From a virus (lineage: Duplodnaviria; Caudoviricetes): DNA of 52,652 nucleotides. How positions within the stretch are numbered: position 1 is the stretch's first letter; each line of letters begins with the position of its first letter. Below, piece by piece: positions 1 to 52,652 of the stretch. The notes beneath the pieces were generated by a model, which was not told the origin of the DNA, did not search any database, and saw only the letters and a list, made by a program, of their open reading frames with translations. The stretch is taken from IMG/VR virus record IMGVR_UViG_3300036770_004392, positions 1-52,652 of that record. One strand, given 5' to 3'. The position numbers were made by a program, and so were the translations under genes.

Positions 1-982
1 TACTACCAAACAAGTTGAGTTTGTAGTAGCACACGAAATCCTACACAATGTCTATGAGCATATGCTACGTGTAGAAGGTCGCAATCGCCACTATTGGAAT
101 GCCGCCGCAGACTATAACGTAAATGGCACTTTGGTAAAAGACCGTATTGGTGAGGTTCCTCCCAAAATTAAAATCTTTCATGACCCTGCCCATTATGGTA
201 AGAGCACTGAGCAGATCTATGATGAGATCTATGAGGAAATGGATGAACAGGCTTTGGAAGCTTTAGGTCAATTACTTGACGAGCATATTGACTGGGAAAA
301 GGATGGCAACGGTCGCCCCAAGTATTCCAAGGAAGAACTCAAGCAAATCCGTGACGAAATCAAGGAACAGATGATGCAGGCTGCTCAGGCAGCGGGTGCG
401 GGAAATACCCCCGCTGACATCCAAAGAATGATTAAGGAGCTGACTGAGCCCAAGATGAACTGGCGTGAAATTCTACGCCAACAAATTCAAAGCACCATTA
501 AAAATGACTATACCTTTATGCGTCCAAATCGTAAAGGCTGGCACATGAACGCCGTTCTTCCTGGCACTAACTATGATGAGACTATTGACATCTGTGTTGG
601 CATTGACATGTCGGGCAGTATTGGTGACGATCAAGCCAAAGATTTCATTAGTGAAGTCAAGGGTATTATGGACGAATACAAGGACTTCAAGATTAAGTTA
701 TGGTGTTTTGATACTCGTGTCTATAACGAGCAGGACTTTGACGGATATAATGATGACATTATGAGCTATCAAATCAAAGGAGGTGGTGGCACTGACTTTA
801 TGGCTAACTGGGAATATATGAAGGAACATGATATTCAACCCAAAAAGTTTATCATGTTTACAGACGGATATCCTTGTGGTAGCTGGGGGGACGAGAACTA
901 CTGCGACACTTTTTTTGTAATACACGGAAACGATCGCATTGTTCCTCCGTTTGGTGCTCATGCTTATTACGAGTTCAAATAA
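1..982 (+). CDS. HExxH metallopeptidase-like + VWA-like domain protein (DUF2201-type), 5'-truncated by the window edge
   Basis: Frame is open from base 2 (TTKQVEFVVAHEILHNVYEHMLR) and contains an HExxH motif upstream of the ORF-track start. C-terminal VWA/MIDAS-like motifs CVGIDMSGS, GGGGTDF, MFTDG. Confidence 0.85.
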   Translation, partial: TTKQVEFVVAHEILHNVYEHMLRVEGRNRHYWNAAADYNVNGTLVKDRIGEVPPKIKIFHDPAHYGKSTEQIYDEIYEEMDEQALEALGQLLDEHIDWEKDGNGRPKYSKEELKQIRDEIKEQMMQAAQAAGAGNTPADIQRMIKELTEPKMNWREILRQQIQSTIKNDYTFMRPNRKGWHMNAVLPGTNYDETIDICVGIDMSGSIGDDQAKDFISEVKGIMDEYKDFKIKLWCFDTRVYNEQDFDGYNDDIMSYQIKGGGGTDFMANWEYMKEHDIQPKKFIMFTDGYPCGSWGDENYCDTFFVIHGNDRIVPPFGAHAYYEFK

Positions 983-1267
983 ATGAGCCTTAGGGCAGGA
1001 AAAGTTAATGTTCTAAATGTATTAAATTTGAGGAGAGTATTTCACCCTCCTCATCATTTTCATTACAGTATACTTGAAAAGCATACACCTAACTATTTGA
1101 AAGAAATTAATAAATGGATTTATTTTAATTTAAATCATCGTTATTATCTCGGACAAACTATCACATTAGTAAATAATCAACTTGTATATGCTACAAAAAT
1201 AGGATTTGAGCAAGAAAAAGAACTAAGTTTCTTCAAACTTGCCTGTCCTTTAGAAATTATAAGATAA
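983..1267 (+). CDS. hypothetical protein
   Basis: 94-aa ORF starting directly after the previous stop (TAAATG). Confidence 0.7.
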   Translation: MSLRAGKVNVLNVLNLRRVFHPPHHFHYSILEKHTPNYLKEINKWIYFNLNHRYYLGQTITLVNNQLVYATKIGFEQEKELSFFKLACPLEIIR

Positions 1268-1296
1268 ATTATAATAGCTTTTAAAAAGGAGAAATA

Positions 1297-1521
1297 ATGG
1301 AAGCTACCAAAACAGAAACACCCCCAGTTCAAGAAGCAGCACCTAACGGAGAATCTGCCGATTTAACTATCAATGACCTAAGTAACTTGCGTCAAATCAT
1401 CGACCTAGCAAGCTCTAGAGGAGCATTTCGTCCTAATGAAATGGTTGCTATTGGCACAATTTATAACAAATTACAAAACTTTTTAAACAGTATTCCTAAA
1501 ACACCCCAAGCAGGAGCCTAA
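1297..1521 (+). CDS. small hypothetical phage protein
   Basis: 74 aa, clear RBS AAGGAG upstream of ATG, helical core LTINDLSNLRQIIDLASSRGAF. Confidence 0.8.
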   Translation: MEATKTETPPVQEAAPNGESADLTINDLSNLRQIIDLASSRGAFRPNEMVAIGTIYNKLQNFLNSIPKTPQAGA

Positions 1522-1522
1522 T

Positions 1523-2131
1523 ATGGCTAATATTAAACATGTTGGTAGGATGGTTGATACTGGTAGGAAATGCTTAGTAGCTTATCGTACCATTCCAAAT
1601 GACGCATATAATTGCCTAATCATTCCTACAGAACGTTTAGAACCAGACCAGCATGATTCTCTTATTAATTTAGTAGAATCAAATGCTGGTCAAACCGCAT
1701 ACGAATTTGCAGAAGTATTATCAAGAAACCTTTTCAACGACGGTACTAACATGTTAGTTGCCTTACATAAGAAAGGGTTTCTTGTAAAGATGCCTACTGA
1801 CAAAATTGAAATGATTCCTAACACTCAGACAAAAATTAATCTTGCTCAACTAAATCAGGTTATTGCAGAACAACGTGGTGTTAGTGTACAGGACCTAGCT
1901 TTACAAGACAACTCAAAAGACCTTAGTAATCCAAAAACTTTTGAATCGGTTCCTAGAGAAGATATATCTAAGACTACTAGTTCCTCGGTAACTCCCGAAG
2001 AAGTTATTAGTCCTGAAGATCAGGCTAAAAAGTTTAGAAGTGAAGCTGATAAATTAAGTAAACAAGCGGCTGATCTAAGACGTCGAGCAGAAGAACTTGT
2101 TCCTATTAAAAAGCCTACAAAATCTAAGTGA
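1523..2131 (+). CDS. hypothetical protein with C-terminal coiled coil
   Basis: 202 aa, RBS-like GGAG upstream, coupled to its neighbours; heptad-like tail EDQAKKFRSEADKLSKQAADLRRRAEEL. Confidence 0.8.
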   Translation: MANIKHVGRMVDTGRKCLVAYRTIPNDAYNCLIIPTERLEPDQHDSLINLVESNAGQTAYEFAEVLSRNLFNDGTNMLVALHKKGFLVKMPTDKIEMIPNTQTKINLAQLNQVIAEQRGVSVQDLALQDNSKDLSNPKTFESVPREDISKTTSSSVTPEEVISPEDQAKKFRSEADKLSKQAADLRRRAEELVPIKKPTKSK

Positions 2132-2448
2132 AGCATGGAAAAAAATTTCCTAGAGAGGTAATAGATCATTGGCCGGAAGTCTTCGGAGATATTACATTAA
2201 ATGTAATACCACTAAAATACTTAGACAGAATTAAAGTACTTTTTAAAAATGGTAAAATTTGGGAAATTAATTTAAACAACAAACGATATGCAGAAGAATG
2301 GCCGCAGATCGAAAAACAACTACGAGAAATGATGGCTCATTATGAACCTGAAATCGAAAATATTGACTTTAAACTAGACACAATTCAGATTAAAAAAGAT
2401 ATGATTAAAAGCTCTAATCGTTTCTTAAAAAAAAGAAAGCTACTATGA
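2128..2448 (+). CDS. hypothetical protein
   Basis: 106 aa, GTGA overlap with the upstream gene and ATGA overlap with thyX. Confidence 0.75.
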   Translation: MKHGKKFPREVIDHWPEVFGDITLNVIPLKYLDRIKVLFKNGKIWEINLNNKRYAEEWPQIEKQLREMMAHYEPEIENIDFKLDTIQIKKDMIKSSNRFLKKRKLL

Positions 2449-3125
2449 ATGTTAAACTTGTCTCCTACAGCCAACCCACTGAGGAATTTAGACACAACGG
2501 TATCGAGGATGCGCAGGACCTTATTGCTTTCTGCGCCCGCGTCAGCAACCCCAGCAATCAGTTCAATACAGAAACAAGCGAAAAACTTATACGATACTTG
2601 GTACGAAACAAACACTGGAGTCCCCTCGAAATGGTCAGTGCCTGTCTCGAAATCACAACCACAAGAGACATTGCCAGACAAATCTTACGACACAGAAGTT
2701 TTAGTTTCCAAGAGTTCTCCCAGCGATACGCTGACCCTACTAAAGATCTCTCGTTCGTTCTTAGAGAGGCCCGCTTGCAAGACACCACTAACAGACAAAA
2801 CAGTATTGAACTTGGAACAAGTATTGAGGAGTCCATACTTAGAGAAGAATGGATTCGGCAACAAGAAGAAGTCTTACGAGCAGCAAGAAGAGCCTACACT
2901 TGGGCTATCAATAAGGGCATAGCAAAAGAACAAGCTCGTGCTGTATTACCAGAAGGTTTGATGGAAAGTCGTTTATATATGAACGGTACTATCCGTAGTT
3001 GGGTGCATTTTATTGAACTACGTAGTGCTAATGGTACACAATTAGAACATCAACAAGTGGCACGAGCTTGTGCTGAGGTTATTTCTAAAGTTTTTAGTTT
3101 GGCTTCAGAATTTACGACCAATTAA
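2445..3125 (+). CDS. thyX: FAD-dependent thymidylate synthase
   Basis: ThyX signature RHRSFSFQEFSQRY (RHRx7S), plus HWSPLE, AKEQARAVLP and TQLEH. Confidence 0.97.
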   Translation: MNVKLVSYSQPTEEFRHNGIEDAQDLIAFCARVSNPSNQFNTETSEKLIRYLVRNKHWSPLEMVSACLEITTTRDIARQILRHRSFSFQEFSQRYADPTKDLSFVLREARLQDTTNRQNSIELGTSIEESILREEWIRQQEEVLRAARRAYTWAINKGIAKEQARAVLPEGLMESRLYMNGTIRSWVHFIELRSANGTQLEHQQVARACAEVISKVFSLASEFTTN

Positions 3126-3650
3126 CATATAACGATTAAAAATTTTATCTGGATAAACAAACTCTTTTTGCCCTTCATAATAGTTTAACATAGGATATTT
3201 TATTTTCAGCTGATTAAGGTTAAAAACATAGTCATGAAAATCATTATCATCATGTATTTGATCAGTTCCTTGTACTACAATAATTTGTGAGGTTAATTTT
3301 TCAAACCATTGCTTTTCTATTATATGTTCGCTCGATGTATTGATAACAATATCAAATTCTGCCAAATCAACTTTGTTAGCATCTTGAGTGAAAGCTTTAA
3401 ATTTCCATTTATCAAATACCCATGTATTATTGATCTTATCGGCAATAGGTTCTACAGATGGGTCAATATCATATGATCTAATATAATCAATCGATGCTCT
3501 TTTTCTTGCGTATAACAATAAAGCAACCAATCCGTACCAACCACCTAAGATTGCTATCTTAGACCTTATAGGAATAAACTTTTCTAGTTCTTCACAGAGC
3601 CAGATTTTACTTTCTATTTGACCGTGACTAAATGCACTTAAATCCAGCAT
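3105..3650 (-). CDS. class I SAM-dependent methyltransferase-like protein
   Basis: Motif I-like IAILGGWYG, acidic end of beta-2 (SYDID), DIVINTSSEH. Likely start MLDLSAF at 3650 rather than 3683. Confidence 0.7.
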   Translation of the reverse strand: MLDLSAFSHGQIESKIWLCEELEKFIPIRSKIAILGGWYGLVALLLYARKRASIDYIRSYDIDPSVEPIADKINNTWVFDKWKFKAFTQDANKVDLAEFDIVINTSSEHIIEKQWFEKLTSQIIVVQGTDQIHDDNDFHDYVFNLNQLKIKYPMLNYYEGQKEFVYPDKIFNRYMLIGRKF

Positions 3651-4320
3651 GTATAAATTGCTCCTTAAGCCAGTCAAAATCATTTATTTTTGATATTTTT
3701 TTAATATCTTGATAATATGCACGAGCATACTCGTTACCAGATCTAGCACCAGAGATACATTCTTTGCCAAAAGGCATATCTTGACCTTTATGCATCCAAT
3801 CATATAATCTAATAGAACTATCATTTTTATCAATATCTAATTCAACGTTGATTGTTAATTTAGCTGCTTCTCTAAAAGCACTACGCCAAGTGGAGAGTTG
3901 ATCAGTATTAAACACTGTCACATTACTAACTTCATTTATAACTTTAATTTTTTTACTTATATTCATTGTCATATCTAAACTAGATTCGTCTAATTGTTGA
4001 GTCAATCTTTTTGGCAGCAATTTTACTGCACCATATCCATATTTTAAACCATTTATAGGATTAATACTTTTAAAAATATGTACAATATCTTGATCATAAT
4101 CATGCACTTTATAAGAAAAATTAAAACTATCTAATATATATGAATCACCATCAACTACCCAAAACATTTTTGTAAGTGCTCGGTTGGCAGCAAGTTTATG
4201 AGCCGCATGGATTCCTTTGATTCCATCTATCCTGTAAGCAGTTACAAATCTAGATTTTAATCGTCGCCAATGATTTTCGGCAGGAATTTCATTATTTGAA
4301 ATAAAAATTATATCATACAT
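3628..4320 (-). CDS. GT-A-fold glycosyltransferase-like protein (paralogue of 19229-20140)
   Basis: YDIIFIS..E N-terminus, DxD motif FWVVDGD, WRSAFRE motif. Likely start MYDIIF at 4320. Confidence 0.65.
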   Translation of the reverse strand: MYDIIFISNNEIPAENHWRRLKSRFVTAYRIDGIKGIHAAHKLAANRALTKMFWVVDGDSYILDSFNFSYKVHDYDQDIVHIFKSINPINGLKYGYGAVKLLPKRLTQQLDESSLDMTMNISKKIKVINEVSNVTVFNTDQLSTWRSAFREAAKLTINVELDIDKNDSSIRLYDWMHKGQDMPFGKECISGARSGNEYARAYYQDIKKISKINDFDWLKEQFIHAGFKCI

Positions 4321-4325
4321 AGGTA

Positions 4326-4333
4326 TATAAATA
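4326..4333 (+). promoter_or_regulatory. T4-type late promoter-like motif TATAAATA
   Basis: Exact T4 late consensus in the divergent intergenic gap, 31 nt upstream of ATG 4365. Confidence 0.5.
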
Positions 4334-4364
4334 TATATCAACTTAATTTAGAATAAACAAAATT

Positions 4365-5414
4365 ATGGATATTACCCCTGGCAAACCAATCAGAACATAT
4401 AATGAATTAGGACAATGGAGAGATTGGAGTACAGATGAATTAGTAGGTGCTAAACTAAATTATCTCCTTAGATGGAAATGTGGAGCAGGATTAGACAGTT
4501 TATACATTGATATGGATGGAGGAGTATGGACAGCTAGTTGTAGGGTAGGTGGAAAATTAGGTAACGTATGGGACGACTTTACTACTCCTAATGATTGGAT
4601 CACTTGTACTCGTAATGTATGTAGCTGTGGTGCAGACTTGTTTATTCCTAAAACAAAATCTGAAGAATATAAACCTTTACTTTTCAAAAGTAAAAATTAT
4701 CCTACAGAAACAGGAAAACGAGACAATGAACTAACTGATTTTGTAGCTATGGAAAGAACCCATGCTAGTGATCAAAAACAAGTGTATTGGGAAATTGGTA
4801 GAAGATGTAATTATGACTGTAGCTATTGTTGGCCTTGGATACACAATAATACTGACCCGCACAAACCATTAGAAGACCTTATGCGGGCTACTCATTTGAT
4901 TGAAAGTAAATTTACCAAAGGTGAAAGTGTTAATTTTATTATCAGTGGCGGAGAGCCAACTGCTAATAAAGATTTTTTAGATTGGCTACGGTATCTTAAT
5001 ACGTGTGGTCATCACATTAGCCTACACAGCAATGGTAGTAGAAAACCAGATTACTACAGAGAAATAATACACTACGGTGATTTAAATCTAAGCGTTCATT
5101 ATGAATTTTATGATCGTGCTAGATTTGTTAAAGTTGTAGAAGCCGTTGCAGATGAAAAAGCAAAGCATAATAATCAAAATGTAGGCCACCTGGAAATTAA
5201 GTTTATGATGGCTCCGCATAATAGAGAAGAAACTTTAAACTTAGAAGAAGAATTAAAAAGCTTACCGAATTTTAAAGAACTATGTACATGGGCTATTGTA
5301 CCTATACGTGGTAGCTTGAATAATAAAAATAGTGCTCCGAACAATAACTCAGGCAGCGAAATTATGGATGGTTATAGTAAGGAAGATTACATCTTGTTCG
5401 GGGATAGAACATGA
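4365..5414 (+). CDS. radical SAM protein with N-terminal SPASM/twitch-like Cys domain
   Basis: CNYDCSYC (CX3CX2C), SGGEP, HSNG. N-terminal WKCGAG...DMDG...SC...CTRNVCSC auxiliary-cluster motif. Confidence 0.92.
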   Translation: MDITPGKPIRTYNELGQWRDWSTDELVGAKLNYLLRWKCGAGLDSLYIDMDGGVWTASCRVGGKLGNVWDDFTTPNDWITCTRNVCSCGADLFIPKTKSEEYKPLLFKSKNYPTETGKRDNELTDFVAMERTHASDQKQVYWEIGRRCNYDCSYCWPWIHNNTDPHKPLEDLMRATHLIESKFTKGESVNFIISGGEPTANKDFLDWLRYLNTCGHHISLHSNGSRKPDYYREIIHYGDLNLSVHYEFYDRARFVKVVEAVADEKAKHNNQNVGHLEIKFMMAPHNREETLNLEEELKSLPNFKELCTWAIVPIRGSLNNKNSAPNNNSGSEIMDGYSKEDYILFGDRT

Positions 5415-6634
5415 TCGATCAAGTATTATGTACAGCACCGTTAGTATCTGTATTAATCGATACTAACAAAGGAATTAGACCTTGTTGTTATTTTCAAGGC
5501 AAGTTTATGGGTAACATAAAAGAACAGCCTATAGTTGAAATTCTTGATAGTGAACGTTGGAAGCAATTAAAACAAAAAATGTACGATAAGGAGTGGCCGA
5601 GTGAATGTTTAGATTGTAAAAAAATTGAAGAGGACACAGGATTTAGTCTCCGAAAAATGTATACTAACAATATGGATATGACAGGTTGGCAGAACAACAA
5701 GTTAATATATATGGAGTTTAACGGTAGTAATATTTGTAATTTAGCCTGTCTACATTGTCATCCTGGGTTTAGTAGTAGATGGCTTTCTGATAATAAGAAA
5801 GCAATAGCAATAGCAGAAACTCTTACTCCTGAAAAAAAAGAACGTGCCTTAATGTTTCGGTCAATAAGGCAACAAACTGACGACTCTATAATTACAACAA
5901 CTAGAAGTCATCCACCAAATCCAGAATTAGTATTAGAAAATTTAAAGCAAATTGACCTAACAAATATACGGACAATAAATTTTAAAGGAGGGGAGCCATG
6001 TTTAAATTCTGAAACTGTAGCGGTGTTAAAGCATATCGATCAACAAGGACTACTAGGTAATATTACGGTCTATATTACTACTAACGGAACATATATAACT
6101 GACGAAATACTTTCTTTATTGTCTAAATCTAAACATGTAGAATTTCTAATTTCAGTTGACGGTATAGGAGAGTTATTTAATTATATAAGATATGGTGATG
6201 CTAAATTTGATAATATAGAACCAGTAATTGCCAAAGTAAACGCTCTTAACAATAGTGTTAATATTCGCATGAGTTGCTCGTTTATGAACTATAACGCATT
6301 TAATTTAATAGAAGTCAGAGATTGGAAAATTAATTTGTCTAAGAAATATGATAAAATTATAACACAAGGAGGATTTAACAATAGTGTACAGAGTCCTTCA
6401 TACTTATCTATAAACACCTTATCTGATCCTACAAGAAAACAGTTAATCGATTTTTATACTGCTAACAATAACAGTGGAGAGTTTAATGTTGTCATCAATA
6501 CATTAAGAAATAATTACTTAGGTGATGATATACATCGAAAATGGGTAGAATATACTGAACTTATGGAAAGTATAAGAGGAAACAATATATTAGAGTTAGT
6601 TCCTCAATTATCAATTGAGATGAAAAAGAAATGA
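5411..6634 (+). CDS. N-terminal twitch-domain radical SAM protein
   Basis: LCTAP...IRPCC...CLDC N-terminal domain; CNLACLHC; FKGGEP; TTNGT; ISVDG. Confidence 0.92.
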   Translation: MIDQVLCTAPLVSVLIDTNKGIRPCCYFQGKFMGNIKEQPIVEILDSERWKQLKQKMYDKEWPSECLDCKKIEEDTGFSLRKMYTNNMDMTGWQNNKLIYMEFNGSNICNLACLHCHPGFSSRWLSDNKKAIAIAETLTPEKKERALMFRSIRQQTDDSIITTTRSHPPNPELVLENLKQIDLTNIRTINFKGGEPCLNSETVAVLKHIDQQGLLGNITVYITTNGTYITDEILSLLSKSKHVEFLISVDGIGELFNYIRYGDAKFDNIEPVIAKVNALNNSVNIRMSCSFMNYNAFNLIEVRDWKINLSKKYDKIITQGGFNNSVQSPSYLSINTLSDPTRKQLIDFYTANNNSGEFNVVINTLRNNYLGDDIHRKWVEYTELMESIRGNNILELVPQLSIEMKKK

Positions 6635-9210
6635 TAGATAAAGACAGTTGGATTGCAGAAAACGTATTCCCTAAGAACGATTTTTCGGAAACCCGAGTAA
6701 AAAGACTTGGAGTTACTTCAGTAAATGTCTTCAAGGCTACACGAAAAACTAAGTTTACATTATGTGTTTTAGGCAGTTGGGCCATTTATATGCCGCCTTA
6801 CAATCTAGCAAGGCTCTCAGGATTGACACGAGAAGCAGGGTATCCTACTCGTGTTTTCGACTTTAATGTACAATCACATTATGCTTTAAAAACTGCCAAT
6901 CCAGATCTTGCCGATGCGTGGAATGGAGCAAACTATTGGTGGTGGCAAGAAGGTGAATATGATAAACGAATACATCCAACATACGAACCAATACTATATC
7001 AGTACCTTGAACTTTTATTAGAAGACACTCCTGATATCATAGGTTTAAGTTGCTATTATACAAATATTTTACCTACAAAATGGATAATTAATAAGATCAA
7101 AGAAAGAAATCCTAACATAACAATTATTTTAGGAGGTCCCGAGTGTCATGAAAAATATTTTAGAAAACCTCAAGGTGCAGATTATTATTTTGTAGGCGAA
7201 AGTGAACAAAATATTATTGATTTTTTAAACAACTGGGAACAAGGAATTAAACCTGAAAATGAAGCTATAGGTAGTCTATACAGCGACACTAGAATAGATA
7301 TTGATAGTTTACCGTATCCTGACTACAGCGACTTTGACTTAACCAAATATTGGGGTAAAAATTCTATATGTGCAGAAATCAGTAGAGGGTGCATTGCTAA
7401 ATGTAGTTATTGTACAGAAGTTTACTATTGGAAATTTAGAGATCGAGGAGCTACTACCGTAGTTGACGAATTAGAATATCAAGTTTTGAAATATAATATA
7501 GGATTTGTTTCATTTGTTGATAGCCTTATGAACGGAAATTTAAAAGAATTCCGTAAATTTTGTGAAGAACTTGTTGAAAGAAATCTAGGTATATCTTGGT
7601 GGGGGTATGCTAGATGCGACGGAAGGATGGATTTAGAATTTTATAAACTTATAAGAGAGGCAGGAGGACAAGGATTTAATTATGGAATAGAAACAGGTAG
7701 CGATAAGGTTTTGCTAGCGATTAACAAAAAAAATACTGTTGCTGAGATAAATCAAAATATTATAGATTCGCATAAAGTTGGAATGAAAGTGTCTGCCTGT
7801 TGGGTCATTGGAGCACCCGGAGAAGATATAGAAGCATTTAACCATAGTTTTAATATGTTATGGAATCATCGACGTAGAATAATGGCAGTTAGTCCAGGAC
7901 CTGGGCTAGGAGATAATCCCGGATCATTATATGATGATAGAGAAAGATATAATTTAAATCCAAGGAACAAAAATTGGCTTGGCGGTTGGTATACTCTAGA
8001 TTTAAAAAATACAAAACTCCACAGACTTATAAGAATAAAACTTATGCATATATGGTTATCAATATGTCAGAAGTTTGAAGGAGTCGTATCAAACGTACAT
8101 AGTGTAGGAGATATAAACGACCATTTTAATCTTAAATTTACAGATACAGACTTTCAAGAAGAAGTACCATATGAGAATTTTAGCTACAATATAGTTAAGT
8201 CCGAGTTAGGAGATTTTGCTGATACTGTAATGAATGAAGCATTCGGTTTATTCAGATTACTGTGGAGAGTAAAAGGAGGATTTGAAATGACAATTAAATT
8301 TAATCCTCAACTAGATAGACAAGATTTTTCTTTTTGCATACCAGAAAATAGTACCCTATATGCAGAACATTTTTTCCAAATAAACAAAGAAGGAGAATTT
8401 AGTACTAAGGTTAATTATAAATTTTCTAATAATATAAGAACTATAATAGACACTCCTGGTTTCGAATTTATTTCTGATATTTCAGGTAAATGGTCCGACG
8501 AATCGAAAAAAATTAAACAATATAAAACATTTAACCTAGCAACAGAGAATCAAGAAAATACTTGGTCACCAAAAACACAATTATTAAAAGAAAGTTGTTT
8601 ATCAGGAATATCTATTAGAGAAAGACGTATGCTAATGCAAACTGTAAAACGTTTACCTAAGAATAGTGTGATTTTGGAAACAAATTCTGATCTCGGAGGA
8701 CGAGCTACTATTATGTCCAACGCAAATCAAGACATTATTATTAATAGTATAGAAACTTTTACAGGTAATTTAAAAGAGCAATTTGACGGAATGAAACCTT
8801 GGTTAGAGTCTCAAATGATAGACTTAACCTCAGATCCAGATGGTACAAAAACTTTTTTATCACAAATAGAAAATAGTTTTAAAGAAGATATTACAGGTAA
8901 AAAAGCATGGGAAATAATCACATCTCCATACAAAAATATTAAATTATTTTCGGATTATAGTTTAGAAGATTTAGAGTTAATTTGGAATACTCCAATTGAT
9001 TTATGCATAATCGATATACATCAAAATCCTAGATTACATGATAACTTAAAATTATGGACATATCATATAAAAACAGAAGGGTTATTATTGGCTCACTTGT
9101 ACGATACAGAACTAGGTCCGGACGTGGTTACTGAGATAGACAAATTACTTTCTCAAGGTTGGAAACTGATAAGAAAATTAGACAGGTTCATTTTAATTCA
9201 AAAATTGTGA
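6631..9210 (+). CDS. cobalamin-binding radical SAM protein (class B methylase-like) fused to a C-terminal methyltransferase-like domain
   Basis: B12-binding-like N-terminus (PPYNLARL, PDIIGLS, IILGGP, VGESE), LPYPD, EISRGCIAKCSYC, YGIETGSD, VIGAPGE. C-terminal ~200 aa Rossmann-like (VILETNSDLGG, IDLCIID, IKTEGLLLAH). Confidence 0.9.
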   Translation: MIDKDSWIAENVFPKNDFSETRVKRLGVTSVNVFKATRKTKFTLCVLGSWAIYMPPYNLARLSGLTREAGYPTRVFDFNVQSHYALKTANPDLADAWNGANYWWWQEGEYDKRIHPTYEPILYQYLELLLEDTPDIIGLSCYYTNILPTKWIINKIKERNPNITIILGGPECHEKYFRKPQGADYYFVGESEQNIIDFLNNWEQGIKPENEAIGSLYSDTRIDIDSLPYPDYSDFDLTKYWGKNSICAEISRGCIAKCSYCTEVYYWKFRDRGATTVVDELEYQVLKYNIGFVSFVDSLMNGNLKEFRKFCEELVERNLGISWWGYARCDGRMDLEFYKLIREAGGQGFNYGIETGSDKVLLAINKKNTVAEINQNIIDSHKVGMKVSACWVIGAPGEDIEAFNHSFNMLWNHRRRIMAVSPGPGLGDNPGSLYDDRERYNLNPRNKNWLGGWYTLDLKNTKLHRLIRIKLMHIWLSICQKFEGVVSNVHSVGDINDHFNLKFTDTDFQEEVPYENFSYNIVKSELGDFADTVMNEAFGLFRLLWRVKGGFEMTIKFNPQLDRQDFSFCIPENSTLYAEHFFQINKEGEFSTKVNYKFSNNIRTIIDTPGFEFISDISGKWSDESKKIKQYKTFNLATENQENTWSPKTQLLKESCLSGISIRERRMLMQTVKRLPKNSVILETNSDLGGRATIMSNANQDIIINSIETFTGNLKEQFDGMKPWLESQMIDLTSDPDGTKTFLSQIENSFKEDITGKKAWEIITSPYKNIKLFSDYSLEDLELIWNTPIDLCIIDIHQNPRLHDNLKLWTYHIKTEGLLLAHLYDTELGPDVVTEIDKLLSQGWKLIRKLDRFILIQKL

Positions 9211-10029
9211 TTTTATAAATTGGCTAAGTTTTTCTGCTACTAAATTAACAGACCGCAAATTAGGATGTTGATTTTTTTTAGATATTGTTAAATTATCAAA
9301 ATCAGTATTAAGAAATGCTACCCAAGATTTACCAAACATATGATTATCTGATTCGTCCCCAAATGGCATCCAATTTTTATTTGAAGATATATTATCCAAA
9401 GATATTAACGGTTTATTCTTAACTCCTATCAAACTTTTCTTTATTTCATCGTATGTTATCCACCCACAATTGCTATCTATACCTCTATAAAATGTATAAC
9501 TTATATCTCGATATTTCAAGTAATTCTCTAATAATAGAATATCAATTATGTACTGTAAAGCATGATCATAAACTGAATTATTAATCAATATTTCTCCAAT
9601 ATAATCTTCATAATCTTTATACCCTGCCATTCCATTTAGGTGGTGTACAGTTAAGTTTTGGAAAATGTTATATTCTTTTAAATATTTCAAACGTCGAGTC
9701 CAACCAGTCCAACCTACACATACATGATATTGTTGTTGTTCTGCTAGGGATAAATTCATTAAAAAATTTAATACAGACAAAGCTATTCCTGTATTACTAT
9801 TGCCATCACGAGAAAGATCTACACTTTCTGTATCTAACAACGAAGAAGTTTTACTAGATAAGTTAAACTTTTTTCTATAATCTGTATAATCAGGATAGTT
9901 TCTTTTCTTTTCTTTACTATCCCATTCTATAGGATTAAGTTTTAGAACATCTTTTACGAAATCATCCCACACAAGTGCATCACCTGCTGTAAAACTACAT
10001 CCTGCGAAAAGTAGTTTTTTATTAAACAT
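9193..10029 (-). CDS. SGNH/GDSL-like hydrolase or acyltransferase (copy A)
   Basis: Block I-like LLFAGCSFTAG, block II-like DLSRDGNSN, C-terminal HPN. Confidence 0.75.
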   Translation of the reverse strand: MFNKKLLFAGCSFTAGDALVWDDFVKDVLKLNPIEWDSKEKKRNYPDYTDYRKKFNLSSKTSSLLDTESVDLSRDGNSNTGIALSVLNFLMNLSLAEQQQYHVCVGWTGWTRRLKYLKEYNIFQNLTVHHLNGMAGYKDYEDYIGEILINNSVYDHALQYIIDILLLENYLKYRDISYTFYRGIDSNCGWITYDEIKKSLIGVKNKPLISLDNISSNKNWMPFGDESDNHMFGKSWVAFLNTDFDNLTISKKNQHPNLRSVNLVAEKLSQFIKSQFLN

Positions 10030-10740
10030 AATGAGATTCCTTCTAATTTAAAAACTGTAATCTTATAAATTGACTAAGTTTTTCTGCTACTAAATTAACA
10101 GACCGCAAATTAGGATGTTGATTTTTTTTTGATATGGTTAAATCAACTGTTTTAAATTCTGACCAAGATTTACCAAACATATGATTATCTGATTCGTCCC
10201 CAAATGGCATCCAATTTTTATTTGAAGATATATTATCCAAAGATATTAACGGTTTATTCTTAACTCCTATCAAACTTTTCTTTATTTCATCGTATGTTAT
10301 CCACCCACAATTGCTATCTATACCTCTATAAAATGTATAACTTATATCTCGATATTTCAAGTAATTCTCTAATAATAGAATATCAATTATGTACTGTAAA
10401 GCATGATCATAAACTGAATTATTAATCAATATTTCTCCAATATAATCTTCATAATCTTTATACCCTGCCATTCCATTTAGGTGGTGTACAGTTAAGTTTT
10501 GGAAAATGTTATATTCTTTTAAATATTTCAAACGTCGAGTCCAACCAGTCCAACCTACACATACATGATATTGTTGTTGTTCTGCTAGGGATAAATTCAT
10601 TAAAAAATTTAATACAGACAAAGCTATTCCTGTATTACTATTGCCATCACGAGAAAGATCTACACTTTCTGTATCTAACAACGAAGAAGTTTTACTAGAT
10701 AAGTTAAACTTTTTTCTATAATCTGTATAATCAGGATAGT
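9322..10740. repeat. 578-nt direct repeat (9322-9899 = 10163-10740) inside tandem-duplicated genes
   Basis: Line-by-line comparison shows no mismatch at offset 841. The gene 5' ends (9962-10029 and 10800-10867) are also identical. Confidence 0.95.
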
Positions 10741-10867
10741 ATAGTTTCATTTCTTTACTATCCCATTCTATAGGAAGTGATAAAATATTTTTCGCAAAGT
10801 CATCCCACACAAGTGCATCACCTGCTGTAAAACTACATCCTGCGAAAAGTAGTTTTTTATTAAACAT
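10043..10867 (-). CDS. SGNH/GDSL-like hydrolase or acyltransferase (copy B)
   Basis: Near-identical to 9193-10029 with the same motifs. Confidence 0.75.
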   Translation of the reverse strand: MFNKKLLFAGCSFTAGDALVWDDFAKNILSLPIEWDSKEMKLYYPDYTDYRKKFNLSSKTSSLLDTESVDLSRDGNSNTGIALSVLNFLMNLSLAEQQQYHVCVGWTGWTRRLKYLKEYNIFQNLTVHHLNGMAGYKDYEDYIGEILINNSVYDHALQYIIDILLLENYLKYRDISYTFYRGIDSNCGWITYDEIKKSLIGVKNKPLISLDNISSNKNWMPFGDESDNHMFGKSWSEFKTVDLTISKKNQHPNLRSVNLVAEKLSQFIRLQFLN

Positions 10868-10868
10868 T

Positions 10869-12020
10869 CTAAGATTCCTTAATTATTATAATTTTATTAT
10901 TCGTATTTTTTTCTCTTTCCAATTGCTTTGTATACCAATTAGTTAATTGCTTATTTACAAAATGATCCAACTTTTCCCAATTACCTAGTTCAATAAAATT
11001 TTCAGTTAATGGATCAGGTCGTAATCTTTCTACCTCTAATTCGAGAGTTTGAATTATAATATTCAGATCACCGCTAGGTAAACTCCATATTCCCAAGTGT
11101 TCAGGATGATGAATAGTATTATACCATAGATGAACTTTATTTTCTGTAGCAAACTCTACAAAATTAGGCATTTCCCACCAATTATTACGCATAGGATTAA
11201 CCATAACACTAAGCCCTCTATGATTACTATGACAATAGTCCCTAAAACGTATAAAATTTTCCATTAAAAGATTGAAATCACCGTTAATACGAATCGAATC
11301 ATAGTTTTCCTTTTCTAGGCTATCTATACTAATATTCAAACTAAGATTACACCTATCCATTATCTTTTTAACCTGCTTGTTATATACAGTTCCATTAGTT
11401 GCAATGTTTATCTTCAAACTAGGATTAAGATCTGCTACAAGCATACAGATATCATATACAATCTTTTGTGCAAAAGGTTCACCTCCATTAAATCTTAATT
11501 CTTCTAAATGAGGAATAAATTCTTTTAATTGCTCAACGAACGAGTCATCATAAATCATTGGTAAAGGTGGTAGATTCTCTCTGTTTTTCCTTATTCCGGA
11601 ACTAAGACGACCTTCGCACATAATACATTCTAAGTTGCATTGATTACTCAATTCTAGTTCTAGCAAACTAGGATAATCTTTTACAGTAAAACCGTCATAG
11701 GCCATGGCCAAAGGCCATGTATCTGCTTCTATTTTCTGTTTACAGACACGACATTCGTTTTCGAAAATACCATTTTTGAGATTGTCTCTATACTTATTAA
11801 ATTCCTCTCCAAACCATATGTCCTTAATAGACTTCTGAGGACTCCAAGTATCTAAATAACCTACTAATAACCAACAAGGAGCTACCCTTCCTTCGGTGGT
11901 AAAATACATATTATTAAAAGGAGCAAGGCAAGAACTAAGCGTATTAACTACGCGATGTTTATCAAAGTCACTTCTTTTCGTATTATATTTTAAAACTTGT
12001 TCTTGAGATAATTTATTCAT
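10869..12020 (-). CDS. N-terminal twitch-domain radical SAM protein
   Basis: CLAPF...VAPCW...CRVC; CNLECIMC; FNGGEP; ATNGT; ISIDS. Confidence 0.92.
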   Translation of the reverse strand: MNKLSQEQVLKYNTKRSDFDKHRVVNTLSSCLAPFNNMYFTTEGRVAPCWLLVGYLDTWSPQKSIKDIWFGEEFNKYRDNLKNGIFENECRVCKQKIEADTWPLAMAYDGFTVKDYPSLLELELSNQCNLECIMCEGRLSSGIRKNRENLPPLPMIYDDSFVEQLKEFIPHLEELRFNGGEPFAQKIVYDICMLVADLNPSLKINIATNGTVYNKQVKKIMDRCNLSLNISIDSLEKENYDSIRINGDFNLLMENFIRFRDYCHSNHRGLSVMVNPMRNNWWEMPNFVEFATENKVHLWYNTIHHPEHLGIWSLPSGDLNIIIQTLELEVERLRPDPLTENFIELGNWEKLDHFVNKQLTNWYTKQLEREKNTNNKIIIIKES

Positions 12021-13191
12021 CCTTACATCCTATAATTAGATCTGCCCATATTCCAAAAGTATCTTTAAAAGATTGCTGTCTGATAGAATCAAAATTCTCT
12101 GTATTTGATATAAACTCATTTATTAAATTAGAATCCTCACATCGAAGTTTTAAAAAATTGCGTATTTCATTAAATTCTTCGTGAGGTATCCTAGTCAAGA
12201 CTATTTCTTTTAGCATGTCTGGTAAATTTTTAATACTATAACATGGATTATAATGAAGTAAATTAAAATGAATCCATATACCTGTTTCTTTAGCCCATCC
12301 TAAATATTCTGGCAGGTAATAAACATTGAATATACTGACTGTAGGACAGAGTGTTAGCCATATATTCTTATGAGCTTTTGCTAAATCTTTAAATTTATTA
12401 ATGTTTTCTAATATAACATTCCATTCTGTAGGATATCTTTCGTATTCTAAGCGAGTTCCTAAATCGTCAATAGATAAACAGAGAGTGACTTTTTTAAATT
12501 TTGTTAGAAGGTCAATTAATTTTTTATTGTATAATGTACCATTTGTGTTCAACAATATTGTTATATTTTTAGCACAATCATTTTTAATAATTAATTCTAA
12601 AATTTTAATATTCTCAGGAGAAGCCATTGGCTCCCCTCCAGTTATTTCAATGTGTTTTAATTCTGAGGCCCAATTAGCAATAACCTCTTCATTTGAAGTA
12701 CCTAATATCTTATTAGAAATCCAATAAGCACTATCTTGTATTTTTATATTAAATTGTTCTTGATGTTCTTTTAAAAATGTAGAACTTGCTTGTGGTCCGC
12801 ATATTCTACATTTTAAATTACAAACATTGTTTAATTTTAAATCTAATGCCTTTGGTCCTGATAATGCTATCGGTTGAAAATCCATTGAACTAATATCAAT
12901 CTGTTTATCTTTAGCAAATTGCACTCTAAAGCTGGCAACTCCGGCTGCTTCTTCGTCCCAGCAACTTTGACATTCTTTAGGTTTTTTACCGTCAATAAAT
13001 GCCTGTCTTAAATTTTGAAATCTTATATCATTCCAAAGTATATCCAAACTTCCTTCTTTCATATTAGGAAGTTGATATTCATTATTAATATCAGGCTGTG
13101 CAAACTTACAGCAAGGCCTTAATGAACCATTTACATCGGTAGATAAATTAATCCAAGGAAGAGCACAAAAGTTATCGATTACTATAGTCAT
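12013..13191 (-). CDS. N-terminal twitch-domain radical SAM protein
   Basis: FCALPW...LRPCC...CQSCW; CNLKCRIC; TGGEP; NTNGT; LSIDD. Confidence 0.93.
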   Translation of the reverse strand: MTIVIDNFCALPWINLSTDVNGSLRPCCKFAQPDINNEYQLPNMKEGSLDILWNDIRFQNLRQAFIDGKKPKECQSCWDEEAAGVASFRVQFAKDKQIDISSMDFQPIALSGPKALDLKLNNVCNLKCRICGPQASSTFLKEHQEQFNIKIQDSAYWISNKILGTSNEEVIANWASELKHIEITGGEPMASPENIKILELIIKNDCAKNITILLNTNGTLYNKKLIDLLTKFKKVTLCLSIDDLGTRLEYERYPTEWNVILENINKFKDLAKAHKNIWLTLCPTVSIFNVYYLPEYLGWAKETGIWIHFNLLHYNPCYSIKNLPDMLKEIVLTRIPHEEFNEIRNFLKLRCEDSNLINEFISNTENFDSIRQQSFKDTFGIWADLIIGCKDE

Positions 13192-13215
13192 AATACAGAT
13201 CTTTCCATAGGTTAA

Positions 13216-13896
13216 TTAAATATTCTTAGAATTACTAAAATAATAACTAAAATCTTCTAGAACATTAACATTTGTTTCTAATTCTCCCCAATCGCCTGTA
13301 CTTAATTTATTCAATACATTTCGATAAAGTGCTTGATTGAATTCTTTAGTAAAATGACAGACACATCGAATTTCCAGAGGATGTTCTTTAATACCAAAAT
13401 ATTTTTTCTGTAGCTCTATATAATAAGATATAGGATCATGATTAATATCCATAATTATTGCATCAGATCTAGTTCTTTTAACATCATCTACCATAAGATG
13501 TTTCATAATATTTGTATGCTCTAAATCTAATAAGTAATTATAATAATCATTCAGAGCTTTTATTTGTTTTATCAAATGATCCGGATACTGATTTAGATTA
13601 GTATCTAAAAAGTTTTTTGTAGCAGCAAGGTTATTAAAATGCCGTTCTTTTCCGTTTACATCAAATCCGTGACCCCATCTTGAACTAATAGTTACTCCGA
13701 AAATTATTCGATCGAAATCACTATGTGTATCTAAAAATTTTTTATAACTGTAATATACTCCTGAAGCTACTTTGCCGAAAATAATAACATCATAATGCTC
13801 TTTAAGTAAATTTACCCATGCATATTTTTCTAAAGTAGGATCGTTATGACCATGTTTGGGATCAAAATAACTATCTCCATATATTGCCAGCTTCAT
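13216..13896 (-). CDS. SGNH-like protein
   Basis: KLAIYGDSY (GDS block I), AWVNLL, C-terminal RCVCHF. Confidence 0.65.
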   Translation of the reverse strand: MKLAIYGDSYFDPKHGHNDPTLEKYAWVNLLKEHYDVIIFGKVASGVYYSYKKFLDTHSDFDRIIFGVTISSRWGHGFDVNGKERHFNNLAATKNFLDTNLNQYPDHLIKQIKALNDYYNYLLDLEHTNIMKHLMVDDVKRTRSDAIIMDINHDPISYYIELQKKYFGIKEHPLEIRCVCHFTKEFNQALYRNVLNKLSTGDWGELETNVNVLEDFSYYFSNSKNI

Positions 13897-13927
13897 TTTT
13901 ATAGTTTCTCTATATAAAATATTTTTA

Positions 13928-14608
13928 TCATTTATCCTTTTTTATATTACTATAAAAATCATCCCACATGTTTATTTCTTCTTGCTCTGCTGGTTTAAAA
14001 TCTTCTAACTGAAACTTAAAAGAATTTCCTTGTAACCAGTCATTAATTTTTGAAGCTAATATAGAATTATTTACATTATTCATGTGACAATACCTAGGAT
14101 CCATAAAAAATCCTTTAGAAAATCCTTCCTGTATAATAAAAACATCCAACTCATTAATCTGTAATAGTGTTTTGAATGACTCAATATACAAAACATCTGG
14201 ACGTTTGAATTTTATTTCTTTTGACATTAATTCTGCCATGTCTCTCTTTTCTTCTTCATTTTGAATAAACATATAATACATCTTTAAGGCCTCTATCTCA
14301 TCTTTTTCTAACTTAGAAAACTGACTGTTGATGGTATTCGGACTAGAATGCTGGGATATCCAGTTTCGCATATTTGGAGCATAATGTCTATTTGACTCAG
14401 TTTCACAAAATATAATTCTATCAAATTCCTCGTGTGTTTTTTTAAATTGTAAATAGGACCAGTAAATACTTGTTCCAGAGATAGCAAAATTTGTAACATT
14501 ATAACCATAATCCTCTCTTAGAATTTTTGCCCATGCTTTTCCAGGATTTTTTTTAAATGCTGCACTTTCTTCGTGTGCAAAACTACATCCATAAATTGCT
14601 ATCTTCAT
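13928..14608 (-). CDS. SGNH-like protein (paralogue of 13216-13896)
   Basis: KIAIYGCSF, NFAISGTS, FDRIIF shared with its neighbour, C-terminal RYCHM. Confidence 0.65.
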   Translation of the reverse strand: MKIAIYGCSFAHEESAAFKKNPGKAWAKILREDYGYNVTNFAISGTSIYWSYLQFKKTHEEFDRIIFCETESNRHYAPNMRNWISQHSSPNTINSQFSKLEKDEIEALKMYYMFIQNEEEKRDMAELMSKEIKFKRPDVLYIESFKTLLQINELDVFIIQEGFSKGFFMDPRYCHMNNVNNSILASKINDWLQGNSFKFQLEDFKPAEQEEINMWDDFYSNIKKDK

Positions 14609-14625
14609 ACTAAATTCTTATTTCA

Positions 14626-16056
14626 TTATTTTAGAATATCATTATCATCATATAATTTTAACAGTTCATAAACTTCATTAAATGTTTCCTTAAATGATTG
14701 ATTACGATAGACATCATGTTGTTGTGTAAATTTAAAAAACTTCTCTAATTCTAAAGGATCGTATTCTCTATCATACATATATTTGATAATATTATCTATA
14801 GAAGGGCTCCAGTCAACAAATTCAACATCAGTAGTATCTATAGATCGTAACTTATTTTCTATTTGTGATTTAACAAAGTTTGGAAAATTTACAAGACTGT
14901 AATGATTTGGATAATGAACTAAATTGAATACAACAGGCAGTTTAAAATTATTTTTCACATACTCAAGTATTTCATCAAGATAATACACATTATGAATACC
15001 AACTGTTATGTATATCCTAAAAAATAAATTTACATTATATTTTTTAGTTAATAACTTAAACTTATCTATATTAGAAACAACTTCATCCCATTTTGCATTC
15101 ATACGCTGATATTCAAATCTAGGTCCGATATCATCAACGCTAAGACTTATAGTTACTTCACGAAAGTTTTTCCATAACAGGAAAAATTTTTCATCACAAA
15201 TTGTGGCATTAGAATTGTACCAGATATTTGTTATATCTGGATTTCCGAAATCATTTATTATATTTAAAATAATATCGTGTTCTTGTTGCATTAAAGGTTC
15301 GCCGCCATAAAACTCTAAATGATCTATATTTTTAGCCCATTTTTTTAAAATTTCTGCGTTAGACGGATCGGCACTAAATTTTTCTCTCGAATTTTCTGTA
15401 TACATCTTGATAATGTTTGGATCAGATATCTTAAGATCTTTATGTTCTTTAATCCATTGACTGCTTAAAAAAGGTGTACATATTCTACATTTTAAATTAC
15501 AGAGATTGCTCAATTTTAAATCAAGACTTTTCGGAGATTGTCTAGGAATATGATGAAAAAATGTAGAATTTGGATGCAATTTTCCTCCATTATCATACAT
15601 TTTACGCATACTCATCATACCTGCTTTTTCTTCATCCCAACAAGCATGACATCCAGAAGGTCTTTCATTGCGTAAAAACTGCCCTCGAAGCTTCTGCAAT
15701 TCTGGCTGATTCCATAAATCTTCTATTGTAACATCTGGAAGTTTAGGAACATCTTGTTGCCAATCGCTATCTCCTACTTTATATTTACAGCAAGGTCTAG
15801 CACGACCATCAGGATCTATCTGTAAATGTATAAAAGGATAAAGACAAAAATTTTCCGGAACCTGTGACTCTAGATCTTTCAAAAATTTAGGAAATTGACT
15901 GTGTTCGTACTCTGGCTTACCTAACAAGTTAAAATTAAATTCTCTATCTAAAATCCCTGCCATCTTAATTTTATTTTCAGTAGGTACGCTTTTAGCCTCA
16001 CCATAACTAACAATAATTTCATCATCTACGTAATTTTTAAATATTCTTTTATCCAT
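14626..16056 (-). CDS. N-terminal twitch-domain radical SAM protein
   Basis: FCLYPF...ARPCC...CHACW; CNLKCRIC; YGGEP; NSNAT. Start probably ATG 16056 (TAATG coupling). Confidence 0.93.
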   Translation of the reverse strand: MDKRIFKNYVDDEIIVSYGEAKSVPTENKIKMAGILDREFNFNLLGKPEYEHSQFPKFLKDLESQVPENFCLYPFIHLQIDPDGRARPCCKYKVGDSDWQQDVPKLPDVTIEDLWNQPELQKLRGQFLRNERPSGCHACWDEEKAGMMSMRKMYDNGGKLHPNSTFFHHIPRQSPKSLDLKLSNLCNLKCRICTPFLSSQWIKEHKDLKISDPNIIKMYTENSREKFSADPSNAEILKKWAKNIDHLEFYGGEPLMQQEHDIILNIINDFGNPDITNIWYNSNATICDEKFFLLWKNFREVTISLSVDDIGPRFEYQRMNAKWDEVVSNIDKFKLLTKKYNVNLFFRIYITVGIHNVYYLDEILEYVKNNFKLPVVFNLVHYPNHYSLVNFPNFVKSQIENKLRSIDTTDVEFVDWSPSIDNIIKYMYDREYDPLELEKFFKFTQQHDVYRNQSFKETFNEVYELLKLYDDNDILK

Positions 16057-16811
16057 TAAATAATCCTGCACTTACGCAAAAAAGACATATATAAAGGAAG
16101 ATATTTAATAAATCCATTATAAATATCTAGAAGTTCATTAAAATTAGTTACAGCGTCTTTATACTCAACTGCCCATGTTTTTTGTATAAATTTATTATCA
16201 CGAATAGGAATTTTATTTTTAAGACAATCTTCTAATAGATGTTCATATCTTACAGTAAGGTGTTTATAATTTTTAAATAAATGCTTTCTATATTCGGTAG
16301 ATTGATAATGATTAAATAAGTATTCTATCCACTCATCGATCTGAACTGTAATTTTTCCTAAAGCATCAGCAGGTACAGGGTTTTTGTGGTTTTCGTATCG
16401 GTGAGCAATTTTTGTAGTGTTAGCAATAACATGGCTTAAAGCCCTATCAAACATATTTCTTTCTAAAAATAAAAAACGAAAGCCACAATCCTCTAATGTT
16501 TGAATAAAATTATCATAAGACATTCTGCTTTCGTTGCAAAATAAGATAGCTACAAGACTCTGATCTGGATTTATCTTCTTTATTTGAGCTGCCCTTTTAT
16601 CCATAAACTGTTGCCTATCTAATTTTTCAGTAGGCATTTCTGTAGACACTTTAACGAAATTATCATTATCATATGTATAATCCCAAAATACATTTGTATA
16701 CATATCATAATTTGTTATTTCATCTAGTAGAACGCACTGTTTTGGCAACATTGATTGTAACCAATGACTTCCACATCTAGGTTCTCCTACTATACACCAT
16801 CTTTCAACCAT
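16056..16811 (-). CDS. sulfotransferase-like protein (Stf0/P-loop type)
   Basis: 5'-PSB-like IVGEPRCGSHWL, 3'-PB-like FLERNMFDRALS, and VRYEHL. Confidence 0.7.
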   Translation of the reverse strand: MVERWCIVGEPRCGSHWLQSMLPKQCVLLDEITNYDMYTNVFWDYTYDNDNFVKVSTEMPTEKLDRQQFMDKRAAQIKKINPDQSLVAILFCNESRMSYDNFIQTLEDCGFRFLFLERNMFDRALSHVIANTTKIAHRYENHKNPVPADALGKITVQIDEWIEYLFNHYQSTEYRKHLFKNYKHLTVRYEHLLEDCLKNKIPIRDNKFIQKTWAVEYKDAVTNFNELLDIYNGFIKYLPLYMSFLRKCRII

Positions 16812-17763
16812 TGTTTAATAATTCCTTTGTACTCATAATATCAAAATTACAATGGCACATCTTCTTAGTGCAGATTACTGGATCAAGTGGTAAATTTATT
16901 TCGGAGTTATCTATTCTTCCTATGACACCACCCTCTTTACACCACCCCCTGTAGATACTTCCATCCATATCAACTATCAACTGCTCTACTCCAGCAAAAC
17001 ATTGCCACCCACTCCAATCATTAGTTTTTTCACTAATAAATCTATGAGCACTTGACACCTTGGTAATACCTTCTGAATCTACCATACGCATTGCACCTCG
17101 ATAATATTCAAAAGTTTTAGTAAACTTTATATGTTTACTAATTAATTCATGTTGTTTATCAAATATTTTCTTTTGGAAATCATTATATTCGTACAATTGC
17201 TCTCCAAAATCTATAATCAATGGCTGTAAAGCCATTGATAAATTTCCTAAATTTTTTACCTTGTTTGCAACGGAATAGCAATAATCGAACTTATCTGGAC
17301 TCATCATAATATTGACATGTGTACGCACTTCATTATTAAGTATCTTTACCACTTCAATAAAATGTTTTTCATCGGCGTGTTCAGGATGAAAACTTAAACA
17401 CACATGATCAAAAAATTGTTTATTTTCTTCCCACCATCGAGTAGTTCTGGACCCATTACTTATAAGTCCTACCTTAATGTCCATGTCAGTACAAAACTTA
17501 CAGATATCAATAAAATGTTTAAACATTGTTACTTCGCCGCCTGTAAATTCAAAGTATATATTTTTATGCAAATAATGATTTTTTACTTTAGTTATAAACC
17601 TTTTAATCAATTGTAAATCAGGCCAAGACTTACTACCATCATGCAGATTAGAAGGGCAATAGCTGCATTTATAATTGCAAGTATTACCTAAGCACCAGTT
17701 GATTACAAACCAATCCCTATGTTCTTCTTTTGAATGTTCCAACCTTATATATTTGTGTTCCAT
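16804..17763 (-). CDS. radical SAM protein with C-terminal SPASM/twitch-like domain
   Basis: CNYKCSYC, TGGEV, ISNGSR. C-terminal WQCFAG...DMDG...WC...CTKKMCHC. Likely start MEHKY at 17763. Confidence 0.92.
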   Translation of the reverse strand: MEHKYIRLEHSKEEHRDWFVINWCLGNTCNYKCSYCPSNLHDGSKSWPDLQLIKRFITKVKNHYLHKNIYFEFTGGEVTMFKHFIDICKFCTDMDIKVGLISNGSRTTRWWEENKQFFDHVCLSFHPEHADEKHFIEVVKILNNEVRTHVNIMMSPDKFDYCYSVANKVKNLGNLSMALQPLIIDFGEQLYEYNDFQKKIFDKQHELISKHIKFTKTFEYYRGAMRMVDSEGITKVSSAHRFISEKTNDWSGWQCFAGVEQLIVDMDGSIYRGWCKEGGVIGRIDNSEINLPLDPVICTKKMCHCNFDIMSTKELLNNG

Positions 17764-17784
17764 TAAATTAATTTCCAAAAATTA

Positions 17785-17791
17785 TAGTTAT
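17785..17791 (-). promoter_or_regulatory. late promoter-like motif ATAACTA
   Basis: 21 nt upstream of ATG 17763, the same spacing as the ATAAATA/ATAAGTA sites in the tail module. Confidence 0.35.
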
Positions 17792-19188
17792 TGTAGATGT
17801 TTAGTCATATCAAAAAAATCTGCATATTCCGGAAATGTCTCTACAAAATTTAATTTTCTACGCTCGTCAAATTTACTAAACCATGTATAAAATTTTTTCC
17901 TATCTTCCAATCTATCTTGATTATTATTACGCAAGCTATTAGCTAAATTTTGTAAAAATATAATATATTGGTCCCATCTACCCCAAAAATCACTAACTTC
18001 AGGCATTATACCTGTTCGTTGCTGCATATACTCGATTGCTTCATCAATATATCTAGCAAAATCAGTTGTCAATACAAAAGGACTCTGATGACTAGGATAA
18101 TTCACTACAGCTTGTTTAAGAGATATTGGTCTATTATATTTTTTGTACAAATTTTCAGTGAATTTAATAAAATCTACAGTCGTAGCAATACTTAACGCAT
18201 TAATACTGGAAATAAAACCAAACTCAAAATTAAATTTACTGCCTAGTATTTTATCAAGATTACTGACAAATCTTTCCCAATCTAAACCATTTCTTATATA
18301 TTCTGCCCTATTACCAACTGCTTCCATACTACCTAAAATTTCAACATCAAAATGTTCTGTTAATTTAGGCAAATATTCTAAAAACTTATTCATATAATTT
18401 GGAGGAGTATTTAAATTAGTAACTATCCAAAAAGTCATTCGTTTTTTTCTCAAATGCTTTACAGGTTCGATCGCCAATATAGACTTTTCAACAAATCTAT
18501 AAAATTCAGGCATAATTAAAGGCTCTCCACCAATAGCACCTATTCTTCCTAAATGCAGTTTTACAGTATCAAACCATTTCCAATAATATTCTTCAAATTT
18601 ATCATTCGCTTTTGGAAACTCTCTATCATATTGTTCTTGTGTAATTTCACCATGCTTTATTCTTTCTGTGGCCCATTGTGTACTGTATACATGATTGCAA
18701 TACATACATTTCATATCACAAGTATTACCTAAACTTACTTCAAGCATATAGGGCATATGAGATTTAAGTGCAGGATGATGAATGGATTGTATCTTAGACA
18801 TCTCTACTCTTAATAATTCTTCTGAATAATTCTGATTATAAGGAATAGTTTTAGATCTAAGCAGCTGGTGCCAAAATTTATCAGGATCGTGTCTAGGACT
18901 ACTCATACCTGCATCTTCTAACCCCCAACAACTTCTACAATCTTCATGTCTCTTACCTTGAACCAGAGCCAATCTAGATTGCAACATATCATAATTATTA
19001 AGGAAAGCATCAGTTCCTAATTTTTCTAAAGTAGCTTCCGATACTGGCTTACTAGGAGTACGACAACAACTACGGAATTCGCCACGTTCCATATGAAAGA
19101 TAGGATAGTTCCATTTAAGATCACAGATGGTATTAAATGGGTCAGAGTAATTATCAGAATCTACTATAGGAATAGTTTTTCGTCTCAT
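17788..19188 (-). CDS. N-terminal twitch-domain radical SAM protein
   Basis: ICDLKW...RSCC...CRSCW; CDMKCMYC; IGGEP; VTNL; EYIRNGLDW. Confidence 0.92.
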   Translation of the reverse strand: MRRKTIPIVDSDNYSDPFNTICDLKWNYPIFHMERGEFRSCCRTPSKPVSEATLEKLGTDAFLNNYDMLQSRLALVQGKRHEDCRSCWGLEDAGMSSPRHDPDKFWHQLLRSKTIPYNQNYSEELLRVEMSKIQSIHHPALKSHMPYMLEVSLGNTCDMKCMYCNHVYSTQWATERIKHGEITQEQYDREFPKANDKFEEYYWKWFDTVKLHLGRIGAIGGEPLIMPEFYRFVEKSILAIEPVKHLRKKRMTFWIVTNLNTPPNYMNKFLEYLPKLTEHFDVEILGSMEAVGNRAEYIRNGLDWERFVSNLDKILGSKFNFEFGFISSINALSIATTVDFIKFTENLYKKYNRPISLKQAVVNYPSHQSPFVLTTDFARYIDEAIEYMQQRTGIMPEVSDFWGRWDQYIIFLQNLANSLRNNNQDRLEDRKKFYTWFSKFDERRKLNFVETFPEYADFFDMTKHLQ

Positions 19189-19228
19189 TTTTTTTCCTTA
19201 GTTCTAATTTTAATTAGAATAATATTTT

Positions 19229-20140
19229 TCAATCATTTTCTATTAAGTCTACTCTATTATGCGACTTGTAAACACGTTTGAAAAACTTTGATTGATAACT
19301 ATTAAAAGTTACTATGTCTAATTCTAAATTATTTCTTAACTCTTTTTCTAACCATTCTAAACGATAATCTAAATCAGTTGCAGATCCGTATTCCTTTGTA
19401 TTCCAATACTCAGTAAGATAATCAAAATCTCTTACATTACGATAATCCCAATCTGTTAGATTAGTCATATAACATCCTTCCCTGGCACCCATCATAGCCC
19501 ATAAACCATTTTCCATATCAGCACCAACATTACACCAAATTAATAATCTATGTAGATTCTTCCAATGCACACCTTCTTTTACAGTGACTTTAGTAAGTTT
19601 AGCCCCACGATTAAGGCTCATCTTTACACCTTCTCTAAATCCAGCACGCCAGGCTTGAAATGGTGTAGCATTATTATATACATCACTGTAACAATCGTTC
19701 ATTTGGATATATTTATTATCCCAACAAAAATCAACTTGACCGACTCTATCATCAGGATCTGAGTTTTCATGTGTCTTCATATTCATTACAAAGTCTACAG
19801 TCCAGCATTTTAGTCCACCATTTCCGTACATTAAACCGTTTATGATATTATGTCCGCTCCAACTTATTACACTATTTTCTAATGTAGGATATTTTTCCAT
19901 ATCAATTTCTATATTAAGAAAATCCGTACGAATAATATTATCACCGTCTACTGTGGTAAAACGTGGTGTCTCACTTAACTGAGCACAGGCTTTATGAGCA
20001 CTATCACTACCTTTAACTCCATGAACACGTTTAGCCCAAGGTACTTTGGTCAATAAATCAGCATAATTTTTCTCAGCATTTGGCTCATCATAACTAAGAT
20101 AAATGATATCATACTCAATAGGTCTGAAAGTTTTTGTCAT
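19229..20140 (-). CDS. GT-A-fold glycosyltransferase-like protein
   Basis: YDIIYLSYDEP, FTTVDGD (DxD), AWRAGFREGVKM. Confidence 0.65.
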   Translation of the reverse strand: MTKTFRPIEYDIIYLSYDEPNAEKNYADLLTKVPWAKRVHGVKGSDSAHKACAQLSETPRFTTVDGDNIIRTDFLNIEIDMEKYPTLENSVISWSGHNIINGLMYGNGGLKCWTVDFVMNMKTHENSDPDDRVGQVDFCWDNKYIQMNDCYSDVYNNATPFQAWRAGFREGVKMSLNRGAKLTKVTVKEGVHWKNLHRLLIWCNVGADMENGLWAMMGAREGCYMTNLTDWDYRNVRDFDYLTEYWNTKEYGSATDLDYRLEWLEKELRNNLELDIVTFNSYQSKFFKRVYKSHNRVDLIEND

Positions 20141-20799
20141 GCTTTTGTCTTTATATATTGATATTTGGTAAATAGTTTTCTTGTAAAAATGCTTATCTTT
20201 GTTTCATTATAGTCTATCTCGTCAAAAGGTAAAATACAATAATAGTTTTCTATTAATTCTTTAATTGGAACTGTTAAAGTTTTTATTAAAATATTTGGGT
20301 CATTATAAAGAGTAATATAAAAGTTAAACTCTTTATCAAAGTATAAATTTCTTGCCCTAAAACTATCAGCAAGACTTCCATTTATATATATTTTCCAACA
20401 AGTATCTATATAGTCCTGTATTAAAGTAATATCATTGAAAGGATCATAGATAGTAGGATAGCTAGTACTTGTCCTAAAAGGAATTTGAAATATTACATCT
20501 TGTATGCTCTGCAATACCTCATCTTCTTCGTCTTTTTTAATAAAAACAAAATCCTTTTCGTCAGGACTAAAAACAATCTTATAATTGTCAATATTATCAT
20601 TACCTTCTAATATTGCCTGTACTTGATGAAATTGAACAACTACCGATGGCAAATTATAATCTTGCACACTACTAATAGACTTAATTTCACCAGTATCTTG
20701 AATAAAATGTACAAATCTTTCTGTGTTTACATTAGAATTATATCTACGATTAAATTCTTCCAACTGATCTTCTGTAATATCCCATTCTACTTGTAACAT
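20137..20799 (-). CDS. hypothetical protein
   Basis: 220-aa ORF with ATGA coupling to the downstream gene. Confidence 0.75.
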   Translation of the reverse strand: MLQVEWDITEDQLEEFNRRYNSNVNTERFVHFIQDTGEIKSISSVQDYNLPSVVVQFHQVQAILEGNDNIDNYKIVFSPDEKDFVFIKKDEEDEVLQSIQDVIFQIPFRTSTSYPTIYDPFNDITLIQDYIDTCWKIYINGSLADSFRARNLYFDKEFNFYITLYNDPNILIKTLTVPIKELIENYYCILPFDEIDYNETKISIFTRKLFTKYQYIKTKA

Positions 20800-20801
20800 T
20801 A

Positions 20802-21644
20802 TTAAATTCCTAAATCTTGTTCTAAATGATTAATTATTGTGTCATTTAAAAAACTGTATTCAGTATAATGAAATAAACCAAACTGTTGATAATTTCCTAT
20901 TTTTAATTGACATTTATCGTTAAAATACCCACCAATACTATCTTGCCATGATTCGGTAGGATTTTCCCAACCTTGTAACATTGACTTCATATGTGTAAAC
21001 GTAACGACCGAATCTCTATGTGAAACAATTTCTTCGCAGTCAAGTATTTTAGTAACTAGACTGACTGTAACGTCCATACTAGGTACTTTAGGATAATTTA
21101 AATTAACATATTTTCCGTAAAATAATTCCCAGTTATTATTAATATATTCTACCCAGCTGAAAAAATTCTTGCTAAAGTCAGTTTTTTTAAAATACATAAG
21201 ACCAGAATATAAATCTGGTAATTGATTTGAATCAAAGGCTTTACGATAAAATCTTCCAGTAGCAATACGATTTCTATAGTCCCTTACTGAACTTGTAAAA
21301 AATATTTCGTACTTATCAAGATAAGTCCACCAATGACTTAGATCGGATAATACTAACATATCTGCATCTAAAACTATTGTTTCATCATAAGGACTACAAT
21401 GATAAAGCTTCCATCTATCTTCTGTTTTATAAGTAGTGGTATTTGTATTATTATAATCTCTCCATGGTATTGGAATTATATTATCAAAAACTACTCCATA
21501 TTTTGAAGGTAAATCATTATCAGTAACAATACTAACGTTAGTATCAGGTATATGCTTTTTTAAACTAAGTGCTAGAGCATAGGCACATTTAGTATACTTT
21601 TTAATACCCGAATCTTGAGCAAAGATTAAAAATCCTTTACTCAT
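20802..21644 (-). CDS. nucleotide-diphospho-sugar transferase-like (GT8-like) protein
   Basis: SPYDETIVLDAD (DxD), YSGLMYF. Start MSKGFL at 21644 (ATGAGTAA overlap). Confidence 0.75.
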   Translation of the reverse strand: MSKGFLIFAQDSGIKKYTKCAYALALSLKKHIPDTNVSIVTDNDLPSKYGVVFDNIIPIPWRDYNNTNTTTYKTEDRWKLYHCSPYDETIVLDADMLVLSDLSHWWTYLDKYEIFFTSSVRDYRNRIATGRFYRKAFDSNQLPDLYSGLMYFKKTDFSKNFFSWVEYINNNWELFYGKYVNLNYPKVPSMDVTVSLVTKILDCEEIVSHRDSVVTFTHMKSMLQGWENPTESWQDSIGGYFNDKCQLKIGNYQQFGLFHYTEYSFLNDTIINHLEQDLGI

Positions 21645-22941
21645 TCGCACACTCCTCTATAACCCTTGAAAGACTGAATTTGTTCATAACATGAACATTG
21701 ATGCCTTTAGTTTTTATCAAAGTATATTCTCCCTTATACTTTTCCTTTTCTAGAAGTAATGTAAGTTGCTCTTTATTATGTTTTAAAAGTATGTCCTTAT
21801 CAATAGAATAATACAAAGTACCTGGTAGCTCATGTGCCCAAGATCCAGTTTGATAACCATTCATTATATGGATAGCAATACTAAAAGCAAAATCATTCCT
21901 ATATAAACTGTGATCTATTTGATAAACATATCTATAATAATTCCAGTTATCTTGTATGTGAGATAATAAATTAAAGAAAGTCTCTGTATTTTTATTTTTT
22001 CTAAAATAAAAAACAGTAGCCCAATAAAAATCAATTGATTTGTCACTTAATGTAACTAATCTAGGATCATACCTGAATCCCGAAAGATCGACACTATTTT
22101 TATAAATTAAAAAATCATGAGATTGTTCCCAACAATATTTTAATACATCATTGTTAATTAAATAATCACAATCTATAACCAAGGTTTCATCAAAAGGACT
22201 TAATTCAAAGCTTTTCACACGTATATCATTCTTAAATCTAAGGCGTCTAAAACTCATTGCACCATCAAAATATCTTCTATACTGAGGAGAAGATGAATAA
22301 ACTATCTGAACTTCATTGGTATTTTTCCAAATTTCATTATTAATTTTAACATTTATTTTATCAATATTAGAATTACATAGCCATAGGGTTCTTTCATAAA
22401 GTAATAAATCACCTTTTAAAAAATTTTCAGTACAAGATAATTCTTTAACATTATCTAATATTAAATCATATTTGTCTAAAGAAAATTCCCCATCTTCACT
22501 ATATTCTTCTCTGCATCGATATAATTTGTTTTCGTACCATACATGCTGCCCTGTTAGATAAGGCAAATTTGGATACCATTTGTCAACATCTATTCCAACA
22601 TATTCTTTACTTAAATTTAATTCACTTACATCAAATGGCAAAATATCCTCACCTTCTGCTTCTTTTTTCCAAATAGAATGTTCATAATAAACTAGACTGC
22701 CTACAGGATATCGATAATTTAAATTAAAATTTCCTATATCAGACTGATGAACTACCTTGATCAAGATGTCAAGATAATCTTTATAATTAGGACATTGTTT
22801 GGATAACCAATCAAAACTATCAGTTACCAAAGCTATAGGAATATTCAAATGTTTCTTGACCTGCTTTGCAGCATAAAGAGCTATCTTAGTATAATCAACT
22901 TGCTCGTTATTTAGAGCATATATTAATAAACCTTTACTCAT
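21637..22941 (-). CDS. nucleotide-diphospho-sugar transferase-like (GT8-like) protein with an internal repeat insertion
   Basis: MSKGLLIYA, SPFDETLVIDCD, WATVFYF, RNDFAFSIA. About 150 extra residues relative to paralogue 20802-21644. Confidence 0.72.
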   Translation of the reverse strand: MSKGLLIYALNNEQVDYTKIALYAAKQVKKHLNIPIALVTDSFDWLSKQCPNYKDYLDILIKVVHQSDIGNFNLNYRYPVGSLVYYEHSIWKKEAEGEDILPFDVSELNLSKEYVGIDVDKWYPNLPYLTGQHVWYENKLYRCREEYSEDGEFSLDKYDLILDNVKELSCTENFLKGDLLLYERTLWLCNSNIDKINVKINNEIWKNTNEVQIVYSSSPQYRRYFDGAMSFRRLRFKNDIRVKSFELSPFDETLVIDCDYLINNDVLKYCWEQSHDFLIYKNSVDLSGFRYDPRLVTLSDKSIDFYWATVFYFRKNKNTETFFNLLSHIQDNWNYYRYVYQIDHSLYRNDFAFSIAIHIMNGYQTGSWAHELPGTLYYSIDKDILLKHNKEQLTLLLEKEKYKGEYTLIKTKGINVHVMNKFSLSRVIEECANE

Positions 22942-23287
22942 TATCAATCAAAGCCTCGACCGATCTATTCTTTTTAAGCGATTGATAATTATTATAATAA
23001 CTATTACTAGCAATAAAATATTGGTTAATTATATCTTCTAAGAATTTATTAAGATCATTGATACGGATAGGTAATTCATTATCATCGATAACTACTACAT
23101 CAGTTGTATGATTCAAATCAACCAAGGTTTTTATAAAAGTAATTAGATCCTTAGTAATAGTAAACGTGCCTCCATTTTGATAAAAGACACAATCATTGCG
23201 ATATTTTTCTTTAAGAGATCTTTTCTGATTATTTAGAGTTACCATAAAATTGGCAAACTCGAGAGCTTTTTCTAAGCGTTCATCCAT
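22934..23287 (-). CDS. hypothetical protein following the tail-fibre genes
   Basis: 117 aa, RBS GGAG, coupled to the downstream glycosyltransferase-like gene. Confidence 0.8.
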   Translation of the reverse strand: MDERLEKALEFANFMVTLNNQKRSLKEKYRNDCVFYQNGGTFTITKDLITFIKTLVDLNHTTDVVVIDDNELPIRINDLNKFLEDIINQYFIASNSYYNNYQSLKKNRSVEALIDNE

Positions 23288-23308
23288 ATTTTCTCCGACA
23301 TGATACGG

Positions 23309-23315
23309 TACTTAT
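23309..23315 (-). promoter_or_regulatory. late promoter-like motif ATAAGTA
   Basis: 21 nt upstream of ATG 23287, in one of the few intergenic gaps. Confidence 0.45.
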
Positions 23316-23340
23316 CTTAAGGAGAAAAATGTAAAAAAAT

Positions 23341-24237
23341 TTATGGACCAGAACTTGTAGCGACAGTTGGAGCAGATAAAGTTACTGTAGCACCAGTTGG
23401 AGGTGTAGCTGCTTGAGGTCTATAGGTTTGAATTTTACTGTTTAAAGTTCCATCTACGTTTTCATCAATATTTTCACTTTGATCATCTCGATAAGTAATT
23501 CGCCATGTCATTTGTGTTGCTGTTCCGGAACTATTACTTGCCACATTACATAATGCTTCTACTTGAATATCATTTTGAGAATAAGTTGCACCACCTGTAA
23601 TTGAAAATATAGTTTGATAAGAACTAGTTAAATCATACCAACCTACACTCGAGGCACTTCCTGCAAAGGCAGTAGTCGATTCATAATTGAATCTCATTGG
23701 TCTAAAACTAGCTGTTAAAGCATTCCAAGATACACCTTTAGATGCTGAAAATCCTGACATAGAAGGAGAAAATCTAATCTCCCCTCCAGCATTAAAATAA
23801 TGTCTACCTGCATCAGCACTAGAAAATGTAATAGTTACAATATGTTGTCTAGTACCATTCCATCCTGATATAGATGCAGAAATTGGCTCTTCTAAGGACA
23901 TCTGAGCAGCAGCAGCATTAAATCTAGTACCAGTTAATGATATAATTGCATTTGAATATGCTATCCAATCACTAGCATAAATTACACCTCCAGATGAAAT
24001 TGTAGCTAGAGCAGGATTAAACACAGCATTTGTCTGATGAATAGATATTGACTCTATATCTGCTTTTAAATTTATTATGTGGCTAGCTGCAACATTTGCA
24101 TGTACAGCGACTTGAGAACTAGCCAACGTTTGACCATATCCTCTATCACCCGTTCCATTGCCTAAAATAGTGGCTACTGCACTTTGTAGTCCATTATAAT
24201 CTGCCGCCTCTATAATATTTCCCTGACCAATTGTCAT
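23341..24237 (-). CDS. virion structural / tail-associated protein
   Basis: Ser/Thr/Ala/Gly-rich, low charge, HYFNAGGEIRF; located in the tail module. Confidence 0.65.
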   Translation of the reverse strand: MTIGQGNIIEAADYNGLQSAVATILGNGTGDRGYGQTLASSQVAVHANVAASHIINLKADIESISIHQTNAVFNPALATISSGGVIYASDWIAYSNAIISLTGTRFNAAAAQMSLEEPISASISGWNGTRQHIVTITFSSADAGRHYFNAGGEIRFSPSMSGFSASKGVSWNALTASFRPMRFNYESTTAFAGSASSVGWYDLTSSYQTIFSITGGATYSQNDIQVEALCNVASNSSGTATQMTWRITYRDDQSENIDENVDGTLNSKIQTYRPQAATPPTGATVTLSAPTVATSSGP

Positions 24238-24256
24238 TGTAGATTCCTTAGCTTAT

Positions 24257-25267
24257 TTACAATATCACTGCTTCAACTAATTTTACTCCATCATTAGAAC
24301 TAGATTCTAAAGAAATAGCAAATACATCAGCAGACCCCGGAGGTGCTTTAATTGCTACACCATTAGCACTAGCTACCATTCTGTCTCCTTTTGAAATTAA
24401 TCCTTGAACCCTAGTTGGAACTCGACCTTTTAAAGCTATTAAAGTTCCTCCTTCTAATTGACTATTCATTACATAAGCAGGATGAGCACTTACTACACCT
24501 ATAGCTCTTTGTCCAATATCACTAGCTGTAATTTCTTTTTCGCCACCAATAACTACTACTGTACCTACCTCATATTCTACATCAGCAAGATATTTTTCAG
24601 CTAAGTCAGCATATGTAGATTGTAGTCTAGAACCGCTGCCTAACGACCAATCGCCTGTTATAGTACCAGCTGTAGATGATCCTCCGGTGGTTAATGAAGT
24701 AGTTTGTACACTGGCAAATTGCACATTGCTTGATGTAGTAAGTCCACTACATGTTCCTGTTATAGTTCCACTGGTTAAATCTAAATTTATCCCTGTTTGC
24801 CCTGTAGTATCACCTACCGTTATTCCAGATATTAATCCCTGAACATCTACCCAACTAGGAGCATTACCAGCACCATTAGATTTTAAAACATACCCTGTAG
24901 TACCCGGAGATAAAAACGCTGTCACACTACTATTTGACTGATAAGGAATAGACCCTGTCGATCCTCCTGCTAGACTAGTAGCAGTTGCAGAATTTCCTGT
25001 GCATGATCCAGAGGATCCCGACACATTTCCAGTTACATCTCCTATTAACGCTCCTCTAAATTTAGCAGCATAAAGATCGGCTTGACCGTCCCTGGCTGCA
25101 ATAGTATTTGGATCGGCTGCTATGGAGCTAGCAAAATAAGAAATACCACATAAAAGATAATCAGCATTTGTCGAATTAACCGCTGCACCTACACCAATCA
25201 AAACATCACCGGCTTGTAGTTCTTCTATAGTTGATCCATTTAATACTAAAGGATATCTATTGGCCAT
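24257..25267 (-). CDS. tail fibre/spike protein with C-terminal Peptidase_G2-like intramolecular chaperone
   Basis: Gly/Thr/Ser-rich shaft, then YADLAEKY...GTVVVIGG...GVVS.HPAYVMN...IALKGRVP.RV. Confidence 0.75.
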   Translation of the reverse strand: MANRYPLVLNGSTIEELQAGDVLIGVGAAVNSTNADYLLCGISYFASSIAADPNTIAARDGQADLYAAKFRGALIGDVTGNVSGSSGSCTGNSATATSLAGGSTGSIPYQSNSSVTAFLSPGTTGYVLKSNGAGNAPSWVDVQGLISGITVGDTTGQTGINLDLTSGTITGTCSGLTTSSNVQFASVQTTSLTTGGSSTAGTITGDWSLGSGSRLQSTYADLAEKYLADVEYEVGTVVVIGGEKEITASDIGQRAIGVVSAHPAYVMNSQLEGGTLIALKGRVPTRVQGLISKGDRMVASANGVAIKAPPGSADVFAISLESSSNDGVKLVEAVIL

Positions 25268-25278
25268 TTACTTTTTCC

Positions 25279-26838
25279 TTAATTACTTAATACAGATATA
25301 TCAGCAAAACTACCATCTCTTCTTTTTACACTAAAAGATGATAGAATTTGCCCCCAATAAGGAGCTGAAGTAACACTGCCATTCCCTACCTGGGTAAAAT
25401 ATTTTTTGATTGCTAAACTATTAGGAATCACGAAACCTGTAGTACTAGGAGCAGTTTGATAAGGAACTGCTCCAAATTCTCCTCCTGCTATCTTAGCACC
25501 CCCTAAAATATTTACATTTAAAGTGTTAGTAGCAGAGTTATATATAAAATTCTCATTAACTTTCAGTTCATTATAACCATCTGTAGCCAAAACGAAAGGT
25601 ACATATGTTGTTATAGTTCCTGAATTCACATCTATTTCGACTTTATCTGCTTCCGTTGCTCTTTCTGATAGACCTTTAAACACTCTAGCAGTAATATCAC
25701 CGTCTGCATCTCTGCTTACAATCGAACGCTTGTCTACTGTGCTTGGAGTAAGAATGGATGCAGTAATATAATCTGTATTAACTAATAAAGCATTAGAATT
25801 TGTAGCTACTCCGTTGAAAGCATTTGCCCAGACTACATTAAATTTTCTTGCAGAAGACCCAATGTTATTAACACCTGAAGTACTAGGATCGTTAGATGGT
25901 AAAGCTTTATCATATCCTGGTAGGATATCTTTGCCTACAAACTCTACAGGATACTTCAACCCACTAGAATTTGTAATCACACGTATACTGGAACTAACGC
26001 TGTTTTTGATTATAGGGGTTGTAGCATCAGTGTCTATATAAACTGCTAAATCCTCATCATTACCAACTGTAAACCCTGGGTCATAAAATCTAACTTTTGT
26101 TGGAAATATTGTGTTTATTGCTGTGGCAAAATCCGTATCTTTTTTTCCATTTAATCTCAAACTATTGCTAGCTGTTCCCCATAAACTAAATTTAGGTTCA
26201 TTATCAACACCAAAATCTGTTACACCATAATTAGAAGCAGCAGAACTAGTTTGTTTTGTCCAAGGTAATGTTATTCCTTCTTTTATAACATCAAAAGAGC
26301 TAGAAGTTGTAAGTTGGTTCGGTGCTATTCTAAAATCAGTTTTACTTATAACATACGTTGTCTCATCATTAACAATACATTCAATAATAGCATGATTTCC
26401 GCCATAAATATCTGAAACTACTTTACTTCTCATCTGAGTAGTTCCAAACCCAGCAGCAACTTCTGGACCGATAAGTGTAAAATCAGTGCCATTATTAACG
26501 AATAATTGTTTTGTAGTTGTTTTAAACCACAAATCACCAGCTGTTTGACCTACTGGTTGATCTGGCGAAGCATCGGCTCCAGCTGTCTTCCATGCTACTC
26601 CAGTATAATAATTTAATCTTTTTGTGCTACTATTATACCAAATTTGCCCACTTACAGGTTTAGGCGGTGCTGTTGGATTACTAAAATGCTCAAGTAAGTG
26701 TAAAAAATTCTCGTTTTGAGCTTCCCCATAACCAGCATAATTTTTGCCAATAAGCTTGATATCTAACGTACTATCAATAGTTCCGTCGTCAACAACGGTG
26801 AGCGTTGTTCCATTAAATCTGTCAATACTATATGGCAT
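25279..26838 (-). CDS. tail fibre-like structural protein (paralogue 1)
   Basis: N-terminal LIGKNYAGYG..NENFLHLLE.F...GQIWY...GDLWF...LIGP shared with the next two genes. Confidence 0.75.
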   Translation of the reverse strand: MPYSIDRFNGTTLTVVDDGTIDSTLDIKLIGKNYAGYGEAQNENFLHLLEHFSNPTAPPKPVSGQIWYNSSTKRLNYYTGVAWKTAGADASPDQPVGQTAGDLWFKTTTKQLFVNNGTDFTLIGPEVAAGFGTTQMRSKVVSDIYGGNHAIIECIVNDETTYVISKTDFRIAPNQLTTSSSFDVIKEGITLPWTKQTSSAASNYGVTDFGVDNEPKFSLWGTASNSLRLNGKKDTDFATAINTIFPTKVRFYDPGFTVGNDEDLAVYIDTDATTPIIKNSVSSSIRVITNSSGLKYPVEFVGKDILPGYDKALPSNDPSTSGVNNIGSSARKFNVVWANAFNGVATNSNALLVNTDYITASILTPSTVDKRSIVSRDADGDITARVFKGLSERATEADKVEIDVNSGTITTYVPFVLATDGYNELKVNENFIYNSATNTLNVNILGGAKIAGGEFGAVPYQTAPSTTGFVIPNSLAIKKYFTQVGNGSVTSAPYWGQILSSFSVKRRDGSFADISVLSN

Positions 26839-26860
26839 TCTTTAAACCCCTTATTCTATA

Positions 26861-26867
26861 TATTTAT
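26861..26867 (-). promoter_or_regulatory. late promoter-like motif ATAAATA
   Basis: 22 nt upstream of ATG 26838. Confidence 0.5.
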
Positions 26868-26869
26868 TA

Positions 26870-27928
26870 TCAATGCAGATCTACCCATGCCCCGTTAGCT
26901 CTAGCTTGAACTTTGTTTACAGTAAGATTGTAAATTATTTCTCCATCTTCAAAAGGAATACTAGAGTCTCTATTATCTCTTTGAAGAGTAGTAAAAGTAG
27001 GCAATTTAAACATTTTAGATGCCCTTAGAGACCCATCAATATCTAAACTATACTGTGGAACTGACTGAAAGATTCCCACTCGTTGCTGTGGCATTGCATT
27101 CGAAACTATAGACAATCCTGCTGAGTTTACATTTACCCTTACTTCATCTAAAGGCCCTAGATACAATACTGTATTATTTTTAATCCTAATTGGGCCTAAT
27201 GCATTGTTATCAATGTCATTACGAAGAACAGTATCTGCGTCTAATAAAGAACCATCAGAATAAACTAAATTGTCGGCTTTTGTTGCTGTTACATTAAATT
27301 TAAGAGCAGTTTGTCCTCCCACTGGAACATTACATACATTAAATCCCGGCTTAATTGGGTTATTAATTATTCCCTGCGGGAAAACTCCATCCGGAATACT
27401 AAAATCAGTAGCAGAACTACTAAAAATCCCTAAAATCGAACTACCGAGCCATAAAACTAAAATTACTCTTTCAACATTATTAGCATCGTTAATAGTTCTA
27501 GTCTCGAATCCACTTATACCCTGACTTGCTTTATAACCTGGGCCGACTAGTTTTAGCCCTTCTTCTCCGTCATACATCCACAACTGATTTTCAGCACTGT
27601 CTATCCAAAAGTCACCTTGAGTTAAACTAGCTACTAAGGGTGGTGTTCCTGAAACAATAGGACCACTTGTTTGTTTCCATTGTTGTCCGGTATAAACCTT
27701 CAACCTTAATTCATTAGTGTCATACCAAATTTGCCCAGTTGTTGGATTATTAGGAGAGCTAGTATTAGCAAAATTCTCTAAAAGTTTAACAAAATTTTCA
27801 TTTAGGTAGGATCCAAAATTTGAAGTATTCTTACCTATTAAAGTTAAATCTGTGCTAACTTGATCTAAACTACTATCAATAACGTCCGCAAGTAAAGACC
27901 CGTCAGTCCTAAATATTTTGTAACTCAT
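26870..27928 (-). CDS. tail fibre-like structural protein (paralogue 2)
   Basis: Same N-terminal module (LIGKN...ENFVKLLENF...GQIWY...GDFW); C-terminal GEIIYN. Confidence 0.75.
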   Translation of the reverse strand: MSYKIFRTDGSLLADVIDSSLDQVSTDLTLIGKNTSNFGSYLNENFVKLLENFANTSSPNNPTTGQIWYDTNELRLKVYTGQQWKQTSGPIVSGTPPLVASLTQGDFWIDSAENQLWMYDGEEGLKLVGPGYKASQGISGFETRTINDANNVERVILVLWLGSSILGIFSSSATDFSIPDGVFPQGIINNPIKPGFNVCNVPVGGQTALKFNVTATKADNLVYSDGSLLDADTVLRNDIDNNALGPIRIKNNTVLYLGPLDEVRVNVNSAGLSIVSNAMPQQRVGIFQSVPQYSLDIDGSLRASKMFKLPTFTTLQRDNRDSSIPFEDGEIIYNLTVNKVQARANGAWVDLH

Positions 27929-30138
27929 TCTTGATATCTTCCAGTAAAAATAATATAATTTATAGCCAAATATGGATTCATAACATTAGAAGAAACTCCA
28001 GTGCTAGCAGGAGTAGTTCCTCCTGTTACTATTGTTCCTAAAGAAACATTCACTAAACTTTCATTTCCTCCAGAACCTCCAAGATTATCAGCAGCACTAT
28101 CACTTACCCTATCTACTAGACTAGGAGTTGCTACCAACTGAGTAACTTGTGTTGCAGTAAAGTTAATACTTCCCACTGTGTAAGGACTGGCACCATTTAT
28201 AGTAAGTTGGGTGCTACTGTCAACTGCTACAATTGTTGTAATTCCTCCAAATGATCCTAAACCAGATACTTTACTTAACAACATTCCTGCAAACAACCCA
28301 GTTGTAGAATTTATTCCTGTTATTGTAGTTGTAGTTGGCGAACTTAAAGATTCTTGAATAACTCCTGAAAATCCTGTTAATGATACTGTATTTTGAGGAA
28401 CTTGAATTCCATTATACATTGTGTCTCTACCGAGAGCGAATCTTCCCCTGAGATCAGGTAACTTAAAAGTTCCAACCCCAAGTAATGTTCCTACATTATA
28501 CAACCCGCCAATTATATCATACAATTCTGGATAATTGGCTCTTAAAACTTCTGCTCCATCGCAGAACAAGTACCCATTAGGTGGCGAAATTCCAGCATAA
28601 GGCACAATTGTTCCTACAGGAACCACAGCTATACGAGAAAATAATAAATTTCTAGTTGTTTTTTTAACTAAACCGTTCTGAATTACAAGAAATGTATCAT
28701 TAGGTAAAGCTGTATTTCCAGTGATAGTTTCTTTATCATTTAAAAAGGAAGGGTCAATTTCTACTGTAAACGTTTTTTGTGTGCCACCTGTAGCACCATC
28801 GAATAAAATTGAACCGTTGCTAGTGGTTCTTATATCACCACTAATACTAAAAGTTGTAGTGTTTGCTAACTGAGTAGCTGTACCGCTTATGCTACCAGTA
28901 TAGACTCCAGTAAAATTACCTATAAATTGTGTTGTACCTGCATTATTTCCTACAACATCCGCATATACACGCCCATATGCTTTATCACTATCTCCTAAAT
29001 TATAAATTGAATTAGCACTAGGAATAATAGTCTTTGATATTGTGGTATCATTCAAAGTAGTCTGTGATCCTACAAATAATTTCTTTGCTATACTTGTTCC
29101 ACCGGCAACAGTAAGAGCACCTGTTAAATTTGTAACAGTTGTATTAGATGCTAAATCGGTAGACCCTAATATCTTTACTGACTGAGAAAACTTTCCGGAC
29201 CCTACTACATCCAAAGTTTCTAAAGGATTTATATTATTAACACCTATTCTAGTTCCTTTTAGTGTGAGCAAATCTACAGCATTAGGATTTACATAGGTTC
29301 GAAAAATAGTATTGGCACCATCTGTATTGTTGTAGATAACTAATTCTCCGCCAGAATTACTAGCAAAACTTATATTAGAGTTAGATCCTAATGTTAAACC
29401 TTCGTCACTTCTAATAGTAAATCTATAATCTGTTGCACCTGCAATATCAGATCTTAAAAATTTTGTAGATTCAACAGTAAAATTTCCTACTAATAATGCG
29501 CTTGCTTTTTCAGCCGTTCCCCAAAATTTATTAGAAACTCCTCCTGATTCTGCAAATGCTTTGCTACTAAGATTAATACCAGGATTTAGCTCAACAAACC
29601 CATCAATAGTAATCTTTGGTGTGAACTTATTTTTTGTTAAAATTATAACCGTTTCACCGCCTACAACAAATCTAATTATTATTCTATCAATATTTAAAGT
29701 ATCTTTTATTGTTTCAATTACCGGACCACTATCAGACCCTTGGCTAAACTGCGGACCGATCAATATCCAACTAGCTCCAGACCAGAAAAATAACTGCTTG
29801 TTTGTTAAATCTACCCAAATATCGCCAACTTTTTTATTTGTAGGTGGAGTGAAAGATTTAAAAACGTTTCCTGCTGGTCCATAAGTTTGCCCATCAAACA
29901 CTTTTAATTGATTGTTGTTACTATCATACCAAATTTGTCCGACAACTGATTTAGTAGGTAATGGCTGAGCAGTACCGGCAAAATTTTCTAAAAGATGTAA
30001 AAAATTTTCTCCTATTGACCTTGCGTATCCTGGATAGTTTTTACCGACAAACTCTAAACTAGTTTGAGTGTTTAATTGACTATCTTCTACAGTTATAGGA
30101 TTTTTTGTAGTATCAGTAAAATTCAATGTGTATGGCAT
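27925..30138 (-). CDS. tail fibre protein with tail-collar domain (paralogue 3)
   Basis: Same N-terminal module. C-terminal collar motifs PVGTIVPYAG..PPNGYLFCDG...YPELY...FKLPDLRGRF...NPYLAINYII. Likely start MPYTL at 30138. Confidence 0.85.
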   Translation of the reverse strand: MPYTLNFTDTTKNPITVEDSQLNTQTSLEFVGKNYPGYARSIGENFLHLLENFAGTAQPLPTKSVVGQIWYDSNNNQLKVFDGQTYGPAGNVFKSFTPPTNKKVGDIWVDLTNKQLFFWSGASWILIGPQFSQGSDSGPVIETIKDTLNIDRIIIRFVVGGETVIILTKNKFTPKITIDGFVELNPGINLSSKAFAESGGVSNKFWGTAEKASALLVGNFTVESTKFLRSDIAGATDYRFTIRSDEGLTLGSNSNISFASNSGGELVIYNNTDGANTIFRTYVNPNAVDLLTLKGTRIGVNNINPLETLDVVGSGKFSQSVKILGSTDLASNTTVTNLTGALTVAGGTSIAKKLFVGSQTTLNDTTISKTIIPSANSIYNLGDSDKAYGRVYADVVGNNAGTTQFIGNFTGVYTGSISGTATQLANTTTFSISGDIRTTSNGSILFDGATGGTQKTFTVEIDPSFLNDKETITGNTALPNDTFLVIQNGLVKKTTRNLLFSRIAVVPVGTIVPYAGISPPNGYLFCDGAEVLRANYPELYDIIGGLYNVGTLLGVGTFKLPDLRGRFALGRDTMYNGIQVPQNTVSLTGFSGVIQESLSSPTTTTITGINSTTGLFAGMLLSKVSGLGSFGGITTIVAVDSSTQLTINGASPYTVGSINFTATQVTQLVATPSLVDRVSDSAADNLGGSGGNESLVNVSLGTIVTGGTTPASTGVSSNVMNPYLAINYIIFTGRYQE

Positions 30139-30139
30139 A

Positions 30140-30748
30140 TTAGATCTCACTTAATCCTGTTAAACTTTGTACTCTTACTGTATAATCTATCTGAATTAAA
30201 CGATTCAAACTTTTTTGTACAGGGTGAAAAATAACATGAGTTAATAATCGTCCATCACCATCTGGATTATATGATTCTAGCCCTAGCTCATCAAATACAT
30301 AAGTTCCTTCATTATTAGAACTATTATCAAAAGCCTCTTGATCAGCTGGCTCACCGTAATCTAATAAGCACGTAACAAAAATGTCTGTGTAATTAGTACC
30401 TGTTATATGCCTAGTCTCAAGTTTATTTCTAATAGGATCGATATTAACAACAGATCTATCATCGATAACTTTACTGTATGTTTTATTATATAAGCTGGCA
30501 TTAGTGCCCGTGCTATTAGGAGTCAAGTAAGTTATAATTCCGGTAGGATCGATCGTTGTTCCTCCATTACCAAAAATCATTTTATAAACAAAACCTCTAC
30601 CCGAATTAGCCATGCTTTCTGCTAGACCTATACTCATATTTTCATAATGTATAGCATTACGCTTATTAATATAAACTTTTCCGGAATTAGGATCAAATAT
30701 TTTTATATGACCTTCTATATGAATTCCTGTTAATTCTTTATCTAGCAT
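30140..30748 (-). CDS. baseplate/tail-associated structural protein
   Basis: GHIKI...NAI...GNGG...ELGL...IDYTV beta-rich pattern; lies between the wedge and fibre genes. Likely start MLDKEL at 30748. Confidence 0.65.
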   Translation of the reverse strand: MLDKELTGIHIEGHIKIFDPNSGKVYINKRNAIHYENMSIGLAESMANSGRGFVYKMIFGNGGTTIDPTGIITYLTPNSTGTNASLYNKTYSKVIDDRSVVNIDPIRNKLETRHITGTNYTDIFVTCLLDYGEPADQEAFDNSSNNEGTYVFDELGLESYNPDGDGRLLTHVIFHPVQKSLNRLIQIDYTVRVQSLTGLSEI

Positions 30749-30766
30749 AGTTTTGTCTCTTTTCAA

Positions 30767-30773
30767 TATTTAT
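30767..30773 (-). promoter_or_regulatory. late promoter-like motif ATAAATA
   Basis: 18 nt upstream of ATG 30748. Confidence 0.5.
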
Positions 30774-33700
30774 TATATATTAATTTCAGGATAAAAAGGT
30801 TTAACAGCAAGAATAAACCTAGCCTGTTCAGAATTCGAAGCAATTAACGGCAAATCCTTATCTTTCCAAGTTCTTCCTATACGTTTAACTACTAATATTT
30901 CTTTGTTTGAAACCACTGGATCTTGAAATTCAACTAAAGAACCGTCGGCGGGTACCGTAAATCCGGCTTGGAAAATAGAATCTGCTTCTGGACTATATGG
31001 ATAATTTTTTAATTTATCAAATTTAACTATAGAAGATTTATTTACTCTTTGACCGCTTAAGAATACCTCAACACCGTCCTGATCCGTCTGAGACTCAAAA
31101 TCTTTATTTGGTACTTGTGGAACAAAATCTAAATTAATCTGTGTTGTACTTTCTGTAGTAATTAACTTAGAAACTAATTGCTGATCTAAATAAGGGATAG
31201 TTTCTGTACTACCAATATTAATAACTAATATTCCAGCCTTGTGTAAAACAGGAGATCCTGTTCCTAAAGTAGCACGTCTAATTTTACGTAATTCATTGCC
31301 TTCTTTTTCAAAATATTCAATACGTTCTCCATTAATTTCAATAATACCCGGTATATTCTCTATAATACTAGGTTCATCTAATACTGATCCATCATCAACC
31401 TTTATTACTGTAACAAATTGTGTTAAATCTTCAGATAATCTTGTTATTTTATCTTTATTAAATCTTTTATAGTGTACTCTGCCTAACATGTCTTTAAACT
31501 GCATGTACCCAAATCCATCATCTTTAATCGCAGAAGTAAACAAGACTATATCAATAATATCACTAGTATCAACAGATGCAGTCAAAATAATTTGATCTTT
31601 AAAGGTATCTAAATAAAAATCAATACCAGATGATAATAATTTATTATTCTTAATGACCCATACAAAGTCATCTATATTAACTTTTTTAGATAACTTTATT
31701 TTCCCTCCTTGTAAACTTCTATATCTATAAAAATCAGGAGTATCAATATCTAATCCTTGGATATAAGTCAAACTTTCTTGAGAACGTTCGATTTCTAATA
31801 CATCATGGTTATAAAAACTAATAACTTCAATGTGTTTATTATTTAGAGGAGCTGAAACAAATTCTAAATTTAAAGAACTGTTTATCCTTTTTAAAGAATA
31901 TTGAAAACTTATATTATTAGAAACTAATAGTTTTGCTCCTTCTATATATAATGATGAGTCTAAAATTATACTTACTCCTACTACATCAACATTATAATCA
32001 GTTAACCTAGATAATAATTTTCCGTTAAGATACACTTTTAACTGCTCAACATTAACTTGATATGGAACTTGCTCATATTGTGTCAGACGATAACTTAAAT
32101 TATTATTAGATAATTCAAAATACTCGTTTAGATAAGGATATAATATCTCTCCATCTACTATAACTATAACATTAGAATGGTCTGGTAACAAATTTCCTAC
32201 TTGATTAGATAAAACAAAACTTAAGGTAGACCCGTCACCTACAAAAGTTTCTGACTTAATAATACTAGCTGTAGAATTCTCATCATTAGTCATTAAGTAA
32301 GTTATTACAGATCCAGAAGTAGGAGCTTGTCCAAATCTTATTCCGGTACGATTAGTCATTGAATAAGAAATGTCTGTTTCAAAAATTTCGTAATTTAGCA
32401 CTGCTCCATCTACTAAAACAATATTGCCATTTGTTTCAGAAAATGGAGCATTAGTAATAAACTCTAATGTACTTCCATCACCTATAAAATAATCCTGATC
32501 TAGTAGATATTCCGAACTATAACCTATTGAAATAATACTAACTTGACTATTAACTACAGGAATATTGGTAAGCTTTACAGATCTCGATTTCCAATCATAA
32601 CTATAATCATCTCCAGAGACTAGTATAATTGAATTTAATTTAACAATTATTCCATTTGTATTTTGTGGTAGTTGAGGAATATAAAAAGTATCTTCACCCC
32701 CGTTAGCTATAAATGTTTTAAATAAAATCTTGGCTCCTGAAGTTCTAGGAGCTTGAAAAACTTTTATTGCTACAGCATCAACAATATGCCCAGGAACTAC
32801 TTCTTCTGGAGCCGGACTATTTAAAGGTGTAATTAAATCATCACCATCAACAATAATATCTTCTGGATTAACTCCATTAGCTGAAGAAAACGAAAAGCTT
32901 CCTCCGACTAACTGAGTATCATAATCATTAGGTTTAGGACTTATACTTCCATCTTCTGTTACTTGTTGATTTTCTTCTCCCCATAACTCGGAATTCCATC
33001 CAAGCGAATCCCACCCTCCGGTTCCAATGAAATTTACTAAACCTTGTATATTCACTCCACCGTAATCAATACCTGTCATAAGCTGACTAAAATCTTTGCC
33101 TGCCATTCCAATTTCAGGATTGTAATAATGATATATTCTATCTAGGGCATGTAAATGTAAAAAGCTTATTTTATATTTTATCTCTATATTTTGCCCTCTT
33201 AAAGGAGCAGTTTCTAAAACTAGCATTCCGTAATAACTTGTAAATCCTCTCGAGACACTAGACTTAACAGTAACATAATAGTCGTCTTTTAATAGTTCAA
33301 TTCCGTCTGCTTTAACTATATAGGAATCTTTAGAAGTCACAGGGGCATATTTTAATAAAAATTGACGCAGACTACCTGTTCCATTAAACGTTTCGGTAAT
33401 ATCTAATTCATTATCTTTATAATAATTTGATCTAGCAACTCGATCAAATTTCATTGAAACTTTAGAGGCTCGTACTACTTCTGATTCTAAAACAGCAACA
33501 ACCTTAGCAGGCATGCCATTCTCTGATAATCCACCATCTACTTCAATTAAAGGAGTAGTAAGATATCCGGACCCAGCATCAGTAATTTGTATTCTATTAA
33601 GCTTACCACCTGCTATATAACCGTTAGCTTTGGCTATTTTCTTAGCTTGTCCATTAATTTTTATTATAGGATTAAACAAATAGCCAGAACCACTATCAAC

Positions 33701-36700
33701 AATCACTAACTCTTTGATATAGCATCCTACGTTATCCTTAAAAAATTTCCATGGATATGAATTTAACATTGTATCTAATGTTGTGCTGTCATCGAAAATA
33801 TTAAAATTAACAACATTCAACTTAAAATTTTCATCAACATAAGAAGGTAAATCAAAGTCTGTGACAACTGATCCAGAATTTTCAATTCTAGAATAAGAAC
33901 TTACATACTCTCTAATCTTAGTTCTATAAGGCTTAACTTCTTTTATATAATCCTCAAAATTTTCTAAATTATCATTTTTATATGTTATCTTTTGTTTCAA
34001 CTCTCCAAGATTGTGTTTGCTTTTAATAAAACTTGTTTTTGTTATATAATCAACAAAAGGTTGTTCATACAAAACATATCTTAACGAACTAAAGAATAAT
34101 TCTAAATACTCAGTATATAAATCATCAACTAAAATATTTTTCTTTAAGACATTAAGAATAATTCTTAATTCTTTTACAGGTAAATTATCATAGTAAAAAC
34201 TATCATACAAATTTCCGTCATACCCTATAATGTTTTTAGTAAAATCATAAAGTCCAGAATTTATTTGGATAGTTCCATTTTGTCTTCCAATAACTTTATA
34301 GTTTTTAGTATAATCAATAGTACTAACATTATTATACTTTTCCAACAATAACCAACCACCAGATCCAATAGTTTCAACTTTAACTATATCTCCAACTTTT
34401 GACTCTAATAGATAAAGTTGATTAGTATTTTCAACTAAATGATCAATTTTAGTATATTGATTATATCCGTCAAGATACCAGTCAATATAATCCCAATATT
34501 TTTTTACATCGTAACTTTGACTTTTAATTCTAAAAAACTTTCCAGTCCCTGAATATTCGTAAAGACTCCAAGTTCCAAAAACTACTTCATCATTTTTTAC
34601 TAAAACTGTGTAACTGCGAACACTTAATATTGTATCGTCTATATATCCTTTACCTGCATTTATAATCTCAACACTAGTTACTTGACCTAATGTATCAATT
34701 ACACAACGTAATTTAGCTCCTATTCCAGATCCTACTACTTTTACCCATGGTGGATTTACATACCCATAACCAGGGTTAACTATCTTAACCTCTATAATTC
34801 TTCCACTTTCAATAATAGGAGTTACTGTTGCTTGAGATAATAGAGCTGTGTTAATAAAACGTTGTTCTTCAACTATGTCAATAGCTTTATCCCAAATACC
34901 ACTACTACTAGACGGAGGAATATCATAATTGTTCAAATCAGATATATCATATTCATCTGTTATAACTTTCCGCTTTAAAACTAAATTGACTCTCTCTACA
35001 AATTGTTTTAATGCTTCTATGCGATTAATAAACATACTTTGTCTAGGACGATTACTAATTCCGTATCGTTTTTTAGGAGGCAATTTTAAACTAGGGATCT
35101 GTCGATTATATTGATCATATCCAATAAGGCTATCTTCCCACTTTAATTCTATACTAGGAGGAATAATTGTTTTTTCATGTGTGCTTAGAAGTTTCCAATG
35201 ACTATGTAGATTTGAATTCTGATACTGTTCATCAATAGTAAAATATTCTATATTTAAATTTGTTTTTTTAGATTTTATATAGTTTATTAGATTAACTAAA
35301 ATAAAACTATTAGATCCAATTAAACTCATACATTCGTACCCGTAACCTATTGGATCTGCTATTAACTTACTTACATTATTAGCACTTAATTTTCTGTCTA
35401 CTACAGAAAGAGGAACAATTGTAGGGTTCTTTACCCAATAGTAATAAACATTTTTAAAGCTTTGACTTACATTATCATAAACTTGTCTTAAACTGTAAAC
35501 ACTATTTCCATAACGTGAAGTTCCGCTTATTCCTAAACTATCGCCTTTATCGGATCCAGATAAAGTATCCCATTCTGATGGTTTATACTTAGTTTCTACC
35601 CATTCATAAACATCGATACTAGCAGTTTTATAAAGTTTATTCCAATTAGTGGATCTGTACGTGATATTACCTAAACTATTTTCTATAAACTTGGCACGAC
35701 TTAAATCCCACCATAAAGTTCCTACATAATTTTTACTCCAAAACTGTCCTTCATCAACAATAACTTGCGAAGTTCCTATGCTATAGACAGCTGGATCATA
35801 AAAGGTTTTAAATTTAATTTCTTGATCAGCAGGACCAGGAATCTTACCTTGAGTTGTATCAACTATATCTATATACTTTAAAAGTTGATTAAATTCTGTA
35901 TCATACAAGTAAGATTTTTTAAACTTTGAAATATCAACATTATCTTCTTGTATATACTTTATTTTCCAAGAAGTAGATTTAGGAAATTTTGTGTACGAAA
36001 ATACCTTACCGGCATTAGAGGCTAAATCTTCTTCTTCGTTTATTGCACTTACAATTATAGTATCATCACCTACTGCTAGACTAAATCCATAACTATCTGA
36101 AATGTCGGTAAACTGATCCGTAGATAAAGATTCACCAAAACTGTAATTTTCAAAAAACTTATCAAATACATCTACTCTTCCTGAATTTATTCTAATATCA
36201 TTAAATCTTAAAGTATTATTATCAAATATAGTGGTATCATTATCGAAAGTAGCAAAGTTATCAACGTCGCCATTTATAGATAAAACAACTAATGTCTGAT
36301 CATTATTCATAAAAAATATAGAGTACCCGAAATAATCAAAAGATCCCGGAGTCTTCGAAACTACATCTTGCTGAAAAACAAATACATCATTCACTAACTT
36401 ATAAATTTTGACTAAACCTGAATTTACAATAGGATTGTCTGCCTCAATTTCTCCTACTGCTATCTTTTTTCCATCACTAGTAATTGCTACACTGTAACCA
36501 AATAAATTAGATAAAGTCAACGTTTGTGTCAAAGAATAAAGATCTGATACTTTTTTATAAATTTTAACACTGTTTGTGTTTTTATCACCTAATACTGTTA
36601 CTGTACCATTAGTTGCTAAACTTGTAGACGACACTGAAATTGATTGAATTTCAACCCATTGATTAGTAACAAATTTATAAGAATATAAATTACTAGAGCT

Positions 36701-39700
36701 AGTTACCAAAGTATAATATGTATTATCAGAATATAAAATCGAAATACAAGTTCCATACGATGTAACCGGTTTATTAAAAGTAGAAAAATACTGATAGGTT
36801 CCTAATGTACTATCCTTAATATAAAAATGAACGCTATTTGTTAAATCTGCTTTAGTTTCAGATAAAACTAACCATTCAGTGTCCGGACTCAGAGCTACAG
36901 CTAACCCTAGTTGTGTCGAATCATCATAAAAAGTTTTTATTATTTGTTGTTGAACAAAACTATTATCTTTAGTATTTTTAAAAAATATACTAATAGTATC
37001 GATATCTCCTACTGCACTAACCATACCATTTTGGCTAACTGCGACGACTCTACCAAAATTTTCATTATTTCGTGGTATGTCTAATCCGTTAATCGTGTTA
37101 ATATTATAGACTTTTTTATATTCTAAAACTGTTTTTTTACCATAACCGTTGTCATCAATCCACACGAGTTCATTAGACTTAATCCTTTCAGGAATAACAT
37201 CATTTAGTTGGTCAATATGATTAACTCTAGATTCAGTGAATATATAAATCAGTGTGGCTGTACTATCCGGAAAAAGATCATCCTTCCATTCTGGTATAGT
37301 CTTTTTTATATTAATTTTTTTGCCTGATATACTATCAATTTTATAAAATCCGTTAATCAAAGTAACATTATCAATTCCTATTATTTGCCCTGCATACATA
37401 TTTGGTATTGAATTAAGAGTAATTGATAATACAGAATTATTATATTCAATCTTCTCTACTCTAGTAGCACTATGAGTTAAACGATAAACTGTCCATTTTC
37501 TCTGCGATTCTAGAAAAGCACACCAAACATAACTTCCTTCATTAAAATCTTCTATATCGAGACTCAATATCTCATCTAAAACGTCTAAACTAGCAGAGAC
37601 ATCATCATACCTAACATATCCTGGCGTTCTTAAAAATTCTTTTTTAACTGATGTAGGCCAAAGATTAGTTTTATATTCTATAGGCTTAATATATATTTCA
37701 CTACCTTTTACTCTATAAACAAAATCAGGTTTTACAGCATCTGTTTCGGTTAGTTCGAATGGCTGAGGATTTAATAATATTTTTTCTTCATTAAGATTAA
37801 ATTCTATTTCTTCATAAGTAGAAATATTTCCGTATGTACCTAGTCTAATTGCCCACTCTTCATTGAATGAAAGACTTTCTTGATTATCTGCACTTAATAC
37901 ATCAAATAATTTGGAAAAAGAATTTAAAGTTCCTTTTTCTTTAATATACCCTTGATAAAATTTATATTGACTAATATCGTCTAAAACAATATTTTCTAAG
38001 TATTGTCTTTTTTGATATCCAATCAAATGTTGTGCAATTTTTTGTTGTTCAATATCAAAATTGTCACTATCTAAATCATAAAAATCATTAAATTGTTCAG
38101 TTTTATAATCCCAATTTGGCAACATTTCTGAATTAGGTTTTTCTTTTAATATGTACCAATCATTAGAATTAAACGCAGCAGTTCCTATCAAAAAAGTTTT
38201 AGCCGAATAATAAAAATCTTTATGAAAAACAATATCACCTAAATTGTAATCTGTCCATACTTCCCAATCTTGAATTTTAGCTTGATCGTAAATGAAACCT
38301 GGAATATTAAAACCTCCGTTCCAGTTTGTAGACACATATCCCTGTATTTTTAATTTATCATGCTTATATCCAGATTCTACATCATAAATTACATCATTAA
38401 ACAAACTAACGTTATCTAATAATACTATATGTTCTTTTTGAATAGTTCTAAAATTAGCTCCGTAGATTCCGTGAGGATTATTAGCTGGTACAGTCAAGGT
38501 AAATTCGTTATTTTCTCTAAAACTATTTAAAAACTCATCTTCAAGTAATGACCCATCTACTCTAAATATCTGATACCCATAAAAAGCATCAGAAATATTA
38601 TCTACTACGGCATAATCATTTATAAAAGTCAGACTTATCGCCGAAGGGCTCAAACTTAAGGCACTGCCAGTTTTCCAATTTTGTGTAGTCCAAAATACAA
38701 ACTCTTTTATACTTGTGTCCCAATTTTCAACTGACTTTAAAGAAGTATTATATCTATCAAAGACAAAACCCTGTTCTTGTAAATATTTTCCATATCCTCC
38801 AATAAAATTCACTACCTCTTGAATAGTATAAAATTTAGTTCCATATGATAGAATATGCTCCGTTCTAGTATCATATGATTCCGGAAGTATAATATCTTTA
38901 CCTCCAATTATAGGCAATGAAGGAAGTTTTACATATAAATCTGTATCAAATAAACTAGAACTAGTATGTGTAACCTTTACTCTATAATAAGACTTATTTT
39001 GATAAACTATGGTCCCTGATTGATATCTTTGATTAGTCTCCCAATTTATGTAAGACTCCGATATCCCTCCTATGTTAATCTCACGACCACGACCTAAAGT
39101 TAAATAATACTTAAAATAAGGCTGATTTTTAGTATAACCTCGTACTTCATAACCATCGTCAAATTTTGTTATAACTATTCCGCTATAATTTATATTTTTT
39201 AAAGGACTGCTTTTATTTAAAAATACTTTGTAGTTCTCACTAGGTAAAAAAACTCCATTTGTACTACTAGGATTCTTACTTGTTAAAATTATCTTAAATT
39301 TATCCTTATTTGTGAAACCACCGACTCTATATGAAATTTTATTCTGAATAGAATCTAAAGACGCTTTATATTTTAATAAAGGATTAACTAAACCTGGAGA
39401 AAAATTATTAACTACGTAATTTACTAAACCTGATGTAAACACACGATTATCAGAAACAACTGTAGTAGGTAAAACAAGATCTTTTAATCGGATTCTTAAA
39501 TTAGTTGGACTATAAACAAGTTGTCCTACAAAATTTCTTACTATTCTACTTCTATCAAATGCTAAGGTTATCACTTTACTAGGATTCATTATCATAGCTG
39601 TTTGTAACAGACTAAACGCATGATAACTACTACGTCTCCAAGCAGTTTCTACAGGAGCTTGATCCCCAAATACATAATATCCTTTCTGTGTAGGCTGTAC

Positions 39701-42700
39701 ATAACCGTTTACAAAACCAGAAATAATAGGATCTAATAAATTACCATATTCGTCCACAGGATTTCCGTAAGATAAAATAGGTTTAGCAAATTTACTCAAT
39801 ACTTTAACAGTTTTTCCCGGCTCTCTAATAATACCATCTTTTATATCATCCCATAAAATGAGATTATCTTTAGTATAAGGAGCTGAACCATAAACAGTTT
39901 TCCACCAAGTAGGTTCTATACTAAAGCCTAAACATTCCCAAGGATGAGAGTGAGGACGATCCGTATCTAATAACCATTTGTATATTCCTCTCCAAAAAGC
40001 AGGGCATGATGTTTTATCAGCTATTTCATATCCTCTATAATTATAAGTCCAACGATTAGTTACATCCCATAAAAAGTCACTAGATTTCATATAATCATTT
40101 TGAATACTTGTTGTCCAGTGATAAAAGAATTGACTTAAAATTCTTTCATGTTCTTCTTTAGAATATTCGATAACTCTGCCATGTCCTGGAATAAAATCAT
40201 AAATGTCAAAAATGTTTCTGTCATAACGTATTTTAATATTATTAAAAATTCTCTTTTCTAATTCTAATAATACATCATCTCTATAATCTCCGAATCCTAC
40301 TGTTATACTACCGTCGTGTCCTTGTATCACTGTTGTAGGAATTAGATAGGTGTTATCAATATATTTTTTAGGTTCATATAAAGGATACAACCCTAATTTA
40401 GTAGGTGTTGGAGGACAAAAACTACCATCAGTGGTTTCGTACTCATAAACTTCAATTATGTCGTTTTCAGCTAAATCTACGAAAATCTCAAAAAAATCTC
40501 CTAAAAATTTGTAATCCTTTCCATGTAGTAATTGGTTATTATTAAGATAAACTAACACAGATTTATTTGATAAGTTATCTAGTGTAAAGGAATTCTTTAA
40601 AGGATATGATTTTATTCTTTCATCTAATACTGTATAAGAAAATTTAGTGTTAGCTGTATAGGCAAACATATCGCTTAAAAACCAAGGATTGCTCTTAGGT
40701 TTATCTTTGTTCAATTCATTCAATATTAAATCAACCATCTGCTTAGGTTCTGTCTCAACACCTATCTCAGAACTGATTACAAGGAAAGAAGTCTTAAATT
40801 TTCCATAATCTTCTTTAGCTACATCTAATGCTTTAAAAATATTAAAATCTGTAGTTCCTAAATTATAAAGAGCAAAATTTAAAGGACTACTATGTTGTAC
40901 AAAACGTGTTCCGAATTTACTTAAATCGGATATATCTCGTAAATTTCCATTTCCTGGAAATCGGCCTTCAAAAGTAGAAATGTTATCGACTATGGTAAAC
41001 ACATGATCAATAACCTGTCCTAATGTAAAAGTCTCCAAGTTATTGTTTAAGGGATTATTTTGTAAATTTAACGGAATCTCATAATATCCGTTGTCATTCT
41101 TTGGTTGTTTAGAAAATAACCTTAAGGTTACTATATCAGTATTAGTTACCTTACTTTTAAAATAAACCTCTTTTCTTACTGTGCCTTGACGAACTTCAAA
41201 TGACGATGAATCCAATCGTTGACTATTAATATAGACTTTAACCTTAAGATCTGATAAATCTAAAAATTCATCGAAAACATCAATAGGAAAACCTTTTGAT
41301 AATCCATCTATATCATGATCCTTGAATATTCTAACTATAGGTTGAATATTTTCGACTTTACTATTAATCCAACCATTAAGATAGACATAATCATCAAGGC
41401 TTTTTATTTTTTTCAAAAAACCTATATCAGTAGTTTTTGTAAGAATAGTGGTTCCGCTTTTATAATAAAATGAATCTAAAAGTAAATTGAAATTAAAAAC
41501 TATATCTCCAATATTATTAATATTTTTATAACTTAGACTAAATCCTAATTCATTATCTAAAGAACCTTCTCCGACTTGATACGAAAATAATTTAGTACCA
41601 TTAAAACTACTTCCGTTGTAAACACTAACATCACTGTAACTATAACCATCATTATCAAAAATATCAAACACAGGGGGTTGATTAGCAGTAAATTTTACTT
41701 GACCTAAAAGCCATTTTGTTCCATCATACCAATACATCAATCCTTGATTACCATTAATAGAACTACCGTTGTATGTAAGTACCTCCTGGCTTCCTTGTTT
41801 TACTAAAACTGTTTCATATTTCTTTGGAACACTGTCTTCTGTTTCAATTAAAGTTATCTGCTTACGTAAGCCCTCGAATACTTCAAAAGAATGAGTTCCA
41901 TCACCTAAAGCAGTAATATCAACTTTATTAGACAATTGATAGTCAGTAAATAATTGTAAATTACGTTCATCAATAACTTTTACATAATATATTTGTCTAT
42001 GAGTCAATCCTTGTAATTGAATATTACCATTACTTAGATAAACAACTCTTTGCCCATTTATTAATCCGTGATCAGTTTCGCAACGAACAGTATCAGTTAT
42101 TAAATTAATAGCTCCTGTTGAATCATCCGGCAGGGCAGCATTAAAATTTATATCTCGACTCGATAGTGTTATATCAAGAAACTTAACTTGATAAATTCGT
42201 CCATTAACAAGTCTATCAGTGTCAGATGTGAATAAAACTCTCATACCGTCAACTAAATCGACACCGTCTATGTTATACCCTAGACTTCCTTCGATTGTAC
42301 TAAAGACATCTGTAGTAATATTATCTATAAGATCAACACTTTTTTTGCTAACATGTCCAAAATTGTATAATTTTATATCATTATCAAATTCAATTATTGG
42401 TCTAGTAGCACGAGCTGATTGATCTAACTCCGGAACTGTTCCTCTATATTCAGCAGTTTTACTAATTACATCTTGATGGAACCAACGATTTACCTTAGAC
42501 CACGGGTTACCATCTAAACTAGATCTTTTAAATAAGATATAATCTTTAGACTTAGGCACGCTAGTTTGTGTACTGAATGGGGTCTGGTCAAAAGGATCAT
42601 TATCAAATAATAAATTCTTTTCTTCTGTATATTGTCCAATTATTTCCAAGTCTGATAAATTAATAAGTCTTATAGCAGATCCAATACCTTCTACTATCCA

Positions 42701-43669
42701 ATATCCAGACTGATATATCTCAGGATTAGTCTTTCCTAAAAACTCTAATTTCATTCCGTTAGAAAATGCGAATCCATTAGGCAAAGAATAATATTTTTTT
42801 CCCAATAATTCTTTTTCTACATCAAAAAATGTATTTTCTTCAATATTTTTTATTACCATTTCCCCGCCAACATTTGGATCTGTTTCACTAACATAATACA
42901 AGACGTCAGGAGCATTCACTGGTACTTTAAAAATAATTGTACCTTCGGTCACAGCATTAGCACTTACAATTGATGTGTTATTTGTATAACGATTATTAAA
43001 GCCTGTTGTCCTTAGAGTTTTTAATGAAAAAGGATGATTAGGACTATCAATGTCGAATCGATAAGTTTGTCCTCTATATAATGTTAAGCTAGGATTCCTA
43101 GTTAACCCATCTGGTGTAATTAAATAGGCAAACACATCGCCTTGATCTTCTAGACTAACAGTATAAGTACTATCTATATTTAACTGCTGACCTATAACCT
43201 GTATAGGATCAGGGCCATATGGGAGCCAATAATATTGTTGAAAATTAACAAATTTATCCCAATCAATATGCGGATTCCAGCTGTAAAATTCTTGTTTGTT
43301 TAACCTTTCATGATTATCAGTTATTCCATTTAAAACCTTTATATGGTTAATATGATCAATATAATCTTTAAAAAAATTAACATTTCCAAATCTATCCTCA
43401 ATAACTAAAGAAGGTTCAAGTTGGTAATTTTGTCTATCACTATAAGGAGCTTCAATAAATGTATCTGATGATTTTACACTTTTAGCATTAGTACGACCTA
43501 TATTTCCACTAACCTTTTTAATTGTACCAGGAGAAGTTAACTGATCTACAGTAGCAGATAAGAACTTTTTATTTGAATCAGTTCTATAAAAACGAGGTAA
43601 TAAATTGTACGACTTTCGTTCTTCTTTTGTCCTATCTGTAGGAACAGGGTACTCATTATCCAATGACAT
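30773..43669 (-). CDS. giant (4298 aa) multidomain baseplate-wedge/structural protein
   Basis: Uninterrupted 12.9-kb ORF directly downstream of the gp6-like gene. Contains G-x-G-Y strand repeats, F.GDGST repeats and FG.S.A beta-propeller-like repeats. Confidence 0.8.
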   Translation of the reverse strand: MSLDNEYPVPTDRTKEERKSYNLLPRFYRTDSNKKFLSATVDQLTSPGTIKKVSGNIGRTNAKSVKSSDTFIEAPYSDRQNYQLEPSLVIEDRFGNVNFFKDYIDHINHIKVLNGITDNHERLNKQEFYSWNPHIDWDKFVNFQQYYWLPYGPDPIQVIGQQLNIDSTYTVSLEDQGDVFAYLITPDGLTRNPSLTLYRGQTYRFDIDSPNHPFSLKTLRTTGFNNRYTNNTSIVSANAVTEGTIIFKVPVNAPDVLYYVSETDPNVGGEMVIKNIEENTFFDVEKELLGKKYYSLPNGFAFSNGMKLEFLGKTNPEIYQSGYWIVEGIGSAIRLINLSDLEIIGQYTEEKNLLFDNDPFDQTPFSTQTSVPKSKDYILFKRSSLDGNPWSKVNRWFHQDVISKTAEYRGTVPELDQSARATRPIIEFDNDIKLYNFGHVSKKSVDLIDNITTDVFSTIEGSLGYNIDGVDLVDGMRVLFTSDTDRLVNGRIYQVKFLDITLSSRDINFNAALPDDSTGAINLITDTVRCETDHGLINGQRVVYLSNGNIQLQGLTHRQIYYVKVIDERNLQLFTDYQLSNKVDITALGDGTHSFEVFEGLRKQITLIETEDSVPKKYETVLVKQGSQEVLTYNGSSINGNQGLMYWYDGTKWLLGQVKFTANQPPVFDIFDNDGYSYSDVSVYNGSSFNGTKLFSYQVGEGSLDNELGFSLSYKNINNIGDIVFNFNLLLDSFYYKSGTTILTKTTDIGFLKKIKSLDDYVYLNGWINSKVENIQPIVRIFKDHDIDGLSKGFPIDVFDEFLDLSDLKVKVYINSQRLDSSSFEVRQGTVRKEVYFKSKVTNTDIVTLRLFSKQPKNDNGYYEIPLNLQNNPLNNNLETFTLGQVIDHVFTIVDNISTFEGRFPGNGNLRDISDLSKFGTRFVQHSSPLNFALYNLGTTDFNIFKALDVAKEDYGKFKTSFLVISSEIGVETEPKQMVDLILNELNKDKPKSNPWFLSDMFAYTANTKFSYTVLDERIKSYPLKNSFTLDNLSNKSVLVYLNNNQLLHGKDYKFLGDFFEIFVDLAENDIIEVYEYETTDGSFCPPTPTKLGLYPLYEPKKYIDNTYLIPTTVIQGHDGSITVGFGDYRDDVLLELEKRIFNNIKIRYDRNIFDIYDFIPGHGRVIEYSKEEHERILSQFFYHWTTSIQNDYMKSSDFLWDVTNRWTYNYRGYEIADKTSCPAFWRGIYKWLLDTDRPHSHPWECLGFSIEPTWWKTVYGSAPYTKDNLILWDDIKDGIIREPGKTVKVLSKFAKPILSYGNPVDEYGNLLDPIISGFVNGYVQPTQKGYYVFGDQAPVETAWRRSSYHAFSLLQTAMIMNPSKVITLAFDRSRIVRNFVGQLVYSPTNLRIRLKDLVLPTTVVSDNRVFTSGLVNYVVNNFSPGLVNPLLKYKASLDSIQNKISYRVGGFTNKDKFKIILTSKNPSSTNGVFLPSENYKVFLNKSSPLKNINYSGIVITKFDDGYEVRGYTKNQPYFKYYLTLGRGREINIGGISESYINWETNQRYQSGTIVYQNKSYYRVKVTHTSSSLFDTDLYVKLPSLPIIGGKDIILPESYDTRTEHILSYGTKFYTIQEVVNFIGGYGKYLQEQGFVFDRYNTSLKSVENWDTSIKEFVFWTTQNWKTGSALSLSPSAISLTFINDYAVVDNISDAFYGYQIFRVDGSLLEDEFLNSFRENNEFTLTVPANNPHGIYGANFRTIQKEHIVLLDNVSLFNDVIYDVESGYKHDKLKIQGYVSTNWNGGFNIPGFIYDQAKIQDWEVWTDYNLGDIVFHKDFYYSAKTFLIGTAAFNSNDWYILKEKPNSEMLPNWDYKTEQFNDFYDLDSDNFDIEQQKIAQHLIGYQKRQYLENIVLDDISQYKFYQGYIKEKGTLNSFSKLFDVLSADNQESLSFNEEWAIRLGTYGNISTYEEIEFNLNEEKILLNPQPFELTETDAVKPDFVYRVKGSEIYIKPIEYKTNLWPTSVKKEFLRTPGYVRYDDVSASLDVLDEILSLDIEDFNEGSYVWCAFLESQRKWTVYRLTHSATRVEKIEYNNSVLSITLNSIPNMYAGQIIGIDNVTLINGFYKIDSISGKKINIKKTIPEWKDDLFPDSTATLIYIFTESRVNHIDQLNDVIPERIKSNELVWIDDNGYGKKTVLEYKKVYNINTINGLDIPRNNENFGRVVAVSQNGMVSAVGDIDTISIFFKNTKDNSFVQQQIIKTFYDDSTQLGLAVALSPDTEWLVLSETKADLTNSVHFYIKDSTLGTYQYFSTFNKPVTSYGTCISILYSDNTYYTLVTSSSNLYSYKFVTNQWVEIQSISVSSTSLATNGTVTVLGDKNTNSVKIYKKVSDLYSLTQTLTLSNLFGYSVAITSDGKKIAVGEIEADNPIVNSGLVKIYKLVNDVFVFQQDVVSKTPGSFDYFGYSIFFMNNDQTLVVLSINGDVDNFATFDNDTTIFDNNTLRFNDIRINSGRVDVFDKFFENYSFGESLSTDQFTDISDSYGFSLAVGDDTIIVSAINEEEDLASNAGKVFSYTKFPKSTSWKIKYIQEDNVDISKFKKSYLYDTEFNQLLKYIDIVDTTQGKIPGPADQEIKFKTFYDPAVYSIGTSQVIVDEGQFWSKNYVGTLWWDLSRAKFIENSLGNITYRSTNWNKLYKTASIDVYEWVETKYKPSEWDTLSGSDKGDSLGISGTSRYGNSVYSLRQVYDNVSQSFKNVYYYWVKNPTIVPLSVVDRKLSANNVSKLIADPIGYGYECMSLIGSNSFILVNLINYIKSKKTNLNIEYFTIDEQYQNSNLHSHWKLLSTHEKTIIPPSIELKWEDSLIGYDQYNRQIPSLKLPPKKRYGISNRPRQSMFINRIEALKQFVERVNLVLKRKVITDEYDISDLNNYDIPPSSSSGIWDKAIDIVEEQRFINTALLSQATVTPIIESGRIIEVKIVNPGYGYVNPPWVKVVGSGIGAKLRCVIDTLGQVTSVEIINAGKGYIDDTILSVRSYTVLVKNDEVVFGTWSLYEYSGTGKFFRIKSQSYDVKKYWDYIDWYLDGYNQYTKIDHLVENTNQLYLLESKVGDIVKVETIGSGGWLLLEKYNNVSTIDYTKNYKVIGRQNGTIQINSGLYDFTKNIIGYDGNLYDSFYYDNLPVKELRIILNVLKKNILVDDLYTEYLELFFSSLRYVLYEQPFVDYITKTSFIKSKHNLGELKQKITYKNDNLENFEDYIKEVKPYRTKIREYVSSYSRIENSGSVVTDFDLPSYVDENFKLNVVNFNIFDDSTTLDTMLNSYPWKFFKDNVGCYIKELVIVDSGSGYLFNPIIKINGQAKKIAKANGYIAGGKLNRIQITDAGSGYLTTPLIEVDGGLSENGMPAKVVAVLESEVVRASKVSMKFDRVARSNYYKDNELDITETFNGTGSLRQFLLKYAPVTSKDSYIVKADGIELLKDDYYVTVKSSVSRGFTSYYGMLVLETAPLRGQNIEIKYKISFLHLHALDRIYHYYNPEIGMAGKDFSQLMTGIDYGGVNIQGLVNFIGTGGWDSLGWNSELWGEENQQVTEDGSISPKPNDYDTQLVGGSFSFSSANGVNPEDIIVDGDDLITPLNSPAPEEVVPGHIVDAVAIKVFQAPRTSGAKILFKTFIANGGEDTFYIPQLPQNTNGIIVKLNSIILVSGDDYSYDWKSRSVKLTNIPVVNSQVSIISIGYSSEYLLDQDYFIGDGSTLEFITNAPFSETNGNIVLVDGAVLNYEIFETDISYSMTNRTGIRFGQAPTSGSVITYLMTNDENSTASIIKSETFVGDGSTLSFVLSNQVGNLLPDHSNVIVIVDGEILYPYLNEYFELSNNNLSYRLTQYEQVPYQVNVEQLKVYLNGKLLSRLTDYNVDVVGVSIILDSSLYIEGAKLLVSNNISFQYSLKRINSSLNLEFVSAPLNNKHIEVISFYNHDVLEIERSQESLTYIQGLDIDTPDFYRYRSLQGGKIKLSKKVNIDDFVWVIKNNKLLSSGIDFYLDTFKDQIILTASVDTSDIIDIVLFTSAIKDDGFGYMQFKDMLGRVHYKRFNKDKITRLSEDLTQFVTVIKVDDGSVLDEPSIIENIPGIIEINGERIEYFEKEGNELRKIRRATLGTGSPVLHKAGILVINIGSTETIPYLDQQLVSKLITTESTTQINLDFVPQVPNKDFESQTDQDGVEVFLSGQRVNKSSIVKFDKLKNYPYSPEADSIFQAGFTVPADGSLVEFQDPVVSNKEILVVKRIGRTWKDKDLPLIASNSEQARFILAVKPFYPEINI

Positions 43670-43671
43670 AA

Positions 43672-46600
43672 TTAACTTCCTGAGCTAGTAATACTTTGTT
43701 GAGTCAAATACTTAGAAGTACTCGCTATAGATCCTTCTGCTTTAATACGAGAAGCAGTTACAGCACTAATAATTTCAACATCGTCAATTGTGGCACTGCT
43801 TATAAAAATCTGATCTTTTTCCGCTTTAATTTCTAACAAACTTCCAAAAGATAAATTAGGTTTTTTAGGAACAATTAAAAAGTTAGTTATGTATGTTGCC
43901 ATTTTGTTCATAACATATGTAGACAATTCTGTAAAATAAAAACCATCTCCAAAATCCCAATTATCAATCGTAAAAAATTCATTTATAGAAGATATCACTT
44001 GAGATTTTATATCATTGTCACTTACAACAACTTCCGTATTTTTAACAACTTTAAAAATTGCTTGTAAATCTAAATTGGCAGATTTTCCAAATAATATTTT
44101 ATATCGAGCAGGATGATATATGATCTCATCACTAATTGTTTTAATAGGATTAAGTGTAGGACTTAGTAAATTATATAAACTATCAGTGCTCGGAGGTAAC
44201 GGCTGAATGGTTCGTAATCCATTTAGATATTCTCTAAAATTCTGATCATATTGTTTGGTCATTACAAATACATCAACAATATTTGTGATGCCAGGATCTA
44301 ATCTTGTTTCATAATCTGCATTATGAATATATTGAAATTTTATATCGCTACGCCCTAGATAACATTTGTAATCAAAAGTTACATTTAAGGCACTTCTAGG
44401 TTTGTCAAGTTTCTTAACTAAATCTAAATCTATAAAATAAAAATATTGTCCATCAGGATAAATGTTTAGATTATCTATTAAATCTTCAGAATCCATAACA
44501 TGAACTAAACCGAAGTCTGTGCCATTTAAATTAGACACATAACGATAGTCTTCTTGCTGATCTTCAATAGTGTATTTTTCTAAAATTATGTAATCATCTT
44601 GCTTATTAGTAGAAGTTAAGTTACCCACAATTAATTCAAAAATTTCAGGATTATCTACTATACCATCATCATCATAATCAGCAAAACTTATTTGTATTTT
44701 TTTAGAATCAATATATCCATCAAGACCTTTAAATTCTTCAACAATTTCCCAGTCATGATCTATGGTAAAACTTCTACTTGTAGGAACTAATATTCCTGCT
44801 ACATTGATAGTGTCGGTTCTGTCAACATTAATACTTAAAATTTTAATTTTATCTTTTTCAATAGTATTTGTTCGAGTATCATAAATCTTATCACTACTAT
44901 CATAATAAAATCTAATTTGTTTATCACTTTCAAAAATATATCTCAACAATCTTAAACTTACCGTATAATATTCACTATCAGTAATAAAGCTTATCAACCA
45001 GCTACTGTCTGTTTTTTCATTAATGTTACTACCAGCTTGCCCTAAACTGAAATTATCTACTAAATTTAAATTTACTTCATATATAATATTCCAAGAAGTA
45101 GTTTCTTGCGAATATCGTAAACCAAAAGGTTTATGATTAACAATTAAATCAATTATCGATGTAATTACATTTTGATTTAATGTAACTTTAAAAGGAGGAA
45201 TAGCGGAAATTAATTTAGCATTTTCAGGAATAATATCATTTAATTTTATCACACCTTCGCCATTAGACGATATACCAGTACCGCCATTGGTTCCATCTCC
45301 TTCTACACTAATAACCTTAGTCCAAAGAAATTTACTAGTTCCGTAAACATTGTTAGCTACAAGTTTATTATTTTCAAAAGTATTAAAAAAATAACCTTCA
45401 GGAGCTTCGAACTTTAACAAAGAACCAATCTGAACATTTTTTAAAATAGTAGATGTATAACTTCCAACTTTTACTGCTATAAATGTATTATTAATATTGC
45501 TTAAATAACCTGTTGATAAGTTTGTTTCAGATGACTTATTTTTCCAAATAATAGATAACTCTGATATATCAAATTTAATAAACTTATTATAATAATAATC
45601 ACGTAAAGTTGTTTTACTCATATAATCATATAACTGATTATAAATTATAGACTCAACATCTGTTTTCGTATCGAATCTGAATTCAAAACTATCAACATAT
45701 TCTTCTCGATACAATATTCCGTCATCTGCAAATAAATTAGTTTTACTGTACTTCCCGGTAGGATCAACTAAATCAAAATAACGACTAATTCCACTACTAG
45801 ATCTATTAACCGATTTTACTTTCATGATTTGCTGATTAACATTAAACGGCATTAAGTTATAATCTTCAGCAGTTATCATACGGTTCTGAGTATAGAAATT
45901 AGATGGAGCACGCTGTTTTATGCTTTCTATACTTTCTGTAGGACTACTATTATTCACACTTGAAGTCAAACTTAAACTAATAATTAAACTTTCCGGTTGT
46001 CCAAAATTACTAATATATGGTAACTCTATACTAATATTTCTCATATCTCTCGGATTTATTGTATAGCTTATTCCTTCACTAACCCTATAATAAACCTTAA
46101 AACTTCCTACAGGAATATTTCCGAATACTCCATCACTAAATTGAAGAGTAACTCTATCATTTACTCTAGTTATAGCAGAATAAAAATTCTTAATAGACTT
46201 TTCTAAGCTATTATAAATTACATTATTACCTTCTAGGGCCGAAATTTTTTCCCACAATTCAAACTCTTGTCCAACTTGATTTAATTTATAAAGCCAAATG
46301 TCATCATTATTAATATTATTACTATCAATATCTAATGTTGTATTAGGAACAGACTGAGTAAAAGTAAAAGTGCCTTGATTTAATTGTCCTTGCTTAAAAA
46401 ACATAAAAAATCCAGTGTTTGCACTACCATTACCTTTACTATCATTACGATACAAAAATGCTAATCTATTTCCTTGAATAGGAGCTTCTTCATATATTTC
46501 ATTTCTATTCTTGAAAGTACTACTAACTATTTCAAAAGGCATCATCCTACCATCGATATTTTTTTCAAAATTATAAATGGGAACATCTATGTTATTGCTT

Positions 46601-47169
46601 TGAAAACGATATTGCTCAGTAGCTACTCCGTAAACAAATCCTTTATCATCAGGAGTTCCAAACTGTCGTGTAATGGGTAAAGCAGCATTAATAACTTTAA
46701 TAAATTGATCATACCAATTTGAATTACTAGCATCATTCCAAGAAATAACTTGTCCAGAAAGATTTCGTCCTGCACTATCTAGAACATTTTGACTGGTTTG
46801 CACACTAACCATCTTTAAAAAACCACTTCCAGCTATATTACGTTTTGCATTATAACTTAATAACCGAGCTAGTCGTAAAACACTTTCCTTACGTTCAGAA
46901 AGTTCTAAAAAATTATCTCGACTATTAAGGTCAATCCTATACGCTAGACTTTGTCCTAAAAATGCTATTAAATCAATCAAAGCAAGATATTCACTACTTT
47001 CAATATAATCATTAAAGTCTTCGGGATAATTTTCTCTAATATATTGAATCATAGTTCGACGTAGATTTTCAAAATCATAACTTTGAAAATCAGCATTGCG
47101 ATATGTCTGATAAATTCTACGCCAATCTTCGGCTACTAATAATCTATTTTGTCTATCAGTTATTGACAT
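43672..47169 (-). CDS. baseplate wedge subunit (T4 gp6 / baseplate J-like)
   Basis: YDFENLR...FNDY.ESS...LIDLIA...SVLRLARLLSY; LQFSDGVFGNIP; ESIESIKQRAP...QNRMITAEDY. Confidence 0.88.
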   Translation of the reverse strand: MSITDRQNRLLVAEDWRRIYQTYRNADFQSYDFENLRRTMIQYIRENYPEDFNDYIESSEYLALIDLIAFLGQSLAYRIDLNSRDNFLELSERKESVLRLARLLSYNAKRNIAGSGFLKMVSVQTSQNVLDSAGRNLSGQVISWNDASNSNWYDQFIKVINAALPITRQFGTPDDKGFVYGVATEQYRFQSNNIDVPIYNFEKNIDGRMMPFEIVSSTFKNRNEIYEEAPIQGNRLAFLYRNDSKGNGSANTGFFMFFKQGQLNQGTFTFTQSVPNTTLDIDSNNINNDDIWLYKLNQVGQEFELWEKISALEGNNVIYNSLEKSIKNFYSAITRVNDRVTLQFSDGVFGNIPVGSFKVYYRVSEGISYTINPRDMRNISIELPYISNFGQPESLIISLSLTSSVNNSSPTESIESIKQRAPSNFYTQNRMITAEDYNLMPFNVNQQIMKVKSVNRSSSGISRYFDLVDPTGKYSKTNLFADDGILYREEYVDSFEFRFDTKTDVESIIYNQLYDYMSKTTLRDYYYNKFIKFDISELSIIWKNKSSETNLSTGYLSNINNTFIAVKVGSYTSTILKNVQIGSLLKFEAPEGYFFNTFENNKLVANNVYGTSKFLWTKVISVEGDGTNGGTGISSNGEGVIKLNDIIPENAKLISAIPPFKVTLNQNVITSIIDLIVNHKPFGLRYSQETTSWNIIYEVNLNLVDNFSLGQAGSNINEKTDSSWLISFITDSEYYTVSLRLLRYIFESDKQIRFYYDSSDKIYDTRTNTIEKDKIKILSINVDRTDTINVAGILVPTSRSFTIDHDWEIVEEFKGLDGYIDSKKIQISFADYDDDGIVDNPEIFELIVGNLTSTNKQDDYIILEKYTIEDQQEDYRYVSNLNGTDFGLVHVMDSEDLIDNLNIYPDGQYFYFIDLDLVKKLDKPRSALNVTFDYKCYLGRSDIKFQYIHNADYETRLDPGITNIVDVFVMTKQYDQNFREYLNGLRTIQPLPPSTDSLYNLLSPTLNPIKTISDEIIYHPARYKILFGKSANLDLQAIFKVVKNTEVVVSDNDIKSQVISSINEFFTIDNWDFGDGFYFTELSTYVMNKMATYITNFLIVPKKPNLSFGSLLEIKAEKDQIFISSATIDDVEIISAVTASRIKAEGSIASTSKYLTQQSITSSGS

Positions 47170-47187
47170 TATACTTCCAGTTTAAAA

Positions 47188-47194
47188 TATTTAT
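47188..47194 (-). promoter_or_regulatory. late promoter-like motif ATAAATA
   Basis: 18 nt upstream of ATG 47169. Confidence 0.5.
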
Positions 47195-47214
47195 TTTAAT
47201 AATAAACATAGCAT

Positions 47215-47658
47215 TTAACCTATTAATAAACCATTTTCTTGATCAAACTTAAACTGTAATGACTCCTGTATATTATAAGGATAATAGGTCAACACACACT
47301 CTATTTGTATCCCACTTTCGTAAGTAGTTACTATAACTTGATCAGCTCGTATTCGTGGATCATAGTTAATAATTTGCTCTACATTTTTAATTACAGCTTC
47401 TTTCAATTGTTCTGTTAATGGTTCAAAAACTAAATCCCAAATTATAGTTCCGAACTCAGGCTGTTCAAGACGCTCACCCATACGTATATGAAAATGATTA
47501 ATTAAATCTTGTTTAATTAACTCTAAATCATATAAACTAAAAGTATTATATGAAGTATTAAGTGTACTAAACCCTTTATATGTTTTGGTTCCAGGAATAA
47601 ACTTAGATTGTTTATTTGCTAATATTACTTTATCATAAAGTCTACTATTTGCTGTCAT
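47215..47658 (-). CDS. baseplate wedge protein, T4 gp25/GPW-like
   Basis: IKQDLINHF.IRMGERL..PEFG..IWDLVFEP...YDPRI. Likely start MTANS at 47658 (ATGA overlap). Confidence 0.9.
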   Translation of the reverse strand: MTANSRLYDKVILANKQSKFIPGTKTYKGFSTLNTSYNTFSLYDLELIKQDLINHFHIRMGERLEQPEFGTIIWDLVFEPLTEQLKEAVIKNVEQIINYDPRIRADQVIVTTYESGIQIECVLTYYPYNIQESLQFKFDQENGLLIG

Positions 47659-49721
47659 AGTCCCCACAACCCTTCATCATCTTGACTAGGTTCTACAGGA
47701 GGATTCCTAGTGAATGTATCTATATTAGTGCTATATTTCCTCCAGGCAGAAAAAGGAGCTCTAAAATCTTTATCATCTGGAGGATCGTATCTGTATTCTA
47801 CATCACGCATTAACTTATCAGGTTTGGCTTCAAGCGGCCCTAAATTTTCATGTTGTGGATAAGGTTCAAATGTTGGAGCACGTCTAGGTAATATTACTAA
47901 ATCTTGTAAATTTTGCCAGTCATCTTGAGATGGTAAATCAGGTAAAATATTTTCTGCTAGATAATGTTGTAAAGTTGCCAATGCACTTATCCTTGCTTCT
48001 TCCGGTTCTTCAGCTATATCAGCAGTAGGAGCTGTTCCTGCTTGCGGTCCGTTCATATGTATTTGAGGAGCAGTTTCAATTATATTTCCACCCGCTAGTG
48101 TTTCGTTACTACCACCAGAAGTGTTAAAAATATGGCCGCCTGCTTTAATATCAATATCACCTCCTGAGGTATGCTTCCAAGATGAATCAGTGTTAATGTC
48201 TACACTGCCATCAACTTTTGTTTTTAAATATCCCTCAATATGTTGATCTACACTATGACCGTTAACATGATGAATACGCAGGTCTTTGTTAACAATAATA
48301 TCTACCCTATCAGGTGTTGGTCCATGTACATCTTTAATTGGTATTGATCTATCATCGTCGTTAGCACAAGGATCATCCGGATCATCACTCCTAGGCCTAT
48401 AGGGTGCATATAGCGGACCGCTGTCTACTCCAAAACTAGCACTTGTACCTTTTAATACTCTTAGATCCATACGACCTAAGATATTATGTGTATAATCGTC
48501 GTTGTATACTTTTTTCACATGTCCGATAACATTCTGTCTATATTCTCCTCCAATCGTTTCATCTACAAGCTTTGCTATTTCAATTTTTTGATTCTCATCA
48601 ACTCTTAACACATAATCTTTACAAACTCTAGTATGCATTTCGCAACCGACTTTAATATTAAAATTGCGACCAACATCTAAATTAAAATCCCTGTCACACC
48701 TAAAATTAAAATCTTGCTTTGTTCTCACATTTATACTATCTGCTGCAAATATATCAATCTTTCCGTCACTAGTTAATTCTATCCAAGCAGTTCCTCTGCT
48801 ATTACATATATAGATTAAATCTTCGCTGTTATGTAAAAGAATTTGATGTCCTGTTCGTGTTCTGAATCTTAATAATTCGTTATGAGGTCTATCTCTTAAA
48901 CCTGTTTCATTTTCTTCTACATTTTTATAGTCTGGAGGACCATCAGATGGTAGTTTTTCTCTTTCCCATTTATCATCTCCATCATCCATAACTATACTAC
49001 TACCACCTAGTCGACTTACAAAAGCATTATTAATTTCGCTTTCGGCTTTACCTACTTTTCCAGTTTTCCCTCCTTTATCAATGGGTCCAGGTGTGCTGAT
49101 TCCAAATACCATACTAGGAACTTCTCGTCTAGCACTACTAGTAGTAATACCTCTTGTATCATCTTTAAGTAAACCTTGTTTTTCTAAAAATCTAGCAAAT
49201 GGATGCTCTGGCTTAAGTTTTTTAGTTCCATCTTCATTCCCTTCATGAATTTTTTTATTATATTCTGTTCCTGGAACACGCTCTTTTTCTCTATCTGTTT
49301 GTCTGCTTATATCTGAAATATATTTTGTAGCAGCGAACCCAGGTGTACTAAAATTCATATTTTCGTTAATCATAGGGCATCCAATCCAATACCCTTTCTT
49401 TTCATCACCATTTAGAAAAATCACAACAACAAAGCTTCCTACATCAGGAGGAATCATCCAAAATCCATAACTTTTTTGAGTTTCATTATGTACATCAGGA
49501 TCTTGACCTAGATAATCATAACTAGTAACTCCATAAAATGGACTAAGATATTTCACTTGTCTTATTTGACTACCACTTTTTTCGTTGCTTCCAACTTCTC
49601 TCATTAATTGCACTTCTAATACACCGTTATAAGTTTGATCAACTATACTAATAACTTTCGCTAAACAAGGAGTACCATCTTTAGTTGTTGTATTTGGTAT
49701 CGATCTATTTTCTTCTGTCAT
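47655..49721 (-). CDS. baseplate hub/central spike protein (T4 gp5 / VgrG-like)
   Basis: OB-fold-like GFWMIPPDVGSFVVVIF, RTRTGHQILL, and beta-helix V/I-G repeats. Confidence 0.8.
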   Translation of the reverse strand: MTEENRSIPNTTTKDGTPCLAKVISIVDQTYNGVLEVQLMREVGSNEKSGSQIRQVKYLSPFYGVTSYDYLGQDPDVHNETQKSYGFWMIPPDVGSFVVVIFLNGDEKKGYWIGCPMINENMNFSTPGFAATKYISDISRQTDREKERVPGTEYNKKIHEGNEDGTKKLKPEHPFARFLEKQGLLKDDTRGITTSSARREVPSMVFGISTPGPIDKGGKTGKVGKAESEINNAFVSRLGGSSIVMDDGDDKWEREKLPSDGPPDYKNVEENETGLRDRPHNELLRFRTRTGHQILLHNSEDLIYICNSRGTAWIELTSDGKIDIFAADSINVRTKQDFNFRCDRDFNLDVGRNFNIKVGCEMHTRVCKDYVLRVDENQKIEIAKLVDETIGGEYRQNVIGHVKKVYNDDYTHNILGRMDLRVLKGTSASFGVDSGPLYAPYRPRSDDPDDPCANDDDRSIPIKDVHGPTPDRVDIIVNKDLRIHHVNGHSVDQHIEGYLKTKVDGSVDINTDSSWKHTSGGDIDIKAGGHIFNTSGGSNETLAGGNIIETAPQIHMNGPQAGTAPTADIAEEPEEARISALATLQHYLAENILPDLPSQDDWQNLQDLVILPRRAPTFEPYPQHENLGPLEAKPDKLMRDVEYRYDPPDDKDFRAPFSAWRKYSTNIDTFTRNPPVEPSQDDEGLWGL

Positions 49722-52036
49722 AAATTTGTATCTCCTAGTTCACTACCATATTGTTCTTCTTCATATGTTGGTTCCAAAGATCCTGTCCATTCAGGAGCGT
49801 TTGCTGGCAAACCTATATCTGCATAATCTGCTGCTTCAAGTTCTGTAAGTTGAGTTGGTCCTAAATAGTCATCATCTGGCTCTGGCTGAGCTGCAACTGC
49901 TAACTTTCCTTGAGGTACACTACGATTATCCTGATCTGGTAATCTAATTAGTGTTAGATCTTGTGTGAATTTTCCCTTATTAAATATATTATTGACCCGT
50001 AAAACCCTAAAAATTCCACTAAACTGAAACTGGCTTCCGGGATCACCGAAGTAATAAAGTCCATCCCATTCAGGCATTTTATCATTTGGATTTTGATCTA
50101 TTGGGGTCCTAAAATACACCCCAATATAAACTTCTCCGTGTTCATAATCCATCTCCTTATCACCATTGATTCCCTGCTTATTAGTATGTGGAGCTCGATA
50201 ATTTCCTGTACCACTACTAGTTATATAAAAAGGATCTCCTAGAATTGATAATTCTAAATTAATCATATCATGACCAGTAGTTGCTAAATCATGAAATTGT
50301 CTAGCAGCTAATGTAGCAGGATCATCTGATTGGAAACCTCCTCCTTTATTACTAGTTTTATTAGCATTTTTGTTGAATCTAATAGCAGAAGGTTGTTTAT
50401 GGGTATCTGGAGATAATCCTGGAGGATTTGGTTCTTTTTGTTTTCCTATTTGCTCAGAGTTAGATCCTCCTTGAGCTGGGCCAACTCCCTCATATTGTTC
50501 AGTTAATTTTCCTGCATCAGAAGTTAAAGCCTTATAAAATCCTGTATTAAACTGTAACTGAACATCTAGAACATCTAAATTTTGTCCTGTATAGATATAA
50601 TAATATTCTTTAACAATTTCTTGGAACTTGTTTTCTAATCCTGGATTCTTCATATTAGGAGGTGTAAATTTTTGAGCATCAACATAATATTCCTCTACTC
50701 TGAACACAATCTTTTTAGGACTATAAGCTGTTTTTAGATCTTCTGGACCTTTATAATAAACTTTAGTATCGATACGCCACCAAATTATTTGACCTTGGGG
50801 AGTCCAATTTTTTAAGGCATATTTTGGGTAATCACTAGTTAGTATAACTTGATTTATAACATCGGTAACAAGCTGCCCTTGATCAAAAGTAAAAATACCG
50901 TTATTAGGATTTACTTTCATCTTTCCTCGCTTATATACTCCATTCTCATAGACAAAATTATCATCGGCAAATCCTGTTTGCCCTTTATTATAATTATTAA
51001 ATCCTAAATTAGATAATCCAATCTTGTTAACACTGCCATCACTTCTTGATTGATCTGGAAATACTATATCGATCTCATCATAGTATTCGGTAGTCTTTTG
51101 ATCTTTTCTTTCTTTCATATATTGATTAAAGACATTTACTAAGCTTCTTTCGCTTTTACGTAAAAGCTCTTCAACAGTTTTCGGTGCTTTATCATCAACA
51201 ATAAGTTGTACGTCATGTTTTATCTGATTATGAGTGTCACTAAAGCCACTTTCATTATAAGGATAAGCAGCTACTTCATACAAACAACCTTTTTTACTTA
51301 CAGCCATTTCTATTTGTCTTAGTTTCAAAGGAATGTATTTTCTACTTACAGTTGATTCAATGTTTAAATTGTCAGGATCATGATGCCCTGTAAACTTTAT
51401 TGTCAACAACATTACCGAATCAGCGTAATTTTTGTAACCTTGTTTTATAGCCGCAGTTTGAAGTGCCTGAAAAAATAAACCCATACTATATGGTTCTACG
51501 ACCTGGAAATTTATTTCTAAAGCATTACTATTCCCTGTCTTCTCGTTCAATCCGGTAATACAAAGAATTTTTAGATTTTCAATATGATAATCGTGCCTTC
51601 CTGAAGCAGTCTCTACTAGTTCAGGTTCCTTATAAGCTCCTGCACTAGCCAAAATAATTTGACCCCTATCCCCTCCTATATAACCAGCACTGTTGTAAGT
51701 TCCTTTTGATATTACACTTAGAGTAAAATGATAATTATAAACACTGTAATCAAAAAGTTTATTAGGTTGTGGTCTATCATAGATTCCATCTAATTGTTTC
51801 AAAGGACTTCCGGAGGAAGATCTTCCTCCGGAAGATACACCCGGCACACCCGGTACTAAATTATTAGGTATTCCAAGATTGGTAACACCTTGTCTACTTA
51901 CTTGTCCTAACGTGTTTGCACCAGAAGTTATTGCATTTAGACCATTAGTCACTTGGCTAACATTAGACAAAACATTTTTTACTGCTCCAGAAATTGTTGT
52001 TGTAGCAGCATCAACAAAATTATTAAGTAAATTCAT
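49718..52036 (-). CDS. baseplate hub protein (gp27/gpD-like)
   Basis: LELSILGDP and FSGIFRVLRV.N.F..GKFTQ.L motifs; positioned between the gp53-like and gp5-like genes. Confidence 0.7.
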   Translation of the reverse strand: MNLLNNFVDAATTTISGAVKNVLSNVSQVTNGLNAITSGANTLGQVSRQGVTNLGIPNNLVPGVPGVSSGGRSSSGSPLKQLDGIYDRPQPNKLFDYSVYNYHFTLSVISKGTYNSAGYIGGDRGQIILASAGAYKEPELVETASGRHDYHIENLKILCITGLNEKTGNSNALEINFQVVEPYSMGLFFQALQTAAIKQGYKNYADSVMLLTIKFTGHHDPDNLNIESTVSRKYIPLKLRQIEMAVSKKGCLYEVAAYPYNESGFSDTHNQIKHDVQLIVDDKAPKTVEELLRKSERSLVNVFNQYMKERKDQKTTEYYDEIDIVFPDQSRSDGSVNKIGLSNLGFNNYNKGQTGFADDNFVYENGVYKRGKMKVNPNNGIFTFDQGQLVTDVINQVILTSDYPKYALKNWTPQGQIIWWRIDTKVYYKGPEDLKTAYSPKKIVFRVEEYYVDAQKFTPPNMKNPGLENKFQEIVKEYYYIYTGQNLDVLDVQLQFNTGFYKALTSDAGKLTEQYEGVGPAQGGSNSEQIGKQKEPNPPGLSPDTHKQPSAIRFNKNANKTSNKGGGFQSDDPATLAARQFHDLATTGHDMINLELSILGDPFYITSSGTGNYRAPHTNKQGINGDKEMDYEHGEVYIGVYFRTPIDQNPNDKMPEWDGLYYFGDPGSQFQFSGIFRVLRVNNIFNKGKFTQDLTLIRLPDQDNRSVPQGKLAVAAQPEPDDDYLGPTQLTELEAADYADIGLPANAPEWTGSLEPTYEEEQYGSELGDTNL

Positions 52037-52332
52037 ATTCCTATACTATTCTTAATATTACTAATTTTTGGAAGATATATTCGAACTCCTGGAATAAAAT
52101 CGTATATAGGATCTGATAATACGTCCATGTTTCTTTGAATGAAAACCCACCATAATTTATGATCTCTGTACAAATCATAAGCCAGTAAGTCCGGTCTATG
52201 TGTGTATTGAACTTCAATTGTATATAAAATATCATCCGATTCTGCTATAATAGGACGAATCTTAAAATAACCTAGATAATTCCCTATAATTTTAGTATTA
52301 AACCAAGGACTATTTTCTTTATATTCTGCCAT
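52033..52332 (-). CDS. baseplate wedge protein, T4 gp53/LysM-like
   Basis: RPDLLAYDLY....WWVF..RN...DPI.DF..G..I.LP. Confidence 0.85.
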   Translation of the reverse strand: MAEYKENSPWFNTKIIGNYLGYFKIRPIIAESDDILYTIEVQYTHRPDLLAYDLYRDHKLWWVFIQRNMDVLSDPIYDFIPGVRIYLPKISNIKNSIGI

Positions 52333-52652
52333 TATAGATATCCCGGTTTACTATCTACATAATCACCATTAACAAAACTGTCTAAATTAAATGTCCTAAC
52401 TTTTTTCCGACTCCATACAGGCTGACAAACCACACTTATTGTACTTTTCACAGGAACATGTGTTTTTCCACCTTTACTAAACGGAGCACTTCCTCCTCCA
52501 GTAGCACCTGCTAACATATTACCTGCATTATTCACAGCACTCAAAATTGCTCCAGCTGCTCCAAGAGCATTGGCTGCTTTACCTGCACCCAGAAATCCTG
52601 CTACTCCACCCAAGACTCCAAATGTATTGCTAGCATTTTCTATAGTTTGATT
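52332..52652 (-). CDS. tail/baseplate protein, C-terminal part (5'-truncated)
   Basis: Frame is open to the window end; Gly/Ala-rich linker then HVPVKSTISV..QP; TAATG coupling to the gp53-like gene. Confidence 0.65.
   Translation of the reverse strand, partial: NQTIENASNTFGVLGGVAGFLGAGKAANALGAAGAILSAVNNAGNMLAGATGGGSAPFSKGGKTHVPVKSTISVVCQPVWSRKKVRTFNLDSFVNGDYVDSKPGYL

Follow-up and report, generated by a model that had tools for sequence, protein, structure and literature searches.

The window, i.e. the whole stretch of 52,652 nucleotides analysed here, comes from a phage of the RsoM2USA/Rak2-like jumbo myovirus lineage and carries a block of tail-fibre genes that leads into a cluster of glycosyltransferase-like (GT), radical SAM (rSAM) and further candidate tailoring genes:

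3105..3683, minus strand: 192-aa protein with a Rossmann-like domain, conserved core (family-level comparison)
3628..4341, minus strand: GT-A2, paralog of GT-A1 (28% identical to 19229), far flank of the variable island
4365..5414, plus strand: small rSAM enzyme with an N-terminal Cys-rich (twitch-like) domain (PF04055, 54.9 bits)
5411..6634, plus strand: N-terminal-twitch rSAM enzyme (NF033640, 230.6 bits; SPASM domain at residues 7-70)
6631..9210, plus strand: B12-binding (class B) rSAM enzyme of 859 aa (PF02310 39.5 and PF04055 44.4 bits, both over the cut-off)
9193..10029, minus strand: DUF6071-like, SGNH-like protein, copy 1 of a tandem duplicate (GCS motif at residues 11-13)
10043..10867, minus strand: DUF6071-like, SGNH-like protein, copy 2 of the duplicate (93.5% identical to 9193)
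10869..12020, minus strand: N-terminal-twitch-like rSAM enzyme, under the family cut-off (NF033640 153.5 vs. 170 bits; PF04055 43.9 bits)
12013..13191, minus strand: N-terminal-twitch rSAM enzyme (NF033640, 308.7 bits)
13216..13896, minus strand: small SGNH-like candidate, by motif only (GDS at residue 7)
13928..14608, minus strand: small SGNH-like candidate (Lipase_GDSL_3, E 1e-3, 19.8 bits vs. a cut-off of 27)
14626..16071, minus strand: N-terminal-twitch rSAM enzyme (NF033640, 330.1 bits)
16056..16811, minus strand: sulfotransferase-like protein (Sulfotransfer_1, 21.8 bits vs. a cut-off of 22)
16804..17778, minus strand: small rSAM enzyme with a C-terminal Cys-rich (twitch-like) domain (PF04055, 37.4 bits)
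17788..19188, minus strand: N-terminal-twitch rSAM enzyme adjoining GT-A1 (NF033640, 248.2 bits)
19229..20140, minus strand: GT-A1, GT-A-fold glycosyltransferase-like protein, near flank of the variable island (AlphaFold model and fold matches)
20137..20799, minus strand: 220-aa acidic protein, poorly conserved core member (3 invariant columns only)
20802..21650, minus strand: GT8-like glycosyltransferase B (family profile against glycogenin; phrog_1903)
21637..22947, minus strand: GT8-like glycosyltransferase A, paralog of 20802
22934..23287, minus strand: 117-aa conserved protein, first gene past the fibre genes
23341..30766, minus strand: tail-fibre gene block, directly upstream of the cluster in the same orientation

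The fibre block is recognised by profile matches to a Phage tail collar domain, a Peptidase_G2 IMC domain and tail-fibre PHROGs, and three of its proteins (25279, 26870 and 27925) have N-termini in common. An earlier note on this DNA had described the cluster as contiguous with the tail operon, and from 23287 down to 9193 the minus-strand genes indeed follow each other closely, no gap or overlap exceeding 53 nt, the genes from 4365 to 9210 lying on the opposite strand. Synteny with tail genes in relatives, which had been set beforehand as a test, is found throughout: all 59 informative related viral loci (contigs that extend 5 kb or more upstream) have the core, 117-aa protein included, directly behind fibre genes and in their orientation. 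The order is also kept in the Ralstonia phage RsoM2USA, the sole cultured relative, whose ORFs 356, 359 and 361, which adjoin the core, are listed as detected in virions in PMC8504454. As a promoter and terminator scan of the region performed no better than on shuffled sequences, I infer co-transcription of the cluster with the fibre genes solely from the spacing.

Judged by sequence comparison, the conserved core comprises the 117-aa protein, GT8-like A and B, the 220-aa protein, GT-A1, GT-A2 and the Rossmann-like domain. The four GT-like genes proposed earlier are supported at the fold or profile level, as two GT8-like genes and two GT-A paralogs, and not through Pfam, where a search of all four returned no match. 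The family profile of 20802 matches glycogenin (GT8) with an E-value of 3.4e-6, in an alignment of about 100 residues that takes in the DxD motif; its paralog 21637 has an inserted triple repeat at residues ~83-200 (repeats starting at 83, 133 and 179) and a CBM_5_12 match at E 0.39 only. The AlphaFold model of GT-A1 (pLDDT 86) shows the GT-A fold (Foldseek E ~5e-4, VIA Z 9.9), and the DxD is invariant in its family, which counts more than 8000 relatives, none of them carrying a name; GT-A2 has this invariant DxD and other residues in common with GT-A1. Among 50,697 phage records, the GT genes of this phage have no relative except RsoM2USA. The 117-aa protein has no PDB or Pfam match, and the nearest atlas clusters of the 220-aa protein are viral hypothetical proteins. 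The 3105 protein, formerly taken for a class I methyltransferase, does not bear out that label, as it has no significant match in Pfam or PDB; it is instead a Rossmann-like domain from a family of 1576 representatives with GGWYG and DxD-like motifs. Among the best 150 matches of this domain, 5 carry it as a C-terminal fusion to GT-A1 and/or GT-A2; GT-A1 and GT-A2 form a single protein in P0012, and all three are united in one protein in other genomes. Because of these natural fusions, the three appear to be a functional unit. No membrane helix is found in any of the 20 cluster proteins (no 19-residue hydrophobic window), which argues for a soluble machinery.

Between GT-A1 and GT-A2 lies a variable island of 14.9 kb with eight rSAM, four SGNH-like and one sulfotransferase-like gene. 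The eight rSAM genes reported earlier are confirmed and fall into five of the N-terminal-twitch type, one B12-dependent and two small twitch types. All eight contain the CX3CX2C motif, at residue 148 (4365), 109 (5411), 254 (6631), 128 (10869), 124 (12013), 191 (14626), 34 (16804) and 157 (17788). Pfam Radical_SAM is over its cut-off in seven, and the exception, 17788 (27.0 vs. 29.5), is rescued by NF033640, the NCBIfam family of N-terminal twitch rSAM enzymes (cut-off 170 bits), which is also over the cut-off in 5411, 12013 and 14626 and under it in 10869, where a SPASM domain spans residues 31-94. A sequence search of NF033640 members against the PDB gave no solved structure, the best match being MoaA (E 1.6e-4). 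The domain order of 4365 is permuted relative to 16804, whose best NCBIfam matches (STM4011 and viperin-like) are far under the cut-off, as are those of 6631, all to methylase-type families; the C-terminal half of 6631 (~400 aa) has no Pfam match. 17788 is a homolog of RsoM2USA_349, a copy thus being present in RsoM2USA as well.

The SGNH assignments are weak. Of the claim of four such genes, the motif stands, as G-D/C-S opens all four ORFs, and no Pfam match exceeds its cut-off, 13928 alone having a GDSL match at all. The 9193 protein resembles DUF6071 clusters (Atlas score 0.96, TM 0.75) with a Pfam DUF6071 match of just E 0.016, and a 300-nt stretch of the duplicates is 99% identical; 10043 matches L010:7043-7870 by BLAST (E 5e-5). 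The 13216 protein has no Pfam match and is 30% identical to 13928, for which only 6 homologs were found. The supposed Stf0-like gene, 16056, is a borderline sulfotransferase (Sulfotransfer_1 E 1.4e-4, residues 6-196) with neither an Stf0 match nor a PDB sequence match.

The island differs strongly between relatives. In 67 loci, the number of rSAM-like tblastn matches between GT-A1 and GT-A2 is 0 in 50, 1 in 10, 2 in 4, and 3, 6 and 7 once each, a range which suggests rapid cassette turnover; up to 10 rSAM matches occur on a single related contig. Since the 50 loci keep the four GTs without an rSAM-like match in this interval, the rSAM step seems to be optional. At the same position, relatives carry enzymes of the UDP-glucose/GDP-mannose dehydrogenase family, a DegT aminotransferase, a hexapeptide acyltransferase, a carbamoyltransferase and a sugar kinase/nucleotidyltransferase-like protein, and these nucleotide-sugar enzymes therefore point to glycan chemistry.

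Because of the glycogenin match, the GT-A fold model, the sugar-nucleotide enzymes of relatives and the GT genes that adjoin bacterial N-terminal-twitch rSAM homologs in 8 of 30 loci examined, the region is probably a glycan-building and tailoring island, much as the earlier note had supposed. What is observed directly is which enzyme families are present, how the genes are arranged as core plus island, that core genes occur fused, and that the place behind the fibre genes is fixed. More tentatively, and going by gene content and order, this island may be tied to the late fibre operon with the phage's own fibre proteins, products of that operon, as acceptor, a possibility I narrowly favour over remodelling of a host envelope glycan. 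The fixed place of the core behind the fibre genes and the narrow gaps speak for it. Moreover, GT-A1 is better conserved (median identity 63% over 75 loci, and 47% to the copy in RsoM2USA, a phage of the distant host Ralstonia) than the fibres (33-41%), which suggests a conserved acceptor. In this cytoplasmic machinery, the two GT8-like transferases and the GT-A1/GT-A2 pair with its Rossmann-like partner domain would build a basic oligosaccharide from nucleotide sugars, the rSAM enzymes of the exchangeable cassettes could oxidise, epimerise or C-methylate its sugars, and the SGNH-like and sulfotransferase-like proteins might respectively acylate or deacylate and sulfate them. If true, fibre 'serotypes' would differ from lineage to lineage. 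The virion glycans of chloroviruses and mimivirus are a precedent for viral virion glycosylation, and glycosylation of mycobacteriophage virions is said to have been described by Freeman in 2023.

Several observations were counted against this explanation, among them how weakly the SGNH, sulfotransferase and methyltransferase functions are assigned. In bacteria, proteins homologous to the rSAM, GT-A and 3105 ones occur in clusters with 8-9-helix membrane proteins, a layout typical of envelope glycan pathways; fibre-like Peptidase_S74 proteins adjoin bacterial rSAM genes in only 2 of 30 loci, judged no more than chance, and PqqD-like peptide chaperones do so in 3 of 30, which hints at peptide substrates. 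Published authors likewise favour host polysaccharide targets for similar islands: host O-chain modification for those closest to the present one (PMC7029224), and the host outer polysaccharide for cyanophage GT clusters in a jumbo-phage review (PMC7824862). Following them, a host envelope glycan (LPS core, O-unit or capsule precursor) could be remodelled at the cytoplasmic face and exported by host flippase, polymerase and ligase, blocking superinfection or the sticking of progeny to debris. GT8 is a typical LPS-core family (PMC7029224), the bacterial clusters also hold GT2, DegT and ABC-2 transporter genes, and the turnover of the island resembles that of O-antigen loci. I regard this explanation, the other live option for the target, as slightly less likely than a fibre acceptor. 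Membrane or lipid-carrier enzymes are absent among the 20 proteins, a GT-A1 so well conserved in phages whose hosts differ widely would be surprising if the acceptor were host-specific, and a fixed place closing the late fibre operon fits a substrate on the virion better than a role in early exclusion.

Alternatively, the cluster could make a glycosylated small molecule or a product derived from a peptide, the rSAM enzymes modifying a peptide or cofactor-like scaffold before its glycosylation and methylation, much as in mycofactocin. The bacterial PqqD-like proteins are accompanied by GT1 and DegT genes, twitch/SPASM enzymes are often peptide-acting (named NCBIfam families), and the peptide S-glycosyltransferases SunS and ThuS are among the top, though weak, Foldseek matches of GT-A1. 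Such a product is nevertheless unlikely, as neither PqqD nor a protease occurs in the window, a precursor gene would not fit into the narrow gaps, and the rSAM step seems to be optional in relatives. Hypermodification of phage DNA bases, e.g. to glycosylated hydroxymethyl-pyrimidines, is less probable still. In RsoM2USA, a dCMP deaminase gene and a weak thymidylate-kinase-like gene lie a few genes away from a second ThyA-family gene, which is divergent (85 bits); this combination is known in phages with hydroxymethyl bases, and DNA-acting phage GTs are known. However, the thymidylate synthase adjoining the cluster is ThyX, a ThyA-family gene is found in 0 of 5 partial relatives, and in the MAG with a 335-kb phage-like contig of the clade the sole ThyA-family match lies on another contig. 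TET/JBP matches are equally missing in the 5 relatives (a search without positive control), and late-operon placement is wrong for an enzyme acting during replication.

Among known systems, the GT operons of mycobacteriophages, the capsid glycans of PBCV-1 and the fibril glycans of mimivirus illustrate that soluble viral GTs decorate structural proteins in the cytoplasm, with glycans that vary between related viruses. PBCV-1 A64R and mimivirus R699 are among the fold matches of GT-A1, which are generic for GT-A (Z 8-10); I know of no rSAM use in these systems. Bacterial O-antigen and capsule loci, which contain homologous enzymes, also have conserved flanks around fast-changing GT, sugar-nucleotide and acyl, methyl or sulfate tailoring genes, but the phage island is dominated by rSAM genes and lacks a flippase, a polymerase, a ligase, a transporter and an initiating transferase. 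In aminoglycoside and nucleoside pathways, sugars are oxidised, dehydrated, decarboxylated or C-methylated by twitch or B12-type rSAM enzymes, namely BtrN, AprD4, BlsE and class B methylases such as GenK. Faint PDB matches to BtrN and BlsE and weak NCBIfam matches to AprD4 and BlsE occur here, all far under family cut-offs; as a difference, the auxiliary-cluster domain is N-terminal in the present case. The chondroitin polymerase K4CP and LARGE hold two GT-A-type domains per chain, as do the GT-A1/GT-A2 fusions of other genomes, whereas in this phage the halves are separate genes 14.9 kb apart; K4CP and chondroitin synthase are generic fold matches of GT-A1, and that the pair might polymerise is only an idea by analogy.

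The assertion that no characterised parallel exists was too strong, as a T4-like marine phage genome with 12 rSAM genes has been noted (PMC5332604) and pelagimyophages are known to carry islands of GT and rSAM genes linked to their fibre genes (Zaragoza-Solas et al. 2020, PMC7029224), with a function that is putative there as it is here. That lineage is T4-like, in contrast to the RsoM2USA/Rak2-like jumbo phage here, and the conserved core with its four GTs, the two separate GT-A genes as flanks and the N-terminal-twitch family of the present phage are not described in the available text of PMC7029224. However, like the island reported here, the pelagimyophage/cyanomyophage 'host recognition cluster' is a hypervariable island in the structural region beside tail fibres, rich in GTs with GT8 the commonest, in which close genomes differ by swappable rSAM cassettes (PMC7029224).

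The window, estimated to be 14% complete, encodes a baseplate wedge protein (43672-47169) with 31-35% identity to those of Atu_ph07, GAP32, CBB and other Rak2-like jumbo myoviruses. Downstream of this gene, the minus strand encodes a virion protein of 4298 aa and several fibre proteins that carry a tail collar domain and an intramolecular-chaperone domain. The cluster comes next: 19 ORFs fill 3105-22947 and a 20th connects them to the fibre genes. The contiguity with the tail genes claimed in the earlier note is borne out, as the minus-strand genes follow closely on the fibre genes, no gap exceeding 53 nt. The ORFs discussed here are named by their left coordinates:

3105, minus strand, core gene
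3628, minus strand, glycosyltransferase (GT)-like, GT-A2
4365-5414, plus strand, small radical SAM (rSAM) protein
5411, plus strand, rSAM, NF033640 (230.6 bits)
6631, plus strand, B12-binding class B rSAM
9193 and 10043, minus strand, SGNH-like
10869, minus strand, rSAM, NF033640-like (153.5 bits)
12013, minus strand, rSAM, NF033640 (308.7 bits)
13928, minus strand, SGNH-like
14626, minus strand, rSAM, NF033640 (330.1 bits)
16056, minus strand, sulfotransferase-like
16804-17778, minus strand, small rSAM protein
17788, minus strand, rSAM, NF033640 (248.2 bits)
19229, minus strand, GT-like, GT-A1
20137, minus strand, unnamed protein
20802, minus strand, GT8-like B
21637-22947, minus strand, GT8-like A
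22934-23287, minus strand, 20th ORF
23341-24237 and 25279, minus strand, genes upstream of the cluster

The genes at 4365-9210 are inverted with respect to the rest, with divergent starts 23 nt apart (4341-4365) and convergent gene ends at 9193-9210 that overlap by 18 nt. No inverted repeats were found around this segment, and a related locus (L071) holds the same gene types in uninverted order. Scans of the window for promoters (136 vs. 125.6±12.2 in shuffles) and terminators (9 vs. 6.3±3.1) performed no better than in shuffled sequence, and the window contains neither an Rfam family nor a tRNA, hence no riboswitch control. A block facing the cluster (2-3125) encodes a DUF2201 metallopeptidase/VWA protein, three small unknown genes and ThyX, and was found again in about 30-43 related loci.

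No match to the whole cluster was obtained by megablast against phage records, and among 50,697 such records relatives of 19229 and 20802 occur only in the Ralstonia phage RsoM2USA, the only cultured relative. Its genes 354 to 347 are, in order, homologs of 22934, 21637 and 20802, a gene at the position of 20137 that does not match it, and homologs of 19229, 17788, 3628 and 3105; the 17788 homolog is the sole rSAM gene of this phage, and the set lies directly downstream of fibre-like genes. In metagenomes the 19229 family comprises at least 8000 protein clusters (each of the 8000 candidates scored reached significance, and none carried a name), and in the viral collection at least 599 stretches were confirmed of the 600 listed. 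I compared the best 80 viral loci, many of them near-duplicates, each over ±10 kb around the anchor. Synteny with the tail genes, on which the earlier note had staked its reading, is retained throughout: in all 59 loci whose upstream sequence extends over 5 kb or more, homologs of 20802, 21637, 22934, 23341 and 25279 lie upstream on the same strand. What lies between GT-A1 and GT-A2 is variable. In the 67 loci that also hold GT-A2 downstream, rSAM-like matches in this interval number 0 in 50, 1 in 10 and 2 in 4, with 3, 6 and 7 in one locus each; whole related contigs contain 0, 0, 2, 7 and 10, and the cassettes differ even among the closest relatives (GT-A1 81-84% identical). These counts and cassette differences indicate that the window carries an expanded form of a hypervariable island, and not the largest, since one relative has ten rSAM genes. 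Four contigs binned as bacterial, L144 and L148 (153 kb and 335 kb, from one Neomarinimicrobiota MAG), L111 and L150, contain the fibre and GT module of the phages, and their baseplate wedge shares 47% identity with that of the window; they look like mis-binned jumbo phage genomes, and the 335-kb contig may be a nearly complete one.

The genes that flank the island are joined elsewhere. A 529-aa protein from another genome (P0012) consists of GT-A1 joined to GT-A2, with 58% and 45% identity to the window proteins, and 11 among the 120 matches listed for the GT-A1 family are of fusion size (526-531 aa). In the 3105 family (1576 representatives), 5 of the best 150 matches have the 3105 domain in one chain with GT-A1 and/or GT-A2, C-terminal to them, and another 54 are extended at the N-terminus by unassigned sequence. 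These fusions indicate that GT-A1, GT-A2 and the 3105 domain, three separate genes here, make up one functional unit, so that the island of the window separates pieces that other genomes encode as one enzyme.

As for the four GT-like genes of the earlier note, two paralog pairs, a GT8-like profile match and a GT-A fold sustain them, but Pfam does not match any. The 20802 family profile matches glycogenin-1 (E 3.4e-6) over profile positions 3-104 only, the DxD included. Both 19229 and its paralog 3628 are assigned to the GT-A fold, which is defined by a Rossmann-like nucleotide-sugar domain and a metal site of the DxD type; D65 and D67 are invariant. The model of 19229 (pLDDT 86.3) finds SunS, TarS and PBCV-1 A64R by Foldseek at E about 5e-4 to 3e-3, and reaches a VIA Z of 9.9, with rmsd 3.1 over 137 residues. 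However, MobA and similar nucleotidyltransferases score nearly as high against it, and because they fit the fold almost equally well, I infer the transferase chemistry of 19229 and 3628 from the DxD. PDB profile searches with the 19229 and 22934 families gave nothing usable, Pfam searches at E up to 1 returned noise only for 19229, 20137, 22934 and 23341, and an atlas search with 20137 found unnamed viral clusters only. GT8-like A contains three repeats of ~48 aa (residues about 83-200) that recall a carbohydrate-binding module, with a CBM_5_12 match at only E 0.39; most of its homologs are ~281 aa long and have no repeat insert.

All eight predicted rSAM genes proved real, with CX3CX2C in 8/8 ORFs and PF04055 above 29.5 bits in 7/8; the exception, 17788, reaches 27.0 bits (cut-off 29.5), yet passes NF033640. 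An ORF was counted in this N-terminal-twitch family if the whole protein scored 170 bits or more and its Cys-rich auxiliary domain preceded the core; four ORFs belong to it, whereas 10869 scores below 170 and is only like the family. SPASM matches in the N-terminal-twitch enzymes are N-terminal, and Cys76, Cys141 and Cys144 are invariant. A sequence search found no solved structure of an NF033640 member or close relative, a PDB profile search with 14626 gave nothing usable, and the literature searched held no functional study of NF033640 or of phage twitch-domain rSAM enzymes. ORF 6631 combines PF02310 (39.5 bits, cut-off 32.1) with PF04055 (44.4 bits). Its best NCBIfam model is PhpK, at 106 bits vs. 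600, and as it reaches no equivalog-level model its methylase activity is put forward as probable only; its C-terminal half (~400 residues) gave only noise in Pfam at E up to 1. The small rSAM proteins 4365-5414 and 16804-17778 are circular permutations of one another, the Cys-rich twitch-like domain being N-terminal in one and C-terminal in the other.

The other tailoring functions fared unevenly. The four SGNH-like ORFs all have the N-terminal G-D/C-S motif, but none has a Pfam match above cut-off, the best being 13928 (19.8 bits vs. 27). Both 9193 and 10043 resemble DUF6071 (9193 at Pfam E 0.016, with atlas links to DUF6071 and GDSL clusters), a group with a His-Pro motif close to the C-terminus. 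At 9184-10880 a DUF6071-like gene is recently duplicated in tandem, with proteins 93.5% identical and a 300-nt stretch 99% identical. The sulfotransferase-like 16056 matches Sulfotransfer_1 over residues 6-196 (E 1.4e-4), but with 21.8 bits vs. 22.0 it falls 0.2 short, and it has neither a Stf0-family match nor a PDB sequence match. The class I methyltransferase proposed at 3105 was confirmed by none of the methods applied: Pfam gave noise only at E up to 1, Methyltransf_31 appeared in 1/38 relatives (20.9 bits vs. cut-off 27), a PDB profile search returned only thermospermine synthase (E 0.85), and hhalign against two bona fide methyltransferases was not significant.

The islands of relatives, of which 82 proteins were scanned, contain a UDP-glucose/GDP-mannose dehydrogenase family protein, DegT aminotransferase fragments and a hexapeptide acyltransferase (loci L077, L080), a carbamoyltransferase (L084), a TauD dioxygenase (L164), an Asp/Asn beta-hydroxylase (L009), a cupin and a kinase/nucleotidyltransferase-like protein (L011), besides DUF6071 proteins and more rSAM genes. 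A scan of species genomes for the phage rSAM subfamily gave 75 loci, 57 of them from Bdellovibrionota by title, and in four of these (L119, L155, L137, L114) four to eight N-terminal-twitch genes form chromosomal tandem arrays. A quick tree mixes the phage copies with the bacterial ones, a pattern suggestive of repeated exchange. Around 30 bacterial rSAM loci (29 on contigs of at least 50 kb), GT genes occur in 8/30 and other sugar enzymes in 3 more, PqqD in 3/30, fibre-like Peptidase_S74 proteins in 2/30 and flagellin on both sides in 1/30; these counts are rough, because the Pfam scans covered unequal spans (whole loci vs. ±4.3 kb). A special link to Peptidase_S74 was rejected, 2/30 being judged near chance. 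Membrane proteins of 8-9 helices lie beside the rSAM gene in all 3 loci checked for them, and GT-A1/A2 and 3105 homologs adjoin rSAM genes in several bacterial loci. In a Bdellovibrio MAG (L140) the rSAM homolog has a flagellin gene on either side and fliD and fliS close by, a position where genes for flagellin glycosylation are usually found. Given the sugar enzymes in the relatives' islands and beside the bacterial homologs, glycan chemistry is the best reading.

As to the acceptor, none of the 20 proteins contains a hydrophobic 19-residue window, and the machinery is soluble, with no export or lipid-carrier step. Median identity is 63% for GT-A1, 33-41% for the fibres, 43-46% for the other GTs, 73% for ThyX and 77% for the DUF2201 protein, and GT-A1 is 47% identical to the RsoM2USA copy. 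The conservation of GT-A1 fits an acceptor common to all these phages and, together with the constant position of the cluster where the fibre operon ends, leads me to favour fibre proteins of the phage itself. The last fibre-like protein (23341-24237) has a conserved C-terminal tail rich in Ser, Thr and Pro (type R-P-S-G-x-N-V-S-V-x-x-P-T-A), which is also present in most of the 54 distinct homologs listed (L009-L088).

Alternatively, the enzymes could modify a host envelope glycan or O-chain, a live option: it is the published view of similar islands (PMC7029224), and the bacterial contexts of the homologs fit envelope glycans, while the fixed place of the cluster speaks for the fibres. DNA modification is the weakest option. 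The thymidylate synthase adjoining the cluster is ThyX, an ordinary flavin-dependent synthase, and was rejected as a mark of DNA hypermodification; a ThyA-family gene is present in none of five partial relatives, and in the MAG with the 335-kb phage-like contig of this clade the sole ThyA-family match sits on a different contig. However, away from the cluster RsoM2USA carries a second ThyA-family gene, a divergent one (L166 7607-8443). A few genes separate it from a dCMP deaminase gene and a weak thymidylate-kinase-like gene, and a hydroxymethyl-pyrimidine pathway, all of whose genes are annotated hypothetical, is possible in that phage.

If fibre proteins do carry the glycan, host recognition would hinge on post-translational chemistry invisible to sequence-based host-range prediction, in uncultured jumbo phages that form a very abundant group (GT-A1 by itself accounts for more than 8000 protein clusters), and this would be, to my knowledge and in the literature searched, the first phage virion glycosylation using rSAM chemistry. 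Whatever the target, the island places NF033640 in a genomic setting and points to sugars as a substrate class that can be tested. A search on rSAM enzymes, jumbo phages and GTs gave no description of this cluster type, and the literature searched likewise describes neither this jumbo-phage lineage and its conserved four-transferase core, nor the split or fused GT-A1/GT-A2/3105 unit flanking the island, nor the dominance of NF033640 and its link to Bdellovibrionota. Elements of the arrangement are in print: in pelagimyophages, a hypervariable region linked to the tail fibres holds GT8 transferases and exchangeable rSAM cassettes (PMC7029224), and 12 rSAM genes have been recorded in one marine T4-like genome (PMC5332604). 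Tentatively, and with the odds rather against it, the cluster may be a viral counterpart of the O-antigen locus, carried by environmental jumbo phages, in which the fixed four-GT core would glycosylate the tail fibres, the swappable cassettes between the split GT-A halves would diversify the glycan, and NF033640 would be a new carbohydrate-tailoring class, common to, and exchanged between, these phages and the predatory Bdellovibrionota.
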